Shown: piece after piece, positions 1 through 64,000 of the stretch
How the letters are laid out: every line of letters starts with the position of its first letter
Numbering within the stretch: the first letter of the stretch is position 1
NCBI GenBank assembly: GCA_021463485.1
Contig: JAJTYJ010000001.1
Span: 65,378-129,377, forward strand
DNA length: 64,000 nt
Reading direction: 5' to 3'
Origin: a bacterium
GTDB taxonomy: Bacteria; Patescibacteriota; UBA1384; 2-12-FULL-50-11
Notes under the pieces: generated by a model
What the model saw: the letters and a program-made list of their open reading frames with translations, nothing else
Told to the model about the DNA's origin: nothing
Databases searched by the model: none
Translations under genes and position numbers: made by a program

Positions 1-325
1 CAATTAATCGCAGACCCTTAAAATAATTAGCAATTTTTTTGAAATCTTCTTCAGAAAGTTTACCGAAACCATCATCAACCGAGATCGTCGGCGCGTACGT
101 ACTGGAGCGGTAGAGATTATCCATTATCGGAAAAAGTTTTTCTAACAGCTCAGTTGTCGCCGAACTACGAAGCGCAATTCGCTCTTCTTGAATGCGTTTT
201 TCCAAGTTAGCGTAGTCTGCCGCCATACGAAGTCTGGCTTCGTTAGCTTGCGCTAGCTGCTCCTTTAACTTGGAGACCTCTGTGCTTTCAGTTTTTTTCT
301 TTTTACCCGGAGTCATCGGTGGCAT
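1..325 (-). CDS. grpE: Nucleotide exchange factor GrpE, N-terminal part (gene runs off window start)
   Basis: Manual reverse translation from ATG at 325 gives MPPMTPGKKKK...LKEQLAQANEARLRMAADYANLEKRIQEE..., typical GrpE coiled-coil N-terminus; open to window edge. Confidence 0.55.
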   Translation of the reverse strand, partial: MPPMTPGKKKKTESTEVSKLKEQLAQANEARLRMAADYANLEKRIQEERIALRSSATTELLEKLFPIMDNLYRSSTYAPTISVDDGFGKLSEEDFKKIANYFKGLRLI

Positions 326-378
326 TGTACGAAACTCGATAGAAACAGTCTAGTTGCGCACTCGCAAAATAATCGAAT

Positions 379-1587
379 ATGTATATGAATAGAGCAATGG
401 AAGAGTTCTGGCGACGTATGAGGTTAAATTGGTGGGCACCATCAAGACAACTCGCTGCGTTTTGGATCGGGCTAATTTCTGGAGTTATTATCGCTCGATA
501 CATTTTGTTGCCAAACGAAACGCTCTATTGGATTTTCGGACTTTGGGTGTTAATTTTTTGGAGCGGTCAGGAACCAAGAGTTGAAGCGACGGCAGTACTA
601 TTAGTTGGCGCCAGCGGCGGGATGTTATTGTGGAATTTCACAAACGGCGAATCTTGGTTTCATCCGCAATTTATCGGCACCGTGAGTGAGAGGTTAATTC
701 TATTACGGGACAATTTAATCGACAAAATAATCTCAGCTGTTCCCGAGCCGCAGAGCTCGCTGCTCAGCGGTATTCTGCTCGGAAATCGTATTAAACTAGA
801 CAAAGAACTAGTCGACCAGTTTCGCCTAGTTGGATTAAGCCATATTATCGCCGTCTCTGGCTACAACTTAACGATACTTGTCGCAAACGTTCGTACAGTA
901 TTTCGCCCGATACTTGGTCGTAATGTTTTTTGGCTTGGGTTAGCAGTGATAGGCTTATTTATCGTGATCACCGGCGCACCGTCATCGATCTTACGAGCCG
1001 GATTAATGGTTGGTCTAATCCTTTTGGGTGAGCACCTCGGCCGACCGCGCAGCTCGCTGTTGATATTGCTAACTGCCGCCGGTGTACTAACAATGTTTGA
1101 GCCGAAGATTATCTTTGACGTCGGGTTCCAGTTATCGATCGCCGCAACGTACGGGCTACTCCGAGTCAGCCCACTCATTCGCGAAAGCTTGGAGAGGATT
1201 AAAACACCGAAAACACTAGCAACGGTACTTGGCGAGACGTTCGGCGCGATTCTCCTTACTAGTCCGATTATTTTACTGGTTTTTGAACGGTTATCGATCG
1301 TGGCGCCTCTCACAAATGTGCTGGTTGTCCCCTTAATACCGTTAGTTATGGCGATCGGTTTAATCGGATCGATCCTGGTATTTGTTGTACCAGCGCTGGG
1401 TAGTTGGTTACTAATGCTCGGCTGGCCGATACTGACCTGGGCGTTATTTGTTAGTCAGTATTTCTCTTCGTTCTATTTTGCGTCGTATTCTATAAGTATT
1501 TCTTGGGCATGGTGCATCGCGTTACTGCTATTGTTTGTTGCTACAGCTGAGTACCTCCAAATTAAATACAAACCCAATGAGAGATAA
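379..1587 (+). CDS. comEC: ComEC/Rec2-like competence membrane channel domain (N-terminal part of a split ComEC)
   Basis: 402 aa polytopic membrane protein with ComEC-like competence domain; followed in another frame by the MBL domain ORF. Confidence 0.6.
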   Translation: MYMNRAMEEFWRRMRLNWWAPSRQLAAFWIGLISGVIIARYILLPNETLYWIFGLWVLIFWSGQEPRVEATAVLLVGASGGMLLWNFTNGESWFHPQFIGTVSERLILLRDNLIDKIISAVPEPQSSLLSGILLGNRIKLDKELVDQFRLVGLSHIIAVSGYNLTILVANVRTVFRPILGRNVFWLGLAVIGLFIVITGAPSSILRAGLMVGLILLGEHLGRPRSSLLILLTAAGVLTMFEPKIIFDVGFQLSIAATYGLLRVSPLIRESLERIKTPKTLATVLGETFGAILLTSPIILLVFERLSIVAPLTNVLVVPLIPLVMAIGLIGSILVFVVPALGSWLLMLGWPILTWALFVSQYFSSFYFASYSISISWAWCIALLLLFVATAEYLQIKYKPNER

Positions 1588-2443
1588 CGGCGTCGCCCGG
1601 TTCGCCACAACACTAGCTCTACTGGCATTAATCGTTATCGGTGTCCAAAGTTTCTCAGCAGAGGAAGCAAAGCACCCGACGCTTCGATATTGGCTATTCG
1701 ACGTCGGACAGGGCGACGCAATGTTACTAGAAACGCCAGATCGGCAACAAATACTAATTGACGGCGGACCAAATTCAACAATCACTCGCGAGTTATCGCG
1801 TGTGCTGCCTCTTAACGATCGCGAGCTAGATCTGGTAATTTTAACGCACAACCACTCAGATCATATAAGCGGGGTAATTGAAGTCTTGCGTCGATATACC
1901 GTTAAAGAGCTTTGGATCACCGGCGTTATTCACACCACCGACGGTTATCGAAACTTTTTAGAGTTAATTCGAGAGAAAGGCATACCGACCAAAACAGTTA
2001 AAGCCGGGCAAACTGTAACATTCGGCGCGCTGAACGGAATCGTCCTTTGGCCGATTGAGCCGAAAATCGGGCAACTCCCAGAGAACCAAAACTGGGAGTC
2101 GATCGTTACTTACTGGCAGTACGGAGCGCAATCGCTACTACTAACTGGCGATATGGAGAAAGAGCAAGAAATGGTGTTACTCCAAAAAGGAGTGTTGCGA
2201 CCGGTGACGGTGTTAAAAGTCGGCCACCAAGGTAGCCGTACGAGCTCGACCGAAGCGTTTTTAGAAGCAGTAAAACCAAAACTGGCGCTCATCTCAGTCG
2301 GCAAGAACTCGTACGGCCATCCGCATCAAGACGTTTTGTCGCGACTTACTAAATACAACATCCTTATACTTAGAACTGACGAGCGCGGCACAATTCAAAT
2401 CGATTTAACAACCGATAATTTATCTTACCGGAGCACGAAATAA
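1535..2443 (+). CDS. ComEC C-terminal metallo-beta-lactamase domain protein (separate ORF, overlaps upstream ORF)
   Basis: LILTHNHSDHISG HxHxDH MBL motif; own N-terminal TM helix; overlaps 379..1587 in a different frame. Confidence 0.6.
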   Translation: MLLQLSTSKLNTNPMRDNGVARFATTLALLALIVIGVQSFSAEEAKHPTLRYWLFDVGQGDAMLLETPDRQQILIDGGPNSTITRELSRVLPLNDRELDLVILTHNHSDHISGVIEVLRRYTVKELWITGVIHTTDGYRNFLELIREKGIPTKTVKAGQTVTFGALNGIVLWPIEPKIGQLPENQNWESIVTYWQYGAQSLLLTGDMEKEQEMVLLQKGVLRPVTVLKVGHQGSRTSSTEAFLEAVKPKLALISVGKNSYGHPHQDVLSRLTKYNILILRTDERGTIQIDLTTDNLSYRSTK

Positions 2444-2580
2444 TCTCGCTCTTTCGGCTTTTGTACGGTAAAATTTAAATATGGCTGGCCACTCTAATTA
2501 CGAGCTTGCTCGTTGTGAAACAACTGTGCTTCCTCGTATTTCTTCTTGGCCAGAAAAAGGGAATAAGGTGGAGAATTAAT

Positions 2581-3309
2581 ATGGCTGGCCACTCTAAATG
2601 GGCACAAATTAAACGTCAAAAAGGCGTCGCCGATCAACGGCGCGGCGCTGTTTTCGCCAAACTCGCTAACGCCATTACTGTGGCTGCTCGAAACGGTACT
2701 GACCCAGAGATGAACTTCCAGCTGCGTATCGCCATCGATAAAGCCAAGACCGCCAACATGCCAAAAGATAATATCGAACGAGCGATCGAGCGGGTCAAAG
2801 GCTCGGGCGGTGCAGCGCTAGAAGAAGTCGTCTTCGAAGCCTACGGACCAAGTGGCACTGCGTTTCTAATTGAAACCGCAACCGATAATCGGAATCGTAC
2901 TGTCGGCGAGATCCGTGCAGCGTTAAACAAATACGACGGTAAGTTAGCTGAAAGCGGATCAGTTGGGTATCTATTTAAAAAGCGAGGGCAAATTGTCTTA
3001 GAGAACGTTAACGCCGAAGAAGCAGAACTGGCCTCGATCGACGCTGGCGCCGAAGATGTAGAGGCAGATAGCGACAGTGTTTTTATTTATACAGATCCAA
3101 AGGAACTCCAGCTGGTTCGAAAGAACCTTGAAACAGCTGGATTTGTAAGTAACGAGATCGGTTTTGAATTTCATCCGTTATCTACAGTAGCGATTAGTGA
3201 CAGACAAGTGGCTGAAAAAGTAATGAAATTAAGCGAAATTCTTGACGATATCGATGACGTGACCAATGTTCACAGTAATATAGATATCGCGCCGGAGCTG
3301 CTACAGTAA
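2581..3309 (+). CDS. yebC: YebC/PmpR family probable transcriptional regulator
   Basis: MAGHSKWAQIKRQKG...RRGAVFAKL N-terminus diagnostic of YebC family; start taken at ATG 2581 after RBS-like ggtggag. Confidence 0.85.
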   Translation: MAGHSKWAQIKRQKGVADQRRGAVFAKLANAITVAARNGTDPEMNFQLRIAIDKAKTANMPKDNIERAIERVKGSGGAALEEVVFEAYGPSGTAFLIETATDNRNRTVGEIRAALNKYDGKLAESGSVGYLFKKRGQIVLENVNAEEAELASIDAGAEDVEADSDSVFIYTDPKELQLVRKNLETAGFVSNEIGFEFHPLSTVAISDRQVAEKVMKLSEILDDIDDVTNVHSNIDIAPELLQ

Positions 3310-3315
3310 CAAATC

Positions 3316-3789
3316 ATGGAGGGTAAAAGAATTCTCGGAATTGATCCAGGCTCGGGCCGACTAGGTTTGGGCTTAATCGAAGTGATCAACAGCAAGCCAC
3401 ACCTTATTCACTTTGATTGCATCGTAACGACACCAAACTCAGCCGAAACTCAGAAACTCAAACATATTTACGAAGAGCTCGTCCACCGACTCAACGAGAT
3501 AAAACCAGACCTGCTTGCAATTGAGACGCTTTTCTTTGCACGTAACGTAACCAGCGCCTTCTCTGTTGGTCAGGCACGCGGAGTTGTGTTGCTAGCTGCT
3601 GCTCAAGCCAATATCGAGATTGTTGAGATTGCGCCGCTTCGATTAAAAAAAGTGCTGCTTGGCAACGGGAATGCCAAGAAAAAGGATGTTCAAAACTTTA
3701 TTCGGGAGTACTTCGGAATAGACGAGAAGAAGAAACTCGGCGACGACGCCGCCGACGCGGTGGCGATCGCACTAAGCCAAATACTCTAA
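3316..3789 (+). CDS. ruvC: Crossover junction endodeoxyribonuclease RuvC
   Basis: ILGIDPGSGRLGLGLIE RNase H-like N-terminus, 157 aa, adjacent to yebC as in many bacteria. Confidence 0.85.
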   Translation: MEGKRILGIDPGSGRLGLGLIEVINSKPHLIHFDCIVTTPNSAETQKLKHIYEELVHRLNEIKPDLLAIETLFFARNVTSAFSVGQARGVVLLAAAQANIEIVEIAPLRLKKVLLGNGNAKKKDVQNFIREYFGIDEKKKLGDDAADAVAIALSQIL

Positions 3790-3847
3790 AAACTGATTGA
3801 TTATCAGTACTAATTTTTATACAATTAGTTAACTTTACTGACTCAAA

Positions 3848-5083
3848 ATGACTATTCAACAAAAAAGTAGATTAGCTACCCAACTAGCCGCAAGCGAGCC
3901 GCACATTCGCGTGATTTACGTTTCAACGTACACGCCAAGAGAATGCGGTATCGCAACGTATAGCCGCGCGCTCACCAAAGCGATTAACCAGCTAAATCCA
4001 GATTACACGGCTGATTTTGTGGCGATCGACGATGAAAAATCAGGCGCTGAATCACGGATCTACCCCTGGGAAGTAAAATACAAAATTGACCAAGAAGATT
4101 TACGAAGCTGGATGAACGCAGCCGATTACATTAACCAATCGGGTGCCGAAGTTGTTAACCTCCAACACGAGTTCGGTATCTACGGCGGCGTCGAAGGTGA
4201 ATACGTTCTGCCGTTTATCGAAGCTATTACAAAGCCAATCGTCGTTTGCTTACATACAGTCTTACCGAAACCGTCAGCAAAGATGTTGGAGACAGTACGA
4301 CGAGTCGCAGAACGAGCAGAGGCGATTATCGTAATGGTGGAAGCGGCAGGAAAAATGCTCACTGAAATATACGGCGTTAATCCAGAGAAAATTGTGGCGA
4401 TTCCTCACGGTGTTCCTGATGTACCGTTTGGTCAAGATCGTGTAGCGAAGAAGAAACTCGGTTATAACGGTTGGAATGTTATTTCAAGTTTTGGTTTATT
4501 TAGTCGTTCAAAAGGTTACGAGCACGCAATTAAGGCACTGCCGGCGATCGTTAAGAAACACCCCAAAACCAAATTATTACTATTAGGTGAGACACATCCA
4601 GTAGTTGTTCGAAATGAGGGCGAAGAGTACCGAGAGTCGCTCGAAAAGTTAGTGAAAGAACTAAAGATGGGAGAACATGTTGATTTCGTTAACCACTACT
4701 TAACGCTCGATGAGATTATTCAATTCTTGAGAATCACTGATGTTTACATTACACCGTATCCAAACCTTGAGCAGGTTTCTTCCGGTACTCTTTCGTACGC
4801 GCTTAGCGCCGGATTACCGTGTGTATCGACGCCGTACGTTTACGCAAAAGATGTCCTAGCCGACGGACGAGGGGTAGTGCTTGATTCACTAACTGCAGAA
4901 GATATCGCCGAGAAAGTAGTTGATCTACTTGATAATCCAAAGAAGCGCCAAGAAATATCAAAGAAAGCCTACGCGTACGGACGAAATATGATCTGGACTC
5001 GTGTTGCGTTGCGACACCTCGATCTTTTTGAGATCGTGGCCAAAGAGCATGGAAGAACTATCGCTGCTAAATCGGTTTCGTGA
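3848..5083 (+). CDS. Glycosyltransferase family 4 (GT-B, group 1)
   Basis: 411 aa, GT4-like architecture, C-terminal glycosyl-transferase group 1 signature region. Confidence 0.55.
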   Translation: MTIQQKSRLATQLAASEPHIRVIYVSTYTPRECGIATYSRALTKAINQLNPDYTADFVAIDDEKSGAESRIYPWEVKYKIDQEDLRSWMNAADYINQSGAEVVNLQHEFGIYGGVEGEYVLPFIEAITKPIVVCLHTVLPKPSAKMLETVRRVAERAEAIIVMVEAAGKMLTEIYGVNPEKIVAIPHGVPDVPFGQDRVAKKKLGYNGWNVISSFGLFSRSKGYEHAIKALPAIVKKHPKTKLLLLGETHPVVVRNEGEEYRESLEKLVKELKMGEHVDFVNHYLTLDEIIQFLRITDVYITPYPNLEQVSSGTLSYALSAGLPCVSTPYVYAKDVLADGRGVVLDSLTAEDIAEKVVDLLDNPKKRQEISKKAYAYGRNMIWTRVALRHLDLFEIVAKEHGRTIAAKSVS

Positions 5084-6089
5084 GCGACCACAGCTCAGAC
5101 ATCTTAAACGATTAACTACCAAAGATGGTTTAATTCAGCACGCCGATTTTGACGTACCCGATCCAAGCTTTGGATACTCGATCGACGACAACGCAAGAGC
5201 GTTAATCGTTTGTTTATGGCATTACAAAATCTTTCAAGATCCTTCGATACTTCAATTAGCAGACATTTATTTTAACTATCTGAAGAGGGTGGAGCGAGAA
5301 GACGGCACTTTTCATAACTTTGTAAGTTTCTCCGAAAAAATCCTCGATCACGAAGGCTCTGAAGATTCTATCGGTCGAGCGGTTTGGGCGCTTGGCGAAG
5401 TGATCTCATCTCAACCAGGCACCGAATTAGCAGAACATGCACAAACAATTCTCAAGCGCTCCATCATCGACAAGCATCTTGATCACGAGCACGTCCGGAC
5501 AAAAGCCTACATACTACTTGGATTATTAAGTGCCGGTCTACTCGACGACGCTAAAAAATGGGCCGACAAACTCAAGAAGATTTTTCACGCCAACAGTAAG
5601 AGAGACTGGGTATGGTTTGAGGACGGGTTATATTACGCTAACGGCATTTTGCCGTATGCGTTAGCTCGAGCAGCGATATTTTTGAACGATAAAGAATTGG
5701 AGGAAATTGCTGTTAAAACATTCCGTTGGTTAGATGATGTTAGTACTCACAACGGCGTTCCGTCACCGATCGGGCAAGACGGATGGTACCAGAGTGGAAA
5801 AGAAAAAGCTTTGTACGATCAACAACCACTTGAAGCTGCTGATATGGTGCTAGCCGCAGGTGAATTATATCTACTCACAAAAGAAACAGAGTACCTAAAA
5901 CGAGCGTTAGCTTGGTACGAGTGGTACGAAGGTAACAACACGCAACAAAAAACACTAATTAACACGACCACAGGTGGGATATACGATGCATTAACGCCGG
6001 GAGGAGTTAACAGCAACCAAGGCGCCGAGTCGATCGTGACGTACCTACTTGCGTATTTAAAGCTTGCTCAAATAGCCAAGAATGAGTAA
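5049..6089 (+). CDS. Putative glycoside hydrolase (six-hairpin / GH63-GDE-like) protein
   Basis: About 345 aa soluble protein downstream of the GT4 gene, overlapping its end; alpha/alpha-toroid-like conservation is only tentative. Confidence 0.3.
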   Translation: MEELSLLNRFRERPQLRHLKRLTTKDGLIQHADFDVPDPSFGYSIDDNARALIVCLWHYKIFQDPSILQLADIYFNYLKRVEREDGTFHNFVSFSEKILDHEGSEDSIGRAVWALGEVISSQPGTELAEHAQTILKRSIIDKHLDHEHVRTKAYILLGLLSAGLLDDAKKWADKLKKIFHANSKRDWVWFEDGLYYANGILPYALARAAIFLNDKELEEIAVKTFRWLDDVSTHNGVPSPIGQDGWYQSGKEKALYDQQPLEAADMVLAAGELYLLTKETEYLKRALAWYEWYEGNNTQQKTLINTTTGGIYDALTPGGVNSNQGAESIVTYLLAYLKLAQIAKNE

Positions 6090-7080
6090 CGAAAACCCGC
6101 TTCGCCAACTCGTTGATAGCGTTGCAGCAAACGTTGGAGTTAAGGTAGACCAGGAGTCATACGACCGATTGGATCGAATGGCAGCTTGGGATTTGCGTCG
6201 AATTAAAAAAATTTGGTCAACAGGCACCTACGTTGACGGCCGTAAAGTTATATTAAAGATTCTTCCCGCTAACAGCTCCACGCCGCTCGAAGACTTTATT
6301 CGATCCGAGACTGTCGAGAAAGATATCACACAGTCGCTAACTGAGTTGGGGATGGAAGTCTCGCAAACAATTAAAACTAACTTTGTCGCCTCACCGCAGT
6401 GGGTAGTTCGCTACCTCGTTGAGGGCGAACCAGTCGGTAATAACTTTATTCGACCAGAGTTTGAGCGAGAGGATTTTATTAATTTTCTAATAACACTTCG
6501 GGACAAACTCAATACAACAACTGAGAATATTGACTTTAATTTGTTAACAAAGCGAGATTTTCCGACGAAGTGGTTAACCGAATACAACGATCGCTCAGTC
6601 CACGTTATTAAGCATCTCGGAGCTCACGCCGACGAACAGCTACGTAGTGCAATTACCAACGTTAAAGACACTACTTACGAAAAATGGTTATTACATAACG
6701 ACCTTGCTCCACAAAACATCTTAGAAACAAGATCTGGCTACAGCTTGATAGATTGGGGCGAAGCAACGTTAGGACCACGCGTTGTTGATTGGGCGATGCT
6801 TTGGTCGTTTGCGATAGATCTACCAAACCTTCGACAAACCATTATTGAACGATCTCTTTCAGAAGTTAAGGAATCAGATCAAGACAATGCAAAAGTTATC
6901 TTTCTTGGTTTAGCCGCTCGGATGGTTGCTAGCTTCGCCGAATGGTTTGAACATTATAAAACTCACCAAAAAGAAGCTGATCAATTTCCACGCGTTGCGA
7001 ATGAGGCCTTTGATGCCTTACCGAAGATTTGGAAGAATTTCCAGGAATTACATACTCAACTAACAACCGAAGACAAATGA
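6082..7080 (+). CDS. Phosphotransferase (APH/choline-kinase-like protein kinase fold) family protein
   Basis: LLHNDLAPQNIL catalytic-loop motif (HxDxxxxN) and downstream IDWGEA (DxG-like) motif. Confidence 0.45.
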   Translation: MSNENPLRQLVDSVAANVGVKVDQESYDRLDRMAAWDLRRIKKIWSTGTYVDGRKVILKILPANSSTPLEDFIRSETVEKDITQSLTELGMEVSQTIKTNFVASPQWVVRYLVEGEPVGNNFIRPEFEREDFINFLITLRDKLNTTTENIDFNLLTKRDFPTKWLTEYNDRSVHVIKHLGAHADEQLRSAITNVKDTTYEKWLLHNDLAPQNILETRSGYSLIDWGEATLGPRVVDWAMLWSFAIDLPNLRQTIIERSLSEVKESDQDNAKVIFLGLAARMVASFAEWFEHYKTHQKEADQFPRVANEAFDALPKIWKNFQELHTQLTTEDK

Positions 7081-7676
7081 TCTACAGTGTTCAAGTTTAT
7101 TCTCCTACTGTACAAAGCGGGTACTTTACCCGTTCCATTGACGCACAAGGACCGTACGAAGCAGTTGAGGGAGTGGTAGATAGTTGGTCGGGGTTTCCAG
7201 TAGTTCCAAATGAGTTTTTCGCTAACACCAGCTTGCTAGAGATAATCCCAATCCACAACGCTAGCGGAATTCGAGACAAGAGCCAGATTTCCTCGATGGA
7301 GAACGAAGTGATACTAGGTAAAGAGATTATTCACGAGAATGGCCTACCTAATTGTAAATTAGTACTATTGCCAAACGAAAAATTGTTATTATTTGATGGC
7401 CATCACACAATGCTCGCTTACATCGGATCGGGCAAAAAGTTGCTCAGGGATATCCCCCACCTTGTTATTTCTCGCGAAAAGATAGCGCCCGTTAGCTCAG
7501 TTGATATCGTCAGTTTCTTCCCAAAAAACTCACAAAAAGAAGTTCTAGCTGATTGGTCTAAATACGTAGTCAACTGGCAAAAGAGCCCAACTAAACAGCT
7601 TGAAGAGCGTCAAATTCATACTATCGGTGAGCTAGCTGCTGCGCTTAGCGATCGAGACGAAGCCGCGAGCAAGTAG
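7080..7676 (+). CDS. Hypothetical protein (contains LLLFDGHHTMLAYIGSG ParB/Srx-like motif)
   Basis: ORF 7029..7676; internal Met at 7080 is the likelier start; no confident family. Confidence 0.3.
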   Translation: MYSVQVYSPTVQSGYFTRSIDAQGPYEAVEGVVDSWSGFPVVPNEFFANTSLLEIIPIHNASGIRDKSQISSMENEVILGKEIIHENGLPNCKLVLLPNEKLLLFDGHHTMLAYIGSGKKLLRDIPHLVISREKIAPVSSVDIVSFFPKNSQKEVLADWSKYVVNWQKSPTKQLEERQIHTIGELAAALSDRDEAASK

Positions 7677-8474
7677 TACGGCTCGCCAATCACGTCGCAA
7701 CTCACGCTCAAGTTTTTCTCGGATGTCGTGTTTTTGTTCGGCTTGGAATTTACCAGGCAAATAAAAGAAATTGTAATAAGCTAAGTCTTGTTGCGCAAAA
7801 CCAAAACCTTTTAACTTTTCTGAGTAGGCAATTGGGCTTTCCATCTTCATTGTTCTCTCATCATCGAGCGCATTATTTGGGTCACTTAGACAGGAAGTAA
7901 TTTTTTCCGAAGCAAGGTTGCGCTCAGCCGCAGATAACGTCGACAAAAACGTATCAGTGATGGCTGACACCGTCCACTTGTCAAAAGATAATAAATTAAA
8001 AAATAGGTTATAGTGCGCACTAAGCAAAATTGTCTGGGCGTGTGAGACGGCTCTTAGCTGTTCAAAAACTTGTGGTTCTTCCTCGACAGCTACATACGGC
8101 AGAACGCCGTTCAGCATTATGTAATCAAATTTCCGATCCAGTTTAGCGAGCTCTTTTAGGTCGCAGTGAATAAAGTTTCCGCTTAGTCCAATCGCTTTAG
8201 TTTTTTGCTCGGCAACCGCGAGCATCTCTTTTGAGTAGTCAATCGAAGTAACGTCCCACCCTCTTTTTAGTAATTCTCTGGTCATCTGCCCAGTCCCGCA
8301 ACCAGCATCAAGTATTGTGCCTTTCTTAGCGGTCTCAAAGAAATCTAGTAAAATTTCGCTTCGGTATTTATTAGCCGGATACAATCCGTCTTTGCCGCCG
8401 TACGACGCTTCGTCGTATTCACCAGCAACGCTGTCCCAAAGTTCCGACGGTGTAGAAGAGAAAGTGTTAGACAT
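7632..8474 (-). CDS. Class I SAM-dependent methyltransferase
   Basis: ILDAGCGTGQMTREL motif I (GxGxG) plus downstream acidic motif II. Confidence 0.7.
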   Translation of the reverse strand: MSNTFSSTPSELWDSVAGEYDEASYGGKDGLYPANKYRSEILLDFFETAKKGTILDAGCGTGQMTRELLKRGWDVTSIDYSKEMLAVAEQKTKAIGLSGNFIHCDLKELAKLDRKFDYIMLNGVLPYVAVEEEPQVFEQLRAVSHAQTILLSAHYNLFFNLLSFDKWTVSAITDTFLSTLSAAERNLASEKITSCLSDPNNALDDERTMKMESPIAYSEKLKGFGFAQQDLAYYNFFYLPGKFQAEQKHDIREKLERELRRDWRAVLLARGFVSIAKRSS

Positions 8475-8549
8475 ACGTCGTATCTTAACAGATGTAACTC
8501 GAACAATCCAGGGAGATACTTTGACTTAAGGGTACTGTTAAACTAATAG

Positions 8550-9518
8550 TTGAGTATGGAATTAAAATTAACTCGTTTTCGTAACAACCCGATACTAATG
8601 CCAACCCACCACAAATGGGAGAACAAGGCTGTTTATAACTGCGGGGCGACCCTTTACAACGGTCGGGTCGCGCTATTGTACCGAGCCCAGGGCGAGGATA
8701 TGATCTCACGTTTCGGGCTAGCTTTTTCTGATGATGGTTACCACATCGCCGAACGTCTCTCTGAGCCAGTTTTTGTTCCGGACGAAAGTAGCGAGTACGA
8801 GACGCTGGGAGTAGAAGATCCTCGTATCAGCGTAATCGACGGAACGTATTATATTGTTTACACCTCGGCTTCGCTGTACCCGTCGATAACAGGGAAGGGA
8901 TCAGAGCACCGTGAGACAGGCGAGACGCCGTGGCGCGTTCGAGTTAGCATCGCTCACACCTCCGATTTTCGGACTTTTACCAGGCACGGTGTCGTTGTAT
9001 CGCACATCGACAGTAAAGACGGGGTTCTATTCCCTGGCAAGTTTCAGGGCAAGATGCTACTGCTTCACCGAGTTATCCCTGATATGCGTCTCGCAGTTAG
9101 CGAGCACCTACCAAATTTTATGGAACGCGGACCGGTGTTACGCCCGAGCGATGACGGCTGGGACAGTGAACGAATCGGTGCTGGCGCACCGCCGATCAAA
9201 ACCCAATACGGCTGGGTGTTGATATACCACGGCGTCGGAGAGAATAAGAAATACAATCTTGGTTTAGCACTTCTTGATCCGCACGATCCGATGAAGGTTC
9301 TAGCGCGAAGCGACGAGCCGATACTTACACCGTCACAAGATTACGAAAAAGAAGGACAGGTTAATAACGTGGTTTTTACGTGCGGCGCAGTGAAACTCGG
9401 CGACGAGTTACTCGTATACTACGGTGCGGCAGATTCGACAGTCGGCGTTGCCAGTATAAAATACAGCGAGATCGAAAAATGGGCAGAGGGCAGTTACCGC
9501 CACTCACATCGGAGTTAA
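8550..9518 (+). CDS. GH130-like glycosidase / beta-mannoside phosphorylase family protein
   Basis: 322 aa beta-propeller-like; N-terminal NPIL, GVEDPRI and YYIVYT blocks typical of GH130. Confidence 0.5.
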   Translation: MSMELKLTRFRNNPILMPTHHKWENKAVYNCGATLYNGRVALLYRAQGEDMISRFGLAFSDDGYHIAERLSEPVFVPDESSEYETLGVEDPRISVIDGTYYIVYTSASLYPSITGKGSEHRETGETPWRVRVSIAHTSDFRTFTRHGVVVSHIDSKDGVLFPGKFQGKMLLLHRVIPDMRLAVSEHLPNFMERGPVLRPSDDGWDSERIGAGAPPIKTQYGWVLIYHGVGENKKYNLGLALLDPHDPMKVLARSDEPILTPSQDYEKEGQVNNVVFTCGAVKLGDELLVYYGAADSTVGVASIKYSEIEKWAEGSYRHSHRS

Positions 9519-10513
9519 CCTCTCAAAAATTCTGCGGCATTTTCTGGACTCATTACGTCAACAACGACTCCGGAACCTAACTCGTAACCGCCGTACGTAC
9601 CGAGTCTTGGCGTAATCTCAATGTGCCAGCGGAAAAACTCGCTGGCCCCAACTGAATCTGGCAAGTCGTGAAGGAAAAAATTTAACGCCGGCTGCTTTAG
9701 TACTCGTGAGTAGCGACTCATAACATCCCTCATAATTTGTCCTAGAGAGTGAATAAACGTTTCTGATGCGTCTTCAAAATGGGCTGACGGCTCTTTCGGC
9801 AACACCCAAACCTCAAACGGAAATCGAGCGGCGTAAAATGTAAAGGCTATGAACTCATCGTTTTCGGCGATGATTCGATCCTTCTCTTTTTTCTCGTGAA
9901 AAATTAAATCTTCAAATACATTCTTGCCGTTGTTATTGAAATACTGTTCAGCGCCGTTCATCTCCCGAACAATTTGATTCGGGATAATATTAGCCGCAAA
10001 AATTTGAGCGTGCGGATGCGCGATTGAGGCTCCTGCTTTCGGGCCGTGATTATAAATAAGCATCGTGTGCTCGGCGTTACAATCTTTACGCCAATATTTG
10101 AAACGACGTTTTGAAACCGAGAAAAGTTCGTACCATTGTTCGATCGAGAACGTATAGATGCTGTCGTCTGCTTCTTTAACGATCACTACATCGTGACCGC
10201 CGGTTGACGGTCGGGCGGCGTAGAAGTTGCCCTCTAGTCGGTAAGTCCTAGGAGAACACGACGATGGGTCTTCAAGAAAAACCGGATATTTATTCGGAAT
10301 AACGTAGACATGTTTCGTGTCGTATTCTTTGTGGCGTTCTTTTCTATAAGCAACGCCATCGAGCGAGAACGGATCGTTAACTTCAGACTCGGGTTTTACA
10401 ACCTCTGCGCTAATAAAATCCGAAGGGCGTTTCGAGCGCTCCGGCGCGATCACTACCCATTCGCCGGTAATAATATTCTGGCGAAGCTGCGGCATACATC
10501 TATTGTGCCACAA
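9515..10513 (-). CDS. galT: Galactose-1-phosphate uridylyltransferase-like (HIT superfamily nucleotidyltransferase)
   Basis: HPHAQIF His-Pro-His active-site motif, about 330 aa, two half-barrel repeats. Confidence 0.6.
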   Translation of the reverse strand: MWHNRCMPQLRQNIITGEWVVIAPERSKRPSDFISAEVVKPESEVNDPFSLDGVAYRKERHKEYDTKHVYVIPNKYPVFLEDPSSCSPRTYRLEGNFYAARPSTGGHDVVIVKEADDSIYTFSIEQWYELFSVSKRRFKYWRKDCNAEHTMLIYNHGPKAGASIAHPHAQIFAANIIPNQIVREMNGAEQYFNNNGKNVFEDLIFHEKKEKDRIIAENDEFIAFTFYAARFPFEVWVLPKEPSAHFEDASETFIHSLGQIMRDVMSRYSRVLKQPALNFFLHDLPDSVGASEFFRWHIEITPRLGTYGGYELGSGVVVDVMSPENAAEFLRG

Positions 10514-10649
10514 CTTTTGCTTGTGACGTCAGATCGAAAATCAGTTACGATAATTTCGGAGGGAAAATATAGCAAATTACGGAGAATTTTCGCTTTCTGG
10601 CGATGAGTACAGCGTTAATAAACCCGACACACCTCGTCCGTGGCGGAAT

Positions 10650-12560
10650 TTGCTATACAACACAAGCTATTCGCTAGTGATCGCCCAAAACGGAATCGGA
10701 TTCTCTACACAAAAAAACCTTACAGAGCCCGTAACGGTTGCTAGCCGGCAGTCGGGTAGATATTTATATATTCGCGATAACGACACTGGAGAATTTTGGT
10801 CGGCTACTTGGTATCCCGTAGTTAGCGAGCTCGACCAGTTCCACGCCACTCATCGCTTAGGTATGACTGCAATATCGACCGAAAAAAATAAAATATTATC
10901 ACAAATCGCGTTCAGCGTTCATAATTCTTTACCTTACGAGCATTGGCAAGTACAGCTTACCAATATCGATAAACGCAAACGTCGACTAAGCGTGTTTGCA
11001 GTCGTGGAGTGGGGACAAGAAATTCGTGACAGCCAATTTCACGATAACGCGATCATTGCTACGACCACTCAGAACGAGGCTAATCTTCTTGCCCGAATTT
11101 TTACACTCGACCACGCTGCCGATAGCTTTGACTGCGACTGGGATCAGTTTGTCGGCCGATACGGTAGTTTAAGCAAACCGAAAGCGTTACTCGACGGTAA
11201 ATGCTCAAGGAGTTTTGGGGGTGATAATCGTGTTGCGGTCCTGCAAAAAAACTTTACGCTCGGCGCAGGATCTGAGGCTAATTTTGCAGTTATTTTAGGG
11301 GTTTCCATTGTCGAAACTGCTGCACAAGCGAAACGCATAGCAAAAAAGTGGGGTAAGAGTTTACACAATCCAACTCAACCACTCCCGGAACGAGTCGTAA
11401 TCAAATCGCCCGAACATAATTTGAATTTGCTCGTAAACTACTGGTCAAAATTCCAGGCGCTCTCGCCAATTTCTGATTACGCCGGAACTGGCGAACGGCT
11501 AGATCGTTTATCGCAGTTATCGACCCACGCACCAGAACAAACAAAAATAGAATTACTAGAAGTCCTATCACAACAATATCGAGACGGATCGCTCATTCGT
11601 TCGATTACTGAACCGATTCCGGACGGATCAGTCGCAACCGTATCCAAATTCCTGGAAGTGCTTTGTGGCTACTTGGCCGAAACTGGAGATCTTTCGCTTC
11701 TCTCAGAACATGTGTCGTTTTTCGATAGTGGCACGGGTTCAATCACCGAACACCTAACTCGCAGCTGCAACTCATTACTTGAGAACCTCAATAGCGATAG
11801 TTCCGCAATCGTCGAAAAGTCCGTAGCTGTGTCGGAACTTCGGAAAGTATTACCAATTTTCATGCAGATCGGTGAACACCAGTTTGTTCGTAAAATTGAA
11901 CGAGCTATCGACGATCAAGGCTCACGAATAAACCGGCAATGGGCAAGAAATCCAAAGCAACACCTAACAACGATGCTTCCTATTCTTGCTTCACACACCC
12001 TCACCAAGCAACATCGGCAGTCGGCCGTTAGTAATCTACGATCCGAATTAAAAACTATCACGCTCTCGGAAAATGAGATTCTACTGATTACAATTATCAG
12101 CTGTGTCGAACAGTTAGCAAAGTACGATCACGCCGACGATGCACTTGAGCTGCTTGAGCACTTCCTACCAACCACCCGATCAAAATCTGCTGAGCAGTAT
12201 CAAGCCGAGCCGTATCTCTTTCCGCGCTCTATTCTCGCAAGCGCCCAACGACGCGGACAGGCGGATAGCAACTTGGACAACGCTGCTGCAGCCAAATTCC
12301 TATCGATTATCACCGAAACCGTATTGGGCATCCAGCCGACGATTGGAGGATTAAAGATCGATCCGCACATCCCACGATCGTGGCGACAGTACGAAGTTAG
12401 TAGAGAGTTTCGAGGCGCCACCTACCACATTCGTGTTAGCAATCCGCTTAGGGCAACTAGCGGAGTCAGTCGTCTCAGTGTGAATGGACTCCACATCACA
12501 GGAAACGTCATTCGGCCGTTCCAAACCGGTAATCACTTTATTGAAGTCACGCTTGGTTAG
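10650..12560 (+). CDS. Hypothetical large protein, possibly glycoside hydrolase/phosphorylase-like
   Basis: 636 aa ORF with good coding periodicity in the carbohydrate-gene neighbourhood; no diagnostic motif recognised. Confidence 0.4.
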   Translation: MLYNTSYSLVIAQNGIGFSTQKNLTEPVTVASRQSGRYLYIRDNDTGEFWSATWYPVVSELDQFHATHRLGMTAISTEKNKILSQIAFSVHNSLPYEHWQVQLTNIDKRKRRLSVFAVVEWGQEIRDSQFHDNAIIATTTQNEANLLARIFTLDHAADSFDCDWDQFVGRYGSLSKPKALLDGKCSRSFGGDNRVAVLQKNFTLGAGSEANFAVILGVSIVETAAQAKRIAKKWGKSLHNPTQPLPERVVIKSPEHNLNLLVNYWSKFQALSPISDYAGTGERLDRLSQLSTHAPEQTKIELLEVLSQQYRDGSLIRSITEPIPDGSVATVSKFLEVLCGYLAETGDLSLLSEHVSFFDSGTGSITEHLTRSCNSLLENLNSDSSAIVEKSVAVSELRKVLPIFMQIGEHQFVRKIERAIDDQGSRINRQWARNPKQHLTTMLPILASHTLTKQHRQSAVSNLRSELKTITLSENEILLITIISCVEQLAKYDHADDALELLEHFLPTTRSKSAEQYQAEPYLFPRSILASAQRRGQADSNLDNAAAAKFLSIITETVLGIQPTIGGLKIDPHIPRSWRQYEVSREFRGATYHIRVSNPLRATSGVSRLSVNGLHITGNVIRPFQTGNHFIEVTLG

Positions 12561-12746
12561 TTCAGAATAAATTTTACGTCGTCGATTTTTGGATTCGGCT
12601 GATCAGAAAATAACGCTTGTATCCGCACTTGATCGTTAAGGGCAAGATACGCCACAACTGTTACAGCAGAAAAGATAAATAAGGCGTAAAGGATTAGGTT
12701 TCGGTGTCGCTTGTCGGTCATGGTTGTTCACACTACAGTGTAGCAG

Positions 12747-14726
12747 ATGGAAAGCGCCTCAATTGAGCGATTAGTTAAATCGCGAGCCTACTCAACGAAG
12801 GCAGCCTTGGCGAAGTTGAATATAAGAACGCTCCAAGACGCCTTAGAGTTTTTGCCGTTTCGCTACGAAGACAGAACCAACGTCGTCGCGATCGCCAAAC
12901 TCGATTTCGATATTGACTCGGTTATTATCGGCACAGTCACCAGCGTTTCCAGTCGAAAAAGTAAGCGCGGTGTATTGATGATTCAAGCTAAAATTAAAGA
13001 TAAAAGTGGTACAACTACCGCGCTTTGGTTTAACCAGCGCTACTTATTAAAAACGTTACGAGAGTACGACGAGATCACGCTCTACGGCGCTCGCAAAAGA
13101 ATTCCAAGTCTCCAGAACCCGTTTATCGTAAAAGGCATAATTGCAAAGCCCGAGATCTGCCCGATATACCGCCGAACAGCCGGGATTAGCCAGGCGACAA
13201 TTCGAAGTGTCATTAATCGGGCAGTAGAAGAGATCGATGATATCCCCGATCTACTACCGGCGGAGATTTCGAAGCAGTTAAAACTACCGAACCGAAAATC
13301 AGCCTTGCTGCGCGCGCACCGACCAGAAGCGATGGAGGACTTACAGATCGCGCAACAGTTACTCGGTGCTGAAGAATTACTGCTCTTAGCCTTGCGAGCC
13401 GAGCGATCGCGACTCGAGCGGCTCGCAAAACGCCGACCAACTTTAGCTATAGACACGACGTTTTTACAGAACTTCGTTCAAAAACTGCCGTTTGCGCTAA
13501 CGGATAGTCAGCGTAAAGCTGCCTGGGAAATCCTCAACGACCTCCAACAACCGTACCCGATGAATCGGCTGCTTTATGGCGAAGTCGGGTCGGGAAAAAC
13601 TGCAGTTGCGGCCATTGTTGCAGCAGCGCTTCTCCAGAACGGCAAACGAGTCGCAGTGCTTTGTCCGACGCTCTCGTTAGCGGAGCAACAATTTCGAGTA
13701 TTGTCAGCAGTTCTTGAACAGTTTAATTACCAAGTTGGGCTGAGCAGTTCGACCGAAAGTAAGAATAAACAGGCACCAGTTATTGTTGGAACGCACGCGC
13801 TACTGAAAGCTCATTACGGTTTCGACATGGTAATTATCGACGAGCAGCACCGTTTCGGTGTCGACCAACGGCAGTTTCTACTAAAAGCTAATCCGAATTG
13901 CGATGTTCTAATGATGAGCGCAACCCCGATCCCACGATCGTTTGCCCAAACACTACTCAGACATCTAGACATCACTTACCTATCGCAACGACCACTGCAT
14001 CAAAAGCCAGTGGTAACAAAAATTTTTTCCGAGAGTCAACGATCAATAATCGAAAAAGAGATCGCCAAACGGCTAGAAAACCGTGAGCCTGGCTACGTCG
14101 TCTGTCCACGAATTAACGAAACGACTGAGTTAATCGACCAAATGTTTGACGATAAAAAGTCAGTCCAGAGCGAGGTAAAAAGATTAGCTAAAGAATTCCC
14201 GAAAGCTCGGATCGGCGAGATCCACGGCCAGGCTGAGAGCGCAAAAAATACAAAAACCCTCGAGAAATTTCGGCAGGGCGAGATAAATATATTGGTGGCA
14301 ACAACCATTATCGAAATCGGGATCGATAATCCGGACGCAACCTGGATACTAATAGAGAACGCCGACCACTTCGGATTAAGTACGTTACACCAACTTCGTG
14401 GGCGAGTGGGGCGCGGCGCAAAGGGATCAGTTTGTTACGTCGCCAATACTGACACAACCGACTCTTCAGCTAAAAGACTGCAAGCGTTCTCACAAATTTC
14501 GAACGGCTTAGAACTTTCCGAGATCGACCTAGAGCTCCGTGGGCCAGGCGAGCTAACTGGCTTTAGTCAAAGCGGTGAGATCGCGCTGAGGTACGCTTCT
14601 TGGAACGATAAAGAACTTCTTGAGACGATATTTGCGCTGGCGCGTAAAATTATGCACGATGGTTTGGAAATGTACCCGCTGCTTCAAAAGCAACTAAAAA
14701 GCGATGGGGAACGGTCGACGCTCTAA
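12747..14726 (+). CDS. recG: ATP-dependent DNA helicase RecG
   Basis: N-terminal wedge domain, GEVGSGKT Walker A, DEQHRFG DEAH box, helicase C motifs. Confidence 0.9.
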   Translation: MESASIERLVKSRAYSTKAALAKLNIRTLQDALEFLPFRYEDRTNVVAIAKLDFDIDSVIIGTVTSVSSRKSKRGVLMIQAKIKDKSGTTTALWFNQRYLLKTLREYDEITLYGARKRIPSLQNPFIVKGIIAKPEICPIYRRTAGISQATIRSVINRAVEEIDDIPDLLPAEISKQLKLPNRKSALLRAHRPEAMEDLQIAQQLLGAEELLLLALRAERSRLERLAKRRPTLAIDTTFLQNFVQKLPFALTDSQRKAAWEILNDLQQPYPMNRLLYGEVGSGKTAVAAIVAAALLQNGKRVAVLCPTLSLAEQQFRVLSAVLEQFNYQVGLSSSTESKNKQAPVIVGTHALLKAHYGFDMVIIDEQHRFGVDQRQFLLKANPNCDVLMMSATPIPRSFAQTLLRHLDITYLSQRPLHQKPVVTKIFSESQRSIIEKEIAKRLENREPGYVVCPRINETTELIDQMFDDKKSVQSEVKRLAKEFPKARIGEIHGQAESAKNTKTLEKFRQGEINILVATTIIEIGIDNPDATWILIENADHFGLSTLHQLRGRVGRGAKGSVCYVANTDTTDSSAKRLQAFSQISNGLELSEIDLELRGPGELTGFSQSGEIALRYASWNDKELLETIFALARKIMHDGLEMYPLLQKQLKSDGERSTL

Positions 14727-15150
14727 GACAAGTTTTGAGCCGAACGTCTCGAATGTACTCTTTTTAGTGCTTGTCGCCGCCACCGGTTTTATCGTCGGCA
14801 GTCAGTATCGAACAAACAGCTCAGCGGTTCCGCCACCGAGTGACGCCGTTGATCCGGTGCCAAACGAAGTTATCGCTCAGCTACAGTCGGCGCTTACTGA
14901 TCCACAAGCTACTCCTAATAACACCGCTATTCAAACCACTGAAGAAACGTCGTCAGTAGGATTGGTTAATATCAACACAGCTTCATCTAGCGAACTAGAC
15001 ACACTGCCAGGAATCGGACCAAGTTACGCCAAGGCTATTATCGACTACCGCACTAAAAACGGGCCGTTTGTCCGGCTCGAAGATATTCAGCAAGTTAAAG
15101 GTATCGGTCCTAAGACATTCGAAAAGCTCAAGGGTAAAATTACGCTCTGA
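14704..15150 (+). CDS. comEA: Competence protein ComEA (helix-hairpin-helix DNA receptor)
   Basis: N-terminal TM, VNINTASSSELDTLPGIGPSYAKAIIDYR...VKGIGPKTFEKL tandem HhH. Confidence 0.8.
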   Translation: MGNGRRSKTSFEPNVSNVLFLVLVAATGFIVGSQYRTNSSAVPPPSDAVDPVPNEVIAQLQSALTDPQATPNNTAIQTTEETSSVGLVNINTASSSELDTLPGIGPSYAKAIIDYRTKNGPFVRLEDIQQVKGIGPKTFEKLKGKITL

Positions 15151-15244
15151 TCTGTATTTACCCGCAATATATTGATAAAATTACTGGGTAAATTTGCCGG
15201 GATGGCGAAATCTTCCGAAAGGTCGAATTCTTATCCTGGCATTT

Positions 15245-15327
15245 GCCGGGATGGCGAAATGGTAGACGCACTAGCTTTAGGAGCTAGCGGGGGCAACCCC
15301 ATGGAGGTTCAAGTCCTCTTCCCGGCA
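15245..15327 (+). tRNA. tRNA-Leu (anticodon TAG)
   Basis: GCCGGGA acceptor, anticodon loop TTTAGGA, long variable arm, TTCAAGT T-loop, TCCCGGC+A 3' end. Confidence 0.8.
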
Positions 15328-15334
15328 CAATGAA

Positions 15335-15364
15335 GCGTCGTCGCATTTGCGACGGCGTTTTGTT
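15335..15364 (+). terminator. Rho-independent terminator downstream of tRNA-Leu
   Basis: gcgtcgtcgc-attt-gcgacggcg hairpin followed by ttttgttg. Confidence 0.45.
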
Positions 15365-15544
15365 GTATTGAGAACGGCGACTTGAACCGAGGTTCACTGC
15401 GAGCGAGCTTTGCTCGCGAGAAGGAGTGTAGTAAAACGGAGCGATTTTCCTCTCTTCCCGGCACAAAAAGAACTCCCAAACCCTTGAAAAATCGCTCATA
15501 ATAGAGTAAATTCCTCAAACAACCTAGGAGGTGTACCTACAAAT

Positions 15545-15964
15545 ATGGGAGCAATTACCGAAGAAGGCATTGTCTGCACGCAGACCATTACCATGTCGGA
15601 TATCGAAGCGTACGCCGAAATGTCCGGCGATCGAAATCCGATTCATCAGGGACCAGATGCGATCGCACATGGCGCACTATTGATCGGAAAAATCTCAGCA
15701 GCTGTGTGGCGAGCTTACGGCGATGGCACAGTAGCTCGAGGGATTGATTCCCTCAAGCTGCACCGACCTATTAGGCCAGGTGAGGATTTCAATATCCTCA
15801 TCACCTACGGAACTGAAATTCCCGGTTCTCGTTTGAAAGAAAAGGCGATCACTGTTCGTGTTACTAAGTGGTGTGGAAGTAACGAAAAGCTGATCGCAGA
15901 AGGTGCGATCGTAATTATCCCACCCAAGACTGGCAACGGAATCCTTAACGGCGGTGGAGCCTAG
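15545..15964 (+). CDS. MaoC-like dehydratase (hotdog fold)
   Basis: 139 aa; NPIHQGPDAIAHGALL motif resembling the MaoC/R-hydratase active-site region. Confidence 0.45.
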   Translation: MGAITEEGIVCTQTITMSDIEAYAEMSGDRNPIHQGPDAIAHGALLIGKISAAVWRAYGDGTVARGIDSLKLHRPIRPGEDFNILITYGTEIPGSRLKEKAITVRVTKWCGSNEKLIAEGAIVIIPPKTGNGILNGGGA

Positions 15965-16021
15965 TGCTCCAGCCGCCTTTTTCTTACCCTAAAAATTAGG
16001 TAAAATACTCAAGTATAATTA

Positions 16022-16093
16022 GCCGAAGTAGCTCAGTGGTAGAGCACGCGCCTGAAGAGCGTGGTGTCGTCAGTTCGATTCTGACCTTCGGCA
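16022..16093 (+). tRNA. tRNA-Phe (anticodon GAA)
   Basis: GCCGAAGTAGCTCAGTGGTAGAGC..CCTGAAGAG anticodon loop..TTCGATT T-loop..CTTCGGC+A. Confidence 0.85.
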
Positions 16094-16196
16094 CGAGCGA
16101 CAATGTCGCGAGTTGCGAAGGTCAGAACTGAGCGTAGCGAAGATTCTTGACCTGAGGCACATTCGCAGGTTGGCTGCCTCGGCACAACAACTAACT

Positions 16197-16679
16197 ATGA
16201 AAGAATTCTTTACAAGCCGGTTTCAAACAATTGAAGATTTTTTCTCAACTCAGAAATTTCCGACCAGCGACTGGAAAAATATTATTAGTTGGGACTATTG
16301 GACTGAGAGCGGACTGCCAAGTAGCTCCGCTTACACCGCCGTTAGCCTCGCCGGTGTAATTCTATGTATCGCCCTTATCCTATTCTGGCGAGCTTATTTA
16401 AAGCGTGCGCACAAAACCGCCCCTGTTTACGAGTTCGAGATTCAACAGCTTTCGAGCATCGTTACGTTTGTAGTAATTATGTCGTTGTCGTACTGGTTTT
16501 TTCGCGCTCAACAGGTCGCTTTTGCTTCAAGCCGTCTCGTCTTATTGGCAACCGGCCTAACAGTAGTTGGCTGGTTAGTAGTTGTAATTGTGCATCTAAA
16601 GCGAAACACCCCAAAGATGCGGACTAGTTATCTTGAAAAAGAGCGGTTTTTCAGGTATCTTCCAAAGAAGAGAAAGTGA
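16197..16679 (+). CDS. Hypothetical membrane protein
   Basis: ORF 16113..16679; probable start MKEFF at 16197; 3-4 predicted TM helices. Confidence 0.4.
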   Translation: MKEFFTSRFQTIEDFFSTQKFPTSDWKNIISWDYWTESGLPSSSAYTAVSLAGVILCIALILFWRAYLKRAHKTAPVYEFEIQQLSSIVTFVVIMSLSYWFFRAQQVAFASSRLVLLATGLTVVGWLVVVIVHLKRNTPKMRTSYLEKERFFRYLPKKRK

Positions 16680-16693
16680 GGATTTTTTAGTTT

Positions 16694-17761
16694 ATGTCTA
16701 CTACTACCAACCCGCGCACCATGGCCGAGCTCGTTGAGCTCATGGGTGACAAGCTCGTTCCGTTTGTACAGGGCGATGTTCTTGATGTAACCGTACTATC
16801 TACTTCGAAGGAGAGCATCATGGTTGATGTCGCCGGTGTTGCAACTGGTATCATCCCCGAAAAAGAGTTCTCCGCCCAAGCAGCAAGATTGAAAGCTGGC
16901 GACACCGTTCGCGCTTACATTCTGAACGCCGAAAACGATAACGGCTACGCGATTATGTCGCTAAAGCGCGCCGAAAAAGAGCGTCTCTGGAGTATGCTCG
17001 AGCAGCGTAACACCGCTGGCGAGATTATAACTGTTAAAGTTATTCAAGCTAATAAGGGCGGTCTCGTTGCTGAGTACGGCAACATGCAAGGATTCATCCC
17101 GGTTTCACAGTTGTCGTTTAAACACTACCCGCGAGTTGATGGCGATCGATCAAAGATTCAGCAGAAACTTTCTGAACTAATCGGGCAATCGATTCCGGTT
17201 AAAATCATCAGTTACGATAAGCCAACGAACAAGATCGTCTTTTCCGAAAAAGCCGCTGGCGACGCTGATCTCGAGGAAAAAGCTAAAGATTACCAGGTCG
17301 GTCAAAAAGTGACCGGCAAAATTACCGGTATTGTTGATTTCGGCTTATTCGTAAATATTGGTGAACTTGAGGGATTAATTCACATCTCACAGGTTTCATG
17401 GCAACGAATTAATAATCTAAAAGACCATTTCCACGTCGGTCAGGAGATCGAAGCCGAGATCGTAAACGTTGACGGCGGTCGCGTCTCGCTCTCGATTAAG
17501 AAGCTACAACCAGATCCGTGGCAGATTGAGGTAAAAACGCTCGAAGTGGGCGGTAGGGTTGAAGGCGAAATAACTCGTGTTACACCGTACGGCGCTTTCG
17601 TTAAACTCTCCGAAAGTCTCGAAGGTCTCTTCCATGTTTCTCAAATGGGCGAAGGTCGCAAGCCGGAAGAGATCGTTCAAGAAGGTAAGTCGTACACCTT
17701 TGAAGTTATTTCGATCGAACCCGAACTTCGAAAAATCTCACTAAAGCTCGCTGACGCCTAG
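16694..17761 (+). CDS. rpsA: 30S ribosomal protein S1 (short four-S1-domain form)
   Basis: Repeated S1 OB-fold blocks (GxV/G..FGxFV..hGLhH.S). Confidence 0.85.
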   Translation: MSTTTNPRTMAELVELMGDKLVPFVQGDVLDVTVLSTSKESIMVDVAGVATGIIPEKEFSAQAARLKAGDTVRAYILNAENDNGYAIMSLKRAEKERLWSMLEQRNTAGEIITVKVIQANKGGLVAEYGNMQGFIPVSQLSFKHYPRVDGDRSKIQQKLSELIGQSIPVKIISYDKPTNKIVFSEKAAGDADLEEKAKDYQVGQKVTGKITGIVDFGLFVNIGELEGLIHISQVSWQRINNLKDHFHVGQEIEAEIVNVDGGRVSLSIKKLQPDPWQIEVKTLEVGGRVEGEITRVTPYGAFVKLSESLEGLFHVSQMGEGRKPEEIVQEGKSYTFEVISIEPELRKISLKLADA

Positions 17762-17766
17762 ATCTA

Positions 17767-18231
17767 ATGCTTCAGATTAAGCTTAACGCCAATAAGTACG
17801 AGATCACCGATAAGAAAACCACGGCGATACTCGAAGGCTCAAATATTGTAGTACAACAACAAACGATTGTATCACCGGGAGAATACGAGGCCGAAGGCGT
17901 AGAAGTTATTTACGGCGAACGGGCAGCGCTTTTAGTTTGGGAACGACTTCAGACTGTCTACGTTTTCTCGACCGAATCCCCGAAGGGTTTTGATAAGAGT
18001 CAGTTTGCCTCCGCGGACGTAGTTATTATCGGTACCGAAGTTACCCAGCTAAATAAAGATTCGATTTCGGAGCTACTTGAAGCGTACGATCCGACAGTAA
18101 TTATCGCTAGTAGTAATACTGCGATCGATGAGTCGTTGGCTGCAGCGATGAAAGTTCAACAGGTTCCGTTAGTTAAATTATCCGAGCAGGCGCTGCCGGT
18201 GGAGGGTCGAGACTTTTACCAAATCGGATGA
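17767..18231 (+). CDS. Hypothetical protein
   Basis: 154 aa ORF tightly packed between rpsA and nrnA. Confidence 0.35.
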   Translation: MLQIKLNANKYEITDKKTTAILEGSNIVVQQQTIVSPGEYEAEGVEVIYGERAALLVWERLQTVYVFSTESPKGFDKSQFASADVVIIGTEVTQLNKDSISELLEAYDPTVIIASSNTAIDESLAAAMKVQQVPLVKLSEQALPVEGRDFYQIG

Positions 18232-19169
18232 GCCCGGCCGAGAGCGCATCGACTATCCTGCGTACGGCTGCCTCAGTTTGCATAATTGTTCACCATCGTC
18301 CCGACGGCGATGCGATCGGTAGCGCTGTTGCCTTGCAGAGGGCTCTTAGTAAACACTCGCAAGTCGAAATAATATCAAGTAGTACCGTACCGTCTGTGTT
18401 TACCTCGATATTAGGACCGATCGAAACCCGACCGTTACTACCAACAACTGCTGACGTCTACGTTATCGTTGACTGCGCCGAGTTACACCGAACTGGTTTC
18501 TCGAAGCAGATCGAGCGATTGCGCAAGAACAACAAAACGCTGATCGTTATCGACCACCATAACAGCGGAGACTTAGAAAGATTAGCCACAACACATATAA
18601 GCAACCGGTCCGCAGCCGCCACCTCTGAGTTAGTGTTTAGCCTACTCACAGAAATGCGTATCCCAATTACTCCCGATATTGCGACGCCGTTACTGCTTGG
18701 TGTCTACACAGATACCGGCGGTTTTCATCATCAAACCACCTCAGCTGCAACATTAAAAACTGCGAGTCAACTCGTACGGCTAGGCGGCGAATTAAATAAA
18801 ATTAGCCAGGGGTTCTGCCGAGAACTCTCGCGTGCGAAACAACGACTTTGGGGCAGAATCTTGTCGGAGATTAGTATCAATAAGTTTGGTATCGTCGTAG
18901 CACAAGTTAAGAGCACTCATCTAAAAGAGGCTGAATCGACTGTCGACGATATCGCCGGCCTTGCTAACTTGTTGGCGCTAACACTTGAAGCGAAGGTAGC
19001 GTTAGTACTTGTAGAAACAGAAAACGGTTGGCGGGGGATACTTCGCAGCCGACACCCGGCGATAAATTTGGGCCGGTTAGCTCGGTTACTCGGCGGTAGC
19101 GGACACAAAAAAGCGGCCGGCTTTCTCGCGACAAACGACGTCTTTTCAGGTAAAATTAAACGTAGTTAA
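18228..19169 (+). CDS. nrnA: DHH/DHHA1 phosphoesterase (NrnA-like oligoribonuclease/pAp phosphatase)
   Basis: IVHHRPDGDAIGS (motif I-II), IDHHN DHH motif, C-terminal GGGH DHHA1 motif. Confidence 0.7.
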   Translation: MSPAESASTILRTAASVCIIVHHRPDGDAIGSAVALQRALSKHSQVEIISSSTVPSVFTSILGPIETRPLLPTTADVYVIVDCAELHRTGFSKQIERLRKNNKTLIVIDHHNSGDLERLATTHISNRSAAATSELVFSLLTEMRIPITPDIATPLLLGVYTDTGGFHHQTTSAATLKTASQLVRLGGELNKISQGFCRELSRAKQRLWGRILSEISINKFGIVVAQVKSTHLKEAESTVDDIAGLANLLALTLEAKVALVLVETENGWRGILRSRHPAINLGRLARLLGGSGHKKAAGFLATNDVFSGKIKRS

Positions 19170-19175
19170 TAGTAC

Positions 19176-19256
19176 GGGCGAGTGGCGGAACGGTATACGC
19201 GGCGGACTTAAAATCCGCTGCCGAAAGGCTTGTGGGTTCAAGTCCCACCTCGCCCA
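19176..19256 (+). tRNA. tRNA-Leu (anticodon TAA)
   Basis: GGGCGAG acceptor, anticodon loop CTTAAAA, long variable arm, GGGTTCAAGTCCCAC T-arm. Confidence 0.8.
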
Positions 19257-19259
19257 CAC

Positions 19260-19335
19260 GGGCAGTTAGCTCAGCTGGTAGAGCATCTCGTTTACACCGA
19301 GAGGGTCAGAGGTTCGAGTCCTCTACTGCCCACCA
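19260..19335 (+). tRNA. tRNA-Val (anticodon TAC), CCA encoded
   Basis: GGGCAGTTAGCTCAGCTGGTAGAGC..GTTTACACC loop..GGTTCGAGTCC..ACTGCCCACCA. Confidence 0.85.
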
Positions 19336-19338
19336 CAA

Positions 19339-20478
19339 TTAAACTTTTGCCGGAACAGTTAGTGCTTCCAACTGTTTTTGCAGCATTACTTCCTTTGAAA
19401 AGTTGCTAGTTACGTAGTCTTTGGCGCGTTTGGTTAGGTCTTTACGCAACGGTTCGTCGTTTAAGACTTCAACAACCATCGAGGCTAGTTCGTTCGTAGT
19501 ATCTGCAACTCGAGCTACATTTTCCGGATAAACCTCAGCTTGGATCGGCGATCGCAGCGCTACAACTGGGGTATTAGAAATCATAGCCTCACCGATCACC
19601 AAACCCTGTGTCTCCGACTGTGAAGCGAAGACAAACACGTCAGCACCAGCATAGCAGGCTTTCGCGTCTTCGAGTGGCAGTTGCCCTGGGCAGACTACGT
19701 GGCCACCGATTCCCAGACGATCTGATTCTGCAAGTGTCTCTGTAATGTCACCTGGCCCAATTAGGACCAAAACTGCGTCTGACTCTTTTTTAACGACCTT
19801 TTTAGTCATATTAATAAGAGCGCTGATATTCTTCTCTTTTACAACTCGACCGACGTAGAGCATAACCTTGGCGTTGGACGGTAAACGAAATTTCTTCGTT
19901 AACTCGCTGTGCGACAATTTGGTTTTTGGCTCGGTGATTCCTGTCGCTACAACACTAATCGGCGCTTTTACGCCCCAGCCAACGAGCTTCGATCTCATAT
20001 ACTCACTCGGAGTAATCACAGCGTCAACGCTGTTTGCTACTTCTTTCGAGCGTAGTATCATCGCCTGCTCACCGAGTTTACCCAAATACAATCTCCCGTA
20101 CATATCCAACATCGTGTGATACGTTAACACCTTCCGTGATTGGCTCTCGAGCATAATCTTTTCAAAGGCGTTCTGTGCCCAGCTGACGGTGTGCAGCCAA
20201 AAAACGTCTGGCTCAAACTCGTCGACGATCGCTTTAATTTCAGCGGCAGCGCCCAGTCCGAACATTCGTTCTTTTTTGCCGAAAAACCGAACGAGCGCCC
20301 TGCCAAACACCGAAGAGGAAACGGGAAAATGCTCTGGACGCGCCTTACCCTTACCGTAGTCTGGAGCTATAATCCTCACCTGATGACCGGACGCGATTAA
20401 TCCGTCAACACTTTCGTTAATTGAGCTAGTAACTCCGTTTGGGAGCGGGTAGGTTAGTGAGCAAACCACTACTTTCAT
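19339..20478 (-). CDS. Glycosyltransferase family 4
   Basis: 379 aa GT-B fold; C-terminal ExFGxxxxEA-like block (TQGLVIGEAM). Confidence 0.7.
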   Translation of the reverse strand: MKVVVCSLTYPLPNGVTSSINESVDGLIASGHQVRIIAPDYGKGKARPEHFPVSSSVFGRALVRFFGKKERMFGLGAAAEIKAIVDEFEPDVFWLHTVSWAQNAFEKIMLESQSRKVLTYHTMLDMYGRLYLGKLGEQAMILRSKEVANSVDAVITPSEYMRSKLVGWGVKAPISVVATGITEPKTKLSHSELTKKFRLPSNAKVMLYVGRVVKEKNISALINMTKKVVKKESDAVLVLIGPGDITETLAESDRLGIGGHVVCPGQLPLEDAKACYAGADVFVFASQSETQGLVIGEAMISNTPVVALRSPIQAEVYPENVARVADTTNELASMVVEVLNDEPLRKDLTKRAKDYVTSNFSKEVMLQKQLEALTVPAKV

Positions 20479-20483
20479 ACGTG

Positions 20484-21524
20484 TTACGCTCGACGTCTGG
20501 CAGCGTCTGGTAGAAACGTGTCTTTAATTACTTCCCAGTCCTCAGCAATTACGCTAATCGCTGCTGCGAGCGGTACCGAGAGTAGAACACCAAGTAAGCC
20601 GTAGAGTTTACCGCCAATTAAAATCGCGATAATAACGATTACCGGGTTCAAACCAACAGCCTTGGACATGATTTTTGGCACCAAAATATTACCCTCTAGC
20701 TGCTGAATAACTGTGTAAACTAACAACGCCAAGAATCCTTGAAGCGGTGATTCGGCCAGACCGACAGCAACGCCCGGCACGGCTCCAAGCCACGGACCGA
20801 CGATCGGAATTACTTCGGTTAAGCCGGCCCATACACCGAGTGTTAACGCATACGGCGAACCAATAATTAGCAAGCCGACTGTCACTGCAAATCCAATAAT
20901 CGCCATCATATAGAGCTGGCCACGTAGCCATGCACCCAATTTGCCCGCAATTTTTCTAGTGGTCTCAGCCAGTGCCCCGTGCCAGTTGCCCGGTATCATA
21001 CCTCGGTACATCTTTTTGACGCCTTCTTCTTCAATAAGCAGGTAGAAGGTTAGCACTAGTACGGTCACAAAAGCCACTAAACCGTTCACTAGCCCGAGTG
21101 TTCGAGTTAGAAGCGTCCCGCCAAAGTCGCTCAATTGACCTGAAAGACTCTCGATATTTTTAGCGATTAAATTAATAGCGTCGTTAATAAAGCCTGTTTG
21201 CTCGCTATTACTTAGCTGATCGGCGTAGGTCGGTAAATTAGCACTAAATTGTTTAAGCTGCTCAACGAACGGTGGGATTAACAGTAGCGAAATTAAACCC
21301 AATCCCAAGAAAATGAGCACAAACACCGAGATAACCGCGCCGGGTCTGGTGATGACGCGGCTCCAGCGTTCAACGGTTGGCGAGAGCCCAGCAACAATAA
21401 TAATCACGAGAAATAGAAGTACCAGAACGTCGCGAATTAAATAGATAAACCAAATTCCAAGCAGAAGCAGAATAAAACGCAGTAACGTCGAGGTACTAAT
21501 ATCTATCTTCTGAACCATAGACAC
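20484..21524 (-). CDS. AI-2E family transporter (PerM/YhhT-like)
   Basis: 346 aa, 8 TM, characteristic loop FVEQLKQF...GMIPGNW and C-terminal PLAAAISVI block. Confidence 0.75.
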   Translation of the reverse strand: MSMVQKIDISTSTLLRFILLLLGIWFIYLIRDVLVLLFLVIIIVAGLSPTVERWSRVITRPGAVISVFVLIFLGLGLISLLLIPPFVEQLKQFSANLPTYADQLSNSEQTGFINDAINLIAKNIESLSGQLSDFGGTLLTRTLGLVNGLVAFVTVLVLTFYLLIEEEGVKKMYRGMIPGNWHGALAETTRKIAGKLGAWLRGQLYMMAIIGFAVTVGLLIIGSPYALTLGVWAGLTEVIPIVGPWLGAVPGVAVGLAESPLQGFLALLVYTVIQQLEGNILVPKIMSKAVGLNPVIVIIAILIGGKLYGLLGVLLSVPLAAAISVIAEDWEVIKDTFLPDAARRRA

Positions 21525-21560
21525 AGTGTAAAAGATTATACCGTTTCGTCAAACAGTTTG

Positions 21561-21633
21561 TCGGGTTGGGCGGACTTGAACCGCCGGCCTCGTCGTCCCG
21601 AACGACGCGCGCTACCAACTGCGCCACAACCCG
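21561..21633 (-). tRNA. tRNA-Pro (anticodon CGG)
   Basis: Reverse complement CGGGTTGTGGCGCAGTTGGTAGCGC..CGTTCGGGACG..GGTTCAAGTCCGCC..CAACCCGA. Confidence 0.8.
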
Positions 21634-21639
21634 CAACGG

Positions 21640-21712
21640 TCGGAGTGACTGGGCTCGAACCAGCGACCTCATGACCCCCAGCCATGTGCTCTACCAACTG
21701 AGCTACACTCCG
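21640..21712 (-). tRNA. tRNA-Pro (anticodon GGG)
   Basis: Reverse complement CGGAGTGTAGCTCAGTTGGTAGAGC.CATGG-CTGGGGG-TCATG..GCTGGTTCGAGCCCAGT.CACTCCGA. Confidence 0.7.
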
Positions 21713-21787
21713 AAATTAACACTCGGATGCCTTGACGTATTCTAACGGATTCTGTACTCTGTTCCAACGCTCGACCACGAGCGTGCC

Positions 21788-22006
21788 ATGGAGGAAACTT
21801 TGGTTCGTTGTCCGAATTGTATGGAAGAAGAACCCGATCAGTATCAAAAGCTCGATCCCGAGGAAGTTGCCAGAATTCCAGGCGCGTTGACGCTCGGCCA
21901 AGTTGGACCGAACGACACCGTCTTCCGCTGCACGTGCGGCCAAATTCTCGCAATTAACCTTAGAGCGAAAACGTGCTGCCCAGTTGGCAGAGCCGAACTG
22001 GTCTGA
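21788..22006 (+). CDS. Small zinc-ribbon protein (CxxC...CxC / CCP)
   Basis: 72 aa, CPNC...CTCG..CCP; followed immediately by a strong terminator hairpin. Confidence 0.4.
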   Translation: MEETLVRCPNCMEEEPDQYQKLDPEEVARIPGALTLGQVGPNDTVFRCTCGQILAINLRAKTCCPVGRAELV

Positions 22007-22012
22007 TCCGCG

Positions 22013-22038
22013 GCGGGCGTAAGCCCGCCTTTTCTTTT
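22013..22038 (+). terminator. Rho-independent terminator
   Basis: ggcgggc-gtaa-gcccgcc then ttttctttt. Confidence 0.6.
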
Positions 22039-22051
22039 ACAATATGCATAA

Positions 22052-22124
22052 GCCCTCGTAGCTCAGTAGACAGAGCAGTTCCGTCCTAAGGAAATGGTCG
22101 CAGGTGCAACTCCTGCCGAGGGCA
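22052..22124 (+). tRNA. tRNA-Arg (anticodon CCT)
   Basis: GCCCTCGTAGCTCAGTAGACAGAGC..anticodon loop GTCCTAA..GCAGGTGCAACTCCTGC..CGAGGGCA. Confidence 0.7.
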
Positions 22125-22340
22125 CTAGTCAACGAGATCTTTTAGCTTAGCTGATGGGTTGAACTGAACAGTGTTATCGTCGCGGACGTAAAAGCTACCG
22201 AAATCAGCGATCACAACTTTCTCACCTTTCTTAAAGTATTCGGCTAGAACAGTACTAAAGGCGTCGACAAAAGTCGTCGCTTGTTCTGGAGTAAGCTGCG
22301 ACTTCTGAGCTAACTTTTTGGCGAAATCGTCTTTATTCAT
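22125..22340 (-). CDS. HU/IHF-family DNA-binding protein (short form)
   Basis: MNKDDFAKKLAQKSQLTPEQATTFVDAFSTVLAEYFKKGEKVVIADFGSF resembles HU N-terminal helices; only 71 aa. Confidence 0.55.
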   Translation of the reverse strand: MNKDDFAKKLAQKSQLTPEQATTFVDAFSTVLAEYFKKGEKVVIADFGSFYVRDDNTVQFNPSAKLKDLVD

Positions 22341-22367
22341 TACCCCTCCAGCGTCGCACTTCTTTGC

Positions 22368-23855
22368 CTAGCGAGCAACCTCAGCAAAGCGCGTTTCACG
22401 AATTACGTTTACTTTAACCGTTCCTGGATATTGAAGGTCAGCTTCAATTTTATTAGCAACTTCACGTGCAAGTTTCATAGCGGTTAGATCGTCGATCATC
22501 TCTGGCTTAACGAGAACACGGACTTCGCGCCCAGCTTGAATGGCAAACGACTTCTGAACACCAGGGAATGAGTTGGCAACGTTTTCCAGCTCGGTCATCC
22601 GCTTAATGTACTGCTCAGTCGATTCACGACGAGCGCCAGGACGTGCTGCTGAAATCGCATCAGCTGTCCGCGACAGAATTGCTTCGACCGATTTAGCTTC
22701 GGTGTCTTCGTGACTAGCTTCGATACAGTGAACAACGGCTTCGCCAAGACCGTATTTACGAGCGATCTCAACACCGGCATCGACGTGTGAGCCTGGATAC
22801 TCATGGCTAATTGCCTTACCGATATCGTGCAACAGCGCGCCTTTTTTGGTGATATTGATATCAGCGCCGACCTCACGGGCTAACACTGAAGCGATGTGTG
22901 TCACCTCAACTGCGTGCGCGAGTTGGTTCTGGCCGTACGACGTTCGGAATTTCATTGAACCAAGCAGCCGCACTAACTCTGGGTGGAAGCCACCGAGACC
23001 AACCTCTTGCAAGGCTGCTTCTCCCGCTTCTTTAATCTCTTCTTCGATTTGGTCCTGAGCCTTTTTGACCAGCTCTTCAATTTTTGCTGGCTGGATTCGC
23101 CCGTCTTTAATTAACGCTTGAAGAGCCTTGACCGCTACGGCTCGGCGGACTGGATCGAAGCTCGAAACTAGAACTGTCTCTGGAGTTTCGTCAATCACTA
23201 AGTCAACGCCCGTAGCCTTCTCAAAAGCCTGGATATTGCGTCCTTCTTTACCAATAATCTTTCCTTTAATCTCTTCGTTTGGTAGATGCACGGAGTTGAC
23301 GGTCATTTCAGCTGTCATGTCGGTCGCAAGCCGTTCGATCGCAGTCGTGATTAGCTCTTTCGCCTCAGTATCCCAATGCTTCTTCATTGTCTCTTTCATC
23401 GAGCGGATTTTGCGAATCATGTCAGCTGAGTAATCCTTTTCGATCTCAGCTAAGAGCATCTCTTTTGCGTCATCTTTCGACAACTTAGCAACTTTCTCGA
23501 GCTCTTTTTCCTGCTTCTGTCGCAGTGTTTCAATTTCTTTTTTAGTTTCTTCGAGTTCTGCGCTCGCTCGTTCGATCGTCTCACGATCGCCGTCCAGCTT
23601 CTCAGCTCGACGTTCTACGGAAAGCTCGCGCTCGCGAAGCTGTTCTTCAGTTCTCTTAAGCTCTTTAAGGCGCTCCTCTTCCTCTTTCTTTACTTGCTCT
23701 TTTAACTTAAGGGCTTCTTCTTTGGCGTTAAGGAGAAGCTCTTTACCCTTCGCGTCTAAGTCCTCCTGTGTTTTTGAGAGTAAAATGTGACGAACGACGA
23801 ATCCGACGGCTACCCCGCCCAAACCCGCCAGTATCCCAATGGTAATTGGCGTCAT
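22368..23855 (-). CDS. rny: Ribonuclease Y
   Basis: N-terminal TM, long coiled coil, KH domain (GKIIGKEGRNIQ), HD domain (LLHDIGKA). Confidence 0.9.
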   Translation of the reverse strand: MTPITIGILAGLGGVAVGFVVRHILLSKTQEDLDAKGKELLLNAKEEALKLKEQVKKEEEERLKELKRTEEQLRERELSVERRAEKLDGDRETIERASAELEETKKEIETLRQKQEKELEKVAKLSKDDAKEMLLAEIEKDYSADMIRKIRSMKETMKKHWDTEAKELITTAIERLATDMTAEMTVNSVHLPNEEIKGKIIGKEGRNIQAFEKATGVDLVIDETPETVLVSSFDPVRRAVAVKALQALIKDGRIQPAKIEELVKKAQDQIEEEIKEAGEAALQEVGLGGFHPELVRLLGSMKFRTSYGQNQLAHAVEVTHIASVLAREVGADINITKKGALLHDIGKAISHEYPGSHVDAGVEIARKYGLGEAVVHCIEASHEDTEAKSVEAILSRTADAISAARPGARRESTEQYIKRMTELENVANSFPGVQKSFAIQAGREVRVLVKPEMIDDLTAMKLAREVANKIEADLQYPGTVKVNVIRETRFAEVAR

Positions 23856-24006
23856 TAGTTATTCCTTTCTGTAAAATAGTTTGAAAATACATAATTATTG
23901 TCTGGAGCCAGTATACGGCGTCGTCTTACCTCAGTCAATTTACATTTTTACCGGTATTTACCTGGGGTAAAAAGTTGTTAGGATAAATATACATAGAGAG
24001 GGGAAC

Positions 24007-24678
24007 ATGCAACTAAACGAAATACACAATCCGAGCGAACATGCGTCAGTTAGTTTGAAAACGATCCTACTGGTTTTTGCGATCGTATTAATCGGGACAC
24101 TTGGGTATTTAGTCTACCAACAGAATACCGAGATAGATAACACCGAATACAGCGCTAACGTAATCCAAAACTCAGAAAAAACAGCACAGAAAAACACAGC
24201 CGAGACAGCTCCAGCCGACCCCTGCGACTTCTCGACCGTCACTGCCGCTGTAATCCCGGGTAAAACCTTCGATATTTTTGGTGGTGAAAACTTTAGCACG
24301 ATCGTTTGTGGTTATATTCATACCAAAGAACAGAACGTTGGCATGGACGAAGAGATAATAAAAAATGTCGCCTACGTTGCCGTTAAAAAGTTTAAAGACG
24401 ATGCTTTTAAGGCCAAAATTGAAGCCGGCATTACCGGTGAAGGTAACACCGTCAACGCCAAACTTGGCTCTGACTACCTGCTCGGTTGCGGTTGTTTGGA
24501 AGGTGGTAAAATTATTGCCAATCCAGAACCAACTGGCGGATTGATGAGTCTTGCCGATCAGACCAAGTTTATCGCCTCGACGGCCGACAAACCGGTAATA
24601 ATAAAGTTAACGTACGAAGTACACGGTGGCAGCGGCTGCTCCTGCTGCACCCTATTCGAGAAAGCGGAGGTTTTATAA
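24007..24678 (+). CDS. Hypothetical membrane-anchored protein, paralog A (Cys-rich C-terminus)
   Basis: MQLNEIHNPSEHASVSLKTILLVF N-terminus shared with next gene; C-terminal GGSGCSCC motif. Confidence 0.5.
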   Translation: MQLNEIHNPSEHASVSLKTILLVFAIVLIGTLGYLVYQQNTEIDNTEYSANVIQNSEKTAQKNTAETAPADPCDFSTVTAAVIPGKTFDIFGGENFSTIVCGYIHTKEQNVGMDEEIIKNVAYVAVKKFKDDAFKAKIEAGITGEGNTVNAKLGSDYLLGCGCLEGGKIIANPEPTGGLMSLADQTKFIASTADKPVIIKLTYEVHGGSGCSCCTLFEKAEVL

Positions 24679-25281
24679 ATGGAGCTCAACGAAATACATA
24701 ATCCGAGCGAGCACGCGTCAGTAAGTTTAAAGGTAGTACTACTAGTTTTTTCTCTAGTTTTAATCGGCACCCTTGGCTATCTAGTTTGGGACGCCAACAA
24801 TACCCCCTCAGCAAGTAACGCCGATCCGCTTCCTGTAGCCAAGCAAAAGCAGGTGGATACCAGCTCTCCCGCAGCACTTGAGTGTGGTGACACAGCAAAA
24901 TACGGATTTTCGATGACATTCGGCGATAAGTGGAACGATTACAAAGTTAAGCAGGTACTACAAAAAGACATGGACCCACAACCTGGCTATGCACTAGTAA
25001 CTTGCTACTTCCAGATGCCGACTTCATCAACAGAAGAAGTTTGGACGACAACCAGTGTTGATCATGACGCTAAGTACGCTAGTTTGTTTGCCGTTTCTGT
25101 GTATACCCCTGCTCAATGGCTGGCTTCTCAGGATGAGGCGAATAAACCAACCAAGCTTGGCGAGACTACAGACTACGTTTGGGGTTGGAGCCAAGCTCAA
25201 GCGTTGCCTCAAGACCTACAAGATTCAAAAATTTCGGACGACATTAAAAATGTTGTCGCCACTTTTGCGGTCGTAAAATAA
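24679..25281 (+). CDS. Hypothetical membrane-anchored protein, paralog B
   Basis: MELNEIHNPSEHASVSLKVVLLVF N-terminus about 80% nt identical to paralog A over the first ~110 nt, then diverges. Confidence 0.5.
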   Translation: MELNEIHNPSEHASVSLKVVLLVFSLVLIGTLGYLVWDANNTPSASNADPLPVAKQKQVDTSSPAALECGDTAKYGFSMTFGDKWNDYKVKQVLQKDMDPQPGYALVTCYFQMPTSSTEEVWTTTSVDHDAKYASLFAVSVYTPAQWLASQDEANKPTKLGETTDYVWGWSQAQALPQDLQDSKISDDIKNVVATFAVVK

Positions 25282-25328
25282 CACCCGTTAAGCCTGGTTT
25301 TTAACCTTACCTCGTAGTAAAATACTAC

Positions 25329-26933
25329 CTACGGGGTGTAGCTCAGTTGGTAGAGTGCGCGGTTTGGGACCGTGAGGCCGGAGGTTCGAGCCCTCTCACC
25401 CCGACCAAATGTGACAGCTGATTTATCAGCGTCACGCATAACCTGATAAAACTTACTAATTTGGGTGTTCAAATAGCCAGGGTAGCTCCACGTGAGTCCA
25501 GAGGGGAAAATTGAACACAACAGCATTCTCTTCTGTTGGAGGTTGCTTGTCTCGTAAGTTTTGGCCAGGTCTTTGAACTTTTCGCGAATGAAAGTTGTGA
25601 CGTCTTCGATATTGTACTTGGTGATCAAGTCGTCGTTTTTCGTGACCTGAATAACTGTAATTTTCTCTTCCAGCAAGCGATTCTGCTCACGAAAGATATC
25701 GTCCGAGTATATCCCCGCTAAGTTCTTTTCAATGAGACTCTGACGCGTTTCATAGAGTTTGCGCAGCTCTTCATCGGCCTGTTCTCGTCGCTTTTGAAGC
25801 GTCGAAACACGGTGATAATAAGTTTTTCTCAAGAACGTACTGACCAAATCCAGCGCCTTAATAGACAAGCTGACATGTCGCAGCAGTTGTCGGGTTTCCG
25901 CTTCTACGTCCTCGACCGGAACCGATTTAGCCTTACTACACCATTTTTGACATAGGTAGTAAGCGAAGCGTTGTTTCTTGCCTTTCGACCACCCGGCAGT
26001 TAATGAGAAACCACAGCCACAACATTTGACGATCCGTCGCAACGGAAACTCCGGATTGTCCCGATTCTTTTTCGCCAACGGTTTGGCAATATTAACGTTT
26101 CGGCCATCCAGGATCGCTTGAACGCGATAAAATTGCTCTTCCGTCACCATCGGCGAGTGTTGGCCGGGTACTTCCTGGCCGTACTTTTTGGAAACAATCT
26201 TGCCGATATAGAATTTGTTGCGAAACATCCGCTGAATTGTTTGACCTTTGATTTTGAATTGCTTACCGGAGCGATAGCGAACTTTCAGATTTTTCTCGTC
26301 CAGAATCTTAGCCAGTTCGCGTAGTGATTTTGTCCCCGTTGCCATCAGATCCCAGGCATTCTTGAGCTCGTCGAACATAGCCGGATCTTTGACGACATAA
26401 CCGTTTTCATTCAAATAACCGATCGGGGTATAACTCATCGGCAACCCGGAGAGAAAACGTGCTCGCAGACCGTTTCTGGCTCGCTCGCCCCGCACATCAT
26501 TGTCCATTTGAGCAAATCCGGCGAGCATCGTTTCGACAAACTTTTCGGTCGGACTGTTACCGGTCGGCTCACTTGCGGAAATAAGGCCGATATCACACTC
26601 AGCCAATTTCTTCCGAATCACTAAGTAGTCGGCCGTTTGACGCGAAATCCGGTCAAGACGATAGACGATCACCGCATCGATTTCCTTTTTGTGCTTGCGG
26701 CAATACTCCAGCATTTTAATCAGCTCGGGCCGACCCTTGATCGTTTTGGCCGATCTTCCCTCTTCCCGAAATGTCTCGACAACCGTCATTTTTCGACGGG
26801 CCGCTTCTTTGAGGCAAATATCTTCCTGTGTCGCCAGCGAATAGTTTTCAACCTGCTCTTCGCTCGACACCCGAATGTACACAACTGCCCCGCCTGTTTT
26901 CTTTGGCGCTTTATCGAACACGGATTGATCCAT
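25329..26933 (-). CDS. Large serine recombinase (phage-integrase type)
   Basis: N-terminal resolvase catalytic domain (VVYIRVSSEEQ), recombinase domain, Cys-rich zinc ribbon (CCGCGF...YYLC), coiled-coil; the 3' end of the ORF reads antisense through tRNA-Pro. Confidence 0.85.
   Translation of the reverse strand: MDQSVFDKAPKKTGGAVVYIRVSSEEQVENYSLATQEDICLKEAARRKMTVVETFREEGRSAKTIKGRPELIKMLEYCRKHKKEIDAVIVYRLDRISRQTADYLVIRKKLAECDIGLISASEPTGNSPTEKFVETMLAGFAQMDNDVRGERARNGLRARFLSGLPMSYTPIGYLNENGYVVKDPAMFDELKNAWDLMATGTKSLRELAKILDEKNLKVRYRSGKQFKIKGQTIQRMFRNKFYIGKIVSKKYGQEVPGQHSPMVTEEQFYRVQAILDGRNVNIAKPLAKKNRDNPEFPLRRIVKCCGCGFSLTAGWSKGKKQRFAYYLCQKWCSKAKSVPVEDVEAETRQLLRHVSLSIKALDLVSTFLRKTYYHRVSTLQKRREQADEELRKLYETRQSLIEKNLAGIYSDDIFREQNRLLEEKITVIQVTKNDDLITKYNIEDVTTFIREKFKDLAKTYETSNLQQKRMLLCSIFPSGLTWSYPGYLNTQISKFYQVMRDADKSAVTFGRGERARTSGLTVPNRALYQLSYTP
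25332..25407 (+). tRNA. tRNA-Pro (anticodon TGG), CCA encoded
   Basis: CGGGGTGTAGCTCAGTTGGTAGAGT..anticodon loop TTTGGGA..GGTTCGAGCC..CACCCCGACCA. Confidence 0.8.
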
Positions 26934-26940
26934 ACTCCTC

Positions 26941-27270
26941 CTATCTATCCTGCAACAATCGTCGCAGGGTTAAGCCGTTAAATAACTCTTGTTCATACTC
27001 GTCCAACCATTCATCGAGCAGGTACTGAAACTGGGTTAAATAAACTGCCAGCTCATCGTCAGGAATCGTCTGAGCCAATTCTCCCAACATTCCTCTCGCT
27101 TTCTGGAGCTTGTTGTCTTCTTCCGACGTCGGAAACAACGAATTAAGCGACGATTCAAACGCTTTTCGCTGACTGAGAAGCGAATAGTCCAACACTCGTT
27201 CGTCGGCCATTTGTACCTCACCGGCAGTAGCCGTTTCTTGGTTTGTCTGTGCTTGTTCTGATGTGTCCAT
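26941..27270 (-). CDS. Hypothetical small acidic protein upstream of recombinase (possible accessory/directionality factor)
   Basis: 109 aa ORF co-oriented with, and 8 nt upstream of, the recombinase gene. Confidence 0.35.
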   Translation of the reverse strand: MDTSEQAQTNQETATAGEVQMADERVLDYSLLSQRKAFESSLNSLFPTSEEDNKLQKARGMLGELAQTIPDDELAVYLTQFQYLLDEWLDEYEQELFNGLTLRRLLQDR

Positions 27271-27452
27271 TTACCCTCCAAACTAGTACTATATACCTAG
27301 TTATACTAGGCTTATAAGCCTAGTGTCAAGAGGGAGTTCTATAGATATTGAACACTCGATTCCCTGCCAGTTAAGCGACGATTATCTGGGTACAAAAAGA
27401 CCCCGTCCCCACACAATTGCCGCTTAACTGTCGTGCAATCTCGCTTAGTGGA

Positions 27453-28088
27453 TCAGGGGACAGTGGGATCGCCAGTCAGAAAAATCCGAGGGTTAACAGG
27501 CAGCCGAAAGACTCTAATTTCAAAGTGAAGGTGGGGACCGGAAGATTGACCGGTATCGCCCATCATCCCTAAAAACGTGCCCATCTCGACCTCGTCATCA
27601 CGTTCAACGTTGAGAGAGTCCAAGTGCGCATACGTTGAAGAAAGTAGGTTGCCGTGATCAATAATCACGTGCGTTCCGAGTTCGCCGCGCGTATCGGCAT
27701 ACCTCACTTTACCTTTCATAAAGGCGTGAACCGGAGTCACCCCGATCCGTCCCTGCGGGTCAGCGATATCAATTCCGGTGTGAAATAAATAGAATGGCAA
27801 ATTTGGTTCTCCGAATTCCAGTGTGACAACACCATGCGCGGGCCAGATGCGGGGATCTTCAACCGTCTCAATCACGTCACCATTACCCGGGTTATGGATC
27901 TCAACGGCACCGGACTGGGCGTCATTGGTTGCTAAAGCATCGGAAACAACATTAAACCCGGCTTGGGTCAGGATAATAACTATAAATATAGGAATCAAAC
28001 AAATGATCCCGACCGTATAGAATACGAGCTTAACCTCACGTTTCATTGAGAACGCAGCGGCAAGTAGATTCAGGGTGTTGGGGCTCAT
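27453..28088 (-). CDS. M23 family metallopeptidase (T4SS-associated cell-wall hydrolase)
   Basis: N-terminal TM; HTGIDIA (HxxxD) and HLHFE (HxH) M23 motifs; 4-nt overlap with VirB4 gene. Confidence 0.8.
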   Translation of the reverse strand: MSPNTLNLLAAAFSMKREVKLVFYTVGIICLIPIFIVIILTQAGFNVVSDALATNDAQSGAVEIHNPGNGDVIETVEDPRIWPAHGVVTLEFGEPNLPFYLFHTGIDIADPQGRIGVTPVHAFMKGKVRYADTRGELGTHVIIDHGNLLSSTYAHLDSLNVERDDEVEMGTFLGMMGDTGQSSGPHLHFEIRVFRLPVNPRIFLTGDPTVP

Positions 28089-29872
28089 TGCTTAGGGCGA
28101 CGTTCGGATGGATCGGTTGTGATCAGCGGATGCTCGGATTCAGATGCAGTCACTTTGACGGCGACGTGGTGGTTGTTGGCGATAATTAGCGCTTCGCCAC
28201 GCTCGCAGGTTAACAGAAACCGTTGTTCATACTCGCTTAAGCGAAATTCAGAGGCTACATTCTTAATCGTGGTTGTGTCTTGGCGCATTAAGATACGCAG
28301 GGCGCTTTGCGAGGCAATGGCACGACCGTAAGCATTTTGTAAGAAGTCGCTGGCTTGCTGGGAAATAATACTGACCCCGAGATAATATTTCCGCGCTCGT
28401 CGTACCAATCCGGCGATAAATCTCGCCGATTCTTCGTGCTCGAGCATCAGCCAAGCTTCGTCAATGACCAGAATTCGCTTGGAGGGATCGGATTTAACCT
28501 GATTTTGGGTAAACTGAGCGACCACTAAGTGCATAATCTGCCGCAGCGACTCCGGCAGGTCTTTAGTGTCGAAAACGACTAAGCGGTTGGATAGCTCGAT
28601 GTTGGTTTGCGAATTGAATACTTCCGACAGCGAACCCTTGGTGTATTTTTCTAACCGCTGGCATAACTTCGTTTGTTTCAGCGTCTTTAGCTCTTTATGA
28701 AGATCCGAGAGTAAGGGATAAACATGACCTGGTTTCTTGGCCGTTTTCTTTTTTGTCCAACCAAATTTCCTATAGGTCGTCATAATCGCTTTGTCGACAA
28801 CTGACTTCTCTTCGGCGCTTAAACCGTCTGCCATCAAAGAAATGATTTCAGTCAGTGATTGAACGTGATCGGCGAAGCTATCAGCCTCGTTATAAGCATT
28901 AACCGATAAGTCAAACGGGTTAATCTTCTCTTTAGAGTGAACCGACAGCTTTATATACGTTCCCTTAACCGATTCGGCTAATTGCCGATATTCTCGCTCC
29001 GGATCGATAACAATAACCTTTGTGCCTTGCATTAAGTGGCGCAAAATCTCGACTTTGGCCGTGTAAGATTTACCGGCTCCGGATTGAGCAAAAAGAATAC
29101 TGTTCGCGTTTGGCAGACTGAACCGATCGAGAATAACCAGCGAGCTATTAGACTTATTAATTCCGTAAAGTACGCCCGATTCCTGAACTAATTCGGAAGA
29201 AATAAACGGGAAGGTCAGCGCTGCCGAGGAACTATCCAGATTACGCTTTTGGGCCAATTGATTGTCGCCGCGCGGTAAAACCGACTGTAAGCCGTCAAGC
29301 TGCTGGGACATCGCCGATTTGGTGTAAAAGAGCCGGGTTGCCAGTAACGTTTCGAGAACTTTGACGGTTTTATCCAGCTCAACCAACGAATCGGCTGAAA
29401 CGGTGATGTAAAGCGAAATCTGGAAGAGATTTTCCTGGCCACGCTGGATCTTATCGCGCAATTCAATGGCCGATTCCAGCGGATCAAGCAGCTCAGCGCC
29501 GATAATCCGGCCGGATCGCTCCATCGCCCGCTTAGTTGAAGTCATCTCCGTAATTTTCCGGTTCAGCTTCGGCAAAGCGAACGTTGCCTCGACCGGCTCG
29601 ATGTGGAAGGAAATATCGACGTTGTGGTTGAAGTTAATCAGGTGGTTCAGCCAGCCGCTCGAAGCGGTGTAGGGATAACCCGAAATATAGAGGGTGCGAA
29701 TATATCGGCCGTCGATAACAAGATGATTCGGCTGCTCTTCTAGGCCAGAATACGTAACAAAATCGAGCTGATCCTGCTCGCCGACGTGGGAGGATAGCTT
29801 CTGGCGACGCTCGTCGCGCTCTTTCTTCCAGACTTTATACCCGGCTTTAACTCTAGAGATAATTGGTGGCAT
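28085..29872 (-). CDS. VirB4/TrbE/CagE-family type IV secretion ATPase (ATPase portion)
   Basis: FAQSGAGKSYTA Walker A, ILVIDEAW Walker B, AAA_10-like length. Confidence 0.85.
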   Translation of the reverse strand: MPPIISRVKAGYKVWKKERDERRQKLSSHVGEQDQLDFVTYSGLEEQPNHLVIDGRYIRTLYISGYPYTASSGWLNHLINFNHNVDISFHIEPVEATFALPKLNRKITEMTSTKRAMERSGRIIGAELLDPLESAIELRDKIQRGQENLFQISLYITVSADSLVELDKTVKVLETLLATRLFYTKSAMSQQLDGLQSVLPRGDNQLAQKRNLDSSSAALTFPFISSELVQESGVLYGINKSNSSLVILDRFSLPNANSILFAQSGAGKSYTAKVEILRHLMQGTKVIVIDPEREYRQLAESVKGTYIKLSVHSKEKINPFDLSVNAYNEADSFADHVQSLTEIISLMADGLSAEEKSVVDKAIMTTYRKFGWTKKKTAKKPGHVYPLLSDLHKELKTLKQTKLCQRLEKYTKGSLSEVFNSQTNIELSNRLVVFDTKDLPESLRQIMHLVVAQFTQNQVKSDPSKRILVIDEAWLMLEHEESARFIAGLVRRARKYYLGVSIISQQASDFLQNAYGRAIASQSALRILMRQDTTTIKNVASEFRLSEYEQRFLLTCERGEALIIANNHHVAVKVTASESEHPLITTDPSERRPKQ

Positions 29873-30497
29873 TGGTGTGTTTGATTAGCTCCTGTGTTAA
29901 AGGCTGAATCTTCGCCTGTTCCGGCCGGTAAAAACCGTAGAACAAATCTAAAATCTCCAAACTCGACAGCGGCCGAGCGGTCATCCCGAGCTTTTCCAGA
30001 CCTTTCGCAACAATTTCCTGTTCCAAATGGAGCTGTTCCTTGACGAGTTTGAAGTCGGTGACGGTACGGCTCTCAAACGGAATAACGACATAAAACCGCC
30101 GCGACAGAATCTTGTTACCGGCGACCAGCTCGCGAATAAACTTGCCGTACTCTTCCATCTGCTTTTTGTAGATCGGCTGCTTCTCGTCAGCCCGTGCTGT
30201 TTGGAAATCCTCAATGTAGCGATCAACGTCGAGTTCGCGGATTCTGACTAATATCTGAACCGGTGTCGTTAAGGAGTTGAGAAACGACTGGAAGTTATCG
30301 ACGATGGCATCTTGTTCATCGGCACTCTGGAGTTCGAAATTGACCGAAGAAGTCGCTAAGACCGCCCGATAGCGGTTATCCGGCAGGATCAGAATATTAT
30401 CGCGAACGCCTTTAATCGCGATTTGATTGCGAGCGGAACCGTTAGTCTTTGATCGGCGTGATCGAAACATCGAGACCTCCTTTCTTGGCAACCTCAA
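29853..30497 (-). CDS. VirB4 N-terminal domain-like protein (likely the split-off N-terminus of VirB4)
   Basis: 214 aa; overlaps the VirB4 ATPase ORF by 20 nt in a different frame; combined length about 809 aa matches intact VirB4 homologs. Confidence 0.45.
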   Translation of the reverse strand: MRLPRKEVSMFRSRRSKTNGSARNQIAIKGVRDNILILPDNRYRAVLATSSVNFELQSADEQDAIVDNFQSFLNSLTTPVQILVRIRELDVDRYIEDFQTARADEKQPIYKKQMEEYGKFIRELVAGNKILSRRFYVVIPFESRTVTDFKLVKEQLHLEQEIVAKGLEKLGMTARPLSSLEILDLFYGFYRPEQAKIQPLTQELIKHTNATNYL

Positions 30498-30948
30498 ACG
30501 AAAGCGTTAATGAGGGGTTGGTTAATAATTGATTAACCCGCGTTTCATCGGTGAGCGGGATACTTGGCAACAGCGCCCTGGTTTTCTTCTTCGGCTCCTC
30601 GATGGTCACGGCTTGTTTCTTCGCTACTGCGATCTGTTCCCGGCCAGCTTCGTCGTTCTTCGTAAAGACATAGCGGCGCGGTCGTTTGGAATAACGAGAG
30701 TAGACCGATAGCCACTCGGCAACGATTTTGCCGTTAATCCGGATGCTTAAGCCGATAAAGACGAAGAACTCGAGCAAGATTAAAGAAAGCTTAAATGAGC
30801 CGAGGTGCATCTTCGGCGGAATAAGGACGTAGAAAACGGTGCCGATAATCAACGCTACGATCATCAGGAAGATTTGGGCGAACGTGAAGTTGCCAGCAAT
30901 GCGGTCTTCAACGGTCGTTATCTGGGCCGGAACGACGGTGGTCTTCAT
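30442..30948 (-). CDS. VirB3/PrgI-like small T4SS membrane protein
   Basis: 168 aa; two adjacent TM helices after a short N-terminal region; lies between the VirB6-like and VirB4 genes. Confidence 0.4.
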   Translation of the reverse strand: MKTTVVPAQITTVEDRIAGNFTFAQIFLMIVALIIGTVFYVLIPPKMHLGSFKLSLILLEFFVFIGLSIRINGKIVAEWLSVYSRYSKRPRRYVFTKNDEAGREQIAVAKKQAVTIEEPKKKTRALLPSIPLTDETRVNQLLTNPSLTLSFEVAKKGGLDVSITPIKD

Positions 30949-32228
30949 GCTGCCGCTCCTTTCTTAACGGCGGCCGATTTGGCGCGGGAAGAAGCAACTT
31001 CGGCCGGAGCCGGACTGACGACATTAAGGAACTGGCCGCCGAATTTCTTAAAGATGCCGGTCGCTTGAGTAGCTAAGGTCAGCTGGACCGTCATCGCCGT
31101 GCTCTTTAAGAGAATCGAGAATAAGGCAATGCCGATCAAAATCGAGATGAACGGGTTGGTATTAACCTGGTTCGGGATCGTCAGGAAGGCCGAAGCGAGC
31201 TGAATGATAACGACGTGGATAAAGAGGCTGAAGATCATGACGATATAGGTCTTAGCGGCGGCTTCGGCAAAATCGCTCATCTTCGGCATCAGCCACAAAA
31301 GACAAAGAAGCGGAGCCATCACTGCGCCGAAAGCCAGGATCATCAACCGGCTGACATAGAACAAGAGGAGAATAACCGCCAGCAAGATAAAGACGACCAT
31401 AAAGATCAACGTAATCAGCAGCGTCCCGCCGGTTGCCAAGGCGGCCGGATCGAAAGCATTTAGTATCCAGGCCGAGCCGATACCGCCGGTGGCGTTCAAG
31501 ACCGCATTGATCAGTGTTTGGCAAAGCGTAATGATCCAGTCGATCAAGAAGATCGAGGTGTTGGCCAGTAAGAAGGCTAAGCCGATTCTCGGTAGTAATT
31601 GTTTCAACGGCACATCTTCAAATCCGAAGGTTGAAGCGCTCATAACTTGGAAACCTAAAAGCGCGATACCTAAGGCAAATAGTGAATCGGTAATCCCGAT
31701 CATCACCAGCCAAAAGTTGAAGACAACGGAGTTGGTCGAAAGCATCGGCGTGCTTGTCAGGAAATGAATAATCCCGTCGATGATCGGTTTGGTCGCCGAC
31801 TGAACGATGTTTTGGAGGAAGCCGGCGATCGCCTTCATAATCACTTGGGCCAACGAACCGTCGTCGGCTTGCGGCTCGATCGGCGCTAAGTTAATGGCCG
31901 TACCGAGCGCCGGCGTATTCGGTTCGGTAAAGGCCGACGAGAGCATCGAAGAGAACACGGCCGCCGCAATGACAATGACCAGACCGATTAGAGCTTGGCG
32001 GATGGTTCGCTTAGCCTCAGACAGCGCTTCCGGCTTGCCGGTTGAAGTGATATAGACGTAACCGCCACGGATTAAAAAGAAGGCCGCAGCTAACCCGGCT
32101 ACGGATATTAATACCGTTAAGGTGTCTTGAGTGAATCGGGCGACTTCGCCGTTAGAGGCGGCTAAAGCCGAAGCGGGCGCGAGCAAGACCGTCCCCGCCA
32201 GCAAGAGTGCGGTGAACAGTCGTTTCAT
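30945..32228 (-). CDS. VirB6/TrbL-like polytopic T4SS membrane protein with N-terminal pilin-like module
   Basis: Signal peptide; the first ~100 aa are similar to the adjacent VirB2-like pilin, followed by ~7 TM helices. Confidence 0.5.
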   Translation of the reverse strand: MKRLFTALLLAGTVLLAPASALAASNGEVARFTQDTLTVLISVAGLAAAFFLIRGGYVYITSTGKPEALSEAKRTIRQALIGLVIVIAAAVFSSMLSSAFTEPNTPALGTAINLAPIEPQADDGSLAQVIMKAIAGFLQNIVQSATKPIIDGIIHFLTSTPMLSTNSVVFNFWLVMIGITDSLFALGIALLGFQVMSASTFGFEDVPLKQLLPRIGLAFLLANTSIFLIDWIITLCQTLINAVLNATGGIGSAWILNAFDPAALATGGTLLITLIFMVVFILLAVILLLFYVSRLMILAFGAVMAPLLCLLWLMPKMSDFAEAAAKTYIVMIFSLFIHVVIIQLASAFLTIPNQVNTNPFISILIGIALFSILLKSTAMTVQLTLATQATGIFKKFGGQFLNVVSPAPAEVASSRAKSAAVKKGAAA

Positions 32229-32233
32229 TTCTT

Positions 32234-32563
32234 TTATTTACCGAATGCGGTGGTTGCCAACTCCGAGATAGCGTTACTAAGGACAAAAGCCCCGATCGAG
32301 ACCGCTAAGCCGATTCCCGAATAAATAATCGTTCGCTTTGACCGATCCAAGTGCTCCGGATTACCGGAACTGGTGATGTAACCGATCCCTCCCATTACAA
32401 AAAACCCGGCCGCAAGGAGGCCGGCAAACGTCACCAGGATCGTGATAGCGTTCTGAATAAAGTTCTGTACTTTAGCGACATCAGCAGGGGCGGCCATGAC
32501 CGGGGCAACCCATACGAGAGCGAGCAATAACGAAAGACCGAACGTCCGAAGGCGAGTGGACAT
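32234..32563 (-). CDS. VirB2/TrbC-like pilin
   Basis: 109 aa; signal peptide ending AAPA, two hydrophobic helices separated by the short polar loop SSGNPEHLDRSKR. Confidence 0.5.
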   Translation of the reverse strand: MSTRLRTFGLSLLLALVWVAPVMAAPADVAKVQNFIQNAITILVTFAGLLAAGFFVMGGIGYITSSGNPEHLDRSKRTIIYSGIGLAVSIGAFVLSNAISELATTAFGK

Positions 32564-32769
32564 ACATATCCTTTCTCCCCTCCGCAGTTGTAAATTAATA
32601 ATTAATTAACAGTCGAGTATGTTAATTTGCCTACGTAATATCACCTCTGGCATATGCTTGTCAAATATTTAGCTCTGAAAGCACTCTTTACTAGCATATG
32701 TTGTTTGTGGTAAACCTACCGTAAACAAGCACCATTCCGCTATCGGAGGGGTAATACGGAAGCAAGTTT

Positions 32770-35358
32770 ATGAACGTATTTCCCTCAATCACCATCAGCT
32801 TAGAAGCGATCCGTCTGCTTGGGTTGTACGCCCTGGGCGTTATTGGAGTTTGGGTCGTTCTCGCCTGTGTCACCCGGTTAGTCGCGTTCTATCAGCGCTT
32901 AAAGCAAGAGTCGGTTTTGCTGGAAGTTATTCCGCCGACTGATACGGAAGTACCGGCAGTCTCGACCGCCCAATTATTCACTCTTGTTTACGGTTTGTTA
33001 CGCCAGCGATCCTTAGCGGATCGTTTTTTGTTGCGACAGCCGAACTGTTCGCTGGAGATCGTGTCGCACAAAGAAACCGGTATCCGCTACTTATTCCGAG
33101 TACCGAAAGGTTTGGCCGAGCCGATGGAACGGAGCCTCAGAGCCTACCTGCCGGCCCTCAAAGTCAAAGAAGCAGACGAATATCTGCCGGATGAATTGCC
33201 GAAAGGATTAAAAGCAAAGGTCTTGGAGTTTAAGCTCGCTGGACACCCGGCTCTGCCACTGAGCGACCAGACCGACTTAAAGCGTCACGACCCGCTGGTC
33301 TATCTGACCGGCAACATGACACAGCTAAAAGACAATGAGCTATTGGCACTTCAACTTGTTGTTGAGCCGGTCGGAAACTATCGGCAGAACCGCCTCAAGC
33401 GCAAAGCCCTTAAGATCCAACCTTCGGCATTGGCTTCGCAGCGAACAGTTGATCGGGTGGCAAATGTTGTCGAAGCGGTTGTCGGGCTGCTGATGATTCC
33501 GTTCTTAGTTTTGTCAGAATTTGTTACGAGCCAGAAGACAACACTGCCGAGCCGCAAGATTACACCGAACAAGGGCACTCCTGCTCATCAACCACTGGAG
33601 GAACTAACTAATTCCAAGCTCGATCAGCCGCTTTTTGAAACGTCGGTCCGTGCTTTATTGATAGTTGAGAAGAGCCAGCTAAAGACTCGTGAGCGTGGTT
33701 TACTCTCGGCTTTTATGAGTTTCGCGCACCCTATTGGACAGTCGCTAACTAATAAGAAAAACTGGCTCGGCAGAGTCGGTCAAAAGCTGCGCCGCTGGCA
33801 GTTCAAAAGCCGCTTAAATACGCACGGCTTGATACTCTCGGCCTCGGAAGTCGGCGCGCTGTATCACTTCCCGTATACCAAAACGATTCGGACAGAAGAC
33901 TTGATTAAATCCAAAAGTCGCGAGTTGCCAGCGCCGCTTTCGCTCAAAAACAATCGTGAGTTAGATACCGTCTTTGCACTCAATCGCTACGGCAACAGCG
34001 AAACAAACATCGGCTTAACGGATGACGAGCGCTCGCGGCACATGTATCTAATCGGCCAGACCGGTTCCGGTAAATCGACCGCGATCTATCATATAGCGGC
34101 CAGCGACATCGCCAAAGGGCGAGGCTTAGCCGTTATCGATCCGCACGGCGACTTGGCCGAAGACTTACTGGCTACCATTCCGGAATCAAGAATTGACGAT
34201 GTGATTTACTTTAATCCGTTTGATATTGCTCATCCGATCGGCATTAATTTATTAGAACTGCCGCCTAGCCTGACTGACGACGAGCTGGAGCTGGAAAAGG
34301 AATTCGTCTGCGAAAGTATTGTTTCCATTTTTCGTCGCATCTTTAACAAGGACGAGAATACCGATGCCCACCGAATCGAATACATTTTGCGCAACACTAT
34401 TCACACTGCCTTTACGGTTGAAGACGCGACAATCTTCACGGTCTACGAATTGCTGAATAATCCACAGTTTCAAAAGCAGGTTATCGCCCGGTTAAAAGAT
34501 GAGAACCTGCGAAGCTTTTGGAAGAACGAGTTCGGTAAAGCCGGCGACTACCAGATCGTTAAAATGGTCGGCGGTGTAACCGCCAAGATCGGTCGCTTTT
34601 TGTTCTCGCCGATTGCCAAGCGGATTCTGGAGCAACCGAAGTCGACGATCAATTTTGAAGAAATTCTGAATTCTGAGAAGATCCTGATCTGTAACTTGGC
34701 TGAGGGAAGAATCGGCGAAGATACTTCTCAGCTCCTCGGTACGATAGTAATCGCCAAGATTCATCAGGCCGCTCAACGCCGGGCCCGCAAAGCATTATCA
34801 AGTCGGACGCCGTTTTATTTATTCGTCGACGAGTTCCAGAACTTTGCTACCAGCTCGTTTACCAAGCTACTGTCGGGCGGACGAAAGTTCGGCTTAAGAA
34901 TCACGATTGCCGAGCAATCGACGGCTCAGCAATCGGACCGCTCCATCGTCGACGTGATTCTGGCCAATACCGGCGTTGTGGTTTGTTTCCGCACCGCCAG
35001 CCCGGTCGATGAAGAATTGATGCTGGCGCAGTTTGCGCCGCTCGTTAAAACCGGCGATATCGCTAATCTGCCGCGCCATAAGTTCTATATGCGCCTAGCC
35101 GCAATTGAAGCCGAAGATCCGTTCTCCGGCGAAACCATCCCGATTAATAGTCAACGCGACTTGGCAATGATGGAACGGTTGATTAACGCTTCGCGGACGA
35201 ACTACGCCATTCTGTACCAAAAACCGGAACCGCAGGCCGTGACTCCGATTACGAGAAGAGAGCCCACAACAGCTCCCGCCAAGCCCGGGAAGACATTAGG
35301 ATCGCTGAGTAAGAAAAGAGCAGCAGCTGATCCGAATTTGAATCCCGCAACTGGTTAG
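32770..35358 (+). CDS. Type IV secretion coupling protein (VirD4/TraG/TraD family)
   Basis: N-terminal TM helices, YLIGQTGSGKST Walker A, LFVDEFQNF Walker B region, 862 aa. Confidence 0.8.
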   Translation: MNVFPSITISLEAIRLLGLYALGVIGVWVVLACVTRLVAFYQRLKQESVLLEVIPPTDTEVPAVSTAQLFTLVYGLLRQRSLADRFLLRQPNCSLEIVSHKETGIRYLFRVPKGLAEPMERSLRAYLPALKVKEADEYLPDELPKGLKAKVLEFKLAGHPALPLSDQTDLKRHDPLVYLTGNMTQLKDNELLALQLVVEPVGNYRQNRLKRKALKIQPSALASQRTVDRVANVVEAVVGLLMIPFLVLSEFVTSQKTTLPSRKITPNKGTPAHQPLEELTNSKLDQPLFETSVRALLIVEKSQLKTRERGLLSAFMSFAHPIGQSLTNKKNWLGRVGQKLRRWQFKSRLNTHGLILSASEVGALYHFPYTKTIRTEDLIKSKSRELPAPLSLKNNRELDTVFALNRYGNSETNIGLTDDERSRHMYLIGQTGSGKSTAIYHIAASDIAKGRGLAVIDPHGDLAEDLLATIPESRIDDVIYFNPFDIAHPIGINLLELPPSLTDDELELEKEFVCESIVSIFRRIFNKDENTDAHRIEYILRNTIHTAFTVEDATIFTVYELLNNPQFQKQVIARLKDENLRSFWKNEFGKAGDYQIVKMVGGVTAKIGRFLFSPIAKRILEQPKSTINFEEILNSEKILICNLAEGRIGEDTSQLLGTIVIAKIHQAAQRRARKALSSRTPFYLFVDEFQNFATSSFTKLLSGGRKFGLRITIAEQSTAQQSDRSIVDVILANTGVVVCFRTASPVDEELMLAQFAPLVKTGDIANLPRHKFYMRLAAIEAEDPFSGETIPINSQRDLAMMERLINASRTNYAILYQKPEPQAVTPITRREPTTAPAKPGKTLGSLSKKRAAADPNLNPATG

Positions 35359-35410
35359 AGCTGTAAAAAAGTAGAGTCTTTATTAATATATATACTCTCT
35401 TCTTACTTCT

Positions 35411-36151
35411 TTGCTTTCCGCCATGGAACAAACAACATCCCTTCACCTAACCCAACGCCACACCGACATCCTGCTTTTACTGTACCGCTTCCGCTACCTG
35501 ACCCGCCCGCAAATCCAAACACTTCTTAATTACAAAAACCATCGTCAAACCATCGAACTGCTCAACATACTCACGGCACACGATCACGTCAGAAAGTACT
35601 ACGATCGAAAGTCAGCAGTCATACCGGCAGTCTATTCGTTAGGAAAGGCTAGTAGAGCTGTGTTAAAGAAACTGGATATGCCGTCATCGGAGTTAAAACG
35701 TATTAGCTGGGAGAGAAACTATACGCCGGCCTTTCGCGACAGATGCGTTTTCGTTGCTCAGATTTATCTGGATCTGATGAAACAAACGGGAGGGGCGCTT
35801 GGCTTTTGGACCAAAGCCGACCTGAACGGCGTCGAGAACATACTTGCTCCGGCACCGGATGCCTATTTTACTATTGGAGCGAAGCGATATTTCCTGGATG
35901 CCCCACTAACCGTGCCTGGCAAGGCGCTCCGCAATCGAGCTAGAAAGTATGCCGATTACTTTACTGACGGGGAATGGCGGGAAGAGGAAGACAGCGTCTT
36001 CCCAGAGGTGATTATTCTCTGCTCAAATCCGCGCTTAGCCAAAGGTTTGTCGTACTACATTAAAAAAGAATTCTCGGACGAGCCCGATCTCCACTTTCTT
36101 GTGAGTTCTGATCGGTCTCTGGAGAAGCTACTGCCAAAGAAAAAGGCCTGA
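35411..36151 (+). CDS. Replication-relaxation (Replic_Relax)-like winged-helix protein
   Basis: LTQRHTDILLLLYRFRYLTRPQIQTLL N-terminal wHTH pattern typical of the Replic_Relax family on Gram-positive ICEs/plasmids. Confidence 0.4.
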   Translation: MLSAMEQTTSLHLTQRHTDILLLLYRFRYLTRPQIQTLLNYKNHRQTIELLNILTAHDHVRKYYDRKSAVIPAVYSLGKASRAVLKKLDMPSSELKRISWERNYTPAFRDRCVFVAQIYLDLMKQTGGALGFWTKADLNGVENILAPAPDAYFTIGAKRYFLDAPLTVPGKALRNRARKYADYFTDGEWREEEDSVFPEVIILCSNPRLAKGLSYYIKKEFSDEPDLHFLVSSDRSLEKLLPKKKA

Positions 36152-36175
36152 GGCAGTTAACCCCAGACCCTTCTC

Positions 36176-36502
36176 TTACTTTTCGTCGCTGATGTATAGA
36201 ACCTTCTTGCGGTGAAACCAAAAGACGTGCTGGTAGTGAATCCAGTGCGCCTGATTACGCGATAGACGCGATCGATCCCGCATGACGATATATCGGATCT
36301 TCGAGTTGCGAAGGCATTTCAACAGCCTTCGAAAACCCGGCCGGTCTTTCCGCATCCCGCTGATACCGCTATCCGACTCAAAGCCGGTCAGTTCCAAGCC
36401 GTGCTTCTTACAGTACGCTTCGATCTGCGCGTGTTGCTCGGCCAGCGAGTCAGGATTGACCGTCGCTGAGCGCACGTACCCGATCGCTTGTTTGCCAGCC
36501 AT
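36176..36502 (-). pseudogene. Serine recombinase (resolvase/invertase) catalytic-domain fragment
   Basis: IGYVRSATVNPDS...RLSRN resolvase catalytic-domain motifs, but only 108 aa with no HTH domain. Confidence 0.45.
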
Positions 36503-36816
36503 TAGTACTCCTCAGCTAACATCACCGTTAGCGTTCGCTTGCAATTTTCCGAGAGCGGATCGCACCAGCCGGAATACGTCGGATTGTAGTAGTCGATCTT
36601 CCAGAAGATCTTCTTGCCGTACCAATACAGCTGACCGAAATCATGTTCGCCGTACGGATCGCTCTTTTCATCGAACTTATCATAGTTGCGAACCGCGTGA
36701 AGCAATCCGTCGATCTTCGGCAAGGCGTGAACACCCTGCGTCAGGGTAATGCCGAATCCCAGCTCCCGGAACCGATCGTTGAATCGTGCCTGTTTCGATA
36801 ATACCTTTGTAGTCAT
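36502..36816 (-). CDS. Hypothetical protein
   Basis: 104 aa ORF; 1-nt overlap with the downstream resolvase fragment. Confidence 0.35.
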   Translation of the reverse strand: MTTKVLSKQARFNDRFRELGFGITLTQGVHALPKIDGLLHAVRNYDKFDEKSDPYGEHDFGQLYWYGKKIFWKIDYYNPTYSGWCDPLSENCKRTLTVMLAEEY

Positions 36817-37076
36817 TGAAGCCTCCTCTTTAAGTTATGTTTGTGTCGGGCTTGGTCGACCTTCCTGCCCTTCGACAAGAGAGCAAGGACGGAACGCCGG
36901 CGGTGTCAAGGTGGAGCCGGCCTTCCTTAAAAGGAGGGGTAAAATAGTAGCCGGACAACCTTGATGCCGTCGGACCCGTCCTTACGATGGAGAGAGTGGG
37001 CAGGAGAAAAGTTAACTCCTTTTACTCTGTTAATCCCGAATCGACAGAGTAGTGCCGGAGGTGTAACATATAGCCA

Positions 37077-37694
37077 ATGACAAAAGGCCTCAAAGTCGGA
37101 GTGGGGTGCTTAGCTATCCTTGTAATAGGCATCATTATTAGCGTGATCGGTGGCTCAAATAACCAAAATAGTCAGCAGAGCAGTAATGTCTCTGAAGTGA
37201 GTGAGCCCTCATTCACCCTTACCGAACTCAAAATAAAGATTGGTCAACTTACCAGCGATGAAAATCAGGCAAACTTGGCAGGTAGCTATGAGTCGCCCGA
37301 TCAGGAACAGATGAAAGACCCGGAAAGAATTGTGACTGACTATAAAGATGGTGACACTGTTACCGTTGAGGGTGATTTTGTTGAAGTGGTTGCGTCATAT
37401 ACGGGACCACCACTAAAAAAAGAGGGCTTTCTTTCGACCCCCAGCAGGTTTAGTGCAACTGGACCTCGTCATGTTAGTGAATCATCAGTTACACACGCGG
37501 GAGGCGGCAGCAGTTGGGTTATTCGTGACGGTAAGGCGAAAGTAACTTTCTTACCGCTCAGCTACGTTAATTATCTTGATGATGGAGAAGTGGTGTTAAC
37601 GCTTCGGCTCGAGTCCGAAAAAGGACAAATTTTCGAGAAGAAAATAAAGTTCTTCGTTGACGACCACGTACGACGCGAGAAGTACCGTCAGTAA
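37077..37694 (+). CDS. Hypothetical membrane-anchored secreted protein
   Basis: N-terminal TM followed by an S/N/Q-rich linker; 205 aa. Confidence 0.4.
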   Translation: MTKGLKVGVGCLAILVIGIIISVIGGSNNQNSQQSSNVSEVSEPSFTLTELKIKIGQLTSDENQANLAGSYESPDQEQMKDPERIVTDYKDGDTVTVEGDFVEVVASYTGPPLKKEGFLSTPSRFSATGPRHVSESSVTHAGGGSSWVIRDGKAKVTFLPLSYVNYLDDGEVVLTLRLESEKGQIFEKKIKFFVDDHVRREKYRQ

Positions 37695-37695
37695 A

Positions 37696-38346
37696 TCAAT
37701 CTTTCTTGAACTCTTCCTCGGCTTTTAAGAATTGAGTCGCGACTGAGCCGACTACTGTTCCGATCGTACCGATTCCGATAATCATCAGCATCATGGCAAC
37801 GATCCGTCCGGCTGTAGTGACCGGGTATATATCGCCATATCCGATAGTAGTGACCGTTACCATCGCCCACCAAAAGCTATCGAAAAGATTGTGAATATTT
37901 TGATTAACACCGAATTCGTAACTGTGAAAAGCAACTGCTCCCATGAAAACGAGCGTAAAGACGGTCAGAATAATCGAAAGTAACTGGAACTTCGGACCGT
38001 CTAAATAAAAATCAGCCACCCTGCGCATTCTAGCCATCAAGCGAATAATTCGTAAGACCCTTAACAATCTAAGGCTTCGTAGAACCTGCGTCGTTGTGTT
38101 TGTAATTGGTATGGAGGCCAGGAGTTCGTACCAGCGTTTACGGAAAAATAAAGCCTTGTTTTTAGCCTTCACAAAGCCATAAATAAAGTCGGCCAGAAAA
38201 ATTAGCGCAATTCCTAAATCCAGCCTGCTGATTAACGTGCTCGTCGATGCAGTTACGTCATGATTTATTTCGAAAACCAACAGTCCCGTTGAAAGGATTG
38301 CCAGGATTACTAACCCAAAATCCAAGAAGATCTCGCTCTTTTTCAT
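37696..38346 (-). CDS. Voltage-gated potassium-channel-like ion transport protein
   Basis: TIGYGDIYP selectivity filter (TxGYGD), S4-like RSLRLLRVLRIIRLMARMRR arginine repeat, pore helix and S6. Confidence 0.8.
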   Translation of the reverse strand: MKKSEIFLDFGLVILAILSTGLLVFEINHDVTASTSTLISRLDLGIALIFLADFIYGFVKAKNKALFFRKRWYELLASIPITNTTTQVLRSLRLLRVLRIIRLMARMRRVADFYLDGPKFQLLSIILTVFTLVFMGAVAFHSYEFGVNQNIHNLFDSFWWAMVTVTTIGYGDIYPVTTAGRIVAMMLMIIGIGTIGTVVGSVATQFLKAEEEFKKD

Positions 38347-39236
38347 TAAATTAGTTTATCAATGAGTGCTATTGCCCCATGTGCAGCGATGTTACCTGCG
38401 GCATTAATCAGTATCTCTCTTGTGGCTTTGAGTAGCTTCCCTATCTTTGAACTTTTTGGATCTGTCTTCACAGTCTTTTCTAGCTCCTGAAGATTCGAGT
38501 CTAGTTCACGCTTTTTATTTTCCGGGAGCTCTATATCGGGCGCAAACTTTCTTATTTGTTCTACTAGGCCCAAGACCTTTTCCGCTGAAATATTGGCGAC
38601 GAATGTTGAGTTAGTGTTTGTAGCATTACCGATCGTGCCAGAAAAATTCTCAATATTATTAATTGTGTATTGTACTTGCGGGGAGCTAGCCTTCTCCTTA
38701 TCTTCTTCAGTAAAATCTAAGTCGTGGCCGACAATCCCCATGTCCTCAAGTTTTAAACTCCAGCTAAGCACAGCGTTCCTGACACCATCAATAATCCCTT
38801 TAAGCTCACTATGTTGTGTAAAGAAATTTATTTCCGTTTCAAAATCAATTGCTTTCGCGATTGTGTTTCGTGCTTCCGGTCCCAAAGGAAGGTAATACGA
38901 GCCATCAACCTTTCCCTCTTTTACTAAATTCTCAACTTCTCCAATCGGCTGAATTACACCCTTTTTTGATACGAGTTCATGGACCTTCTTGTCTTCAATT
39001 ATTATAGTCTGCCACCCTCGAACAGGATTAAGCGCCCTTAACTGCCCGGAAACTATTCGATAAGCCGGTAAATCTTTCTCGGTGGAATCGTAGCCATTTA
39101 ACTCACTCTCGATCCAGGCAAGCATATCATCAAGCTTCAGCTTACTGGCGATGACTTTTGCTTTGAGAAGTAAATTAGTTACCGAAACAGTTGGGGTTAG
39201 TACGTCTCGTTGTAATTCTTTTACTATTGCGCCCAT
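38346..39236 (-). CDS. Hypothetical protein, possibly AbiTii-like abortive-infection N-terminal domain
   Basis: 296 aa; N-terminal LLLKAKVIASKLKLDDMLAWIESELNGY resembles the AbiTii family signature as recalled from memory (not checked against a database); stop overlaps the K-channel start (ATGA). Confidence 0.35.
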   Translation of the reverse strand: MGAIVKELQRDVLTPTVSVTNLLLKAKVIASKLKLDDMLAWIESELNGYDSTEKDLPAYRIVSGQLRALNPVRGWQTIIIEDKKVHELVSKKGVIQPIGEVENLVKEGKVDGSYYLPLGPEARNTIAKAIDFETEINFFTQHSELKGIIDGVRNAVLSWSLKLEDMGIVGHDLDFTEEDKEKASSPQVQYTINNIENFSGTIGNATNTNSTFVANISAEKVLGLVEQIRKFAPDIELPENKKRELDSNLQELEKTVKTDPKSSKIGKLLKATREILINAAGNIAAHGAIALIDKLI

Positions 39237-39247
39237 TCGATCTCTTT

Positions 39248-40378
39248 TTAGCTCGAGAAAATATCGACGTACTTTTTGTAGATATACGTTCGATCATAGG
39301 TTTCGTTTTCATCTTTCGGCTGGAGAATACCAAGCGCAATGAAGCGATCAATAACTTTCTGCGCTCCTGCCCGAGTGTAGCCAGTCCAGTCCATAATGAT
39401 TTTGGTCGAAACGATTGGCTGCGCATAGAGTTTACGTAGTACCAAGACACCGCTTTCCGACTCGCGCTTAGCGAGTGCCTGAATTTTAAGCATATCGTCT
39501 TCGCGAAGTTTAGTAATTTCTTTAGAAATCCGAATGGATTCGTTGGCTGTTTCCATGACACCCTCAAGGAAAAAGTCGAGCCAGCTCCACACCTCTCCGT
39601 CATGGTAGCCGTTAAGCCTATTGTAATAGAGTTTTTGGTGTTTTTTGAAAAACGTCGACAAGAAAAGCACCGGCCGCTCAAGTAGGCCGTGATGGCAGAG
39701 TAGCATCGTAATCAGCAGGCGTCCTGTCCGACCATTACCGTCGAGGAATGGGTGGATAGTTTCAAACTGAGCGTGCATTAAGGCTGCATGAATGAGAGGT
39801 AGGGTTTGATTCTCAACATGAAGAAAAGTTTCGAATTCGCTGAGCGATCGCTCCATTTCCAAAATCGGTGGTGGGACAAAGAAAGCGTTGGCCGGAGAAG
39901 TCCCACCAATCCAGTTTTGAGTCTTACGAAACTCACCTGGATCAGCAAAGTGGGTAGCTCGCGCCCCGGTCATCAGCTCTTTGTGAATTTCTTTAATCAG
40001 CCGTAACGACATCGGAAAATTCTTTAGTCGTTCGGTTCCATACTCCAACGCTTTGATGTAGTACAAAATATCACCAGCGTCAGTCTCTTGAGTCGCCACA
40101 CCGCCTTCCTTCTCAATTGCATCAACAATGGTTGCCTTTGTTCCCTCAATCTGTGAAGAAGAAGTGGCATCCTTTAAGACAAACATTTTCAAGAAAAAGT
40201 CGACATCTGGCAAAGTGTGGGTGATGCCATCGAGTTTTCCTACCAAACGGCCAGCCTCCGCGGTTTTTATCTGAATTTCTGAGGGCAAATCAAAGATACC
40301 TTCCGGCGGAAAAGCATTCGGAACGAAAGCTTCGTAGCCTTGCGACTGAAGGATGTTCTTTCCAATTTCGATATTCAT
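39248..40378 (-). CDS. Fic family protein (AMPylase/phosphocholine transferase fold) with C-terminal wHTH
   Basis: IHPFLDGNGRTGRLL matches the canonical Fic motif HPFx[DE]GNGR. Confidence 0.85.
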   Translation of the reverse strand: MNIEIGKNILQSQGYEAFVPNAFPPEGIFDLPSEIQIKTAEAGRLVGKLDGITHTLPDVDFFLKMFVLKDATSSSQIEGTKATIVDAIEKEGGVATQETDAGDILYYIKALEYGTERLKNFPMSLRLIKEIHKELMTGARATHFADPGEFRKTQNWIGGTSPANAFFVPPPILEMERSLSEFETFLHVENQTLPLIHAALMHAQFETIHPFLDGNGRTGRLLITMLLCHHGLLERPVLFLSTFFKKHQKLYYNRLNGYHDGEVWSWLDFFLEGVMETANESIRISKEITKLREDDMLKIQALAKRESESGVLVLRKLYAQPIVSTKIIMDWTGYTRAGAQKVIDRFIALGILQPKDENETYDRTYIYKKYVDIFSS

Positions 40379-40497
40379 TTAGTTAGTTTGCATACCCTTA
40401 AGCTATATATACTATCTTAAGACTTAGTATACTTCTTGTCAAGCCATGCATACTAACTTTTTTGTCAATATAGTGCCGGCAATATGCAGAAATACTC

Positions 40498-41145
40498 CTA
40501 CGGAACGTAGTATAGAGAGCTTGAGCCTTTGGCAGTATTCAAATCTTCGAGCGAGAAAGCTATCTTTCCGATTTTTCCGTTGGCTTCGGTAATAACCTGA
40601 ATCATTTTAAACGGTTTGATCTCGTCGATATTCTGCCAATACGTCACCGTTCGGCCTTGGATTCCGGGGTTTCCTTCGGGTGTTGCCTTGGGCTTACTGA
40701 ATCCGGTAATTGCCCAGGCGGTAGTCTCGTCAAGCGGGTTAGCCGAAAAAGAATACCCGGCGTAGATCGGCTTGTTATTGGCAACGCTGAAATCAACTTG
40801 AACATTCGCCTGATTCAAATCAAAGCCGGTAATTTTTACTTTCTTGGACGGCGTTAAACTTCCTTGGCTAAAGTCTTTAGCAATAGCCGCGTAATCCGCT
40901 CTGATCTGCGTTTCGGTTTTGCCGAACAGCTCAACAGCCGAAACCGTTTGAACGCTCTGTGGAGTCGGAGCGGTTTGATTAACTGCGGCAGTAGAAAAAT
41001 CCTCAGTCGGAGCTTGAGTATCGCCACCGGCAAACAAGCCGATCAATATAAAGAACCCGACAATAGCGAGAGCAGTAAATAATATTTTCTTGCCTTTCGA
41101 CATCAGCGCTTTATTTGTGTTTATCAATATAGGTCCTCTAGCCAT
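40498..41145 (-). CDS. Hypothetical membrane-anchored protein
   Basis: N-terminal TM; 215 aa. Confidence 0.4.
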   Translation of the reverse strand: MARGPILINTNKALMSKGKKILFTALAIVGFFILIGLFAGGDTQAPTEDFSTAAVNQTAPTPQSVQTVSAVELFGKTETQIRADYAAIAKDFSQGSLTPSKKVKITGFDLNQANVQVDFSVANNKPIYAGYSFSANPLDETTAWAITGFSKPKATPEGNPGIQGRTVTYWQNIDEIKPFKMIQVITEANGKIGKIAFSLEDLNTAKGSSSLYYVP

Positions 41146-41280
41146 ACCTTAATTATACAGATTAATGTCTCGTCGCGATTTTTTGAACTCCTTCCAAGTT
41201 TATCTATTGGAGCACTAGGCGTCGTGACCTAACTGATTTACTTACTAGGCGTTTTCCCTGTTTTTAGATAACCTGAATAT

Positions 41281-43548
41281 ATGGAGCGGCTTGAATCCTC
41301 ACATTTTGGCGACCCTATTACTGCCGAGCTCTCGGAAGCACAACCGCTGGAACTGCCTGAAGAAGCGTTCGCTGAAACCGCGGTAGCCCAGCCGGAACAG
41401 CAACCCGAGCTGCCGACGGAACACCAATCCCCCGAACAAGCCTACCAAATGCTCCGCCGGGGCGGCGGTGACAAGGAAATTCTGGCTCGTTTCGAGCCGG
41501 ACCAGCAGAAGGATATCGAAGATAAGCAGAAAATTCTTTCATCGCTTGCCTATTTTATCGGCAAAGACTTCAAAATCCCGGTCAAACTGAACGAACCCGG
41601 CGCCGGATGGCACTGGGATTTCAAAGACAACATTATCAGGGTCGATCCGAAAGACCTGCTGGAAAAACCCATGGATTACCTGCGTTTCGTCATCTCGCAC
41701 GAAGGCGGCCATCGACGGATTTCCCGAACCGAGTTCATTCCGATGGACGTTTGGGCTCAACCAGGCTTCTCGATCATGATGAACTCGATCGAAGATCCGC
41801 GAATCAACAACTTCGTCGCCGAAAACTATCCGAAGTTCCGCGAGCAAATGCAGATGGCTTACCAGATGGAACTTGATCTCGAGAAAACAATGAAGGAGAA
41901 AGCGACCGAAGAACTCGGCCACCAACCGCGCTTCATTCAGGCAAGTTTTGAATACATCAAGCAGTGGCTGAAAGAGCAGAACGGGGGCTTCGGTGAAGTC
42001 AGCGAAGATCTGCCGGACGAGGTGAAAGAAGTCATCGCCAAAACGTTGCCTTCGGCTCAAGATTCCTGGTGGCGTTACCCCTCACGAAAAGAAGCCGACA
42101 GCAGCGAGAAAACTATCAGCAAGTACGCCCAAACGTCGTACGAGATAAATCGCGACGAAGTTTGGCCGGAATTCAAAAAACTCGTCGATCAGGACATTGA
42201 AGACGAGAAAATGGAACAGAAGATGCGGGACATGCAAAAGCAATCCGGCGAAGGCGGCGAGGGTGGAGAGCCCGGAGAAGGACAGCCGGACTTGCCGCAG
42301 GAACTCAAAGATCGGATGACGCCGGAGCAGCAACAGGAACTCCGAGACGCGCTTCAGCAAGCGATGGACAAAGCCCGCGAGCAGCAAGAGCAGCAACGGA
42401 GCCAGCAAACTGAAGGTGGAGCCCAAGAGAACGAACAGCAGGAACAAACGACTGCACCCGTCGATTTGGATTCGCTCAGCGAAGAAACCAAGCAAGCCGT
42501 TCGCGATTACATCGAAAGTCTGCCCGAAGAAGTCAAAGAAGAATTGGCCGAACGGGCTCGTCAGGCGCTTAAAGAATTCGAAGAAGCGGTCAACGAGGAA
42601 CTTCGCGGCAAACTAGTGCAAGAACCCGGCGAAGAAACCAAAGATAAAGCCAGAGGCGAGACACGGCGTTCCGACCGAACCGGTCGGGATGTTCCACCGG
42701 AGTACAAAGAGGAAATCGAAAGATATAAGGAATTGGTCGAGGGAACGCTCGAAAAAGACGCCAATGTTTACGAAGAAAAGCGCCGGGAAGTGTTGGAGAC
42801 GATCAACAAACTCGAAGATGACCTGCGGGCGATTTTCGTCGAGCGTCGGGCTCACATGTGGGAGGGCGGTCATCGCTCCGGCAAGCACATCGACATCAAA
42901 CGAAGAATCCAGGAAAAAGCCAAAGACATACCGGCCATGGAAAGCCGAGCTTGGGAACGTAGAGAAATGCCGCAAGAAAAAGATTACGCTTTTAGCCTGC
43001 TGGTCGACCTGTCCGGCTCAATGACGAGCGGCAACAAAATCGGCGAAACCTTCAAGGGCGCGATCGTTTTGTCGGAAGTGCTCAATCGCCTTTCGATCGA
43101 CAACGAGATTCTCGGCTTCAACGACCGTCTTCATGTTTTGAAGAGCTACGAAGAAGCGATGTCCGACGAAATCCGCGAGCGGATGGGCGGCATGCTCTCC
43201 GAAGTCAACTCGCCTCGAGCCCGCTACAACGACGACGGTTGGGCGCTCGAACAAGCTTCCGAGCGACTGGCCAAACAAAAAGCGGCGGAAAAGTTCTTGA
43301 TCCCGATGTCCGACGGTCAGCCGGAAGAGTCGCCGCAACACTCGAAAAAAGAGTGGGATCTGGAAAACGTCGTCGCCAAGATTCAAGAAGAGACCGATCA
43401 GAAGCTAATCGCTCTCGGTATTGGTCGCGGAACCGAACACGTCGCCCATTACTACCCCAACAGCCTGGCGAACGTCGACGTTAACGAAATGGCTGACAAA
43501 TTAGCCGACTTACTCAGGGAAGCGATTGAAAGATATGACCAGTTCTGA
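41281..43548 (+). CDS. vWA-domain protein with N-terminal HExxH zincin-like domain and E/Q-rich linker
   Basis: VISHEGGHRRISR (HExxH); C-terminal DLSGSMTSG MIDAS motif (DxSxS). Confidence 0.7.
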   Translation: MERLESSHFGDPITAELSEAQPLELPEEAFAETAVAQPEQQPELPTEHQSPEQAYQMLRRGGGDKEILARFEPDQQKDIEDKQKILSSLAYFIGKDFKIPVKLNEPGAGWHWDFKDNIIRVDPKDLLEKPMDYLRFVISHEGGHRRISRTEFIPMDVWAQPGFSIMMNSIEDPRINNFVAENYPKFREQMQMAYQMELDLEKTMKEKATEELGHQPRFIQASFEYIKQWLKEQNGGFGEVSEDLPDEVKEVIAKTLPSAQDSWWRYPSRKEADSSEKTISKYAQTSYEINRDEVWPEFKKLVDQDIEDEKMEQKMRDMQKQSGEGGEGGEPGEGQPDLPQELKDRMTPEQQQELRDALQQAMDKAREQQEQQRSQQTEGGAQENEQQEQTTAPVDLDSLSEETKQAVRDYIESLPEEVKEELAERARQALKEFEEAVNEELRGKLVQEPGEETKDKARGETRRSDRTGRDVPPEYKEEIERYKELVEGTLEKDANVYEEKRREVLETINKLEDDLRAIFVERRAHMWEGGHRSGKHIDIKRRIQEKAKDIPAMESRAWERREMPQEKDYAFSLLVDLSGSMTSGNKIGETFKGAIVLSEVLNRLSIDNEILGFNDRLHVLKSYEEAMSDEIRERMGGMLSEVNSPRARYNDDGWALEQASERLAKQKAAEKFLIPMSDGQPEESPQHSKKEWDLENVVAKIQEETDQKLIALGIGRGTEHVAHYYPNSLANVDVNEMADKLADLLREAIERYDQF

Positions 43549-43990
43549 CTTAATTAAAGATATGGCAATTGATGAGCAATCCTTTAACGAATTCATTGAG
43601 ATCTCCGGTTTTTCCAAGGAAGTGCCGCTGATCATTGCCGAAGACGAAGACGAGCTTCATCAATATCGCGCCCAGCTGCAAAAGGCCGGTTATGAAGAAC
43701 AAGAATCGGTTTATCACCTCGTTCAGGCTTCCCACAAAGGTTCGAAGAATTACCTGGTACTCGACGGTCACCATCCGTTCACTTTAAAGCAGGCCTACGA
43801 CTTCGTTGTTCAGTACCCGACCGGCCAAATTGAAGTTTCCGACCAGGTGACGATGCAGAAAGCGATTTTCTCGCCCAATTATAAAGAAAACCGAACCGTT
43901 CTGTTGGTAACCAAGCGAGAGCTGGCCGAAATCCAGAAAACCGGTTTAACGTTCTTGTCCCGAGTCGGGGCAACCTATCAACATGCCTGA
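43526..43990 (+). CDS. Hypothetical protein (possible vWA-MoxR-associated protein; DGHH motif)
   Basis: 154 aa ORF overlapping both neighbours (operon-coupled); contains YLVLDGHHPFTL. Confidence 0.4.
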   Translation: MKDMTSSDLIKDMAIDEQSFNEFIEISGFSKEVPLIIAEDEDELHQYRAQLQKAGYEEQESVYHLVQASHKGSKNYLVLDGHHPFTLKQAYDFVVQYPTGQIEVSDQVTMQKAIFSPNYKENRTVLLVTKRELAEIQKTGLTFLSRVGATYQHA

Positions 43991-46082
43991 ACCAGGATCA
44001 CCGGAACACCAGCCAGACATGGAGGCGGAGGCGCAAGCCGAAGTCGTCGCTCCCGACGTTGAAACCGAACAACCGGCCGGCCCGATCGCCGAAACGGAGA
44101 ACAGCGTTTCCTATCTCGGCGTGGAGCTGAAAAAAGCCGAAGCGGAAAAGAGCCAATTCGTGCCGGATCGAGAACACTATAAAGATTACATTAACGACCA
44201 ATTCTCGCTCGAGCTTCAGCAGAAGCTGGCCGTCAGTTTTCTCCAAGGCGAGCCGATGCTCTTGGAAGGCGGCACCAGTATCGGTAAGACGACGACCGTT
44301 CGAAAGATGGCTTCCGAACTCAATTGGGAAGTCCACTACGTCAACTTAAACGGCGCCAGCGACGTTGAAGACTTGATGGGCCGTTACATCCCCAACCCTC
44401 ACCGCCAGATGATCGGGGATCCCGAATACATCTTCGCCGACGGCAAAGTCACGTCCGGCTTGCGCCTGGAAGAGGGCAAGCAGAAAGTCGTCATTCTTGA
44501 TGAGCTGAACGCCGCCCCGCCGAACATTTTAATTCGTCTCCACGAAGTACTCGACGCCTTGGAGCGGGGCACTGAAGTGGTCTTGTCGGAAGACGCGTCC
44601 GAGGCCGTCAGGGTTAATCGCGAGCAGACCAAAGTCGTCGGACTGATGAACCCGCCGGGCAAAGGTTATTTTGCTCGTGAACCGCTCGACCCGGCTCAGC
44701 TTCGTCGCTGGAACTATCAGAAAGAGGCCTCGACACTGCCTGACGAGACGTTCGCGCACGCTACCGACGTTCTCTTCGGCTTGGCTACGGAAATGGATCC
44801 TAACGCCGTACCGCAAGAATCCTATTTAACGACTCGCGATCAGCGGCTAATGCCCGAGCAGTTGGCCGAGATCCCCGGCATTCAAGAAGTGCTCGGCAAA
44901 TACAAAGAATTTCATAAAGCGGCCAAAGAAATGGTCAATAATCGCACGGTTGCCGCCGATCAGCCGCAGCGCTTTACCTACGACGATCGCATGGAGCCGA
45001 GAAGGGTCAAAGAATTCGTTCAACAGTTCTACAACGGCGACATTAATGAAACTTTCCAAAAAGCTCTTCAGTATTACTACTCGAATAAAGTTGAGAGCAA
45101 ACAAGATAAACAAAAACTCGACGAGCTGATCAAACACGTCGCCTACGTACCGCAAGAGGCGACGCAACGTCGCGGTGCCGAACGTGAAGCGCCCGACGGT
45201 GCGGCAGCAACCGCCGCGCCGGACACCCGTATTCCGGAAACAATTACGCCGCTCTCTGGAGAGCTGCTTGAACAAGTCACGGAGGCGCAGAGAATTCTCG
45301 GTGCCGAAAACGTTGTCTCGCCGGACAAAGTTCGGGAAATCCTGGGCCTTAAGATTGATCTTGAGAAAGTTCCGGCCATTCCGTTCTCCAAAGAAGAACT
45401 CGAGCGAGCCAAGGAACTCGGCCAGTTTCTCGTTTATCGCCACGACAGAGATGATCGTGCACGCCACTTGACGATGGAACGACTTCAGGAACTCCTGCAA
45501 CCGAAGTTCGATAAAGAAGACGACGGCAAAGTTCTCTACGATACCAGTTGGTACAAGAACGAAGACTTCTTCACGAAAGAAGCGATGCGTTCAGGCTGGG
45601 CGTTGACCAGCCGAGAAGTCATTCCGGATTCGACCAGCAAGAACTATCTCCAGCAGACTGGTGAAATAGCGACCTATCTCGGCACGAAAGTCATGAAAGA
45701 AATCGCCGATCCGAAATTACGCGCTGAATACGGCGAAGCGATCAAAGAATACGAAGTTAAACGAGTAGCAATTGAGAAAATTATTGACTCAGACTGGAAA
45801 GAAGCCGCCAAACAATTGGAAGAACTGAAGCTTAATAAGCTCTTCCGCCAAACGCTGGTCGAAGCGATGTACGATACCGCCATGTACCTCGAGAACCGAC
45901 CGAAAAGCGAACGAGACGACGCTCGTTTGTTGGAAGACATGTACGGCTGGACCAATCGGCGTTCGTCCGATGGCCACCTGGTGTATGCCGGTGCATTCCA
46001 CGCCTACGGCCTGCACGTGGACGACGATCGCCCGGGCCGCGCGCCTTCCGATGTCGGTGTCGTCCTCTCCCGCAATCGCTAG
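43983..46082 (+). CDS. MoxR/AAA_5-type AAA+ ATPase with C-terminal lectin-like DGR target domain
   Basis: GGTSIGKTT Walker A, VVILDELN Walker B, MNPP sensor; C-terminal 40 aa encoded by the DGR variable repeat. Confidence 0.75.
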   Translation: MPEPGSPEHQPDMEAEAQAEVVAPDVETEQPAGPIAETENSVSYLGVELKKAEAEKSQFVPDREHYKDYINDQFSLELQQKLAVSFLQGEPMLLEGGTSIGKTTTVRKMASELNWEVHYVNLNGASDVEDLMGRYIPNPHRQMIGDPEYIFADGKVTSGLRLEEGKQKVVILDELNAAPPNILIRLHEVLDALERGTEVVLSEDASEAVRVNREQTKVVGLMNPPGKGYFAREPLDPAQLRRWNYQKEASTLPDETFAHATDVLFGLATEMDPNAVPQESYLTTRDQRLMPEQLAEIPGIQEVLGKYKEFHKAAKEMVNNRTVAADQPQRFTYDDRMEPRRVKEFVQQFYNGDINETFQKALQYYYSNKVESKQDKQKLDELIKHVAYVPQEATQRRGAEREAPDGAAATAAPDTRIPETITPLSGELLEQVTEAQRILGAENVVSPDKVREILGLKIDLEKVPAIPFSKEELERAKELGQFLVYRHDRDDRARHLTMERLQELLQPKFDKEDDGKVLYDTSWYKNEDFFTKEAMRSGWALTSREVIPDSTSKNYLQQTGEIATYLGTKVMKEIADPKLRAEYGEAIKEYEVKRVAIEKIIDSDWKEAAKQLEELKLNKLFRQTLVEAMYDTAMYLENRPKSERDDARLLEDMYGWTNRRSSDGHLVYAGAFHAYGLHVDDDRPGRAPSDVGVVLSRNR
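45959..46079 (+). repeat. DGR variable repeat (VR) at the 3' end of the target gene
   Basis: About 120 nt that align with the template repeat at 46376-46497; nearly all mismatches lie where the template repeat has A. Confidence 0.8.
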
Positions 46083-46375
46083 TCTCGGACCTTGGCTCTT
46101 GGGCCCTTGGATTTATCGGCCGCCGGCGAAGCCGGCTCGCGCGAATTTTTGTAAATCAGCCCTCCCCCTCTTTAATTCCTTTGTAACATATGCTAAAATT
46201 CACCTGCCAATGAGGCTGCGTTCACGGACTCAGCCCGGCCGAATAGTAAGAAGATTGCTTGCGTTTTACTGGCGCGGGTGGCAAAACTTTTGCCTGCCGC
46301 CGCATTGTTATACGGGCACGGTCTCTATTTCTTAGTGCATCGGTGCCGCTGACTGAATTGGGAAAACGCAAAGGA

Positions 46376-46497
46376 GCGTTCGTCCAATGGCAACCTGGTG
46401 TATGCCGGTGAATTCAACGCCAACGGCCTGAACGTGGACAACGATAACCCGGACAACACGAATTCCGATATCGGTGTCGTCTTCTCCCGAAATCTCA
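46376..46497 (+). repeat. DGR template repeat (TR)
   Basis: Intergenic A-rich copy of the VR; encodes NPDNTNSDIGVV, a lectin-type consensus; lies between the target gene and avd/RT. Confidence 0.8.
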
Positions 46498-46553
46498 CGC
46501 TATTCACAAAGCTTAGTCTCAGCTCACCGGCTGAGATTTCGCTTAACGTTCGG

Positions 46554-46934
46554 TTAATTATTAGCGTTTAAGCTCTGAACGGATTTAATCCAACCGCCGA
46601 GCATTCGACCGATTTCCTGCAAAATTTCTTGTAAGTGGATATAAGCTTTCCGGTCGACAGCGCGAAGATCGTAAGCCAACCGAATGAAGACCTTAACCGT
46701 TTCGAGCTGAAGACTGGCGTTCTTGAGGTGATTCTCTTTGTCGCTGCCGGAAGTTTCACAAGCGGCGAGCAGGCATTTGAGTAGGTCCAGAGTTTCGTCC
46801 TGAAGGGTTTGGCCGGTCGCATAGCGTTCAATCTTGGGAAAACGCTGAACTTGTAGGTGCAGAAGTCTGTAAAAATCATAAGTTTTCTGGGTAATCGGCA
46901 CGCCGCCCAGCAATTGTTGAGAAAGAATTTCCAT
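46554..46934 (-). CDS. avd: DGR accessory variability determinant (Avd; four-helix-bundle family)
   Basis: About 127 aa from Met 46934; FPKIERYATGQTL...LQEILQEIGRMLGGWIKS matches the Avd/23S-IVS four-helix-bundle pattern. Confidence 0.65.
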   Translation of the reverse strand: MEILSQQLLGGVPITQKTYDFYRLLHLQVQRFPKIERYATGQTLQDETLDLLKCLLAACETSGSDKENHLKNASLQLETVKVFIRLAYDLRAVDRKAYIHLQEILQEIGRMLGGWIKSVQSLNANN

Positions 46935-46995
46935 TAAGAAACTATTACTACACGAAGGAAGCTTTGACCAGGTTGTCTCAGTCGACAACCTCTTT

Positions 46996-47964
46996 TTGGC
47001 GTGGAAAAATTACCGCCGAGGCAAGCGGAAGAAAGAGGACATTCAGCTTTTCGAGTATCGCTTAGAAGACAACGTCTTCGCTTTGCACCGGGATTTAATT
47101 GACGGAACCTATAGCCCCGGCAGTTACCAGCAGTTCCGTATCACTGATCCGAAGTTGCGTCTGATCAGTAAGGCCAGCGTCAGGGACCGACTCGTTCACC
47201 AGGCGATCTACCAGATTCTTTACCCCCTGTACGACATGACCTTTATTTCCGATTCGTACGCCTGTCGGAAAGACATGGGAACGCATCGAGCGTTTCGCGA
47301 ACTGGTCGACCACGCTCGCCGAGTCAGCAAAAACTACACGGCTCCTTGTTGGGCTATTAAGATGGATATTAAAAAGTTCTTTGACAGTGTTAACCACGAA
47401 ATTCTCAAGAAAATATTAAGAGAACGAATCGGCGACCATCGACTGTTACAGTTGCTCGATCAAATCATCGACAGTTTCGATGTCACGCCCGGGAACGGCA
47501 TGCCGCTCGGCAATCTGACTAGCCAATTGTTCGCCAACGTCTACATGGATCCGTTAGATAAGTTCGTCAAACATAAGCTCAACGCGTCGCACTATCTGCG
47601 ATACGCCGACGATTTTCTATTGCTAGGGCAAAATCCGGAAGAGCTGATCGGCTACTTCGTGGAAATTACCCGATTCTTACGTGAACGGCTGGACTTAAAC
47701 GTTCACCCGACTAAATCGACGCTTCGGAAACTCAATTGGGGAATCGATTTCGTCGGCTACGTCGCCCGGCCGCATCACAGCGTTCCGCGAGCGCGAACCG
47801 TTCGTCGGATTGATCGAATTTTAACAAGGCACATGAGGGACGATCCGGATAAGATTAAATACAGCGTCCCGTCGTATATCGGTTACCTTTGCCACGTGCG
47901 CAGCCAAAAGCTGATTAAACATTTGGTCGGTATCGCTGCGGCTGCTGACAAGGGTGGTACTTAA
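46996..47964 (+). CDS. DGR reverse transcriptase
   Basis: RYADDFLLLG (YxDD box), PLGNLTSQLFANVYM ([IL]GxxxSQ DGR hallmark), 322 aa. Confidence 0.9.
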   Translation: MAWKNYRRGKRKKEDIQLFEYRLEDNVFALHRDLIDGTYSPGSYQQFRITDPKLRLISKASVRDRLVHQAIYQILYPLYDMTFISDSYACRKDMGTHRAFRELVDHARRVSKNYTAPCWAIKMDIKKFFDSVNHEILKKILRERIGDHRLLQLLDQIIDSFDVTPGNGMPLGNLTSQLFANVYMDPLDKFVKHKLNASHYLRYADDFLLLGQNPEELIGYFVEITRFLRERLDLNVHPTKSTLRKLNWGIDFVGYVARPHHSVPRARTVRRIDRILTRHMRDDPDKIKYSVPSYIGYLCHVRSQKLIKHLVGIAAAADKGGT

Positions 47965-48098
47965 ACGGGCTTTTTGTAGGTTTCCAGTTTTTCGATCTCT
48001 TCTTTGGTTTTGGCTTCGTAATTGCATTGAGAGCAACGAAAGTAGGTATCGGTTTTAATCATCGTACCTTTGCATTTCGGACATTTTCGGTAGAGCAT
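47961..48098 (-). CDS. Small zinc-ribbon protein (45 aa)
   Basis: Manual translation MLYRKCPKCKGTMIKTDTYFRCSQCNYEAKTKEEIEKLETYKKPV with two CxxC pairs; below the ORF-track length cutoff. Confidence 0.3.
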   Translation of the reverse strand: MLYRKCPKCKGTMIKTDTYFRCSQCNYEAKTKEEIEKLETYKKPV

Positions 48099-48181
48099 TA
48101 TTCTTTACTATCATATAAAGCCGCTTCTGATAACAAACGCCTCTATTGTAGGGTCATGACATTACAGGTTAGAATCAATCT

Positions 48182-48394
48182 ATGAATGAGCAAGAGCTAA
48201 AAAAAGTCTTTCTAAATCCTTTTTACGCTATCCAATTTGCTCCGTATCTGACGAGTGAGCACGAACCAATGGTCTCAAAAGAGGAGTGGATTGCCGCTAA
48301 CATCAAGCTTATGGACGAACTGGGCAAAGAAGAGTGGCTTCGACAGTTGTTAGAAGTGCTTGAATCGAGCAACCCACCGTCAGCCGAAAAGTAG
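48182..48394 (+). CDS. Hypothetical small protein
   Basis: 70 aa ORF. Confidence 0.3.
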   Translation: MNEQELKKVFLNPFYAIQFAPYLTSEHEPMVSKEEWIAANIKLMDELGKEEWLRQLLEVLESSNPPSAEK

Positions 48395-48461
48395 TAGCTA
48401 GTATCTATTTACTGGGCTTATAATACTATACGTGTGATACAAAAATGGCTATGATACGACC

Positions 48462-48680
48462 ATGAAAAATCAGAACTCCGCGAAAATCCGTAAAGAGCTT
48501 GGCGAAAAGATCCGCAAAGCCCGCGAGAAAGCCAAGCTCACCCAAGCCGATGTCGCTAAAGCGGCCGATATTGATGTAACTTACTTTTCTCGGATCGAGC
48601 GCGGCGAAGCCAATCCCTCCTACGAAATTCTCCACAACATCCTATCAATCCTTAAGGTAGACTCCTTCAAGATTAAGTAG
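48462..48680 (+). CDS. XRE-family HTH transcriptional regulator
   Basis: LGEKIRKAREKAKLTQADVAKAADIDVTYFSRIERGEANPS matches the HTH_3 pattern. Confidence 0.7.
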   Translation: MKNQNSAKIRKELGEKIRKAREKAKLTQADVAKAADIDVTYFSRIERGEANPSYEILHNILSILKVDSFKIK

Positions 48681-48863
48681 TCTCCTCCTGGTACACTTTC
48701 ATTATCTGGTCAACCCATGACAAAAGGTGTTCTAAACAAGTTGCATTAGGGCGACAGTATTGGCGAGAACCAGGTTCGATTTCGACGGAACGAAGTGGAG
48801 GAGAAACCCTGAGCGAAGCGAAGGTATGCCTCTCACCCCGACGGTATTACCGAGAACCAGGTT

Positions 48864-49319
48864 GTGCGGAGAGAAAAATTAGAATACAACAAAAATATGA
48901 TTACATTCTTGCGACAAAACGCACTCCGGATCGCCTGGGTTATCGCGCTAGCCGCTACGATCGGCTCACTCTATTTTAGCGAGGTGGCAGGATACGCGCC
49001 GTGCATCCTTTGTTGGTATCAACGCATCACGATGTATCCGCTCGTTGTTTTCTTATTGGTTGCGATCGTCCGCAAAGACCAAAACATCGCCGCCTATGTG
49101 CTACCATTCACTATCATCGGTGGGTTAATTAGCGTCTATCACAATCTGTTGTACTACAACGTGTTAGAGGAGTCCGAGGCGTCGTGTCGTTTCGGCGTTT
49201 CTTGCACAACAAAATTTATTGAGTGGTTTGGGTTTGTGACGATTCCGCTTCTGTCGTTACTAGCGTTTGCCGCTATCACCGGCTTTGTCTTACTAGCACG
49301 TAAGTTCCCGCAAAAGTAA
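48864..49319 (+). CDS. Disulfide bond formation protein DsbB/BdbC family
   Basis: CILCWYQRITMYP and second Cys pair CRFGVSC; 4 TM; 151 aa. Confidence 0.7.
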   Translation: MRREKLEYNKNMITFLRQNALRIAWVIALAATIGSLYFSEVAGYAPCILCWYQRITMYPLVVFLLVAIVRKDQNIAAYVLPFTIIGGLISVYHNLLYYNVLEESEASCRFGVSCTTKFIEWFGFVTIPLLSLLAFAAITGFVLLARKFPQK

Positions 49320-50057
49320 CTACTCAAAAAACGTCAGCAGCCACATCGAGGCGATTCCGATACTAATAGCACCAAGCTGCGAAATGGTTTTAGACACTGT
49401 TAGATCTTCGCTAATTTTTCGAAGGAGAATCACGATCATGTAGAAGAAGCCGCCCGCCGTAAATGCAAGCGTCTTAATTGCAAACTCATCGTTATTAAAC
49501 CCGTACGTCACCGCTAGTATCATGCCGACGATCGCAAAAAGTCCCGAAAGGAAGTTCCAAAGCAGCGCGCCCCATTTACTAAAATTGGCCTCGCGCAGAA
49601 TTCCGTAGTCGCCTAGTTCTTGCGGTATCTCGTGCAACACTACCGCCATCGTCGTAGCGTAACCGGTAGACGGTGAGATTAAATACGAAGCGGCGATCAA
49701 TAAGCCATCGATCAAATTATGCAAACCGTCCGCCAGGAGATTGAGCCAACCGATCGGCTCTATGCGCTCTGATTGATTCGGGGTATGGCGATGTCGCCAG
49801 TGCAAAAGCTTCTCGAAAATAAAAAATAACGCGAAACCAGCTACGGTGTATAACCCGGCAATTCGTCCCAACTCTTCGAAAGATTCGGGTAATAAGTGAA
49901 AAATAGCGTCCCCGAACAGCGCGCCGACTGCTAGCCCGATCAACCATTGGATCGGATTCTTGAGTCGCTCTTCGCTTATTGCCAGCGTTACAACACCGAT
50001 CAATGAAATAGCGCTGACGATAACGACACTAAGTAACGACTGCTGCCAAACTTCCAT
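49320..50057 (-). CDS. ZIP family metal transporter (ZupT-like)
   Basis: HEIPQELGDYGIL and HNLIDGL motifs; 8 TM. Confidence 0.75.
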   Translation of the reverse strand: MEVWQQSLLSVVIVSAISLIGVVTLAISEERLKNPIQWLIGLAVGALFGDAIFHLLPESFEELGRIAGLYTVAGFALFFIFEKLLHWRHRHTPNQSERIEPIGWLNLLADGLHNLIDGLLIAASYLISPSTGYATTMAVVLHEIPQELGDYGILREANFSKWGALLWNFLSGLFAIVGMILAVTYGFNNDEFAIKTLAFTAGGFFYMIVILLRKISEDLTVSKTISQLGAISIGIASMWLLTFFE

Positions 50058-50117
50058 GGAATTACATTGTAGCCAACCAGCGTAGAATAATACACCGAGC
50101 TGTATTACTATTGCCTG

Positions 50118-50618
50118 GTGAAAAGAAATATCCCAATACTTACTGCGTTTATTCTATTAGTCGTCGTTGGCTTTGCTGTTCATAGGAACCAAACGAACGA
50201 ATCGCCGCTCTCGTTTGAAGCCACAACTAATAGCTCGTTAACTGCGGTGACGGTTAACGACAAAACGTTTACCGTCGAGATCGCACAAACGGAGGAGCAA
50301 AAAGCCCAGGGGTTGTCCGGCCGCGAAACATTAGACAAAAACAGCGGCATGATCTTTGTTTTTGTACCGACGACGATCCCGACGTTTTGGATGCGTGATA
50401 TGAAGTTCGCGCTCGATTTTGTTTGGATTAGTGAGAATTTAGAAGTAGTTGATATCACACGAAACGTCCCACCGCCCGAACCAAACACGCCGCTTGCAGC
50501 GTTGCCGCAATATTCACCAAAAAGCGAGGTCAAGTACGTTTTAGAGATTAATGCCGGTCAAGCTGATGGCATCTCAATCGGTGATCGCGTTACGATACTT
50601 AATACCAGCGCCTTATGA
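50118..50618 (+). CDS. DUF192-domain secreted protein
   Basis: Signal/TM plus MRDMKFALDFVWI block, as recalled for DUF192/COG1430. Confidence 0.55.
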   Translation: MKRNIPILTAFILLVVVGFAVHRNQTNESPLSFEATTNSSLTAVTVNDKTFTVEIAQTEEQKAQGLSGRETLDKNSGMIFVFVPTTIPTFWMRDMKFALDFVWISENLEVVDITRNVPPPEPNTPLAALPQYSPKSEVKYVLEINAGQADGISIGDRVTILNTSAL

Positions 50619-50935
50619 ATAGTTCGTTTGAGCAGAAGGTTCTAGGCGTTATTAAGCTAATACCTAGCGGTAGGGTTGCAAGCTACGGCCAGATCGCTGC
50701 TATGTGTCGCTCGCCTCGAGCTGCTAGAACTGTGGGATGGATCTTGCGCCACTCTCAACAAGAGCTGCCGTGGCACCGCGTCGTTGCTTCCGACGGCCGG
50801 ATCTCAATTTCGAACATTAACATTCCAGCTAGTCAGCAAGCAGCGATGCTCGAGCAAGAGGGGATTGAAATCTTAGAGAAAAAGGGTCACCTTTGGGTTG
50901 ATAAGAAAAACTTTTGGGATGGAACCAACTCGTAA
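50615..50935 (+). CDS. Alkyltransferase-like (ATL) protein / MGMT DNA-binding domain without catalytic Cys
   Basis: SYGQIAAM...PWHRVV: the PCHRV active-site motif has W in place of C. Confidence 0.6.
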   Translation: MNSSFEQKVLGVIKLIPSGRVASYGQIAAMCRSPRAARTVGWILRHSQQELPWHRVVASDGRISISNINIPASQQAAMLEQEGIEILEKKGHLWVDKKNFWDGTNS

Positions 50936-51269
50936 TAATTTGAAAATCGGTGAGTGGGCGTTTTTGGCTGGGATCGTCTTAGCGGTAGCACTAGCAGTCT
51001 TCCCCGGACCCCACGACTTTACAACCCCTGGCCTAGTGTTGGGTGTTCTCGGGTTAATTGTCGGGCTTGTTAATATAAGTAGCAACGAAACACAGCCGTT
51101 TCTGGTTGCCTCAATCACTCTTCTACTAGCCGGAAGTGCTGGTCTGGAAGTATTCCCAAGTCTCGGTTGGGCAATTAGTAATATCTTGTTAAACATCAGC
51201 CAATTCGTGGCTCCTGCTGCGATGATTGTAGCGTTGAAAACCGTGCTGGATATCGCCCGTAAAGCCTAA
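50898..51269 (+). CDS. Hypothetical membrane protein
   Basis: 123 aa; 3-4 TM helices. Confidence 0.35.
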   Translation: MIRKTFGMEPTRNNLKIGEWAFLAGIVLAVALAVFPGPHDFTTPGLVLGVLGLIVGLVNISSNETQPFLVASITLLLAGSAGLEVFPSLGWAISNILLNISQFVAPAAMIVALKTVLDIARKA

Positions 51270-51305
51270 CAATTATCGGTTATTTTGGTAAAATTACAGG
51301 GAACC

Positions 51306-51376
51306 GCGGGAGTGGTTCAATGGTAGAACTCCTGCCTTCCAAGCAGGTGACGCGGGTTCGATTCCCGTCTCCCGCT
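51306..51376 (+). tRNA. tRNA-Trp (anticodon CCA)
   Basis: GCGGGAGTGGTTCAATGGTAGAAC..CTGCC-TTCCAAG-GCAGG..GCGGGTTCGATTCCCGT.CTCCCGCT. Confidence 0.8.
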
Positions 51377-51437
51377 CAATGATTATTGCTACAAAAGAGG
51401 GAACCGAGCGCTAGCTCGTATTCCCGTCTCCCGCTCA

Positions 51438-51710
51438 ATGAAAAAGTATTGGTTTGTGCGCAAAACCTACGGCTGGGGTTGGACGCCTGGCTCCTGGCAA
51501 GGCTGGGCAATTATGGGTGTGTACTTTGGTGGGGTTGCAAATATTGTCTTGAAAGCCGATCAATCAAACGAATCGACAGAATACATAACGAACAACTTAC
51601 TCATTCCAATTACTGTTTTAACGATCGCTCTATTAATTATTACGTATCTAACTGGCGAGAAGCCGAAATGGCAGTGGGGAAAAGAGAAAAATGAAAAACA
51701 AAAACATTGA
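51438..51710 (+). CDS. Hypothetical small membrane protein
   Basis: 90 aa, 2 TM; its start lies within a repeat of the tRNA-Trp 3' end. Confidence 0.35.
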   Translation: MKKYWFVRKTYGWGWTPGSWQGWAIMGVYFGGVANIVLKADQSNESTEYITNNLLIPITVLTIALLIITYLTGEKPKWQWGKEKNEKQKH

Positions 51711-51930
51711 GTTAATCGGTTGGATCGGAGTGGTTATGATCGTCGGCGCGTTTGCGCTTAACACGCTCGCAATCTCCGGACCAGATTCTCTCACATACCT
51801 ATTACTAAACTTTGTTGGTTCAGTTGCAATTATTATCAGCTCTCTTTCAAAAAAGGATTACCAACCAGCTACGTTAAATATAATTTGGGCGGCAATAGCA
51901 ATTGTGGGAATAGTTCGGGCATTACTTTAA
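51691..51930 (+). CDS. Hypothetical small membrane protein
   Basis: 79 aa, 2 TM. Confidence 0.35.
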   Translation: MKNKNIELIGWIGVVMIVGAFALNTLAISGPDSLTYLLLNFVGSVAIIISSLSKKDYQPATLNIIWAAIAIVGIVRALL

Positions 51931-51982
51931 CTAGCAGCTCCAGACTAGATTTTCTCTATAAAACAAGTATACTGCCGATAGA

Positions 51983-52351
51983 ATGTCACGTTTACTAAAA
52001 ATAATTTTGATCGGGATTTTCATTGTATTTATGGTTGGTACTGTCTGGGCTTTTCTTGCGTTGCGCCAGCCAAAACAGGAACAGAAGGCTAATAACGATC
52101 CAAATATTCCACAGACGTCCGAGCAGAAGAAAGAGTCGCCGACACAACCAGCGCCTACTATTACTACCAGCACTACAGACAAGGGCTTTGCTGAAACTCC
52201 AAAAAGGAAGAGCACCCCAGCGACCAATCGAACGTATACAACGTATACCACTACTTACTACTACGAGTATTCCAGTGATGCTTCTGCATCAGCGTCCGCT
52301 AGCGCTAGCGCCGGCGGTAGCTCGGCTCACGCCGAAGCACACGCGGAATAA
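51983..52351 (+). CDS. Hypothetical secreted protein with T/Y-rich and SA-repeat low-complexity tail
   Basis: Signal/TM; TYTTYTTTYYYEY and SASASASASA segments. Confidence 0.35.
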   Translation: MSRLLKIILIGIFIVFMVGTVWAFLALRQPKQEQKANNDPNIPQTSEQKKESPTQPAPTITTSTTDKGFAETPKRKSTPATNRTYTTYTTTYYYEYSSDASASASASASAGGSSAHAEAHAE

Positions 52352-52378
52352 CGCAACTTACAATCAGGAGAAGCAACA

Positions 52379-52999
52379 TTGGCAAATGCAAGTCGATATT
52401 TTAGTTTCGTCCTCTCGCTCTTCCCGATAACACTCTGGGTCGAGCGCGGCGAAGATCACCCTTCGTACAACTCCCAAAGAGACCAGAAACGTCTCAACTG
52501 GAAGACTCGTCGTTTTCTCAAAAAGCGCGACAGGTTCCTGAAAGCCGAGGAAGAATTGCGCGATGCTCGGAACCGTTTGATGGACGAGGTAGGAGAAAGC
52601 GTTCGCTATGTTGAGATCGTCATCGACGGTCACACGTACCGAATCTTACTCGGATACTCTGAGCTTGAAGGTGACCCGGCCGCGGTGGCAGCCGCACTTG
52701 GTAATGAAAACCGAGCAATCTTTGACAAGGCGCTCGAGCGAAACTTCGTCGCTACTGTGACTATTCCATACAAGTTAACGTTTAGCGTCCAACGTATCGT
52801 CGAAGCGATTCAGGCAGTAGTCGCCAAAAAAGGTGGTCGCGTCGAGTATGACCAGCGTGAACCGATTAAGCAGCGGATCAATCGCGGCATTCTAGAATTC
52901 TGGTGCGACACTAAGTCGATTCCGTTTCCAGACGACGCATTCCCAGATCGTCGCTACGCCCGCACCTACGTTGATCCGGTCAAGAAACTGGATTGGTAG
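52379..52999 (+). CDS. Hypothetical protein
   Basis: 206 aa ORF followed by a strong terminator. Confidence 0.4.
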   Translation: MANASRYFSFVLSLFPITLWVERGEDHPSYNSQRDQKRLNWKTRRFLKKRDRFLKAEEELRDARNRLMDEVGESVRYVEIVIDGHTYRILLGYSELEGDPAAVAAALGNENRAIFDKALERNFVATVTIPYKLTFSVQRIVEAIQAVVAKKGGRVEYDQREPIKQRINRGILEFWCDTKSIPFPDDAFPDRRYARTYVDPVKKLDW

Positions 53000-53003
53000 C
53001 GCC

Positions 53004-53031
53004 AAACCCCTCTTCGGAGGGTTCTTTTTTT
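53004..53031 (+). terminator. Rho-independent terminator
   Basis: ccctc-ttcg-gaggg followed by ttcttttttt. Confidence 0.6.
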
Positions 53032-53095
53032 ACCTGTTTTCCGGTAAAATATTGCAACGTCTGATCTTTAACATCACGACATCACGGAGGAAACC

Positions 53096-54118
53096 ATGCA
53101 ATTCATCGGTCGGTATTACCGACCCCTCATGAACGTAACGCGCGCCGGCGCGATCGCATCTGCTCACATGATGGGCTACAACGACCGGAAAGGCGCAGAC
53201 AAAATGGCTGTCGAAGCTATGGAGCGGGAATTCAACAGCCTGCCTTGCTGCTTCAATATCGTCTGTGGGGAAGGCGAGCGCGACAAGGCGCCGCTACTGT
53301 ACCACGGCCAACGACTAGGCGAAGGCGCGCAAGATGCACGCTTGCCGGTTGTTGATATCAGCATTGACCCGCTGGAAGGCACGAACCTCTGCGCGAACGC
53401 TCTACCAAACGCGGTCTCGATTCTCGCCGCAACCCCCGAAGGAGGCCAACGTCCGATACCCGATTGGTACTTGAAGAAGCTGGTCACTGGTCGCGACTCG
53501 AAGCAACACGTTGATATCACCTTCGGCGCGTTAAGAAACGCACGGGTCGTCGCGGAAACGCTCAACCGAGAGCCGAAAGAGATCACTATCGGTATTCTCG
53601 ACCGACCGCGCCATGAGAAGGACATGCAGTCGCTCAAAGACGCTGGATTTCGGCTGAAGCGAGTCCAGGACGGCGACATTCTGCTAGCACTAGCGGTAAT
53701 GATGGGCGAGAGCAACCTTCACATGCTCTGGGGAATCGGTGGCGCACCGGAAGGTGGAATTACCGCCATCGGCGCCGAAGCGTTGAACGGCGGTTTCCAA
53801 GCAATGGTTCCGCACGACGCTGAGCTCGATGAAAAGGATCTCTCGAAAAAGCCAGAACGACTGGAAGAGCGACTGCTGGAATGCGACTTTAAACGCTCAG
53901 AAGTATACGGTATCCGCGATTTCGTTCGATCGAACGAAATGCTGTTAACAGCAACAGCTGTCACCAACAGCGACATCATTCCCGACCTGCGAGGCGTTCG
54001 CTTCTTCTCGCACGGTGCACGCACATCAACAATCGTGATCGGTAAGAGTTTCGGCGTCCCTTTCAAGGACATGGTCGAAAACGTCACCGGCGACGAGAAC
54101 ACACTTTTCCGTCTGTAA
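53096..54118 (+). CDS. glpX: Fructose-1,6-bisphosphatase class II (GlpX-like)
   Basis: 340 aa; N-terminal MAVEAMEREF, DPLEGT and GGAPEG blocks typical of GlpX. Confidence 0.55.
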   Translation: MQFIGRYYRPLMNVTRAGAIASAHMMGYNDRKGADKMAVEAMEREFNSLPCCFNIVCGEGERDKAPLLYHGQRLGEGAQDARLPVVDISIDPLEGTNLCANALPNAVSILAATPEGGQRPIPDWYLKKLVTGRDSKQHVDITFGALRNARVVAETLNREPKEITIGILDRPRHEKDMQSLKDAGFRLKRVQDGDILLALAVMMGESNLHMLWGIGGAPEGGITAIGAEALNGGFQAMVPHDAELDEKDLSKKPERLEERLLECDFKRSEVYGIRDFVRSNEMLLTATAVTNSDIIPDLRGVRFFSHGARTSTIVIGKSFGVPFKDMVENVTGDENTLFRL

Positions 54119-54128
54119 CCAGACAACA

Positions 54129-54151
54129 CCGGGCTTCGGCCCGGTTTTTTT
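54129..54151. terminator. Bidirectional rho-independent terminator between glpX and lepA
   Basis: ccgggc-ttcg-gcccgg followed by ttttttt; a-rich on the 5' side. Confidence 0.65.
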
Positions 54152-55856
54152 ATTGCTTCAGCAAATCTATAAAGACTTTATTAGGTATTTCGACGCGACC
54201 TAAGTTGCGCATTTTTTTCTTACCTTTTTTCTGTTTTTCTAGCAGTTTGTTTTTGCGGGTAACATCACCGCCGTACAACTTAGTGGTCACGTCTTTGCGA
54301 AAGGCAGAGATAGTTTCACGAGCAATAATTTTACCTCCAATCGCCGCTTGTAGCGATACTTCAAAGTTCTGACGTGGTATTAACTCTTTTAGTTTTTTCA
54401 CCATTGCTCGTCCGTACCGCTCGGCCTTTGAACGAACCATATACTGGGTAAATGCATCAACGCGCTCGTCGGCGATAACCAAACCAACCGCAACTAAGTC
54501 TGCTTCGCGATAACCGATTAACTTGTAATCCATCGAGGCGTAGCCAGCGGTTACCGATTTAAGTCGATCGTAAAACTCAACAATGACTTCAGCGAGCGGT
54601 GCCTGGTAACGGCAAATAACGCGATCACCGATGTACTCAACATTTTGAAATTCTGTTCGATATTGAGAGGTTAGTTCGCTGACCGTACCGTAATACCGTT
54701 GCGGGCAGACGATCTCTAAATCGACCCATGGCTCTTGCTGGGCGTTTGGTTCAAGGATGTAAGCAACCGTTGGTGTCGTAACTAAAACAGATACATCGAA
54801 CTCCCGGGCTAAGCGTTCCTTGATAATTTCCATATGCAACAAACCCAGAAAGCCGATATTGTAGCCCGGGCCGAGCGCCTTCGAGTTGACTGGCTCGTAG
54901 TCGAGCGAGGCGTCGTTTAGCTTGAGTTTTTCTAATGCATTACCAAGTAGCCGTTCCTCGCCCGGTTCTGGATAGAAGGAAGCGTAAATCATCGGCTTTG
55001 GCGTTTGATAGCCTGGTAACGCCGCCGTACTATGATGTGCCACAATTGTGTCGCCAACACGGCAGTCTTGAACTGTTTTTAAACCAGTTGCTACGTAACC
55101 GATCTCGCCCTCGCTTAGCTGATCGAGCGTGTATCGCTTGAGTTGTAAATAACCGACTTGGAGCGTTTCGAACTGCGCTTCAGTTGCTTTCATTTGTAAT
55201 TTTTCTTGCTTGGAAATTGAGCCGCTAACGATTTTAACGTACGCGACAACGCCCAAAAATGAGTCAAAGAACGAGTCGAATACTAGAGCTTGCAATTCGT
55301 CTCCCCCCGTAACTTTTGGTGCCGGGATGTCTGTTACAATTTTTTCAAGTAACTCATCGACACCCTCGCCCGTTTTACCAGAAACAAAACAGATATCTTC
55401 GTACGGACAGTTTAGTAAGTTCATTACCTCCTCAGCTGCTTCTTCTGGTTGTGCCGTTGGCAAGTCTATTTTATTAATCACAGGGATTACCCGCAGATTT
55501 AGTTTTTGCGCTTGATAGAGGTTAGTCAGCGTTTGCGCTTGGATACCTTGGCTCGCATCAACTAACAATAGTACCCCCTCGACAGCAGCGAGCGAGCGCG
55601 AGACTTCGTACCCAAAATCGACATGACCGGGCGTGTCAATAAGATTCAGTTGGTACTCCTGTCCGTTACACCGATACAACATTCTGGCTGGGTTGAGCTT
55701 AATAGTAATCCCTTTTTCCTTCTCGAGATCCATCGTATCTAGTAGCTGATTACCACTCCCCGTTTTAACCGAACCGGTTTTTTCCAACAAGCGATCGGCA
55801 AGCGTCGACTTACCGTGATCAATATGAGCTATAATCGCAAAATTACGGATATTCAT
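54150..55856 (-). CDS. lepA: Translation elongation factor 4 (LepA)
   Basis: IRNFAIIAHIDHGKSTL G1, DTPGH G3, LepA C-terminal domain, 568 aa. Confidence 0.9.
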   Translation of the reverse strand: MNIRNFAIIAHIDHGKSTLADRLLEKTGSVKTGSGNQLLDTMDLEKEKGITIKLNPARMLYRCNGQEYQLNLIDTPGHVDFGYEVSRSLAAVEGVLLLVDASQGIQAQTLTNLYQAQKLNLRVIPVINKIDLPTAQPEEAAEEVMNLLNCPYEDICFVSGKTGEGVDELLEKIVTDIPAPKVTGGDELQALVFDSFFDSFLGVVAYVKIVSGSISKQEKLQMKATEAQFETLQVGYLQLKRYTLDQLSEGEIGYVATGLKTVQDCRVGDTIVAHHSTAALPGYQTPKPMIYASFYPEPGEERLLGNALEKLKLNDASLDYEPVNSKALGPGYNIGFLGLLHMEIIKERLAREFDVSVLVTTPTVAYILEPNAQQEPWVDLEIVCPQRYYGTVSELTSQYRTEFQNVEYIGDRVICRYQAPLAEVIVEFYDRLKSVTAGYASMDYKLIGYREADLVAVGLVIADERVDAFTQYMVRSKAERYGRAMVKKLKELIPRQNFEVSLQAAIGGKIIARETISAFRKDVTTKLYGGDVTRKNKLLEKQKKGKKKMRNLGRVEIPNKVFIDLLKQ

Positions 55857-55994
55857 ACCTGTTAATTTTACCTGATCTGAGGTTGATACTCTAGACGAAG
55901 CGCTTTAAGAAATAGACCGCACCAGCGACTAACGCCGCCAGTATGACAATCGAAATAAGTACCGATACGCAGCCGCTAGCGTGGCGCGACTTAT

Positions 55995-57605
55995 CTACGT
56001 CTGAGTAGAACGTCTGTTGCGGATCATCTGCCATTGCTCTAGATTAAACACTTTACTCCAAGCAAAGTAAAACAGTAGTCCTACCGCTAATCCAAACAAT
56101 AGTTCAATTAGATTCTGCGCGGACGGACTATTAGTAAAAAGTGCGCTAACAGTCGGTGAGACGACGTAAGCAACAGTAAAGACTGCTGTCGTCATTAGCC
56201 CACCGACTAACACCAGCAGCACGTTCTTTTTGCCGTCTGTATCGTAAAAGAAACTTCGCAGTGGGACACCTATTGTCGACCATAGTAGTAAGGCGTTAAT
56301 TATTGAACCAATCGAAAAGGCGAGCGCGAGCCCAGCCACACCGAGCGTGGTTGCGCGAGCGCTCCACCAGGCAAAAAGAAGTGCGACCGCAATCGAGCAG
56401 ACGCTATAGATAGTGGGGCGCATCGTGTCTGAGCGCGCAAAATACGCTCGCGCCAAAAGTAGTACGGCACCTTGAAAGAATATTGAAATTACGAAATACG
56501 AAAAGGTCTTGATCGCCATTATTGTTTCAGCTGGGTCGATACTATGACCGATCGAGATATATAAACCGATAATTTGTGTTCTAAACAGTAAAAGATATAT
56601 CGTCGCGGGTAGAAAAATAAATAGGAGTAGACGAAGCGCCTTGCCGACAAGTTGTTGGTACTCTTCCTTTTGATCCTTAGCAAATTTGCGCGTAAAGTCC
56701 GGTAAAATCGCCATCGCTAACGTATTAGCGAGTAGCAACACGGGTGCGGTTTGTAGATCGTCGGTCAGGCGATAAATAGCGATCGAACCAGCCGAAAAAT
56801 CTGAGGCGATGCGATAGAAAGCGATCAACAACAACTGCGTACTAGTGAGAGCAATTGTTCTTGGGATCATTAGTTTAAACACCTGACGAACTAAACCGCT
56901 GCCAAAACTAATCTCAAAACTAAAACGCCAACCTAGTCGCAGTAAACTTGGAAGCTGAACGAGAAAATGCGCCGCTGCCCCTAAGATTACTCCAAAAACG
57001 AGAACCGGTAAGCCGAATCTGGGGATAAGCAGGGCGCCCGTAATAATTGAGACGTTGTAAACGATCGGCGCTAATGCCGGCGCAAAAAACATTTTCTTTG
57101 CCTGCAGTGCCGAGGTTGAGAGCTGGGAAACAGTAAAGAACAACGGGCTTAACAGCATCGCCTGCGCTAACTCAGTCGTCTGCCGGATATCAATATCTGT
57201 AAAACCTGGGAACAATCGCGGCATTAACCAGGGCAGCATAAAATATAGCGCAGCTAGACCGAAAATAATTGCCGTAAATCCGGTCGAGAGTAGCGTATTA
57301 AACGTCTGCCAAAATTTCTGATCGTTCTCCTCGGTATCGATTTTTACCAGTAGCGGGAGGATTGCCGAGCTGAGCGCACCGACGATTAAAATACTGTAAA
57401 GAAAATCAGGTAGAACAAAGGCGGCGTAGTAATTATCGAGCGGACCTATCGAGCCGTAGGTTACGCCAACCCGATTGGCGATAATAATATTACGAATAAG
57501 CCCCAGCACGTTGCTAATTAGTACCGTCACAAACAAGATACCGACCGCCTGCTTCAAGTTGTGCGACTGATAGAACAAGTTGGTGATGCGGCGGATTGGC
57601 GACAT
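55995..57605 (-). CDS. murJ: Lipid II flippase MurJ (MOP/MVF family)
   Basis: 536 aa, about 14 TM, MviN-like N-terminal block (IIANRVGVTYG..LD). Confidence 0.6.
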   Translation of the reverse strand: MSPIRRITNLFYQSHNLKQAVGILFVTVLISNVLGLIRNIIIANRVGVTYGSIGPLDNYYAAFVLPDFLYSILIVGALSSAILPLLVKIDTEENDQKFWQTFNTLLSTGFTAIIFGLAALYFMLPWLMPRLFPGFTDIDIRQTTELAQAMLLSPLFFTVSQLSTSALQAKKMFFAPALAPIVYNVSIITGALLIPRFGLPVLVFGVILGAAAHFLVQLPSLLRLGWRFSFEISFGSGLVRQVFKLMIPRTIALTSTQLLLIAFYRIASDFSAGSIAIYRLTDDLQTAPVLLLANTLAMAILPDFTRKFAKDQKEEYQQLVGKALRLLLFIFLPATIYLLLFRTQIIGLYISIGHSIDPAETIMAIKTFSYFVISIFFQGAVLLLARAYFARSDTMRPTIYSVCSIAVALLFAWWSARATTLGVAGLALAFSIGSIINALLLWSTIGVPLRSFFYDTDGKKNVLLVLVGGLMTTAVFTVAYVVSPTVSALFTNSPSAQNLIELLFGLAVGLLFYFAWSKVFNLEQWQMIRNRRSTQT

Positions 57606-58921
57606 TATTTACTTCTTGCCAGACGGATAAACAGCATGCCGAATAAAATCATCCCCGCTGCCACCAAAAACAGTAGAGCCGCGTTATTCGGCGTGATCTG
57701 AATCGGACCCGGGAACTTATACATCGGCTCGGTGTGATCTGCGATCGAAGGATCGAACGTAAGTTTCGCCTGCGCAACCTCCCGCTCGCCAGCACGAACA
57801 GATAAGGCAACGCTTTGATTGGTTGTGATAGTAGAAGAAACGGTCGCGACCGTTATTCCGTTCAGTGCTCGCTGCTCAATAACTTGTGCGCTTCCCGACA
57901 CTGGCACAACAGTTAGCTGCTCACTACTTACTTTCCCCTGATCGTCACGAGCGGCGATCACAACTTTAGCGGTCTTAGTAGCGACTTCCGGCAACACTGC
58001 CACGCTCGTCAGTTTCTGGTCAGCAACACCGCCGCCAGCGCTTGATGTGACAAAGCTTTTCGTTTGTGTTTTTAGAGAAGTTTTTTTGTCTTCGGAGTAA
58101 ACTACAAGCTGATAATAATACCGTGTCTCTGGTTCGAGAGCTGAGAAGTCGATTAGATGGTGCTGCGATAGCTCGCTTGCTTCAATCGTCAGCGGTAAGT
58201 CGTTAGTATTGCCAAAACGAACGCTTACCCCACCAACGTACTTCAGCGAAACAAGCAACTTCGCAGCGACATCGGAAACAACTGGCTCGTTACGCAGCAC
58301 CTTTTGCGCCGAGAAAGTCGGGAGAACTTCGGCAGACTTCGTTAACGTTTCGGTTGGCTTCGCCGCCTCCCCGTTTCGCTCAGAGATAATTCCGCTACTA
58401 TCCTGGATTGAAACAATTGCGTTATAAAGCGCCGGCGAACGACTCGAATCAATCGCTGTGATACTGCTGTCGCTCTGACGGAAACGAACTGTCGCTTGGC
58501 CCTCGGCTATTGTTTTGAACGTTACCGAACCAAACGTTACCTCTCCGCTCAACTGTACCGTCGTGCCGAATTCCGTAGACGGAAGAAGCGTCCAAGCCAC
58601 CACCCCTTCGTCAGCCACGCTTTGCAAACTAGTAAATGGGGGAGTTACTGTTGTTTCAGAAAACTCCAATAATGACTGATCGTATTCCAAGTAAAACTGT
58701 GCCCCAGCAATCACTGCCGCACCCTGAATATTGGCTTTGACTTGTAGGGTGACGTTGGAGTTAGGTTTGCGCGAGAACGTCGTCGGCGAGATAAAGAGTG
58801 ACGAATCAACTTGGTCGGCTTTAAAATAAACGTTTTGTAACACCATCGATCCAAAGAGCAGTACTGCAGTAATAAAACTTAGAATAATAAACACCGCTCG
58901 ACTCGACAGCGCTCGTTTCAT
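57605..58921 (-). CDS. Hypothetical surface protein (N-terminal signal anchor, C-terminal TM plus basic tail)
   Basis: 438 aa, T/S-rich, ends with a TM segment followed by RLARSK. Confidence 0.4.
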   Translation of the reverse strand: MKRALSSRAVFIILSFITAVLLFGSMVLQNVYFKADQVDSSLFISPTTFSRKPNSNVTLQVKANIQGAAVIAGAQFYLEYDQSLLEFSETTVTPPFTSLQSVADEGVVAWTLLPSTEFGTTVQLSGEVTFGSVTFKTIAEGQATVRFRQSDSSITAIDSSRSPALYNAIVSIQDSSGIISERNGEAAKPTETLTKSAEVLPTFSAQKVLRNEPVVSDVAAKLLVSLKYVGGVSVRFGNTNDLPLTIEASELSQHHLIDFSALEPETRYYYQLVVYSEDKKTSLKTQTKSFVTSSAGGGVADQKLTSVAVLPEVATKTAKVVIAARDDQGKVSSEQLTVVPVSGSAQVIEQRALNGITVATVSSTITTNQSVALSVRAGEREVAQAKLTFDPSIADHTEPMYKFPGPIQITPNNAALLFLVAAGMILFGMLFIRLARSK

Positions 58922-59472
58922 TACTCAATCTTCCCCCAGGGCTTACTGTCCGGTCGATCGGCGCCAACCCCTTTATTTATGCGCACAGTCACAACATCAT
59001 CAACCGAAACTTTACCGTCCCCTGTGATGTCGGCTAGGCCGCCGATGGAGTACAGCGCATCAGTAACCAACTTCTCGTCAGCTGCGTCGATTGCGTTATC
59101 TTTAGTTACATCACCGAGGCGGATAGGTACGGTGATAGACCGAGTGAGGGGAGTGCTTACGACTACTGAGCTAGCGAGCGACGTCGGTAGCTTCATGAAA
59201 ACTGCGTACTCACCAGACGACGCTGGAAGATAATTTTTGAGAAGTACTGTTCGGCATTCTCTAACTGGGACCGACCGATCAACTAAGGGTTTCGGGTCGT
59301 TAACAGCCGCAACTAGCAGCCATATTTTCTCCGGGCAGATGTCGTTAGGTATCTCTGAGAGCGTTAAAACCGGAGTCGCCGTTGGGGACGACGCGGCGAG
59401 CGGCTGGTAATAAAACGAGTAGTAACCAAACGCGATTAGAGCGATCACGATTGTCCCGAAGAAATACTTCAT
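58921..59472 (-). CDS. Hypothetical secreted protein with dockerin-like Ca-binding repeats
   Basis: DVTKDNAIDAADEKLV and DITGDGKVSVDDVVTV resemble dockerin type I repeat pairs. Confidence 0.35.
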   Translation of the reverse strand: MKYFFGTIVIALIAFGYYSFYYQPLAASSPTATPVLTLSEIPNDICPEKIWLLVAAVNDPKPLVDRSVPVRECRTVLLKNYLPASSGEYAVFMKLPTSLASSVVVSTPLTRSITVPIRLGDVTKDNAIDAADEKLVTDALYSIGGLADITGDGKVSVDDVVTVRINKGVGADRPDSKPWGKIE

Positions 59473-59520
59473 TCTTGTTTTAGACTATCACGAACCAGTT
59501 ACGACGGTCTATGCTCGTAA

Positions 59521-59769
59521 CTACTTATTCGTCTTCATTAGTAATCTGGCGACAAAGTAACCGAATATAAAAAGTATGAGAACGATGGTGTTTATTCCAA
59601 GAAGCGGCAGAAGAATACTCGGCTCGTTTACTGACCCACTGCAATTCTCAGTACAAAGTATCGCTGCGTCGTAAAAGAATTGCCGACCGTACAAAAGAAT
59701 AAATACAAGATTAGCCAGCAGCGTCACCACAACTATTGCAAATAGATAGGCAGCCGCAAATCGTTTCAT
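59521..59769 (-). CDS. Hypothetical small membrane protein
   Basis: 82 aa, 2 TM. Confidence 0.3.
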   Translation of the reverse strand: MKRFAAAYLFAIVVVTLLANLVFILLYGRQFFYDAAILCTENCSGSVNEPSILLPLLGINTIVLILFIFGYFVARLLMKTNK

Positions 59770-59814
59770 GTGTTTAGCGTACTCTAATCGAGGAAACTAG
59801 GCTACGATAAGGTC

Positions 59815-61392
59815 ATGATCCGAATTTTCCAAATATCGCTCTTTGCGATACTGCTGTTGTGCCTAGCTGGGCAAGCACGCAGCGCCGCGCCGATGCAACA
59901 GCTCAGTATTGAGACAGTTCTAAATCAGAACGGATCGGTTCAGGTCGCACAGAGATTAACGTACAACACTCCTGTTCAGCTCGAATGGGAGGTTTTTTCG
60001 AATATCAGAAAACTTGCTGTTAGCGCCGACGGTAGTGACATCGACGACTCTCGCTACTCGGTTGGTAAGATTGGTAACCACCACGTAGTCCGCGCAAAGC
60101 AGCTCGCTCGAGAATGGAAAATTACGTATACAACGACCACAACGCTAGTTAGAAACAATAATCGCGATCAAATTTTTATAAAAATTTTTCAGGAGATTCC
60201 TGATCCAATCTATAACGTCTCTGTCAGTTTCTCGTTGCCGACTAAAGATATGACCGAAGGACTAACTGGAAACGCATTTGCAATTTCCGGGGTTTCAAAC
60301 CCTAAAACGACTGTCCGAAATAATACAGTTGTGTATAGCGCCGAATACGCTGCTCCGGGATCGTTGTTTACAATCAGTGCTAGTTGGCCGAAACGAGTTC
60401 TTTCATTAACTAAAGTTCAGGAAATACGACTATATCTAACAAATTTAGAGGTTTTACCGTGGCTGACGCTTGGAATACTGCTACCAATTATCGGCCTGTC
60501 GATGTTGCTACTACTATACAGACGTCAACGCCTCGACCGTGTGCCTGTTACTTCGGTCCTCGACCGCCCCCCGAGCCAGCTTTCAGCGCTGTTGGTCGGT
60601 GTGCTTGTACAAAAGAAGATACACCCCCGGGTAATTGTGGCGTTGCTTGTAGAACTTTGTCGACGCGGCTATATCGTTATTGTTGAGCGAACGGGGCAGT
60701 ATTATCTAAGCCAACGCAAGCCGTTCGATGAGCATCTAACAAGTTGGGAGCGCAATATCCTTGAAGAGCTTTTCCCAGATCACGGCAAGCTCGCAACTGA
60801 GGGGCTGCAAGAGATCACAGATAGCTCGCTGTTTAGCCCAAAAGTCCGAGACGCGTTCGGACAAGTGTATCAAATCATTACCGAACAAAACTTTTTCTTA
60901 GAGAACCCACACTTGACCCGAGTTAAGTATAAACTTTTCGGTTTAGCGCTATACTTTACCAGCGCCATCGGGCTGCTTTGGGTAGCGATTGTCGGTGCGT
61001 CGCCGTATTTAAGCATACCGCTCGGTGGCACGATGCTAGTCTCGTTTCTGATTATTCGATTGACGCCCAAGTTAGTTCGATACAGCGAAGCGGGTATTAC
61101 AACCCGCAGAGACTGGATATCGTTCGGTAACTTTTTAGGGCTAAAGGAACCGTTACCGCTAGAGAGTACTCGTAACCACACCTTCGAGTTATATCTCCCT
61201 TACGCTATTGCTCTGAATAAAACTAAGGAATGGGCCGAGCGATTCGACCGATCGAGCACTACTATTATAAAACCCGATTGGTTTATTACGTACAAAGAGT
61301 CCTCAACTACTCAATTCGTTGAAGACATCACCGAGTTAACCGACTCGATCTCAAAAACGATCACGACCCTCAGGGGACCGTTGGTTTCTTAA
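59815..61392 (+). CDS. DUF2207-like membrane protein
   Basis: Signal peptide, extracellular domain, central TM followed by a basic stretch, C-terminal TMs; 525 aa. Confidence 0.35.
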   Translation: MIRIFQISLFAILLLCLAGQARSAAPMQQLSIETVLNQNGSVQVAQRLTYNTPVQLEWEVFSNIRKLAVSADGSDIDDSRYSVGKIGNHHVVRAKQLAREWKITYTTTTTLVRNNNRDQIFIKIFQEIPDPIYNVSVSFSLPTKDMTEGLTGNAFAISGVSNPKTTVRNNTVVYSAEYAAPGSLFTISASWPKRVLSLTKVQEIRLYLTNLEVLPWLTLGILLPIIGLSMLLLLYRRQRLDRVPVTSVLDRPPSQLSALLVGVLVQKKIHPRVIVALLVELCRRGYIVIVERTGQYYLSQRKPFDEHLTSWERNILEELFPDHGKLATEGLQEITDSSLFSPKVRDAFGQVYQIITEQNFFLENPHLTRVKYKLFGLALYFTSAIGLLWVAIVGASPYLSIPLGGTMLVSFLIIRLTPKLVRYSEAGITTRRDWISFGNFLGLKEPLPLESTRNHTFELYLPYAIALNKTKEWAERFDRSSTTIIKPDWFITYKESSTTQFVEDITELTDSISKTITTLRGPLVS

Positions 61393-61922
61393 GGACGACT
61401 CGGTAACTTTGCGATATTTACCAACGCTTTACCGATTATAAACGACTCTGGGACCGCCCCCCAGGCACGCGAGTCTGAGCTTGCAACTCTATTATCTCCA
61501 AGAACAAAGTATTCTCCCTCGACTAATTTTCGCTCGAGATTCGGGATCGTGAGTAGCTCTGGACTGAGATAACCTTCAACTAAGAGCGTGCCGTTTACGT
61601 AAACCAGCCCATCAGCAATTCGAATCGTCTCGCCGGGCAGCCCGACAACCCGTTTGATAAAACGTTTCTGTGTCTCGCCGGGAAAAAACATCGCGATAAC
61701 ATCGCCGCGCTTCGGTGTTGAAACGATGTAAGCAATTTTGTTAACACCAACTACATCGCCGTCGACGTAGTTCGGTTCCATACTCTTGCCTCGGACAATC
61801 AGTACCGAAAAGAAAAAATAATGGCTCAATAACCCGATCATCAGAAAAATCGTCGCGATCTTGGTGAAATCGTATGTCCAACCAGAAACCCAGAATAATT
61901 TCTCTAAAACCGTATTTTTCAT
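61389..61922 (-). CDS. lepB: Signal peptidase I (S26 family)
   Basis: VRGKSMEPN (Ser box), GDNRVASSDSRAWG (box E), N-terminal TM. Confidence 0.8.
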   Translation of the reverse strand: MKNTVLEKLFWVSGWTYDFTKIATIFLMIGLLSHYFFFSVLIVRGKSMEPNYVDGDVVGVNKIAYIVSTPKRGDVIAMFFPGETQKRFIKRVVGLPGETIRIADGLVYVNGTLLVEGYLSPELLTIPNLERKLVEGEYFVLGDNRVASSDSRAWGAVPESFIIGKALVNIAKLPSRP

Positions 61923-61936
61923 CCCCTCCTTCGGGT

Positions 61937-63748
61937 TTAGCCTCGTACTGGTTTTAGTGTAGCAAAGATGGCGGCAAGCTCAGCGTCCTCGAGCGTTTCT
62001 TCTTTAAGTAACGCCTCAGCCATAACTTTTAAAGTCTTAAGCTCTTTACTTAGAAGTTTTAAGGCAGTCTCCCAGGCATTGGTGATAATTTTCGTAATCT
62101 CTTCGTCGATGAGTGCCGCTAACTTTTCCGAATGGACTCTATGCATTCCCATCTCCCGACCAAGAAATACCATCTCTTCGCGCTCGCCAACCTTAATCGG
62201 TCCGAGTCGGCTCATACCAAACACGGTTACCATATTCCGTGCAATAGCCGTCGCGCGCTCAAGATCATTGCTGGCACCAGTTGTTACGGTGTTAAAGATA
62301 ATCTGTTCGGCTGCCCGTCCACCAAGAAGCTGTACAATTTCCTGCTCAAATTTTTTCTGTGGGATTAGTTTGCGATCTTCGTTAGGCAGACTCAGCGTAT
62401 AGCCAAGGGCCATTCCCCTAGAAACGATCGAAACTTTGTGAACGTCATCGAGCTCGGGAAGAATATGACCGAGGATTGCATGTCCGGCCTCGTGGTACGC
62501 GACAGTTTTGCGTTCGCTCTCCGTCATTAGGTAACTCGTTCGCTCAGGACCGAGTAACGTTTTATCGATTGCGTGTCGCAAATCTTTCTGATCGATTTTC
62601 TTTTTACCGTCACGTGCTGCCAGTATCGCCGCCTCGTTCATAACATTGCGCAGATCTGCTCCGGACAAACCAGGTGTACCTTTAGCGACTTCTTCTAGAT
62701 CTACTTTTGAGTCGAGCGGTTTGTTAGCGGCGTGGATTTTTAAAATTGCTGCGCGTTCGGCTCGATCCGGCAAATCGAGCGAAACTTTTCGATCGAATCT
62801 TCCTGGTCGCAAGAGGGCTGGGTCAAGAACGTCAGGACGGTTAGTTGCCGCCAATACAATTACGTTAGCGTCGGTATCAAATCCGTCCATCTCAACTAGA
62901 ATTTGGTTTAACGTTTGCTCACGCTCGTCGTGTGAGCCGCCCAAACCAGTACCGCGCTGTCGCCCAACCGCGTCTAGTTCGTCGATAAAAATAACCGTGG
63001 GCGCAAGACGCTTCGCTTTGGTAAATAGATCGCGCACGCGCGACGCACCGACCCCGACAAACATCTCGACGAATTCAGAAGCAGATAACGACAGAAACGG
63101 GACGTTCGCTTCGCCGGCTACTGCTTTCGCCAAAAGCGTCTTTCCAACGCCAGCTGGGCCGATAAGTAGTACGCCTCTTGGGATCTCCGCTCCGAGCGCT
63201 TTAAACTTGGCCGGACTTTTTAGAAACTCAACTATTTCAACTAGTTCCTGTTTAGCGTGTTTCATCCCCGCCACATCAGCGAACGTGACACGCTTCTCTC
63301 CCATGTACGATCGGGCAGTGGTTTTACCAAACGACATCGCTTGCATATTGCCGCTTTGAGCGCGGCGAGTTAAAAAGTACAGTAACGCCGCAATTAGAAG
63401 AAATGGCAGAAAGATCGAGGCTAGCGTCGACCAAACCGCGCCGGAATCCGGGTTTTTAATGTCAACAATCACTTTCTCAGAGGTAATTCCGTAGTCTTTT
63501 AACCCCTGGCTAGACTCTTTATAGCTCACAAGTTCTGTTTTATCTTTTTTGACAGCGGTAACTTTATTACCCTCGACAATCACTTTTTCAACAGTTCCGG
63601 CTGCGATTTCGCTACTTATTTGAGAGATCGGGACATCTTGAGGTTTCTCTACCGATTGAAAACTAAATAAACTCCAAACAACGGCGATTAAAAATACAAT
63701 TGTTAAAGCCGAGAAGATTTGGCGCCATAAACGATTACGTGTATTCAT
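61937..63748 (-). CDS. ftsH: ATP-dependent zinc metalloprotease FtsH
   Basis: GPAGVGKT Walker A, IIFIDELD Walker B, HEAGHA zinc motif, 2 N-terminal TM. Confidence 0.9.
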   Translation of the reverse strand: MNTRNRLWRQIFSALTIVFLIAVVWSLFSFQSVEKPQDVPISQISSEIAAGTVEKVIVEGNKVTAVKKDKTELVSYKESSQGLKDYGITSEKVIVDIKNPDSGAVWSTLASIFLPFLLIAALLYFLTRRAQSGNMQAMSFGKTTARSYMGEKRVTFADVAGMKHAKQELVEIVEFLKSPAKFKALGAEIPRGVLLIGPAGVGKTLLAKAVAGEANVPFLSLSASEFVEMFVGVGASRVRDLFTKAKRLAPTVIFIDELDAVGRQRGTGLGGSHDEREQTLNQILVEMDGFDTDANVIVLAATNRPDVLDPALLRPGRFDRKVSLDLPDRAERAAILKIHAANKPLDSKVDLEEVAKGTPGLSGADLRNVMNEAAILAARDGKKKIDQKDLRHAIDKTLLGPERTSYLMTESERKTVAYHEAGHAILGHILPELDDVHKVSIVSRGMALGYTLSLPNEDRKLIPQKKFEQEIVQLLGGRAAEQIIFNTVTTGASNDLERATAIARNMVTVFGMSRLGPIKVGEREEMVFLGREMGMHRVHSEKLAALIDEEITKIITNAWETALKLLSKELKTLKVMAEALLKEETLEDAELAAIFATLKPVRG

Positions 63749-63911
63749 TTATTTGTAAACTTTCTTATGCGCGTATTCTGAATGCCTGCTCGATGATTAC
63801 GATTTGTCATAACCAGATTGTACCGAGATAGAGAGCGACAATCAACGTAAGAACCTCGATCGGCGAACCGAGGGTGGTTTTTTGCCCTAGATTGCCTTAT
63901 AATGCCTAATT

Positions 63912-63982
63912 AGCGGGGTGGAGGAATGGTACCTCGAGTGGCTCATAACCACTAGGCGCACGTTCGAATCGTGCCCCCGCTA
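63912..63982 (+). tRNA. tRNA-Met (anticodon CAT; elongator Met or tRNA-Ile2)
   Basis: AGCGGGG acceptor, AGTGG-CTCATAA-CCACT anticodon arm, GCACGTTCGAATCGTGC T-arm, CCCCGCT+A. Confidence 0.7.
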
Positions 63983-64000
63983 CTATGTAAAATACCTCCA

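What the first reader, a model, noticed from the sequence alone, without database searches (positions are those of the whole stretch)
25332..48845. About 23.5 kb integrated conjugative/mobilizable element at tRNA-Pro(TGG) with an att-like terminal repeat
tRNA-Pro(TGG) (25332-25407) abuts a large serine recombinase whose 3' end reads antisense through the tRNA. The cargo is a compact Gram-positive-type T4SS (M23 hydrolase, VirB4, VirB3-like, VirB6-like, VirB2-like pilin, VirD4 T4CP), a Replic_Relax-like protein, a resolvase fragment, Fic, the channel operon, the vWA-MoxR-DGR unit and an XRE regulator. At 48829-48842 there is a 14-nt exact copy of the tRNA-Pro 3' end (cctctcaccccgac), preceded by a degenerate aggttcga T-loop-like stretch. 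Such a copy is unlikely by chance in 64 kb and is consistent with an attR. Housekeeping genes (dsbB, ZIP transporter) resume immediately after.
Basis: partly seen in the sequence, partly recalled or inferred. Interest (0 to 1): 0.7.

Follow-up and report, generated by a model that had tools for sequence, protein, structure and literature searches.

The report
Conjugative island in a CPR bacterium
A 23.35-kb mobile island carrying a conjugation-type secretion system sits at the end of a proline tRNA gene in an ultra-small (Patescibacteria) bacterium, placed there by a serine recombinase whose own gene is cut and re-tailed each time the island integrates.

Summary
tRNA-Pro(TGG) is at 25332-25407, and the exact 14-mer occurs at 25392-25405 and 48829-48842. 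A large serine recombinase (LSR) ORF reads antisense through the tRNA.

The closest genome (BroJett034, flanks about 94% identical) has a clean empty site. There tRNA-Pro runs straight into dsbB, so about 23.4 kb is an insertion.

The 14-mer is probably not the attR. Four independent related copies elsewhere, like the window's, end at ...GCATTAGGGCGAC (one at ...TGTGCGAC; a sixth, more divergent end finishes ...GGGCAC). In the window this end is at 48755, and the next 21 nt equal the empty-site flank. The element is therefore 25406-48755 (23,350 bp), with only CGAC shared between attP and attB, as expected for an LSR. The 14-mer lies in an extra 87-bp partial duplicate of the target site.

The element has a Patescibacteria-type T4SS, a VirD4-like coupling protein, a MobC-type (Replic_Relax) relaxase, defence cargo, a DGR and a terminal XRE gene.

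It belongs to a family of more than 1,000 CPR recombinases inserted at tRNA 3' ends (Pro, Gln, Leu, Phe). Some members lack the T4SS.

The LSR gene spans attP. Its last 26 codons, conserved at protein level, lie at the far end of the integrated element. Excision and transfer are inferred, not shown.

The parts
25332..25407 (+). tRNA-Pro(TGG). Its 3' end is the left half of the chromosomal target (attB) and now forms attL.
   Evidence: ARAGORN and Rfam. The sequence is identical to the tRNA of the empty site in L001 up to ...CCCCGAC.
25402..25405 (.). attL junction. CGAC is the only sequence shared by the reconstructed attP and attB, so the 2-bp crossover must lie within it.
   Evidence: Comparison of attL, attR and the empty site. 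The same junction ...CCCCGAC|CA(A/T)ATGTGACAG is seen in L054, L055, L102 and L194.
25406..25440 (.). Element left end (P' arm). It supplies C75-A76 of the tRNA's CCA and contains the inverted repeat GTGACAGCTGAT-TT-ATCAGCGTCAC (25411-25435).
   Evidence: Read directly from the sequence. L001 has GAC|AG, so no CCA is encoded there.
25329..26933 (-). Large serine recombinase, integrated-state ORF of 534 aa. The family-conserved part ends at ..TFG (25404). The last ~25 codons are antisense tRNA.
   Evidence: Pfam; PHROG integrase 4.7e-79. Catalytic-region residues Y19, R21, S23 and Q27 are invariant in 23 homologs. Homolog tails.
26941..27270 (-). Small ORF (109 aa) conserved directly upstream of the recombinase gene across the family. 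Candidate accessory or directionality factor.
   Evidence: Alignment with L054, L055, L195, L197 and L198 and presence in L209. No Pfam or PHROG hit.
27453..32563 (-). T4SS operon:
- M23 peptidase, 27453-28088
- VirB4, 28085-29872
- TrsD/TraC-like protein, 29853-30497
- PrgI/VirB3, 30442-30948
- VirB6/TrbL-like protein with an N-terminal pilin domain, 30945-32228
- VirB2-like pilin, 32234-32563
   Evidence: Pfam and precomputed PF26593 TraC-like. The composition matches the Patescibacteria T4SS described in PMC12102498.
32770..35358 (+). VirD4-type coupling protein (T4CP), 862 aa.
   Evidence: Pfam TrwB_AAD_bind, T4SS-DNA_transf and TraG-D_C.
35411..36151 (+). Replic_Relax (PF13814) protein, the putative MobC-type relaxase, immediately after the T4CP gene.
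   Evidence: Pfam 1.3e-13. PF13814 is recognised by CONJscan as MobC (PMC5357655). The protein is retained in the T4SS-less ~7-kb relative L198.
36176..36816 (-). Resolvase N-terminal fragment (108 aa) and a DUF3768 protein.
   Evidence: Pfam.
37077..41145 (.). Cargo block with low GC: an unknown 205-aa protein, an ion channel, AbiTii/AbiTi, SoFic-type Fic, and an unknown 215-aa protein.
   Evidence: Pfam, PADLOC, GC profile.
41281..47964 (.). vWA protein, a 154-aa ORF, and a MoxR-like AAA_5 protein whose 3' end is the DGR variable repeat (45959-46077). Also the template repeat (46376-46494), bAvd (46554-46988, - strand) and the reverse transcriptase (46996-47964, + strand).
   Evidence: Pfam. 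TR/VR alignment with adenine-specific mismatches.
48182..48680 (+). Right-end module: a conserved 70-aa ORF (48182-48394) and the XRE regulator (48462-48680).
   Evidence: Pfam. XRE homologs sit at the far end from the recombinase in L193, L194, L198 and L208.
48673..48755 (-). Element right end (P arm). It is also the detached last 26 codons plus stop of the recombinase gene as it would read in the excised circle: ..RPNATCLEHLLSWVDQIMKVYQEETT*.
   Evidence: The sequence is conserved in six independent right ends and conservation stops at the terminus...GCGAC in five...GGGCAC in L208. Nucleotide differences by codon position are 60/27/86, and a Ser codon switches TCA<->AGC.
48753..48755 (.). 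attR junction (GAC) used by the recombinase.
   Evidence: The next 21 nt equal the empty-site flank.
48756..48776 (.). Chromosomal flank copy B'1, AGTATTGGCGAGAACCAGGTT. It is 21/21 identical to the sequence that follows the tRNA in the empty site.
48777..48863 (.). Together they form a tandem pseudo-attB of unknown origin.
   Evidence: A homologous module is present in L194. No Rfam hit and no significant RNA fold.

Best explanation
Window 25406-48755 (23,350 bp) is an integrative, probably conjugative element (ICE) of a Patescibacteria/CPR bacterium.

Integration. A large serine recombinase (LSR) encoded at the element's left edge recombined a circular form with the 3' end of tRNA-Pro(TGG). 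The attP site reads ...GCATTAGGGCGAC|CAAATGTGACAG... and the attB site reads ...CACCCCGAC|AGTATTGG.... The crossover lies inside the shared CGAC, at tRNA positions 71-74. The element's left arm replaces the tRNA trailer and supplies the CA of CCA, so the tRNA stays intact.

The recombinase gene spans attP. In the circle it would encode 536 aa ending in a conserved peptide, ..LEHLLSWVDQIMKVY... Integration moves those last 26 codons 23 kb away, next to the convergent XRE gene, and replaces them with about 25 codons of antisense tRNA. Integrated and excised states therefore make different recombinases. I infer this acts as a state-dependent control of recombination or of protein stability. A conserved small ORF upstream of the LSR gene may act with it as an accessory or directionality factor.

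Transfer (inferred). After excision, the MobC-type Replic_Relax protein would nick the element. The adjacent VirD4-like coupling protein would hand the DNA to the Patescibacteria-type (MPF_FATA-related) T4SS, made of VirB4, TrsD, PrgI, VirB6-like protein, pilins and the M23 hydrolase.

Cargo. The element carries AbiT and SoFic defence genes, an ion channel, and a DGR that diversifies a MoxR-like ATPase linked to a vWA protein.

Shown: the insertion, its ends, the family and its tRNA targets, and the split reading frame. Inferred: excision, conjugation, and the role of the C-terminal swap.
For: Empty site.
- In BroJett034 (L001; RNase Y 98% aa, flanks 93-95% nt) tRNA-Pro(tgg) and tRNA-Gly(tcc) are 2.5 kb apart. 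In the window they are 25.9 kb apart.
- The junction alignment is clean.
- Five more distant relatives also show the short spacing.

Ends.
- The same attL junction, tRNA-Pro ...CCCCGAC|CA(A/T)ATGTGACAG plus the LSR, occurs at four other, different tRNA-Pro genes: CGG in L054 and L102, TGG in L055, GGG in L194.
- The right ends of L193, L194 (two copies) and L198 share the XRE gene (absent at L194's second, remnant copy) and a ~75-nt arm ending ...GCGAC, then diverge.
- L208 shares the XRE gene and the conserved antisense peptide, but its arm ends ...GGGCAC.
- L054 and L193 are the two ends of one 24.5-kb contig. It has a 99%-identical LSR, an XRE protein 83% identical to the window's and different cargo.

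Family.
- 1,070 clusters match at E<=1e-20, and the top 120 are all >=59% identical.
- Nearly all of their C-terminal tails translate antisense tRNA.
- Targets include tRNA-Gln, tRNA-Leu and tRNA-Phe.
- Small T4SS-less members keep the LSR, the small ORF, Replic_Relax and XRE (L198).

Split gene.
- Across the reconstructed attP the LSR frame stays open for 23-37 codons in six independent copies.
- All six carry the conserved motif [LF]EH[LI]L[SQ]WxDQ[IL][MV][KQ]x[YF].
- Differences by codon position are 60/27/86, and a Ser codon switches TCA<->AGC.
- Conservation begins exactly at the junction.

Conjugation genes. Pfam. PF13814 equals MobC, and the combination of VirD4, a MobC relaxase and a serine integrase is known from streptococcal IMEs.

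Composition. The element differs from its flanks.
Against: - No excised circle or attP junction was found.
- No transfer has been observed.
- Published work treats Patescibacteria T4SSs as chromosomal, relaxase-poor and co-opted for epibiotic growth rather than conjugation (PMC12102498; PMC12857230).
- A VirB4 96% identical at the protein level sits in other genomes with XRE directly next to M23 and no recombinase (L200-L207).
- No VirB8-like component was recognised.
- The function of the swapped C-terminus is untested, and conservation rests on six sequences.
- The 87-bp pseudo-attB is unexplained. It is open in the LSR frame, so a junction at the 14-mer cannot be strictly excluded for this copy.
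Confidence: 0.8

Rival explanations
1. The element is 23,437 bp and is bounded by the 14-bp direct repeat (attL 25392-25405, attR 48829-48842). Recombination takes place within a 14-bp common core at the tRNA 3' end.
For: - BLAST places the breakpoint against the empty site exactly on the 14-mer.
- The repeat is far beyond chance.
- The 87 bp between the two candidate ends is a multiple of three and open in the recombinase frame.
Against: - Four independent related right ends stop at ...GCGAC and carry no tRNA-like 14-mer there.
- The 21 nt after 48755 match the empty-site flank 21/21, better than the 18/21 match after the 14-mer.
- There is no tyrosine integrase in the element.
- Serine recombinases use a 2-bp crossover and do not need long identity (established knowledge).
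Confidence: 0.1
2. The island is mobile through its recombinase, but its T4SS is not a conjugation machine. It is the Patescibacteria host-interaction or uptake T4SS carried as cargo (a 'symbiosis island'). The island spreads by other means, or only rarely.
For: - T4SS genes of this type are essential for epibiotic growth in Southlakia and are reported as mostly relaxase-less and chromosomal.
- A near-identical VirB4 cluster exists without any recombinase in L200-L207.
- No VirB8 homolog was detected.
Against: - The T4CP and a MobC-type PF13814 protein are adjacent and lie inside the element.
- Minimal relatives keep the recombinase, Replic_Relax and XRE but not the T4SS. This is the ICE/IME pattern expected if Replic_Relax processes DNA for transfer.
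- The closest relative has no T4SS at this site.
Confidence: 0.3
3. The region is ancestral chromosome that was deleted in BroJett034 and the other relatives. It is not an insertion.
For: A presence/absence difference alone cannot give direction.
Against: - The same recombinase, P' arm and P arm ends occur at other tRNA genes in other genomes with different cargo.
- Six relatives, including distant ones, have the short tRNA-Pro to tRNA-Gly spacing.
- The region's composition differs from the flanks.
Confidence: 0.02
4. The region is a prophage.
For: The recombinase matches a PHROG integrase family, and the XRE protein resembles phage repressors.
Against: - No capsid, portal, terminase or tail genes appear in Pfam or PHROGs.
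- The one 'terminase' hit is the VirB4-like N-domain protein, at 1.5e-08 over 96 residues.
- A T4SS operon is present instead.
Confidence: 0.02

Closest known systems
ICEs and IMEs of Firmicutes with serine integrases, in particular streptococcal IME_Class_8 (VirD4 CP + MobC/PF13814 relaxase + serine integrase; Coluzzi et al. 2017, PMC5357655)
   Same: - A large serine recombinase at one edge.
- A VirD4-type coupling protein next to a PF13814 (MobC) relaxase.
- An MPF_FATA-related T4SS in the full-size version.
- Families that mix T4SS-bearing and T4SS-less members.
   Different: - The host is a CPR/Patescibacteria bacterium.
- The target is the 3' end of a tRNA gene. To my knowledge tRNA genes are the usual territory of tyrosine integrases; I did not test this here.
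- The recombinase ORF crosses attP.
- The T4SS has VirB2-like pilins and TrsD, as in other Patescibacteria.
Patescibacteria T4SS as described by Quinonero-Coronel et al. 2025 (PMC12102498) and Wang et al. 2023 (PMC10633639)
   Same: The same component set is present: VirB4, a TrsD/TraC-like protein, PrgI/VirB3, VirB6 and VirB2-like pilins.
   Different: In those papers the system is chromosomal, often near dnaA, usually without a relaxase, and interpreted as co-opted. The words recombinase, integrase and tRNA do not occur in the paper. Here the same kind of cluster lies inside a delimited mobile element, with a T4CP and a MobC-type protein alongside. The closest relative has no cluster at this site.
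Phage Mx8 IntP/IntX (attP inside the int coding sequence; integration gives int a new 3' end; PMC6070905)
   Same: - attP lies near the 3' end of the integrase gene.
- Integration at a chromosomal site swaps the C-terminus.
- The prophage state and the free state therefore encode different enzymes.
   Different: Mx8 Int is a tyrosine recombinase of a myxophage. Here the enzyme is a large serine recombinase on a T4SS element, and the new tail is antisense tRNA.
Archaeal 'suicidal' SSV1/pTN3/pT26-2 integrases (att site within the int gene; PMC8371274)
   Same: The target-matching site lies inside the recombinase gene, the target is a tRNA gene, and the gene is partitioned on integration.
   Different: - Those are tyrosine recombinases.
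- They are split into two inactive halves.
- They are stated to be exclusive to archaea.
- Here only the last ~26 codons are detached and all recognised domains stay intact.
Characterised large serine integrases (A118/LI, TP901-1, phiC31, Bxb1)
   Same: - Domain order: resolvase, recombinase domain, then zinc ribbon with a coiled coil.
- Very short identity between attP and attB.
   Different: - Target type.
- attP lies inside the gene.
- A conserved partner ORF sits directly upstream.
- No experimental data exist for this family.

Membership tests
Integrative and conjugative element (ICE) | Discrete integrated DNA with defined ends, absent from an otherwise syntenic relative | tested here: met
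   Empty site in L001 and short tRNA-Pro to tRNA-Gly spacing in five further relatives.
Integrative and conjugative element (ICE) | Own site-specific recombinase | tested here: met
   LSR at 25329-26933.
Integrative and conjugative element (ICE) | Mating-pair-formation T4SS with VirB4 | tested here: met
   VirB4, TrsD-like protein, PrgI, VirB6-like protein, pilins and M23. No VirB8-like protein was recognised.
Integrative and conjugative element (ICE) | Coupling protein and relaxase | tested here: met
   T4CP Pfam hits and PF13814 at 51.9 bits (cutoff 25.3). PF13814 is equated with MobC in PMC5357655. Catalytic activity was not tested.
Integrative and conjugative element (ICE) | Excision to a circle and transfer to a recipient | not testable with these tools
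   Pattern scans for an attP junction found none. Reads and experiments are needed.
Large serine recombinase integrase | N-terminal resolvase catalytic domain with the serine nucleophile, plus recombinase and zinc-ribbon domains | tested here: met
   Pfam. The ..Y19xR21V22S23..Q27 motif is invariant in 23 homologs. PDB matches to A118 and TP901-1 integrase domains.
Large serine recombinase integrase | attP and attB share only a short core around a 2-bp crossover | tested here: met
   Only CGAC is common to the reconstructed attP and the L001 attB.
tRNA-inserted island with a tyrosine integrase and a long att core (implied by the 14-mer reading) | Tyrosine recombinase gene in the element | tested here: not met
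   No Phage_integrase-type hit in any ORF of 100 aa or more.
tRNA-inserted island with a tyrosine integrase and a long att core (implied by the 14-mer reading) | Element ends coincide with the direct repeat | tested here: not met
   The conserved right end stops at 48755, 74 nt before the repeat starts.
Patescibacteria-clade T4SS | VirB4 with TrsD, PrgI/VirB3, VirB6 and VirB2-like pilins | tested here: met
   Pfam and precomputed families, compared with the description in PMC12102498. VirB4 phylogeny was not run.
Diversity-generating retroelement | RT plus Avd plus a TR/VR pair differing only at TR adenines | tested here: met
Integrases whose gene contains attP (Mx8-type / archaeal suicidal type) | The reading frame continues across attP and is altered by integration | tested here: met
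   Open, conserved frame across six reconstructed junctions. Integrated tails are antisense tRNA.
Integrases whose gene contains attP (Mx8-type / archaeal suicidal type) | Tyrosine recombinase chemistry | tested here: not met
   The enzyme is a serine recombinase. It works like these systems but is not a member.

The most novel reading that the evidence does not exclude
A phylum-wide family of CPR serine integrases carries attP inside its own coding sequence. Integration into a tRNA 3' end exchanges a conserved C-terminal helix for tRNA-antisense residues. This swap would act as a built-in switch that sets recombination direction or enzyme stability according to whether the element is free or integrated. 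It would be the first such case for serine recombinases. In addition, the 'essential chromosomal' Patescibacteria T4SS would be, at least in part of the phylum, the transfer machine of these still-mobile elements, with Replic_Relax proteins as the missing relaxases.
Probability: 0.35. Interest if true: 0.85.

Novelty: new variant of a known kind. Interest (0 to 1): 0.66.

Why it matters
Three points make this more than a routine island call.

1. The recent literature held here describes the T4SS of Patescibacteria as chromosomal, lacking relaxases and repurposed. It does not mention recombinases or tRNA insertion. This window shows the same kind of T4SS inside a cleanly delimited mobile element, together with a coupling protein and a MobC-type protein. 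The closest relative has a clean empty site there. The open question of what these T4SSs do can therefore be tested with concrete att sites, a candidate relaxase and candidate donor and recipient genomes.

2. The recombinase belongs to a very large, compact CPR family that targets tRNA 3' ends with a 4-bp core. Its attP, attB, attL and attR can be written down directly. That is useful for genetics in organisms that have almost no tools, and as a source of new serine integrases.

3. The recombinase gene crosses attP. This arrangement is documented for tyrosine integrases (Mx8 and the archaeal 'suicidal' integrases, the latter stated to be archaea-only). To my knowledge, and in the papers searched here, it has not been described for serine integrases.

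Tried and rejected
- Excised form. I scanned viral contigs and metagenome contigs for CGACCAWATGTGACAG. Of 135 stretches only one (L102) was a real relative, and it was another attL.
- P0062. Its tail (..LLEHISSILKMG..) looked like a possible attP-state protein. The 2.8-kb contig ends too soon to tell.
- IMG/VR search with a family alignment. It gave one relative (L209), integrated at tRNA-Phe and not a circle.
- The 52-nt module beside the 14-mer. It has no Rfam match at E<=5, and its RNA fold is no better than shuffles (z +0.35). The idea that it is simply a decayed copy of the tRNA was set aside because it resembles the L194 module much more than it resembles the tRNA.
- Tyrosine integrase, DDE transposase or phage structural genes as alternative drivers. 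None were found in the element.
- PDB sequence search for the role of the C-terminal peptide. Solved LSR structures do not align to that region.
- Dyad symmetry. I looked by eye for symmetry in attP around CGAC and found nothing convincing. The attB flank GGCGAGAACC is an inverted copy of the T-arm GGTTCGAGCC, but I did not test this statistically.

Full report
**1. The observation**

ARAGORN and Rfam place tRNA-Pro(TGG) at 25332-25407. The 14-mer CCTCTCACCCCGAC occurs exactly twice in the window, at 25392-25405 and 48829-48842 on the same strand, and does not extend further. It covers the T-stem 3' strand, the acceptor 3' strand, the discriminator and C74.

The ORF 25329-26933(-) is a large serine recombinase (LSR) with Resolvase and Recombinase domains and a weak zinc-ribbon hit. 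Its last ~25 codons are the antisense of the entire tRNA.

- the T4SS genes and the T4CP
- Replic_Relax and the resolvase fragment
- Fic and the ion channel
- the vWA protein and the AAA_5 ATPase
- bAvd, the reverse transcriptase and XRE
- DsbB and ZIP directly to the right

The DGR is real. TR is 46376-46494 and VR is 45959-46077, at the 3' end of the AAA_5 gene, and every mismatch falls at a TR adenine. The element also differs in composition from its surroundings. Tetranucleotide distance to the flanks is 0.26 inside and 0.156 outside (p=2e-5), and GC is 0.491 against 0.473 with a mosaic profile.

**2. Empty-site test**

I scanned one genome per species with the neighbouring RNase Y. The window is from a Patescibacteria (CPR) bacterium. 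The closest genome is 'Patescibacteria group bacterium BroJett034' (L001), with RNase Y 98% identical and flanks 93-95% identical at the nucleotide level.

In L001, tRNA-Pro(tgg) and tRNA-Gly(tcc) are 2.5 kb apart. In the window they are 25.9 kb apart. Five more distant relatives also show a spacing of 1-3 kb. The three-way alignment shows that the L001 site equals the left side of the window's attL joined to the right side of its attR. About 23.4 kb is therefore an insertion relative to all of these genomes.

**3. Where the element really ends**

BLAST puts the breakpoint on the 14-mer, but the junction is ambiguous. The 24 nt at 48753-48776 (GAC AGTATTGGCGAGAACCAGGTT) are identical to what follows the tRNA in L001. 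The sequence after the 14-mer (GGTATTACCGAGAACCAGGTT) matches only 18/21.

Independent copies of the element settle the question.
- A 24.5-kb NCBI contig has the same recombinase (99% identical) at one end, next to tRNA-Pro(CGG) (L054). At the other end it has an XRE gene whose product is 83% identical to the window's (L193). Its cargo is different.
- A decayed copy next to tRNA-Pro(GGG) has a truncated recombinase, the XRE gene and two right-end copies (L194).
- A roughly 7-kb relative lies next to another tRNA-Pro(GGG) (L198).

All four of these right ends (L194 carries two) and the window share an arm of about 75 nt after the XRE stop (L194's second copy is a remnant with no XRE gene beside it). 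The arm ends ...GCATTAGGGCGAC (...TGTGCGAC in L198), and the sequences diverge immediately afterwards. A sixth, more divergent end (L208) finishes ...GGGCAC. All left ends read tRNA...CCCCGAC|CA(A/T)ATGTGACAG.

The element is therefore 25406-48755 (23,350 bp). The reconstructed attP (...GGGCGAC|CAAATG...) and attB (...CCCCGAC|AGTATT...) share only CGAC. That is the short core expected of a serine recombinase rather than a 14-bp core. The element's left arm also supplies the CA that completes an encoded CCA; L001 has GAC|AG.

This stretch consists of a 52-nt module, the 14-mer and a second copy of the flank, which together form a tandem pseudo-attB. Its origin is unexplained. A homologous module follows the right end in L194. 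It has no Rfam match and no significant fold.

**4. A large family**

The recombinase has 1,070 cluster-level relatives at E<=1e-20, and the best 120 are all at least 59% identical. Their lengths vary from 495 to 600 aa because the tails differ. After a conserved ..SPFYxxILxxQxxxVxFG, almost every tail is a translation of antisense tRNA (..GxRT..). The FG codons (TTTGGN) contain TGG, the complement of CCA.

Contexts I fetched show insertion at tRNA-Pro (TGG, CGG, GGG), tRNA-Gln(CTG), tRNA-Leu(TAA) and tRNA-Phe(GAA).

A 109-121-aa ORF with a strongly conserved C-terminal half always sits directly upstream of the recombinase gene. It has no family match. I regard it as a candidate accessory or directionality factor.

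The backbone is: tRNA | LSR - small ORF - [T4SS, optional] - T4CP/Replic_Relax - cargo - XRE | flank.
- L198 keeps the LSR, the small ORF, Replic_Relax and XRE but has no T4SS.
- L195 (about 10 kb, at tRNA-Gln) carries metabolic cargo and no T4SS.

This is the ICE/IME spectrum known from Firmicutes.

**5. The recombinase gene spans attP**

Joining the right end to the left end as in a circle keeps the recombinase frame open. In six independent right ends the continuation reads as follows:
- window: GRPNATCLEHLLSWVDQIMKVYQEETT*
- L193: ..CFEHLLSWVDQIMKVYIEEETT*
- L194a: ..SCLEHLLSWVDQIMKVYVEEETT*
- L194b: ..DCFEHLLSWADQIMQSYL*
- L198: GRTSDSYLEHILSWIDQIMQVYKADDQDII*
- L208: ..SFEHLLQWLDQLVKCFDRGDD..*

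Over the 15-codon core, pairwise differences by codon position are 60/27/86, and one serine switches between TCA and AGC. Conservation starts exactly at the junction. This is the pattern of a coding sequence, not of a protein-binding site or a terminator. The stop of the extension (48673-48675) overlaps the end of the convergent XRE gene.

The circle would therefore encode a 536-aa enzyme with a conserved C-terminal peptide. The integrated element encodes a 534-aa enzyme whose tail is arbitrary tRNA antisense. I infer a state-dependent control of direction, activity or stability, but nothing here tests it.

Precedents are tyrosine enzymes. In Mx8 Int, attP lies in int and integration creates a new 3' end (PMC6070905). 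[quoted passage not shown]

**6. Transfer functions and the literature**

The operon 27453-32563(-) encodes M23, VirB4, a TrsD/TraC-like protein, PrgI/VirB3, a VirB6/TrbL-like protein with a pilin domain, and a VirB2-like pilin. The divergent genes encode a VirD4-type T4CP and a PF13814 Replic_Relax protein.

PF13814 is the domain that CONJscan calls MobC. Streptococcal IME_Class_8 combines VirD4, a MobC relaxase and a serine integrase (PMC5357655).

[quoted passage not shown] The words recombinase, integrase and tRNA do not occur in it (PMC12102498). A 2025 review repeats the essential, non-conjugative view.

The present element shows that at least some of these T4SSs are carried on mobile DNA together with a coupling protein and a relaxase-type protein. 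There is a counterweight. In L200-L207 a VirB4 96% identical at the protein level sits with XRE directly next to M23. No recombinase lies between them and housekeeping genes lie upstream. That gene order is what the circular form would give if the recombinase module were lost, so fixed chromosomal versions may derive from such elements. Equally, the T4SS may serve host interaction in both settings.

**7. Cargo**

The cargo comprises AbiTii/AbiTi and a SoFic-type Fic protein (PADLOC), an ion channel, two unknown proteins, and the vWA / MoxR-like ATPase / DGR unit. There are no virion genes, so this is not a prophage.

**8. Verdict**

The att assignment needs correcting: the junction is at CGAC, with attR at 48753-48755, and the 14-mer belongs to a neighbouring pseudo-attB.

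Shown:
- the insertion and its ends
- the family and its tRNA targets
- the split reading frame
- the gene content

Inferred:
- excision and conjugative transfer
- the role of the small ORF
- the function of the C-terminal swap

No excised form was found in the collections I could scan.

Noticed in passing
window 48756-48863: 87 bp absent from the closest genome: a second copy of the tRNA's last 14 nt plus the 21-nt flank, preceded by a 52-nt module. A homologous module (..GATTTCGAxCGAACGAAGT..GAGCGAAGCGxAGG..) follows the element's right end in L194. The 87 bp equal 29 codons and are open in the recombinase frame. Origin unknown.
   Followed up: partly
L002 about 19300-19650 (- strand), downstream of tRNA-Phe(GAA): Two units of 64 and 78 nt each end in a copy of the tRNA-Phe 3' end (..CCTTCGGCACA). 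They fold into strong hairpins that pair that copy with an upstream complement (z -5.6 and -3.5), so they look like acceptor/T-arm minihelices. They share the GAGCGAAGCGAAG motif with the window's module.
   Followed up: partly
L200-L207 (JGI 33000726xx/729xx samples): An XRE homolog lies 100 nt from a convergent M23-VirB4-TraC-like cluster. VirB4 is 96% identical at the protein level to the window's but only ~80% at the nucleotide level. There is no recombinase or small ORF in between, and LeuRS lies upstream. This looks like a recombinase-less, fixed version of the T4SS module in the circularly permuted order.
   Followed up: partly
L055 (NCBI JAXOUH010026476.1, 1-15508): A related element (LSR 86% identical) sits at a different tRNA-Pro(TGG). 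Beyond RNase Y, HU and tRNA-Arg, the inverted tRNA-Pro(CGG) is followed by DUF192, the MGMT-like gene and tRNA-Gly. In the window these genes lie on the far side of the element. This order is what an inversion between the two inverted tRNA-Pro sites would give.
   Followed up: no
L054 versus window 25332-35549: The recombinase and the small ORF are 99% identical at the protein level between two elements. The adjacent T4SS genes are only 84% identical at the nucleotide level, the T4CP 72%, and the cargo is unrelated. The recombination module has been exchanged between elements recently.
   Followed up: partly
window 24007-25281: Two tandem paralogous genes (223 and 200 aa) share nearly identical first ~30 residues (M-x-LNEIHNPSEHASVSLK...) and have no family match. 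This stretch is far more diverged from BroJett034 than the rest of the flank (partly unalignable; 84% against ~94%). L055 has four such genes here.
   Followed up: no
window 43983-46082: The DGR target is the C-terminus of a MoxR-like AAA_5 ATPase encoded next to a vWA/CobT_C protein. This is an unusual partner for a DGR variable region. I did not compare it with known DGR target classes.
   Followed up: no
window 36176-36502: An ORF of 108 aa that is only the N-terminal catalytic part of a serine recombinase (Resolvase, profile positions 1-89 of 145), followed by a DUF3768 gene. It could be a remnant of another element or a small regulator. The pair is also present in the same-strain contigs L052 and L053.
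   Followed up: no
L209 (IMGVR_UViG_3300022555_000211): A family member (LSR 59% identical, with the conserved small ORF) is inserted at tRNA-Phe(GAA) on a contig classed as viral. Large ORFs that I did not annotate lie on the other side of the tRNA.
   Followed up: no
window 15245-25407: A dense tRNA neighbourhood: eight tRNA genes in 10 kb, including all three tRNA-Pro isoacceptors. The cgg and ggg genes (21560-21712, - strand) are inverted relative to the occupied tgg gene. Relatives of this element use tRNA-Pro(CGG) and tRNA-Pro(GGG) genes as targets in other genomes, but here both are unoccupied.
   Followed up: partly

What the first reader, a model, noticed from the sequence alone, without database searches (positions are those of the whole stretch)
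37696..40378. Fic - AbiTii-like - voltage-gated K+ channel operon: candidate ion-channel-effector abortive-infection/toxin module
Three co-oriented genes with near-zero spacing on the minus strand; the middle gene's stop overlaps the channel start (ATGA). They are: a Fic protein (HPFLDGNGRTGR), a 296-aa protein whose N-terminus resembles the AbiTii abortive-infection signature (KAKVIA..L.....W...ELNGY, recalled not searched), and a compact 216-aa Kv-like channel (TIGYGD filter plus S4 arginine repeat). A bona fide voltage-gated K+ channel coupled to an Abi-like sensor on a mobile element would be a plausible membrane-depolarising effector system. I do not recognise this combination as a described defence system.
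Basis: inference. Interest (0 to 1): 0.75.

Follow-up and report, generated by a model that had tools for sequence, protein, structure and literature searches.

The report
Two defence genes plus potassium channel
Two known phage-defence genes (a SoFic-type Fic enzyme and a single-chain AbiT protein) sit in one tight operon with an ordinary-looking voltage-gated potassium channel, but this pairing occurs nowhere else I could look, so the channel is probably a neighbour rather than the defence system's weapon.

Summary
Three abutting minus-strand genes encode:
- a SoFic-type Fic protein (PADLOC 7.5e-105);
- a 296-aa AbiTii-domain protein (Pfam 3.7e-41) whose C-terminus matches AbiTi, i.e. a fused single-chain AbiT;
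- a 216-aa KvAP-type 6TM K+ channel.

One detail is wrong: the AbiT/channel junction is TAATG (1-nt overlap), not ATGA.

- **Pairing is unique.** 29 other AbiTii loci have no channel. About 185 other channel loci have no AbiTii.
- **AbiT looks autonomous.** At least 286 homologues are stand-alone proteins, all listed at 282-328 aa.
- **The channel looks autonomous.** Its closest relatives (85-89% aa, synonymous sites saturated) sit beside unrelated genes. More distant ones sit beside rplS, ATP synthase epsilon and MgtE.
- **Tight spacing means little here.** 19 of 45 co-oriented pairs in the window overlap or abut, and related channels overlap Obg or LysR genes.

Best reading (0.58): a small defence islet of two autonomous abortive-infection genes co-transcribed with an autonomous K+ channel.

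A weaker, more novel reading stays open. One relative abuts a CBASS cyclase plus SLATT pair, and Kv-like channels sit in repressor operons of Firmicutes prophages. Small Kv channels may therefore be recurrent conflict accessories.

The parts
40414..40442 (-). Promoter-like site TTGACA-17-TAAGAT upstream of the Fic gene. It is the only such site placed to drive all three genes.
   Evidence: 10 of 12 matches. Consensus scan only; the total number of such sites in the region is not above shuffled expectation.
39248..40378 (-). SoFic-type Fic protein adenylyltransferase (376 aa). It has an Fic_N domain containing an inhibitory-helix motif SSQIEG, and the catalytic motif HPFLDGNGRTGR.
   Evidence: Fic_N 4.9e-18, Fic 1.4e-19; PADLOC SoFic 7.5e-105, residues 14-375 against profile 5-359 of 361; NCBIfam SoFic 7.3e-41, but 140 bits against an equivalog cut-off of 550.
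38346..39236 (-). Single-chain AbiT (296 aa). It has an N-terminal AbiTii alpha+beta domain (about residues 1-185), a disordered Asn/Thr/Ser-rich linker (196-214), and a C-terminal AbiTi-like four-helix bundle (218-295) ending in a conserved GAAGN motif.
   Evidence: PF18864 3.7e-41; PADLOC AbiTii 4.6e-44; AbiTi 4.8e-7 on residues 209-295; 12 of 14 homologues also hit AbiTi; the C-terminal module is found stand-alone or fused to AbiTii; AF2 model, pLDDT 79.9.
37696..38346 (-). Compact KvAP-type 6TM voltage-gated K+ channel (216 aa). S4 carries R90/R93/R96/R99/R102/R106; the filter is TTIGYGD. It has no cytoplasmic ligand-binding domain. Its start codon overlaps the AbiT stop (TAATG), and no Shine-Dalgarno sequence of its own is visible.
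   Evidence: invariant D43, E74, S4 arginines, GYGD; KvAP 1ORQ 2.5e-23 over residues 8-208; hydropathy; NCBIfam best hit is the MVP-type Kv, below cut-off.
37077..37694 (+). Convergent 205-aa membrane-anchored protein of unknown function. Its stop lies 1 nt from the channel stop. It belongs to the same chromosome-like GC3 block but is not assigned to the operon.
   Evidence: no family; one N-terminal TM segment; GC3 0.44.
40498..41145 (-). Upstream co-oriented 215-aa membrane-anchored protein of unknown function, separated from Fic by 119 nt that contain the promoter-like site. Probably a separate transcription unit.

Best explanation
The locus is a small defence islet, not a three-part machine.

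**What each gene does.**
- The Fic gene is a SoFic-type auto-inhibited AMPylase. By analogy with characterised SoFic, it kills or arrests the infected cell by AMPylating targets.
- The 296-aa gene is a complete AbiT system in one polypeptide. The AbiTii N-domain is the predicted phage-sensing or regulatory part. The fused AbiTi-like four-helix bundle is the predicted effector; its chemistry is unknown.
- The 216-aa gene is an autonomous voltage-gated K+ channel of a family widespread in candidate-phyla-radiation (CPR) and other bacteria.

**How they relate.** All three are probably transcribed from one promoter upstream of Fic. Channel translation is coupled to AbiT termination at TAATG. The channel itself is gated by membrane voltage, not by AbiT, and serves ordinary K+/membrane-potential homeostasis. 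Its place in the operon reflects gene packing in a very compact genome and the accumulation of defence genes in variable regions.

**Shown:** gene identities, architecture, the junctions, uniqueness of the pairing, and autonomy of both families.

**Inferred:** co-transcription, the SoFic and AbiT mechanisms (by homology), and the lack of functional coupling.
For: **Both defence genes belong to single-gene systems.**
- SoFic: full-length PADLOC hit at 7.5e-105.
- AbiT: all 14 first-round homologues share the two-part architecture, and 12 of 14 hit AbiTi at the C-terminus. A profile search finds at least 286 proteins carrying only PF18864; the 120 listed are 282-328 aa.
- The C-terminal module occurs either as a stand-alone AbiTi-like protein (23 of 67 hits) or fused to AbiTii (41 of 67), and never with a channel. 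Both the two-gene and the fused forms are seen on viral contigs.

**No co-occurrence.**
- 29 distinct AbiTii loci have no channel within 3-5 kb: 2 metagenomic, 10 plasmid, 17 viral. They sit in type I R-M, TIR, CBASS, Abi and toxin-antitoxin neighbourhoods.
- About 185 channel loci have no AbiTii.

**Channel autonomy.**
- The four closest channels have saturated synonymous differences (pS 0.77-0.95) but pN of only 0.06-0.11. They keep the cytoplasmic tail KAEEEFK(K/R) whatever lies upstream: AbiT, SLATT, CYTH or a P-loop kinase.
- In L001 and L013 the channel has its own promoter-like motif.
- Relatives at 50-53% identity lie next to rplS, ATP synthase epsilon and MgtE.

**Tight spacing is uninformative.**
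- 42% of co-oriented pairs in the window overlap or abut.
- Related channels overlap methyltransferase and LysR genes by 4 nt and lie 6 nt after Obg.

**Composition.** GC3 of the block matches the chromosome.
Against: - The channel has no recognisable ribosome-binding site, and its ATG overlaps the AbiT stop. Its expression is therefore tied to AbiT.
- The closest channel relative (89%) is likewise joined with 0-nt spacing to a complete CBASS cyclase plus SLATT 2TM effector pair.
- 4-5 of 10 neighbourhoods in this channel clade contain defence-type genes within two genes. Immediate neighbours of 75 generic channels hit mostly unspecific PADLOC models instead: helicases, kinases, HTH regulators.
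- Kv-like channels are carried in lysogen-expressed repressor operons of prophages.
- Kv channels are almost absent from plasmids (1 record in 72,556), so one next to conjugation genes is unusual.
- No synteny at all is shared among the ten clade loci.
Confidence: 0.58

Rival explanations
1. Generic conflict accessory, or an autonomous exclusion gene carried by mobile elements. The small Kv channel needs no specific partner. It responds to the membrane-potential change caused by infection or by neighbouring abortive-infection effectors (SLATT pore, AbiT, SoFic-induced collapse). It then either amplifies the collapse through K+ efflux or buffers and repolarises to limit self-damage. Alternatively it acts on its own against superinfecting phage, in the same way as genes co-transcribed with prophage repressors.
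For: - The same highly conserved channel is translationally joined to two unrelated defence systems: AbiT in the window, and CBASS cyclase plus SLATT in L014/L015.
- In L106 a 58%-identical channel lies after an ImmA/M78 peptidase gene and a 124-aa gene. It lies 79 nt before a 275-aa protein whose C-terminus hits PDC-M14B, a PADLOC family that also matches the AbiTi-like C-termini of AbiT homologues.
- In prophages, Kv-like channels directly follow ImmA (M78) or the CI repressor (HTH+S24). An integrase-like ORF lies within 1.5 kb in 46 of 80 loci and in 11 of 23 channel clusters. This mirrors lambda cI-rexA-rexB.
- Conservation independent of the partner is what a voltage-only trigger predicts.
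Against: - There is no experimental precedent for a canonical 6TM Kv in defence, and nothing in PADLOC matches it.
- The clade sample is small (10 loci) and was classified after the fact.
- CPR genomes have high defence density anyway (PMC12259885), so adjacency is expected more often.
- Several relatives are in plainly core contexts.
- Prophage channels are only about 32% identical and may serve lysogenic conversion unrelated to defence.
Confidence: 0.27
2. Dedicated Rex-like two-component abortive-infection system. The cytoplasmic AbiTii protein senses a phage product and directly opens the channel, depolarising the cell. Fic is a third, separate or regulatory, component.
For: - Gene order (sensor, then membrane channel) and translational coupling resemble rexA-rexB and Sbash gp30-gp31 (PMC7542560).
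- The AbiTii domain is regarded as a sensor/regulatory N-domain attached to varied effectors (PMC3710099).
- Ion-channel effectors are proven in Hailong (PMC13434031).
Against: - The pair is unique to one contig family in a 5.8-billion-protein collection. The best other AbiT homologue is 38% identical, whereas channels at 85-89% identity exist without it.
- The AbiT protein already carries its own AbiTi-like C-terminal module, as hundreds of stand-alone homologues do.
- The channel has almost no cytoplasmic surface for a partner (7-residue N-terminus, about 10-residue C-tail), and that surface does not vary with the partner.
- GC3 of AbiT (0.39) differs from that of the channel (0.50).
Confidence: 0.1
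3. Toxin-antitoxin-like operon in which the downstream genes restrain the Fic toxin. The analogy is the small AS1 antitoxin gene found downstream of E. coli SoFic.
For: - SoFic is toxic, and in E. coli it is neutralised by a 47-aa protein encoded immediately downstream (PMC12249575).
- Here AbiT starts 11 nt after Fic.
Against: - The downstream genes are a 296-aa AbiT and a channel, not a small antitoxin.
- This Fic carries its own inhibitory-helix motif (SSQIEG).
- AbiT homologues occur without Fic in all 29 loci examined.
Confidence: 0.05

Closest known systems
AbiT (AbiTi + AbiTii) abortive-infection system of Lactococcus lactis
   Same: - AbiTii domain at 3.7e-41, with the conserved glutamate (E45) noted by Anantharaman et al. 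2013.
- The C-terminal region matches the AbiTi model.
- Homologues live in defence islands and on plasmids and prophages.
   Different: - Both parts are fused in one 296-aa chain instead of two genes.
- Only about 30-38% identity to any other member.
- The mechanism of AbiT itself is unknown. A review suggests a nuclease-like AbiTi, which my fold searches neither confirm nor refute.
- Followed here by a channel gene that no other member has.
SoFic (single-gene Fic AMPylase defence; Shewanella oneidensis / E. coli Sofic)
   Same: - Full-length match to the PADLOC SoFic model (7.5e-105).
- Fic_N plus Fic architecture, canonical HxFxDGNGRxxR motif, and an N-terminal SxxxEG inhibitory motif.
   Different: - Scores far below NCBIfam's equivalog cut-off (140 against 550 bits), so it is a distant family member.
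- There is no small AS1-like gene downstream.
- It heads an operon with two further genes.
KvAP / MVP-type prokaryotic voltage-gated K+ channels
   Same: - S1-S6 align end to end with KvAP (2.5e-23).
- S4 has six Arg at every third position.
- Acidic counter-charges D43 and E74 are invariant in the family.
- TTIGYGD selectivity filter.
   Different: - Very compact (216 aa) with a shortened S3-S4 paddle and essentially no cytoplasmic termini.
- Gating polarity is unknown.
- Its genomic setting, behind defence genes, is unusual.
RexA/RexB of phage lambda, and Sbash gp30/gp31
   Different: - No homology to RexA (DUF4747) or to the 4-TM RexB.
- The pairing is not conserved.
- The sensor already has its own effector-like domain.
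Hailong (HalA DNA-gated ion channel + HalB nucleotidyltransferase)
   Same: A tetrameric cation-channel-type membrane effector used for abortive infection. It shows that K-channel-like folds can be defence effectors.
   Different: - HalA has a large cytoplasmic ligand-binding crown and is held closed by oligo-dA made by HalB.
- Here there is no nucleotidyltransferase and no cytoplasmic domain.
- The Hailong-like system in P4 hotspots has an IRK (inward-rectifier) channel domain with pentapeptide repeats (PMC13586616), not a 6TM Kv.
Type I CBASS with SLATT 2TM effector
   Same: It occupies the same position, immediately upstream and abutting, relative to the closest homologue of this channel in L014/L015.
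   Different: It is not present in the window. It is relevant only as a second, independent defence system joined to the same channel.

Membership tests
AbiT (AbiTi/AbiTii) | AbiTii domain (PF18864) above the Pfam gathering score | tested here: met
   141.8 bits against a cut-off of 27.6, E 3.7e-41, residues 4-185. PADLOC AbiTii 4.6e-44.
AbiT (AbiTi/AbiTii) | Conserved glutamate and core residues of the AbiTii alpha+beta domain (Anantharaman 2013) | tested here: met
   E45, G48, Y59, R60, G74, W75 and W159 are invariant in a 78-sequence alignment. The AF2 model gives an alpha+beta N-domain.
AbiT (AbiTi/AbiTii) | Presence of the AbiTi component | tested here: met
   PADLOC AbiTi 4.8e-7 on residues 209-295. 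12 of 14 homologues hit it as well. The module is also found as stand-alone 99-240-aa proteins and as a separate upstream gene in L214 and L216.
AbiT (AbiTi/AbiTii) | Two separate genes, as in the lactococcal prototype | tested here: not met
   Single 296-aa ORF. The fused form is the common one in this subfamily.
AbiT (AbiTi/AbiTii) | Confers an abortive-infection phenotype against phage | not testable with these tools
   Needs phage challenge.
SoFic | Fic catalytic motif HxFx(D/E)GNGRxxR | tested here: met
   HPFLDGNGRTGR in the translation. Pfam Fic 1.4e-19.
SoFic | Fic_N domain with inhibitory helix motif (S/T)xxxE(G/N) | tested here: met
   Fic_N 4.9e-18. SSQIEG read directly in the sequence. 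The motif definition is from my own knowledge of class II Fic proteins.
SoFic | Full-length similarity to SoFic models | tested here: inconclusive
   PADLOC SoFic 7.5e-105 over the whole profile. NCBIfam equivalog only 140 bits against a cut-off of 550. It is a family member, not an equivalog.
Voltage-gated K+ channel (KvAP type) | K+ selectivity filter T-(V/I)-G-Y-G-D | tested here: met
   TTIGYGD; Y170, G171 and D172 are invariant across 26 homologues.
Voltage-gated K+ channel (KvAP type) | S4 helix with at least 4 basic residues at every third position, plus acidic counter-charges in S2/S3 | tested here: met
   R90, R93, R96, R99 and R106 are invariant and R102 nearly so. D43 (invariant) and E74 (nearly invariant) are also conserved.
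Voltage-gated K+ channel (KvAP type) | Six-TM architecture alignable over S1-S6 with a solved Kv | tested here: met
   Residues 8-208 align with KvAP 10-220, E 2.5e-23. Hydropathy finds S1, S2, S5 and S6, with S3/S4 amphipathic.
Voltage-gated K+ channel (KvAP type) | Voltage-dependent K+ conductance | not testable with these tools
   Needs electrophysiology. Polarity is also unknown: the NCBIfam best hit is the hyperpolarisation-activated MVP, below cut-off.
Rex-like sensor + ion-channel abortive-infection pair | Sensor and channel genes conserved as a pair across genomes | tested here: not met
   0 of 29 AbiTii loci have a channel, and 0 of about 185 other channel loci have AbiTii.
Rex-like sensor + ion-channel abortive-infection pair | Homology to RexA/RexB or other catalogued membrane effectors | tested here: not met
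   The channel has no PADLOC hit at E<=0.01. The sensor is AbiTii, not DUF4747.
Hailong | HalB-type nucleotidyltransferase next to a channel with a cytoplasmic oligo-dA-binding domain | tested here: not met
   No nucleotidyltransferase in the operon. The channel has only about 7 and 10 cytoplasmic terminal residues. Hailong models are not in PADLOC 2.0, so sequence homology was not tested directly.

The most novel reading that the evidence does not exclude
Small, partner-less 6TM voltage-gated K+ channels may be a recurrent and so far unrecognised accessory of prokaryotic conflict systems and mobile elements.

The same conserved channel is translationally hitched to unrelated abortive-infection modules: single-chain AbiT here, and CBASS cyclase plus SLATT in its closest relative. 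Kv-like channels also ride in the repressor (cI/ImmA) operons of many Firmicutes prophages.

The channel would turn the membrane-potential change of an infected or effector-damaged cell into K+ flux, either to amplify collapse or to buffer it. It needs no dedicated sensor protein.
Probability: 0.25. Interest if true: 0.75.

Novelty: new member of a known kind. Interest (0 to 1): 0.38.

Why it matters
If the best reading holds, the locus adds divergent SoFic and single-chain AbiT members from an uncultivated CPR-like bacterium. It also shows that operon-like packing in compact genomes can mimic a multi-gene system. That is a useful caution for guilt-by-association discovery of defence systems.

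If the minority reading holds, canonical voltage-gated K+ channels would gain a role in prokaryotic immunity or phage exclusion. Their physiological role in bacteria is a long-standing puzzle. That role is directly testable with the E. faecalis prophage channels, which are in a cultivable host, and with the cloned operon.

Tried and rejected
- **Genome-contig scan with the channel alignment.** I used these as background, not as clade members.
- **Metagenome-contig scan with the single channel.** Only 10 loci, mostly short.
- **Viral-contig scan with the single AbiT protein.** Nothing. The alignment-based scan gave 17 loci.
- **tblastn against phage records.** No match for AbiT or for the channel at 1e-8.
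- **hhalign of the proteins downstream of the channel in L106 and L013 against the AbiT alignment.** Not significant (probability 5% and 0.1%). The L106 link to the AbiTi-like module therefore rests only on the shared PADLOC PDC-M14B hits.
- **The idea that the C-terminus is a transmembrane helix.** Rejected: maximum 19-residue hydropathy is 1.39, and the region models as a soluble four-helix bundle.
- **Cassette boundaries and regulatory elements.** I found no cassette-boundary repeats, ncRNAs or terminators around the trio.
- **The 205-aa and 215-aa flanking proteins as paralogous borders.** Rejected; the only similarity is in their signal/TM segments.
- **Lack of synteny as evidence that the channel is mobile.** Downgraded, because synonymous sites are saturated and the genomes are therefore too distant for synteny to be expected.
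Full report
**1. Observation**

- Fic, 39248-40378, 376 aa, containing HPFLDGNGRTGR.
- A 296-aa ORF, 38346-39236.
- A 216-aa ORF, 37696-38346, with TTIGYGD and an S4-like LRSLRLLRVLRIIRLMARMRR.

The Fic stop and the next start are 11 nt apart, with an AAAGAGA stretch between them. The 296-aa gene and the channel share one base (TAATG, not ATGA as written). A promoter-like TTGACA-17-TAAGAT lies at 40442-40414 upstream of Fic. No terminator-like site separates the genes. The channel stop is 1 nt from the stop of a convergent 205-aa gene.

**2. What the genes are**

*Fic.* It has Fic_N plus Fic domains. It matches the PADLOC SoFic model over its full length at 7.5e-105. It reaches only 140 bits against NCBIfam's 550-bit equivalog cut-off, so it is a distant member of the SoFic family. 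SoFic is a single-gene abortive-infection AMPylase (PMC12249575) and one of the commonest defence families in groundwater bacteria (PMC12259885).

Its residues 209-295 match the PADLOC AbiTi model at 4.8e-7. It is therefore both AbiT components in one chain.

*The channel.* It matches Ion_trans and Ion_trans_2. It aligns from S1 to S6 with KvAP (1ORQ, 2.5e-23). Six S4 arginines, D43, E74 and GYGD are invariant or nearly so across 26 homologues. It has only about 7 N-terminal and 10 C-terminal cytoplasmic residues and no ligand-binding domain.

**3. Setting in the window**

The window is chromosomal, with ten tRNA genes and RNase Y.

To the left of the trio lie:
- a large serine recombinase, an M23 peptidase and a VirB4-like ATPase;
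- TrbL-like and T4SS pilin genes and a VirD4-like coupling protein (Pfam marks on the window's own contig);
- a Replic_Relax relaxase, a truncated resolvase and DUF3768.

To the right lie a CobT/VWA protein and an AAA_5 protein, followed by a diversity-generating retroelement.

GC3 is 0.52-0.69 in those two flanks. It is 0.39-0.50 in the five-gene block 37077-41145, the same as the rest of the chromosome (0.40-0.51). The trio is therefore either native DNA caught between two insertions or compositionally host-like cargo. 'On a mobile element' is not established.

**4. Does the pair recur?**

No.
- The first protein search found only 14 AbiT homologues, the best at 38% identity. Channels at 85-89% identity exist, so close relatives of the channel lack this AbiT.
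- I examined 29 distinct AbiTii loci: two metagenomic, ten plasmid and 17 viral.
- An HMM built from 120 channel homologues finds no channel in any of them. The two hits printed are L200 and L201, channel loci that I included by a range error.
- These AbiT genes are stand-alone 'hypothetical proteins' inside type I R-M operons or next to ThsB-TIR, CBASS, Abi and toxin-antitoxin genes.
- Conversely, an AbiTii HMM finds nothing in about 185 channel loci other than the window's own contig.
- A profile search returns at least 286 AbiT homologues carrying only PF18864. The 120 listed are 282-328 aa, mostly 293-311.

**5. AbiT is self-contained**

- All homologues share the N-domain, linker and C-module layout, and 12 of 14 hit AbiTi.
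- I searched the C-module alone against 1.84 billion representatives. It gave 68 hits, always at the C-terminus of the hit protein. Excluding the query itself, 41 are fused to AbiTii and 23 are short stand-alone proteins like lactococcal AbiTi. None is channel-like.
- On viral contigs L214 and L216 the module sits in a separate upstream gene, which is the classical two-gene AbiT.
- The module ends in a conserved GAAGN-x3-G motif. It is not hydrophobic enough for a membrane helix.
- AlphaFold2 (pLDDT 79.9) gives an alpha+beta N-domain, a disordered linker (196-214) and a four-helix bundle (218-295).
- The literature treats AbiTii as an N-terminal sensor-type domain fused in other bacteria to HEPN RNases (PMC3710099). 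It describes AbiTi as endoribonuclease-like (PMC13064643). I could not verify the latter.

**6. The channel is autonomous, in variable company**

I recovered ten distinct neighbourhoods for the clade.

| Locus | aa identity to window channel | Neighbourhood |
|---|---|---|
| window | 100% | SoFic, AbiT, then channel |
| L014/L015 | 89% | CBASS cyclase (2.5e-24), SLATT 2TM effector (NCBIfam 1.3e-20), then channel with 0-nt spacing |
| L013 | 85% | CyaB-like CYTH, 36 nt, then channel |
| L001 (Berkelbacteria) | 87% | 2H phosphoesterase, P-loop kinase, 50 nt, then channel |
| L106 | 58% | M78 peptidase, 124-aa protein, channel, then a PDC-M14B-like protein |
| L109 | 59% | SNase, 6 nt, then channel |
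| L111 | 53% | stand-alone; DpnI convergent downstream |
| L194 | 50% | near MgtE |
| L195 | 53% | near rplS |
| L200 | 51% | bactofilin and ATP synthase epsilon |

- The only gene shared by any two of these loci is the channel, and DNA similarity stops at the CDS borders.
- That does not prove mobility. Synonymous differences among the four closest genes are saturated (pS 0.77-0.95), while pN is 0.06-0.11. These are anciently diverged genomes and a strongly constrained protein.
- The cytoplasmic tail KAEEEFK(K/R) is the same whatever gene lies upstream. That argues against partner-specific gating.
- In L001 and L013 the channel has its own promoter-like motif, GGTTCGGGAGTACAAT.

**7. How much does the tight junction mean?**

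Little.
- In this window 19 of 45 co-oriented ORF pairs overlap or abut, and 27 lie within 15 nt.
- Among generic Kv-like channels from species-representative genomes, the gene overlapping the channel start by 4 nt is a methyltransferase, a LysR regulator or a DUF3817 protein. Obg GTPase ends 6 nt upstream of one.

**8. What keeps the novel reading alive**

- 4-5 of the ten clade loci have defence-type genes within two genes of the channel.
- By contrast, 145 immediate neighbours of 75 generic channels hit mainly unspecific PADLOC models (UvrD helicase, kinase, HTH regulators). No CBASS, SLATT, AbiT or SoFic model is among the 25 families listed.
- The two cases of zero or negative spacing in the clade both follow a defence system.
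- The L106 downstream protein shares a PADLOC family (PDC-M14B) with the AbiTi-like C-termini of AbiT homologues, although hhalign does not support the link.
- Independently, 311 IMG/VR contigs encode Kv-like channels. In Enterococcus faecalis prophages the order is cro | cI, ImmA, channel, integrase.
- Across 23 channel clusters, 11 have an integrase-like ORF within 1.5 kb.
- The gene directly upstream of the prophage channel is ImmA/M78 or a CI-type HTH+S24 repressor, with -4 to +8 nt spacing. This is the position of lambda rexAB relative to cI.
- I found no paper describing this in the searchable library.

Against over-reading these points: CPR bacteria have unusually dense defence repertoires (PMC12259885), the clade sample is small and was classified after the fact, and Kv channels are nearly absent from plasmids.

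**9. Mechanism**

*Best explanation (0.58).* SoFic and single-chain AbiT are two independent abortive-infection genes. The Kv channel is an autonomous, voltage-gated K+ channel that shares their transcript, and by termination-reinitiation their translation, because of genome compaction.

*Rivals.*
- Generic voltage-triggered conflict accessory or mobile-element exclusion gene (0.27).
- Dedicated Rex-like AbiT-plus-channel pair (0.10).
- Fic toxin with downstream neutralisers (0.05).

Gene identities, architecture and non-recurrence of the pair are shown. Co-transcription, the SoFic and AbiT activities, and the absence of coupling are inferred.

**10. Comparison, novelty and score**

The locus works like two known single-gene defences next to a KvAP-type channel. 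It fails the membership tests for a Rex-like or Hailong-like channel-effector system: there is no conserved pairing, no homology and no cytoplasmic gating domain.

It is a new, divergent member of known kinds (SoFic; fused AbiT). The unusual operon partner is interesting mainly as a lead.

Interest is 0.38. The most novel reading not excluded has a probability of about 0.25 and would deserve about 0.75.

Noticed in passing
window 43983-47964: A complete diversity-generating retroelement. The variable repeat 45959-46077 lies at the 3' end of the 699-aa AAA_5 protein gene. The template repeat is at 46376-46494 (85% identical). 17 of 18 mismatches fall at template adenines. bAvd is at 46554-46988(-) and the reverse transcriptase at 46996-47964(+). 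An AAA_5 (MoxR/dynein-like) ATPase paired with a CobT/VWA protein is an unusual diversification target.
   Followed up: partly
window 25329-36816: A conjugative-element-like segment with higher GC3 (0.52-0.69) than the chromosome. Genes in order: large serine recombinase (its 3' end overlaps a predicted tRNA-Pro(tgg) at 25332-25407 on the other strand), M23 peptidase, VirB4-like ATPase, TrbL-like protein, T4SS pilin, VirD4-like coupling protein, Replic_Relax relaxase, truncated 108-aa resolvase, DUF3768. Boundaries were not determined.
   Followed up: partly
window 51306-51441: The last 17 nt of tRNA-Gly(tcc) (51306-51377) plus 5 nt downstream form an exact 22-nt sequence (51361-51382) that is repeated at 51420-51441. 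It looks like an att-site scar of an integration or excision event.
   Followed up: no
L014 1292-3333 (and L015): The closest relative of the channel (89% aa) directly abuts (0 nt) a minimal type I CBASS: a 305-aa CD-NTase/SMODS cyclase and a 158-aa SLATT 2TM effector that overlap by 4 nt. The cluster lies downstream of a core phosphoglycerate mutase gene.
   Followed up: partly
L125 4245-7065; also L160, L165, L173, L184 and other IMG/VR loci L114-L193: Kv-like 6TM channels (about 240 aa, about 32% identical to the window's) sit in the lysogeny module of Enterococcus faecalis and other Firmicutes prophages. They come directly after ImmA (M78) or the CI repressor, and in E. faecalis (L125) directly before the integrase. 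An integrase-like ORF lies within 1.5 kb in 46 of 80 loci and in 11 of 23 channel clusters. 311 viral contigs encode relatives. I found no description of this in the searchable literature.
   Followed up: partly
L106 1278-3950: A 58%-identical channel lies after an ImmA/M78 peptidase and a 124-aa membrane protein. It lies 79 nt before a 275-aa protein whose C-terminus (153-271) hits PADLOC PDC-M14B (2.5e-6). The same candidate family matches the AbiTi-like C-termini of AbiT homologues (P0002 at 9.3e-9). hhalign does not confirm the relationship.
   Followed up: partly
L214 1375-2685; L216 4335-5642: On two viral contigs AbiT occurs in the classical split form: an upstream gene of about 215 aa carrying the AbiTi-like module, followed by an AbiTii-only gene of about 218 aa. 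This shows that the fused and split forms are interchangeable.
   Followed up: partly
L001 about 5951-6000 and L013 about 4965-5000, plus repeats elsewhere in both loci: A conserved intergenic motif, CTCGAC-N(11-13)-GGTTCGGGAGTACAAT, lies just upstream of the channel start in two Berkelbacteria-like contigs. It recurs in other intergenic regions of the same contigs. It is a candidate lineage-specific promoter.
   Followed up: no
L008 173-2186 and L109 1-1545: Staphylococcal-nuclease-type secreted nucleases turn up next to an AbiT homologue (L008, divergent) and next to a channel homologue (L109, 6 nt upstream). This is probably coincidence, given how common these nucleases may be in small-genome bacteria (my own impression, not tested).
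   Followed up: no

What the first reader, a model, noticed from the sequence alone, without database searches (positions are those of the whole stretch)
41281..46082. vWA(HExxH)-small protein-MoxR AAA+ three-gene conflict-type system whose ATPase tail is DGR-diversified
Three overlapping, translationally coupled genes. First, a 755-aa protein with an N-terminal HEGGH zincin-like motif, an E/Q-rich low-complexity linker and a C-terminal vWA MIDAS motif (DLSGSM). Second, a 154-aa protein. Third, a MoxR/AAA_5 ATPase (GGTSIGKTT / VILDELN) with a long C-terminal extension ending in the DGR variable lectin-like tail. This matches the architecture of the described NTP-dependent vWA-MoxR ternary 'diversifying' conflict systems (established knowledge: vWA-MoxR-VMAP systems coupled to DGRs). 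Here it sits on a conjugative island of a reduced-genome bacterium, and the diversified module is fused directly to the ATPase. This is a strong candidate for an invader- or host-surface-recognition system.
Basis: partly seen in the sequence, partly recalled or inferred. Interest (0 to 1): 0.85.

Follow-up and report, generated by a model that had tools for sequence, protein, structure and literature searches.

The report
Hypervariable ATPase–vWA–protease cassette of CPR bacteria
A three-gene operon (metalloprotease-vWA protein, small orphan protein, MoxR-type ATPase) whose ATPase carries a retroelement-mutagenised lectin tail is real and conserved across Patescibacteria; the hypervariable ATPase itself was already known, and the operon is not one of the described VMAP systems.

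Summary

The order vWA, small protein, ATPase recurs in 50-63 of 65 species-level Patescibacteria loci, and about 70% have a DGR next door. Contigs from two sibling samples break inside the VR, which hints at ongoing diversification.

This is not a VMAP ternary system: gene order, VMAP-C domain, MoxR N-terminal motifs and placement of the lectin on the vWA protein all fail. The ATPase and vWA domains resemble CobS/midasin and CobT/midasin-MIDAS. All three proteins lack signal peptides and membrane segments, so surface recognition is unlikely. An AAA-ATPase-CLec fusion is already reported as the commonest DGR target in CPR bacteria.

What may be new is the obligate zincin-vWA partner and the 135-aa orphan protein. 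I read it as a mobile, cytoplasmic, hypervariable sensor/AAA+/protease conflict module.

The parts
41281..43548 (+). Gene 1, 755 aa: N-terminal gluzincin-like domain, about 250-aa charged linker, C-terminal CobT-type vWA/MIDAS domain
   Evidence: ORF. Pfam CobT_C 3.6e-15. PDB CobT 1.5e-8 and midasin MIDAS 1.8e-3. Linker aa 301-560 is 27% D+E, 17% K+R, 10% Q. 40-60% identical orthologues lie upstream of the ATPase in 63 of 65 loci.
41428..42240 (+). Zincin-like domain (aa 50-320). HExxH is at aa 140-144 (41698-41712). The candidate third ligand E171 lies in the invariant IEDPR (41788-41802).
42975..43545 (+). vWA domain with MIDAS motif DLSGS (aa 576-580, 43006-43020)
   Evidence: Pfam CobT_C aa 622-745 and VWA aa 573-719. 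The DxSxS motif is conserved in 68 homologues.
43565..43990 (+). Gene 2, small orphan protein: 141 aa from ATG 43565; alternative starts at 43535 and 43526. Conserved core is YDFxVQYPTGQ.
   Evidence: No hit in Pfam, NCBIfam, PHROGs, PADLOC or PDB, either for the single sequence or for 63 members/the family profile. The family has 188 clusters at 50% identity among 1.84 billion representatives; all 150 listed hits are short stand-alone proteins (68-157 aa, mostly 129-146; shorter ones fragments) with no fusion among them. It always lies between the vWA and ATPase genes.
43983..46082 (+). Gene 3, 699 aa: AAA_5 (MoxR-clade, CobS/midasin-like) ATPase with a conserved helical middle region and a C-terminal CLec-fold domain
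   Evidence: AAA_5 aa 92-242. PDB midasin 9e-27, CobS 8e-4. 412 full-length homologues, nearly all Patescibacteria; JGI names several 'MoxR-like ATPase'. Walker A aa 96-104, Walker B aa 171-176, DPAQLRRW aa 236.
45255..46079 (+). C-type-lectin/FGE-type ligand-binding domain (aa 425-699)
45959..46077 (+). Variable repeat (VR), the last 40 codons of the ATPase
   Evidence: Contigs from two sibling samples, otherwise 100% identical, end inside it at 45975 and 46003.
46376..46494 (+). Template repeat (TR)
   Evidence: 85% identical to the VR. 17 of its 30 adenines differ in the VR. 19 variable codons (7 AAC, 3 AAT) give a theoretical repertoire of about 1e17. No other VR is present in the window.
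46554..46988 (-). DGR accessory protein Avd
   Evidence: Pfam bAvd 1.7e-18. NCBIfam DivGenRetAVD 84.5 bits, cut-off 80. phrog_3206.
46996..47964 (+). DGR reverse transcriptase
   Evidence: RVT_1 1.5e-25. phrog_1423 8e-105. The LGNLTSQ and YADD motifs are visible in the translation.

Best explanation
This is a self-contained, horizontally mobile cassette typical of Patescibacteria (CPR). It combines a DGR (TR, Avd, RT) with a three-protein cytoplasmic machine.

Shown:
- The ATPase is a MoxR-clade AAA_5 protein of CobS/midasin type.
- Its C-terminal C-type-lectin-fold domain is rewritten by the DGR at about 19 codons.
- The partner protein joins a gluzincin-like HExxH domain, through a long charged linker, to a CobT/midasin-type MIDAS vWA domain.
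- A 135-141-aa orphan protein always sits between the two genes.
- The three proteins co-occur and co-vary across CPR classes.

Inferred:
- The ATPase forms a ring that displays hypervariable lectin domains. These bind a changing intracellular ligand, most plausibly a protein of a phage or other invading element.
- The MIDAS domain docks on the ATPase, as in CobS-CobT, RavA-ViaA and midasin.
- ATP-driven remodelling then either hands the bound ligand to the tethered metallopeptidase or unleashes it.
- The small protein acts as an adaptor or brake.

It works like the MoxR-vWA 'thresholded, diversifying' conflict systems, but it is built differently and is not a member of them.
For: Anatomy:
- ORFs and domains.
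- VR/TR adenine bias, 17 of 18 mismatches.
- CLec fold.
- Gluzincin-like fold around an invariant HExxH...E.
- Cytoplasmic: no TM segment or signal peptide.

Conservation:
- 78 species-level loci, almost all labelled CPR.
- Tight vWA-mid-ATPase order in 50 of 65 loci with enough upstream flank, plus 13 more in which the vWA gene is present but the cassette is interrupted, differently arranged, or lacks a detected mid homologue.
- Avd/RT present in 35 of 51 loci with enough downstream flank; an A-biased VR lies at the ATPase 3' end in about 38 loci.
- Pairwise-identity correlations between components: r = 0.71-0.82.

Activity hint: identical contigs from two sibling samples break inside the VR.

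Mobility and conflict context:
- In the window an ICE-like T4SS module, AbiTii and Fic lie upstream.
- The same T4SS/Replic_Relax context occurs in L082; HsdR and a serine recombinase flank the cassette in L080.
- Serine recombinases (5) and HEPN_LA2681 (4) are the commonest neighbours among 135 flanking ORFs.
- The cassette has higher GC than its flanks.

Modular recognition: several C-terminal CLec subtypes exist on the same ATPase core, and a few relatives have non-VR tails.

Literature: MoxR-vWA couples act as chaperone/threshold devices in conflict systems (PMC7159879). The CPR AAA-CLec target has been proposed as a signal transducer (PMC10907252).
Against: - No experiment or structure links the three proteins physically. 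The ligand is unknown.
- The fold and role of the small protein remain unknown.
- Sequence conservation is unusually high for a conflict system. Median pairwise identity is 56-60% for vWA and ATPase across deeply divergent classes, unlike the fast-evolving vWA/VMAP components described by Kaur et al.
- Neighbourhoods are heterogeneous and often housekeeping.
- About 30% of loci have no DGR within the flank, and some relatives lack a VR-like tail. The core machine therefore does not depend on hypervariation.
- No PADLOC defence model matches the three proteins convincingly.
Confidence: 0.5

Rival explanations
1. It is a bona fide vWA-MoxR-VMAP ternary conflict system (Kaur et al. 2020) coupled to a DGR.
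For: It shares the themes of a MoxR-clade ATPase, a vWA protein, a third protein, a peptidase domain and a DGR-diversified FGS/CLec domain (PMC7159879).
Against: - Gene order is vWA, small protein, ATPase rather than the strict VMAP, MoxR, vWA order.
- No VMAP-family hit in the window protein or in any of 63 orthologues at E <= 1. The protein is about 135 aa, whereas VMAP is tripartite.
- There is no tryptophan at all in the 90 residues before the AAA+ domain, so the WxhapG/PsWRxa motifs are absent.
- The vWA domain is C-terminal with the effector N-terminal, and the CLec domain sits on the ATPase instead of the vWA protein.
- The ATPase matches AAA_5/midasin/CobS.
- The lineage is CPR, not multicellular bacteria.
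Confidence: 0.04
2. It is a non-conflict remodelling or assembly chaperone of the midasin, CobST or RavA-ViaA type. The variable lectin adapts it to changing client proteins or imported host-derived molecules, in line with the symbiotic lifestyle of CPR cells. The zincin domain is a processing protease or is inactive.
For: - The best sequence matches are midasin AAA and MIDAS domains and CobS/CobT.
- The layout of charged linker plus MIDAS mirrors midasin (layout of midasin, BchD and CobT from general knowledge).
- Conservation is high across CPR classes.
- Some loci sit in housekeeping surroundings.
- Some relatives lack a DGR or a VR-like tail.
Against: - A DGR is next door in about 70% of loci, with a repertoire of about 1e17. 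That argues for an unpredictable, fast-changing ligand.
- The cassette recurs on ICE-like or recombinase-flanked islands beside Abi, Fic, HEPN and R-M genes.
- The strictly conserved HExxH...E argues for an active protease.
Confidence: 0.25
3. It is a host-cell or surface recognition system: an adhesin-like module or an effector delivered by the T4SS, with the variable lectin binding host-surface or host-cytoplasmic targets.
For: - CPR DGR targets have been proposed to serve attachment to hosts (abstract of Paul et al. 2017, recalled from memory and not read here; see also the review PMC10221324).
- The cassette lies next to a T4SS module in the window and in L082.
Against: - There is no signal peptide or TM segment in any of the three proteins; maximum Kyte-Doolittle (19-residue window) is below 0.9.
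- AAA+ ATPases need cytoplasmic ATP.
- Many loci lack any T4SS neighbour.
Confidence: 0.08
4. It is an aerobic cobaltochelatase CobS/CobT pair involved in cobalamin synthesis.
For: The Pfam CobT_C hit, PHROG CobT/'porphyrin biosynthesis' hits and weak PDB CobS and CobT matches. JGI names some vWA homologues 'cobalamin biosynthesis protein CobT'.
Against: - TIGR01650 CobS scores 20 bits against a cut-off of 558.
- There is no hit to any Pfam CobT N-terminal model.
- No CobN or other cobalamin gene is among the neighbours.
- The HExxH domain and the hypervariable lectin make no sense for a chelatase.
Confidence: 0.01

Closest known systems
CPR DGR variable proteins of the 'AAA ATPase + CLec' architecture (Paul et al. 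2017 Nat Microbiol, as summarised in Dore et al. 2024, PMC10907252)
   Same: Same lineage and the same target architecture: an AAA_5 ATPase with a C-terminal CLec-fold VR. The DGR layout also matches: TR between target and avd, divergent avd, then RT. The window gene is a member of this group.
   Different: In the literature I could search, nothing describes the obligate upstream zincin-vWA partner or the 135-aa protein, the CobS/midasin affinity, or the non-DGR relatives of the core. Paul et al. 2017 itself is not held in the library, so I could not check whether it mentions these neighbours.
vWA-MoxR-VMAP ternary conflict systems with DGR-diversified FGS domains (Kaur, Burroughs, Iyer, Aravind 2020, PMC7159879)
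   Same: A MoxR-clade ATPase plus a vWA co-chaperone plus a third protein. Peptidase domains are present. A DGR-diversified CLec/FGS domain acts as the variable recognition element. All components are cytoplasmic.
   Different: Gene order differs, there is no VMAP-C domain and no MoxR N-terminal W-motifs. The lectin is on the ATPase rather than the vWA protein. The peptidase is a zincin N-terminal to the vWA domain, not a trypsin or caspase on VMAP. The host lineage is CPR rather than multicellular bacteria. The components are slowly evolving.
CobS-CobT (aerobic cobaltochelatase motor) and midasin/Rea1 (AAA_5 ring, D/E-rich linker, MIDAS)
   Same: These are the best sequence matches for both the AAA+ and vWA domains. 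A charged linker precedes the MIDAS domain. The expected logic is a MIDAS domain docking on an AAA+ ring to remodel a bound client (the mechanism is from general knowledge of these families).
   Different: There is one AAA module per chain, fused to a hypervariable lectin. The vWA protein carries a metallopeptidase domain. There is no CobN partner, and the CobS equivalog score is far below cut-off.
Treponema denticola TvpA and other DGR variable proteins (Mtd, TaqVP) with the FGE-type CLec fold
   Same: The fold of the C-terminal domain and the placement of the VR in its last strands.
   Different: TvpA and Mtd are surface or virion ligand-binding proteins. Here the domain is the tail of a cytoplasmic ATPase.
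Minigluzincins and M48 peptidases (selecase, projannalysin, ZMPSTE24, BepA)
   Same: A three-stranded sheet, an HExxH helix and a following Glu helix. These are the best structural matches of the N-terminal domain.
   Different: No detectable sequence similarity. Extra helical elaborations are present. The domain is fused to a linker and a vWA domain.

Membership tests
Diversity-generating retroelement (DGR) cassette | TR/VR pair whose mismatches fall almost only at TR adenines | tested here: met
   18 mismatches in 119 nt, 17 of them at TR adenines; 16 of those lie in codon positions 1 or 2.
Diversity-generating retroelement (DGR) cassette | DGR-type reverse transcriptase and Avd accessory protein adjacent to the TR | tested here: met
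   RVT_1 1.5e-25; phrog_1423 8e-105; the SQ and YADD motifs are in the translation. Avd: DivGenRetAVD 84.5 bits, above the cut-off of 80.
Diversity-generating retroelement (DGR) cassette | VR lies at the C-terminus of a C-type-lectin-fold domain | tested here: met
Diversity-generating retroelement (DGR) cassette | Ongoing adenine-specific diversification in the population | tested here: inconclusive
   Only indirect evidence: two otherwise identical contigs from sibling samples end inside the VR at or next to variable positions. No reads were available for mapping.
CPR 'AAA ATPase-CLec' DGR target class (Paul et al. 2017) | AAA ATPase domain fused to a C-terminal CLec VR domain, encoded in a CPR genome next to a DGR | tested here: met
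   AAA_5 plus CLec fold plus VR. Homologues and loci are labelled Patescibacteria. The class definition is taken from PMC10907252.
VMAP ternary system (Kaur et al. 2020) | Strict gene order VMAP, MoxR, vWA | tested here: not met
   The order here, and in 50 or more relatives, is vWA, small protein, ATPase. Definition.
VMAP ternary system (Kaur et al. 2020) | Third protein carries the VMAP-C domain (tripartite VMAP) | tested here: not met
   No Pfam hit at E <= 0.01 for the window protein and none of VMAP type in 63 orthologues at E <= 1. The protein is only 133-142 aa. That the Pfam copy contains VMAP models rests on my own knowledge.
VMAP ternary system (Kaur et al. 2020) | MoxR with N-terminal WxhapG and PsWRxa motifs | tested here: not met
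   No tryptophan occurs in residues 1-90 of the ATPase (translation; alignment).
VMAP ternary system (Kaur et al. 2020) | Effector/FGS domains fused C-terminal to the vWA domain | tested here: not met
   The vWA domain is the C-terminal end of its protein, the zincin domain is N-terminal, and the CLec domain is on the ATPase.
MoxR-clade AAA+ ATPase with vWA co-chaperone (sensu Iyer 2004, Snider and Houry 2006) | AAA_5/COG0714-type AAA+ domain with intact Walker A/B, plus an adjacent vWA-MIDAS partner gene | tested here: met
   AAA_5 53.5 bits against a cut-off of 22. GGTSIGKTT, ILDELN and DPAQLRRW are conserved. JGI annotates homologues as 'MoxR-like ATPase'. The vWA gene is in the same operon. 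There was no hit to AAA_3 (MoxR proper) at E <= 0.01.
MoxR-clade AAA+ ATPase with vWA co-chaperone | Helix-2 insert characteristic of the clade | not tested
CobS/CobT cobaltochelatase | CobS equivalog score, CobT N-terminal domain, CobN partner | tested here: not met
   TIGR01650 scores 20.1 bits against a cut-off of 558.55. Only the CobT_C vWA domain matches; the N-terminal region has no Pfam hit. No CobN is among the neighbours.
Gluzincin metallopeptidase | HExxH on a helix preceded by a small sheet, with a third-ligand Glu on the next helix | tested here: met
Gluzincin metallopeptidase | Zinc binding and peptidase activity | not testable with these tools
   This needs biochemistry.

The most novel reading that the evidence does not exclude
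The conserved core is a previously undescribed class of cytoplasmic machine, widespread in CPR bacteria: a MoxR/CobS-type ATPase ring, a 135-aa orphan protein and a MIDAS-vWA protein carrying a gluzincin. In this reading it is a programmable protease or remodeller whose substrate receptor is rewritten by a DGR. That would amount to an innate, antibody-like intracellular recognition system in ultra-small symbiotic bacteria, mechanistically parallel to midasin.
Probability: 0.3. Interest if true: 0.8.

Novelty: new variant of a known kind. Interest (0 to 1): 0.5.

Why it matters
DGRs are strikingly enriched in CPR bacteria, and their commonest target, an AAA ATPase with a lectin tail, has had no functional context. 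Here it is shown always to come with a MIDAS-vWA protein bearing a conserved metallopeptidase domain and with an orphan adaptor. All three are cytoplasmic and often carried on mobile islands. That turns 'uncharacterised target' into a concrete, testable model: a hypervariable sensor coupled to an AAA+ motor and a protease. It also corrects a tempting mis-assignment to the VMAP ternary systems. If the model holds, it would extend the idea of DGR-diversified intracellular antigen sensors from multicellular bacteria to the smallest known cells.

Tried and rejected
- Sequence searches of the small protein found nothing. I tried the single sequence and a 63-member set or profile against Pfam, NCBIfam, PHROGs, PADLOC and PDB.
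- A word-based homologue search for the small protein found only 5 relatives. The exhaustive profile search found 188 clusters; all 150 listed hits are short stand-alone proteins.
- I could not model the small protein.
- Pfam and PDB profile searches of the HExxH domain gave only noise.
- The phage database has no match to the HExxH domain and only distant AAA matches. IMG/VR holds just 3 relatives. A phage origin was therefore dropped.
- The AFDB fold library was unavailable.
- The hairpin downstream of the VR is no more stable than shuffled sequence, and promoter/terminator scans were at or below chance.
- ICE boundaries could not be defined from direct repeats.
- Paul et al. 2017 (PMC5436926) is not held. 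Six further literature searches found no description of the vWA or small-protein partners.
- The cobaltochelatase reading was rejected on the equivalog score and the genomic context.

Full report
**Observation**

The three ORFs exist as described: 41281-43548 (755 aa), 43526-43990 (154 aa from the first TTG) and 43983-46082 (699 aa).
- Pfam places a CobT-type vWA domain at the C-terminus of the first protein (CobT_C 3.6e-15).
- Pfam places an AAA_5 domain at aa 92-242 of the third (3.4e-14).
- The middle protein has no hit.

Downstream lie a bAvd gene on the minus strand and an RT gene. A 119-nt direct repeat links the 3' end of the ATPase gene (45959-46077) to an intergenic copy (46376-46494). 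Of the 18 mismatches, 17 are at adenines of the intergenic copy, and 16 of those fall in codon positions 1 or 2. This is a textbook DGR whose VR is the last 40 codons of the ATPase.
- The TR has 19 variable codons (7 AAC, 3 AAT), for a theoretical repertoire of about 1e17.
- The window holds no second VR.

One correction concerns the middle gene. Its orthologues are 133-142 aa and start 10-20 nt after the vWA stop. The true start is therefore probably ATG 43565, or 43535 as the public gene call has it. The 8-nt overlap with the ATPase start is real.

1. The ATPase scores as AAA_5. JGI annotates its homologues as 'MoxR-like ATPase'.
   - the Lcl C-terminal domain, 7.6; Mtd, 6.9; TaqVP, 5.9.
   The lectin-like fold is confirmed.
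3. In 68 orthologues the HExxH motif is at least 95% conserved, and E171 in IEDPR is invariant. A model of aa 50-320 (pLDDT 91) shows three short strands, a helix carrying HExxH and a next helix carrying E171.
   - Foldseek puts selecase and jannalysin first, with probability up to 0.99 but E about 0.06.
   - I take the zincin fold as supported with moderate strength.
   - Sequence profiles find nothing, so this is a divergent peptidase family.
4. The operon is not an assembly artefact. The same contig is found in public data, and the cassette recurs widely, as described next.

**Distribution and synteny**

The ATPase has 412 detectable homologues. Most are full length, about 690 aa, 50-57% identical and from Patescibacteria. 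They share a C-terminal scaffold, W-T..R.S.G.LV..G.F...G......P.....LGV.FSR, with variable positions in between.

A scan of one genome per species returned 78 loci, nearly all labelled as CPR classes.
- Of 65 loci with enough upstream sequence, 50 have the tight order vWA, small protein, ATPase.
- In 13 more the vWA gene is present but the cassette is interrupted, differently arranged, or lacks a detected mid homologue. In six of these (L011, L017, L050, L054, L070, L076) an insertion of about 1-2 kb sits between the vWA and small-protein genes, and in at least four of them it holds a second VR.
- Of 51 loci with enough downstream sequence, 35 have Avd/RT.
- About 38 loci show an adenine-biased VR at the ATPase 3' end.

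Median pairwise identities are 56% (vWA), 33% (small protein) and 60% (ATPase aa 1-420). Pairwise identities correlate between components, r 0.71-0.82.

The same ATPase core carries several different lectin-tail subtypes. A few relatives without a neighbouring DGR have tails that are not VR-like. The core machine is therefore older than, or independent of, its hypervariable tail.

The small-protein family has only 188 clusters among 1.84 billion representatives, and all 150 listed hits are short stand-alone proteins (68-157 aa, mostly 129-146; shorter ones fragments) with no fusion among them.

**Hint of activity**

The exact small protein occurs on contigs from three sibling samples. Two of these contigs are 100% identical to the window over 5.9 kb and stop inside the VR, at window positions 45975 and 46003, which are at or next to variable sites. 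Shared exact runs between VR and TR are short. Population heterogeneity of the VR is therefore the likeliest cause, but only read mapping can show it.

**Context**

Upstream in the window lies an ICE-like module:
- a serine recombinase overlapping tRNA-Pro;
- an M23 peptidase;
- a VirB4/TraG-like ATPase;
- PrgI and a T4SS pilin/TrbL protein;
- a coupling protein;
- a Replic_Relax protein.

AbiTii and Fic genes follow. A relative at 55% identity sits behind the same coupling-protein/Replic_Relax/DUF3768 block. Another lies between a type I restriction subunit and a serine recombinase. A third is among housekeeping genes.

Among 135 flanking ORFs from about 37 loci, serine recombinases (5) and HEPN_LA2681 (4) are the most frequent families, and the rest are heterogeneous. 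The cassette has higher GC (0.52-0.53) than its flanks. Only three relatives occur in IMG/VR, and there are no close ones in phage genomes. I read this as a mobile cellular module, often ICE cargo, and not a phage gene set.

**What it is not**

Kaur et al. (PMC7159879) define VMAP ternary systems by four features:
- the strict order VMAP, MoxR, vWA;
- a VMAP-C domain;
- effector/FGS domains C-terminal to the vWA domain.

All four fail here.

It is not a cobaltochelatase either. The CobS equivalog scores 20 bits against a cut-off of 558, and there is no CobT N-terminal domain and no CobN.

It is unlikely to be a surface system. No protein has a signal peptide or membrane segment.

**What it resembles**

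The best solved relatives are midasin AAA modules (9e-27) and CobS for the ATPase. For the vWA domain they are CobT (1.5e-8) and the midasin MIDAS domain. The 250-residue charged linker before the MIDAS domain echoes midasin, BchD and CobT (layout of those proteins from general knowledge).

**Proposed mechanism**

Everything in this section is inference. The ATPase ring displays DGR-diversified lectin domains that capture a changing intracellular ligand. The MIDAS domain docks on the ring. ATP hydrolysis either presents the ligand to the tethered gluzincin or releases and activates it. The small protein, which co-varies most with the ATPase, acts as adaptor or brake.

The likeliest biological role is conflict with phages or other mobile DNA, in line with the proposal of Dore et al. 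that such ATPases transduce signals sensed by the variable domain (PMC10907252). A chaperone-type role for variable clients is a serious rival. The reasons are the high conservation, the DGR-less relatives and the frequently housekeeping neighbourhoods.

**Novelty**

The AAA-ATPase-CLec fusion is reported as the commonest DGR target architecture in CPR bacteria (PMC10907252 citing Paul et al. 2017). Roux et al. still list CPR targets as uncharacterised.

I found no description of the zincin-vWA partner, the orphan protein or the CobS/midasin affinity in the searchable literature. I could not read Paul et al. 2017.

I therefore rate this a new variant of a known kind, of moderate interest. It offers a clear, testable mechanistic model for an abundant but unexplained class of DGR targets.

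Noticed in passing
window 45975 and 46003; loci L087 and L088: Contigs from two sibling samples (SRR17318676, SRR17318679) are 100% identical to the window over 5.9 kb and terminate inside the VR, at or next to variable adenine positions. This pattern is expected if the VR is heterogeneous in those populations.
   Followed up: partly
L017 7316-7439; L050 6246-6361; L070 7346-7471; L076 6554-6680: In several relatives an extra insert of about 1.1-2 kb between the vWA and small-protein genes carries a second VR that matches the same TR. A second DGR target has been inserted into the operon.
   Followed up: partly
L004 11075-11198; L024/L027 10961-11079; L026 11050-11165; L030 11151-11266; L040 11017-11137; L054 ORF 7965-10781: Many relatives have a second DGR target between the ATPase and the TR; where gene calls were checked (L082, same contig as L004) it is a ~330-aa protein with no Pfam hit. 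In L054 a 938-aa ATPase ORF contains two VRs in tandem.
   Followed up: no
L031, L048, L049, L066, L072 (ATPase C-termini): Some relatives of the vWA/small-protein/ATPase core have no DGR within the flank, and their C-terminal tails do not look like a VR scaffold. L048 has a 1159-aa ATPase. The core machine exists without hypervariation.
   Followed up: partly
window 25329-36151: An ICE-like module: a serine recombinase whose ORF end overlaps tRNA-Pro (25332-25407), an M23 peptidase, a VirB4/TraG-like ATPase, PrgI, a T4SS pilin/TrbL protein, a coupling protein and a Replic_Relax protein. The right-hand boundary of the island was not found.
   Followed up: partly
window 38346-40378 (-): AbiTii (3.7e-41) and Fic/DOC genes lie directly upstream of the cassette. 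A 215-aa protein with one TM segment and no family hit lies at 40498-41145 and has no counterpart in any related locus.
   Followed up: no
window 51361-51382 and 51420-51441: There is an exact 22-nt duplication of the 3' end of tRNA-Gly (51306-51377), 59 nt downstream. It may be an attachment-site scar.
   Followed up: no
neighbours of the cassette in about 37 related loci (alignment A8): HEPN_LA2681 domains (4 of 135 ORFs) and large serine recombinases (5 of 135) are the most recurrent flanking families. Two flanking ORFs match Mg-chelatase ChlI/YifB-type ATPases.
   Followed up: no
window 42001-46000: The cassette has higher GC (0.52-0.53, against 0.43-0.47 in the flanks) and a strong positive AT skew (0.21-0.29). 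This reflects the E/K/Q-rich coding strand and is consistent with horizontal acquisition.
   Followed up: no
L033 (labelled Micrarchaeota), L041 (labelled Anaerolineaceae), several loci labelled 'uncultured Gammaproteobacteria': A few related loci carry non-CPR organism labels. Given 50-60% identity to CPR sequences, these are probably binning or labelling errors, though real transfer was not excluded.
   Followed up: no
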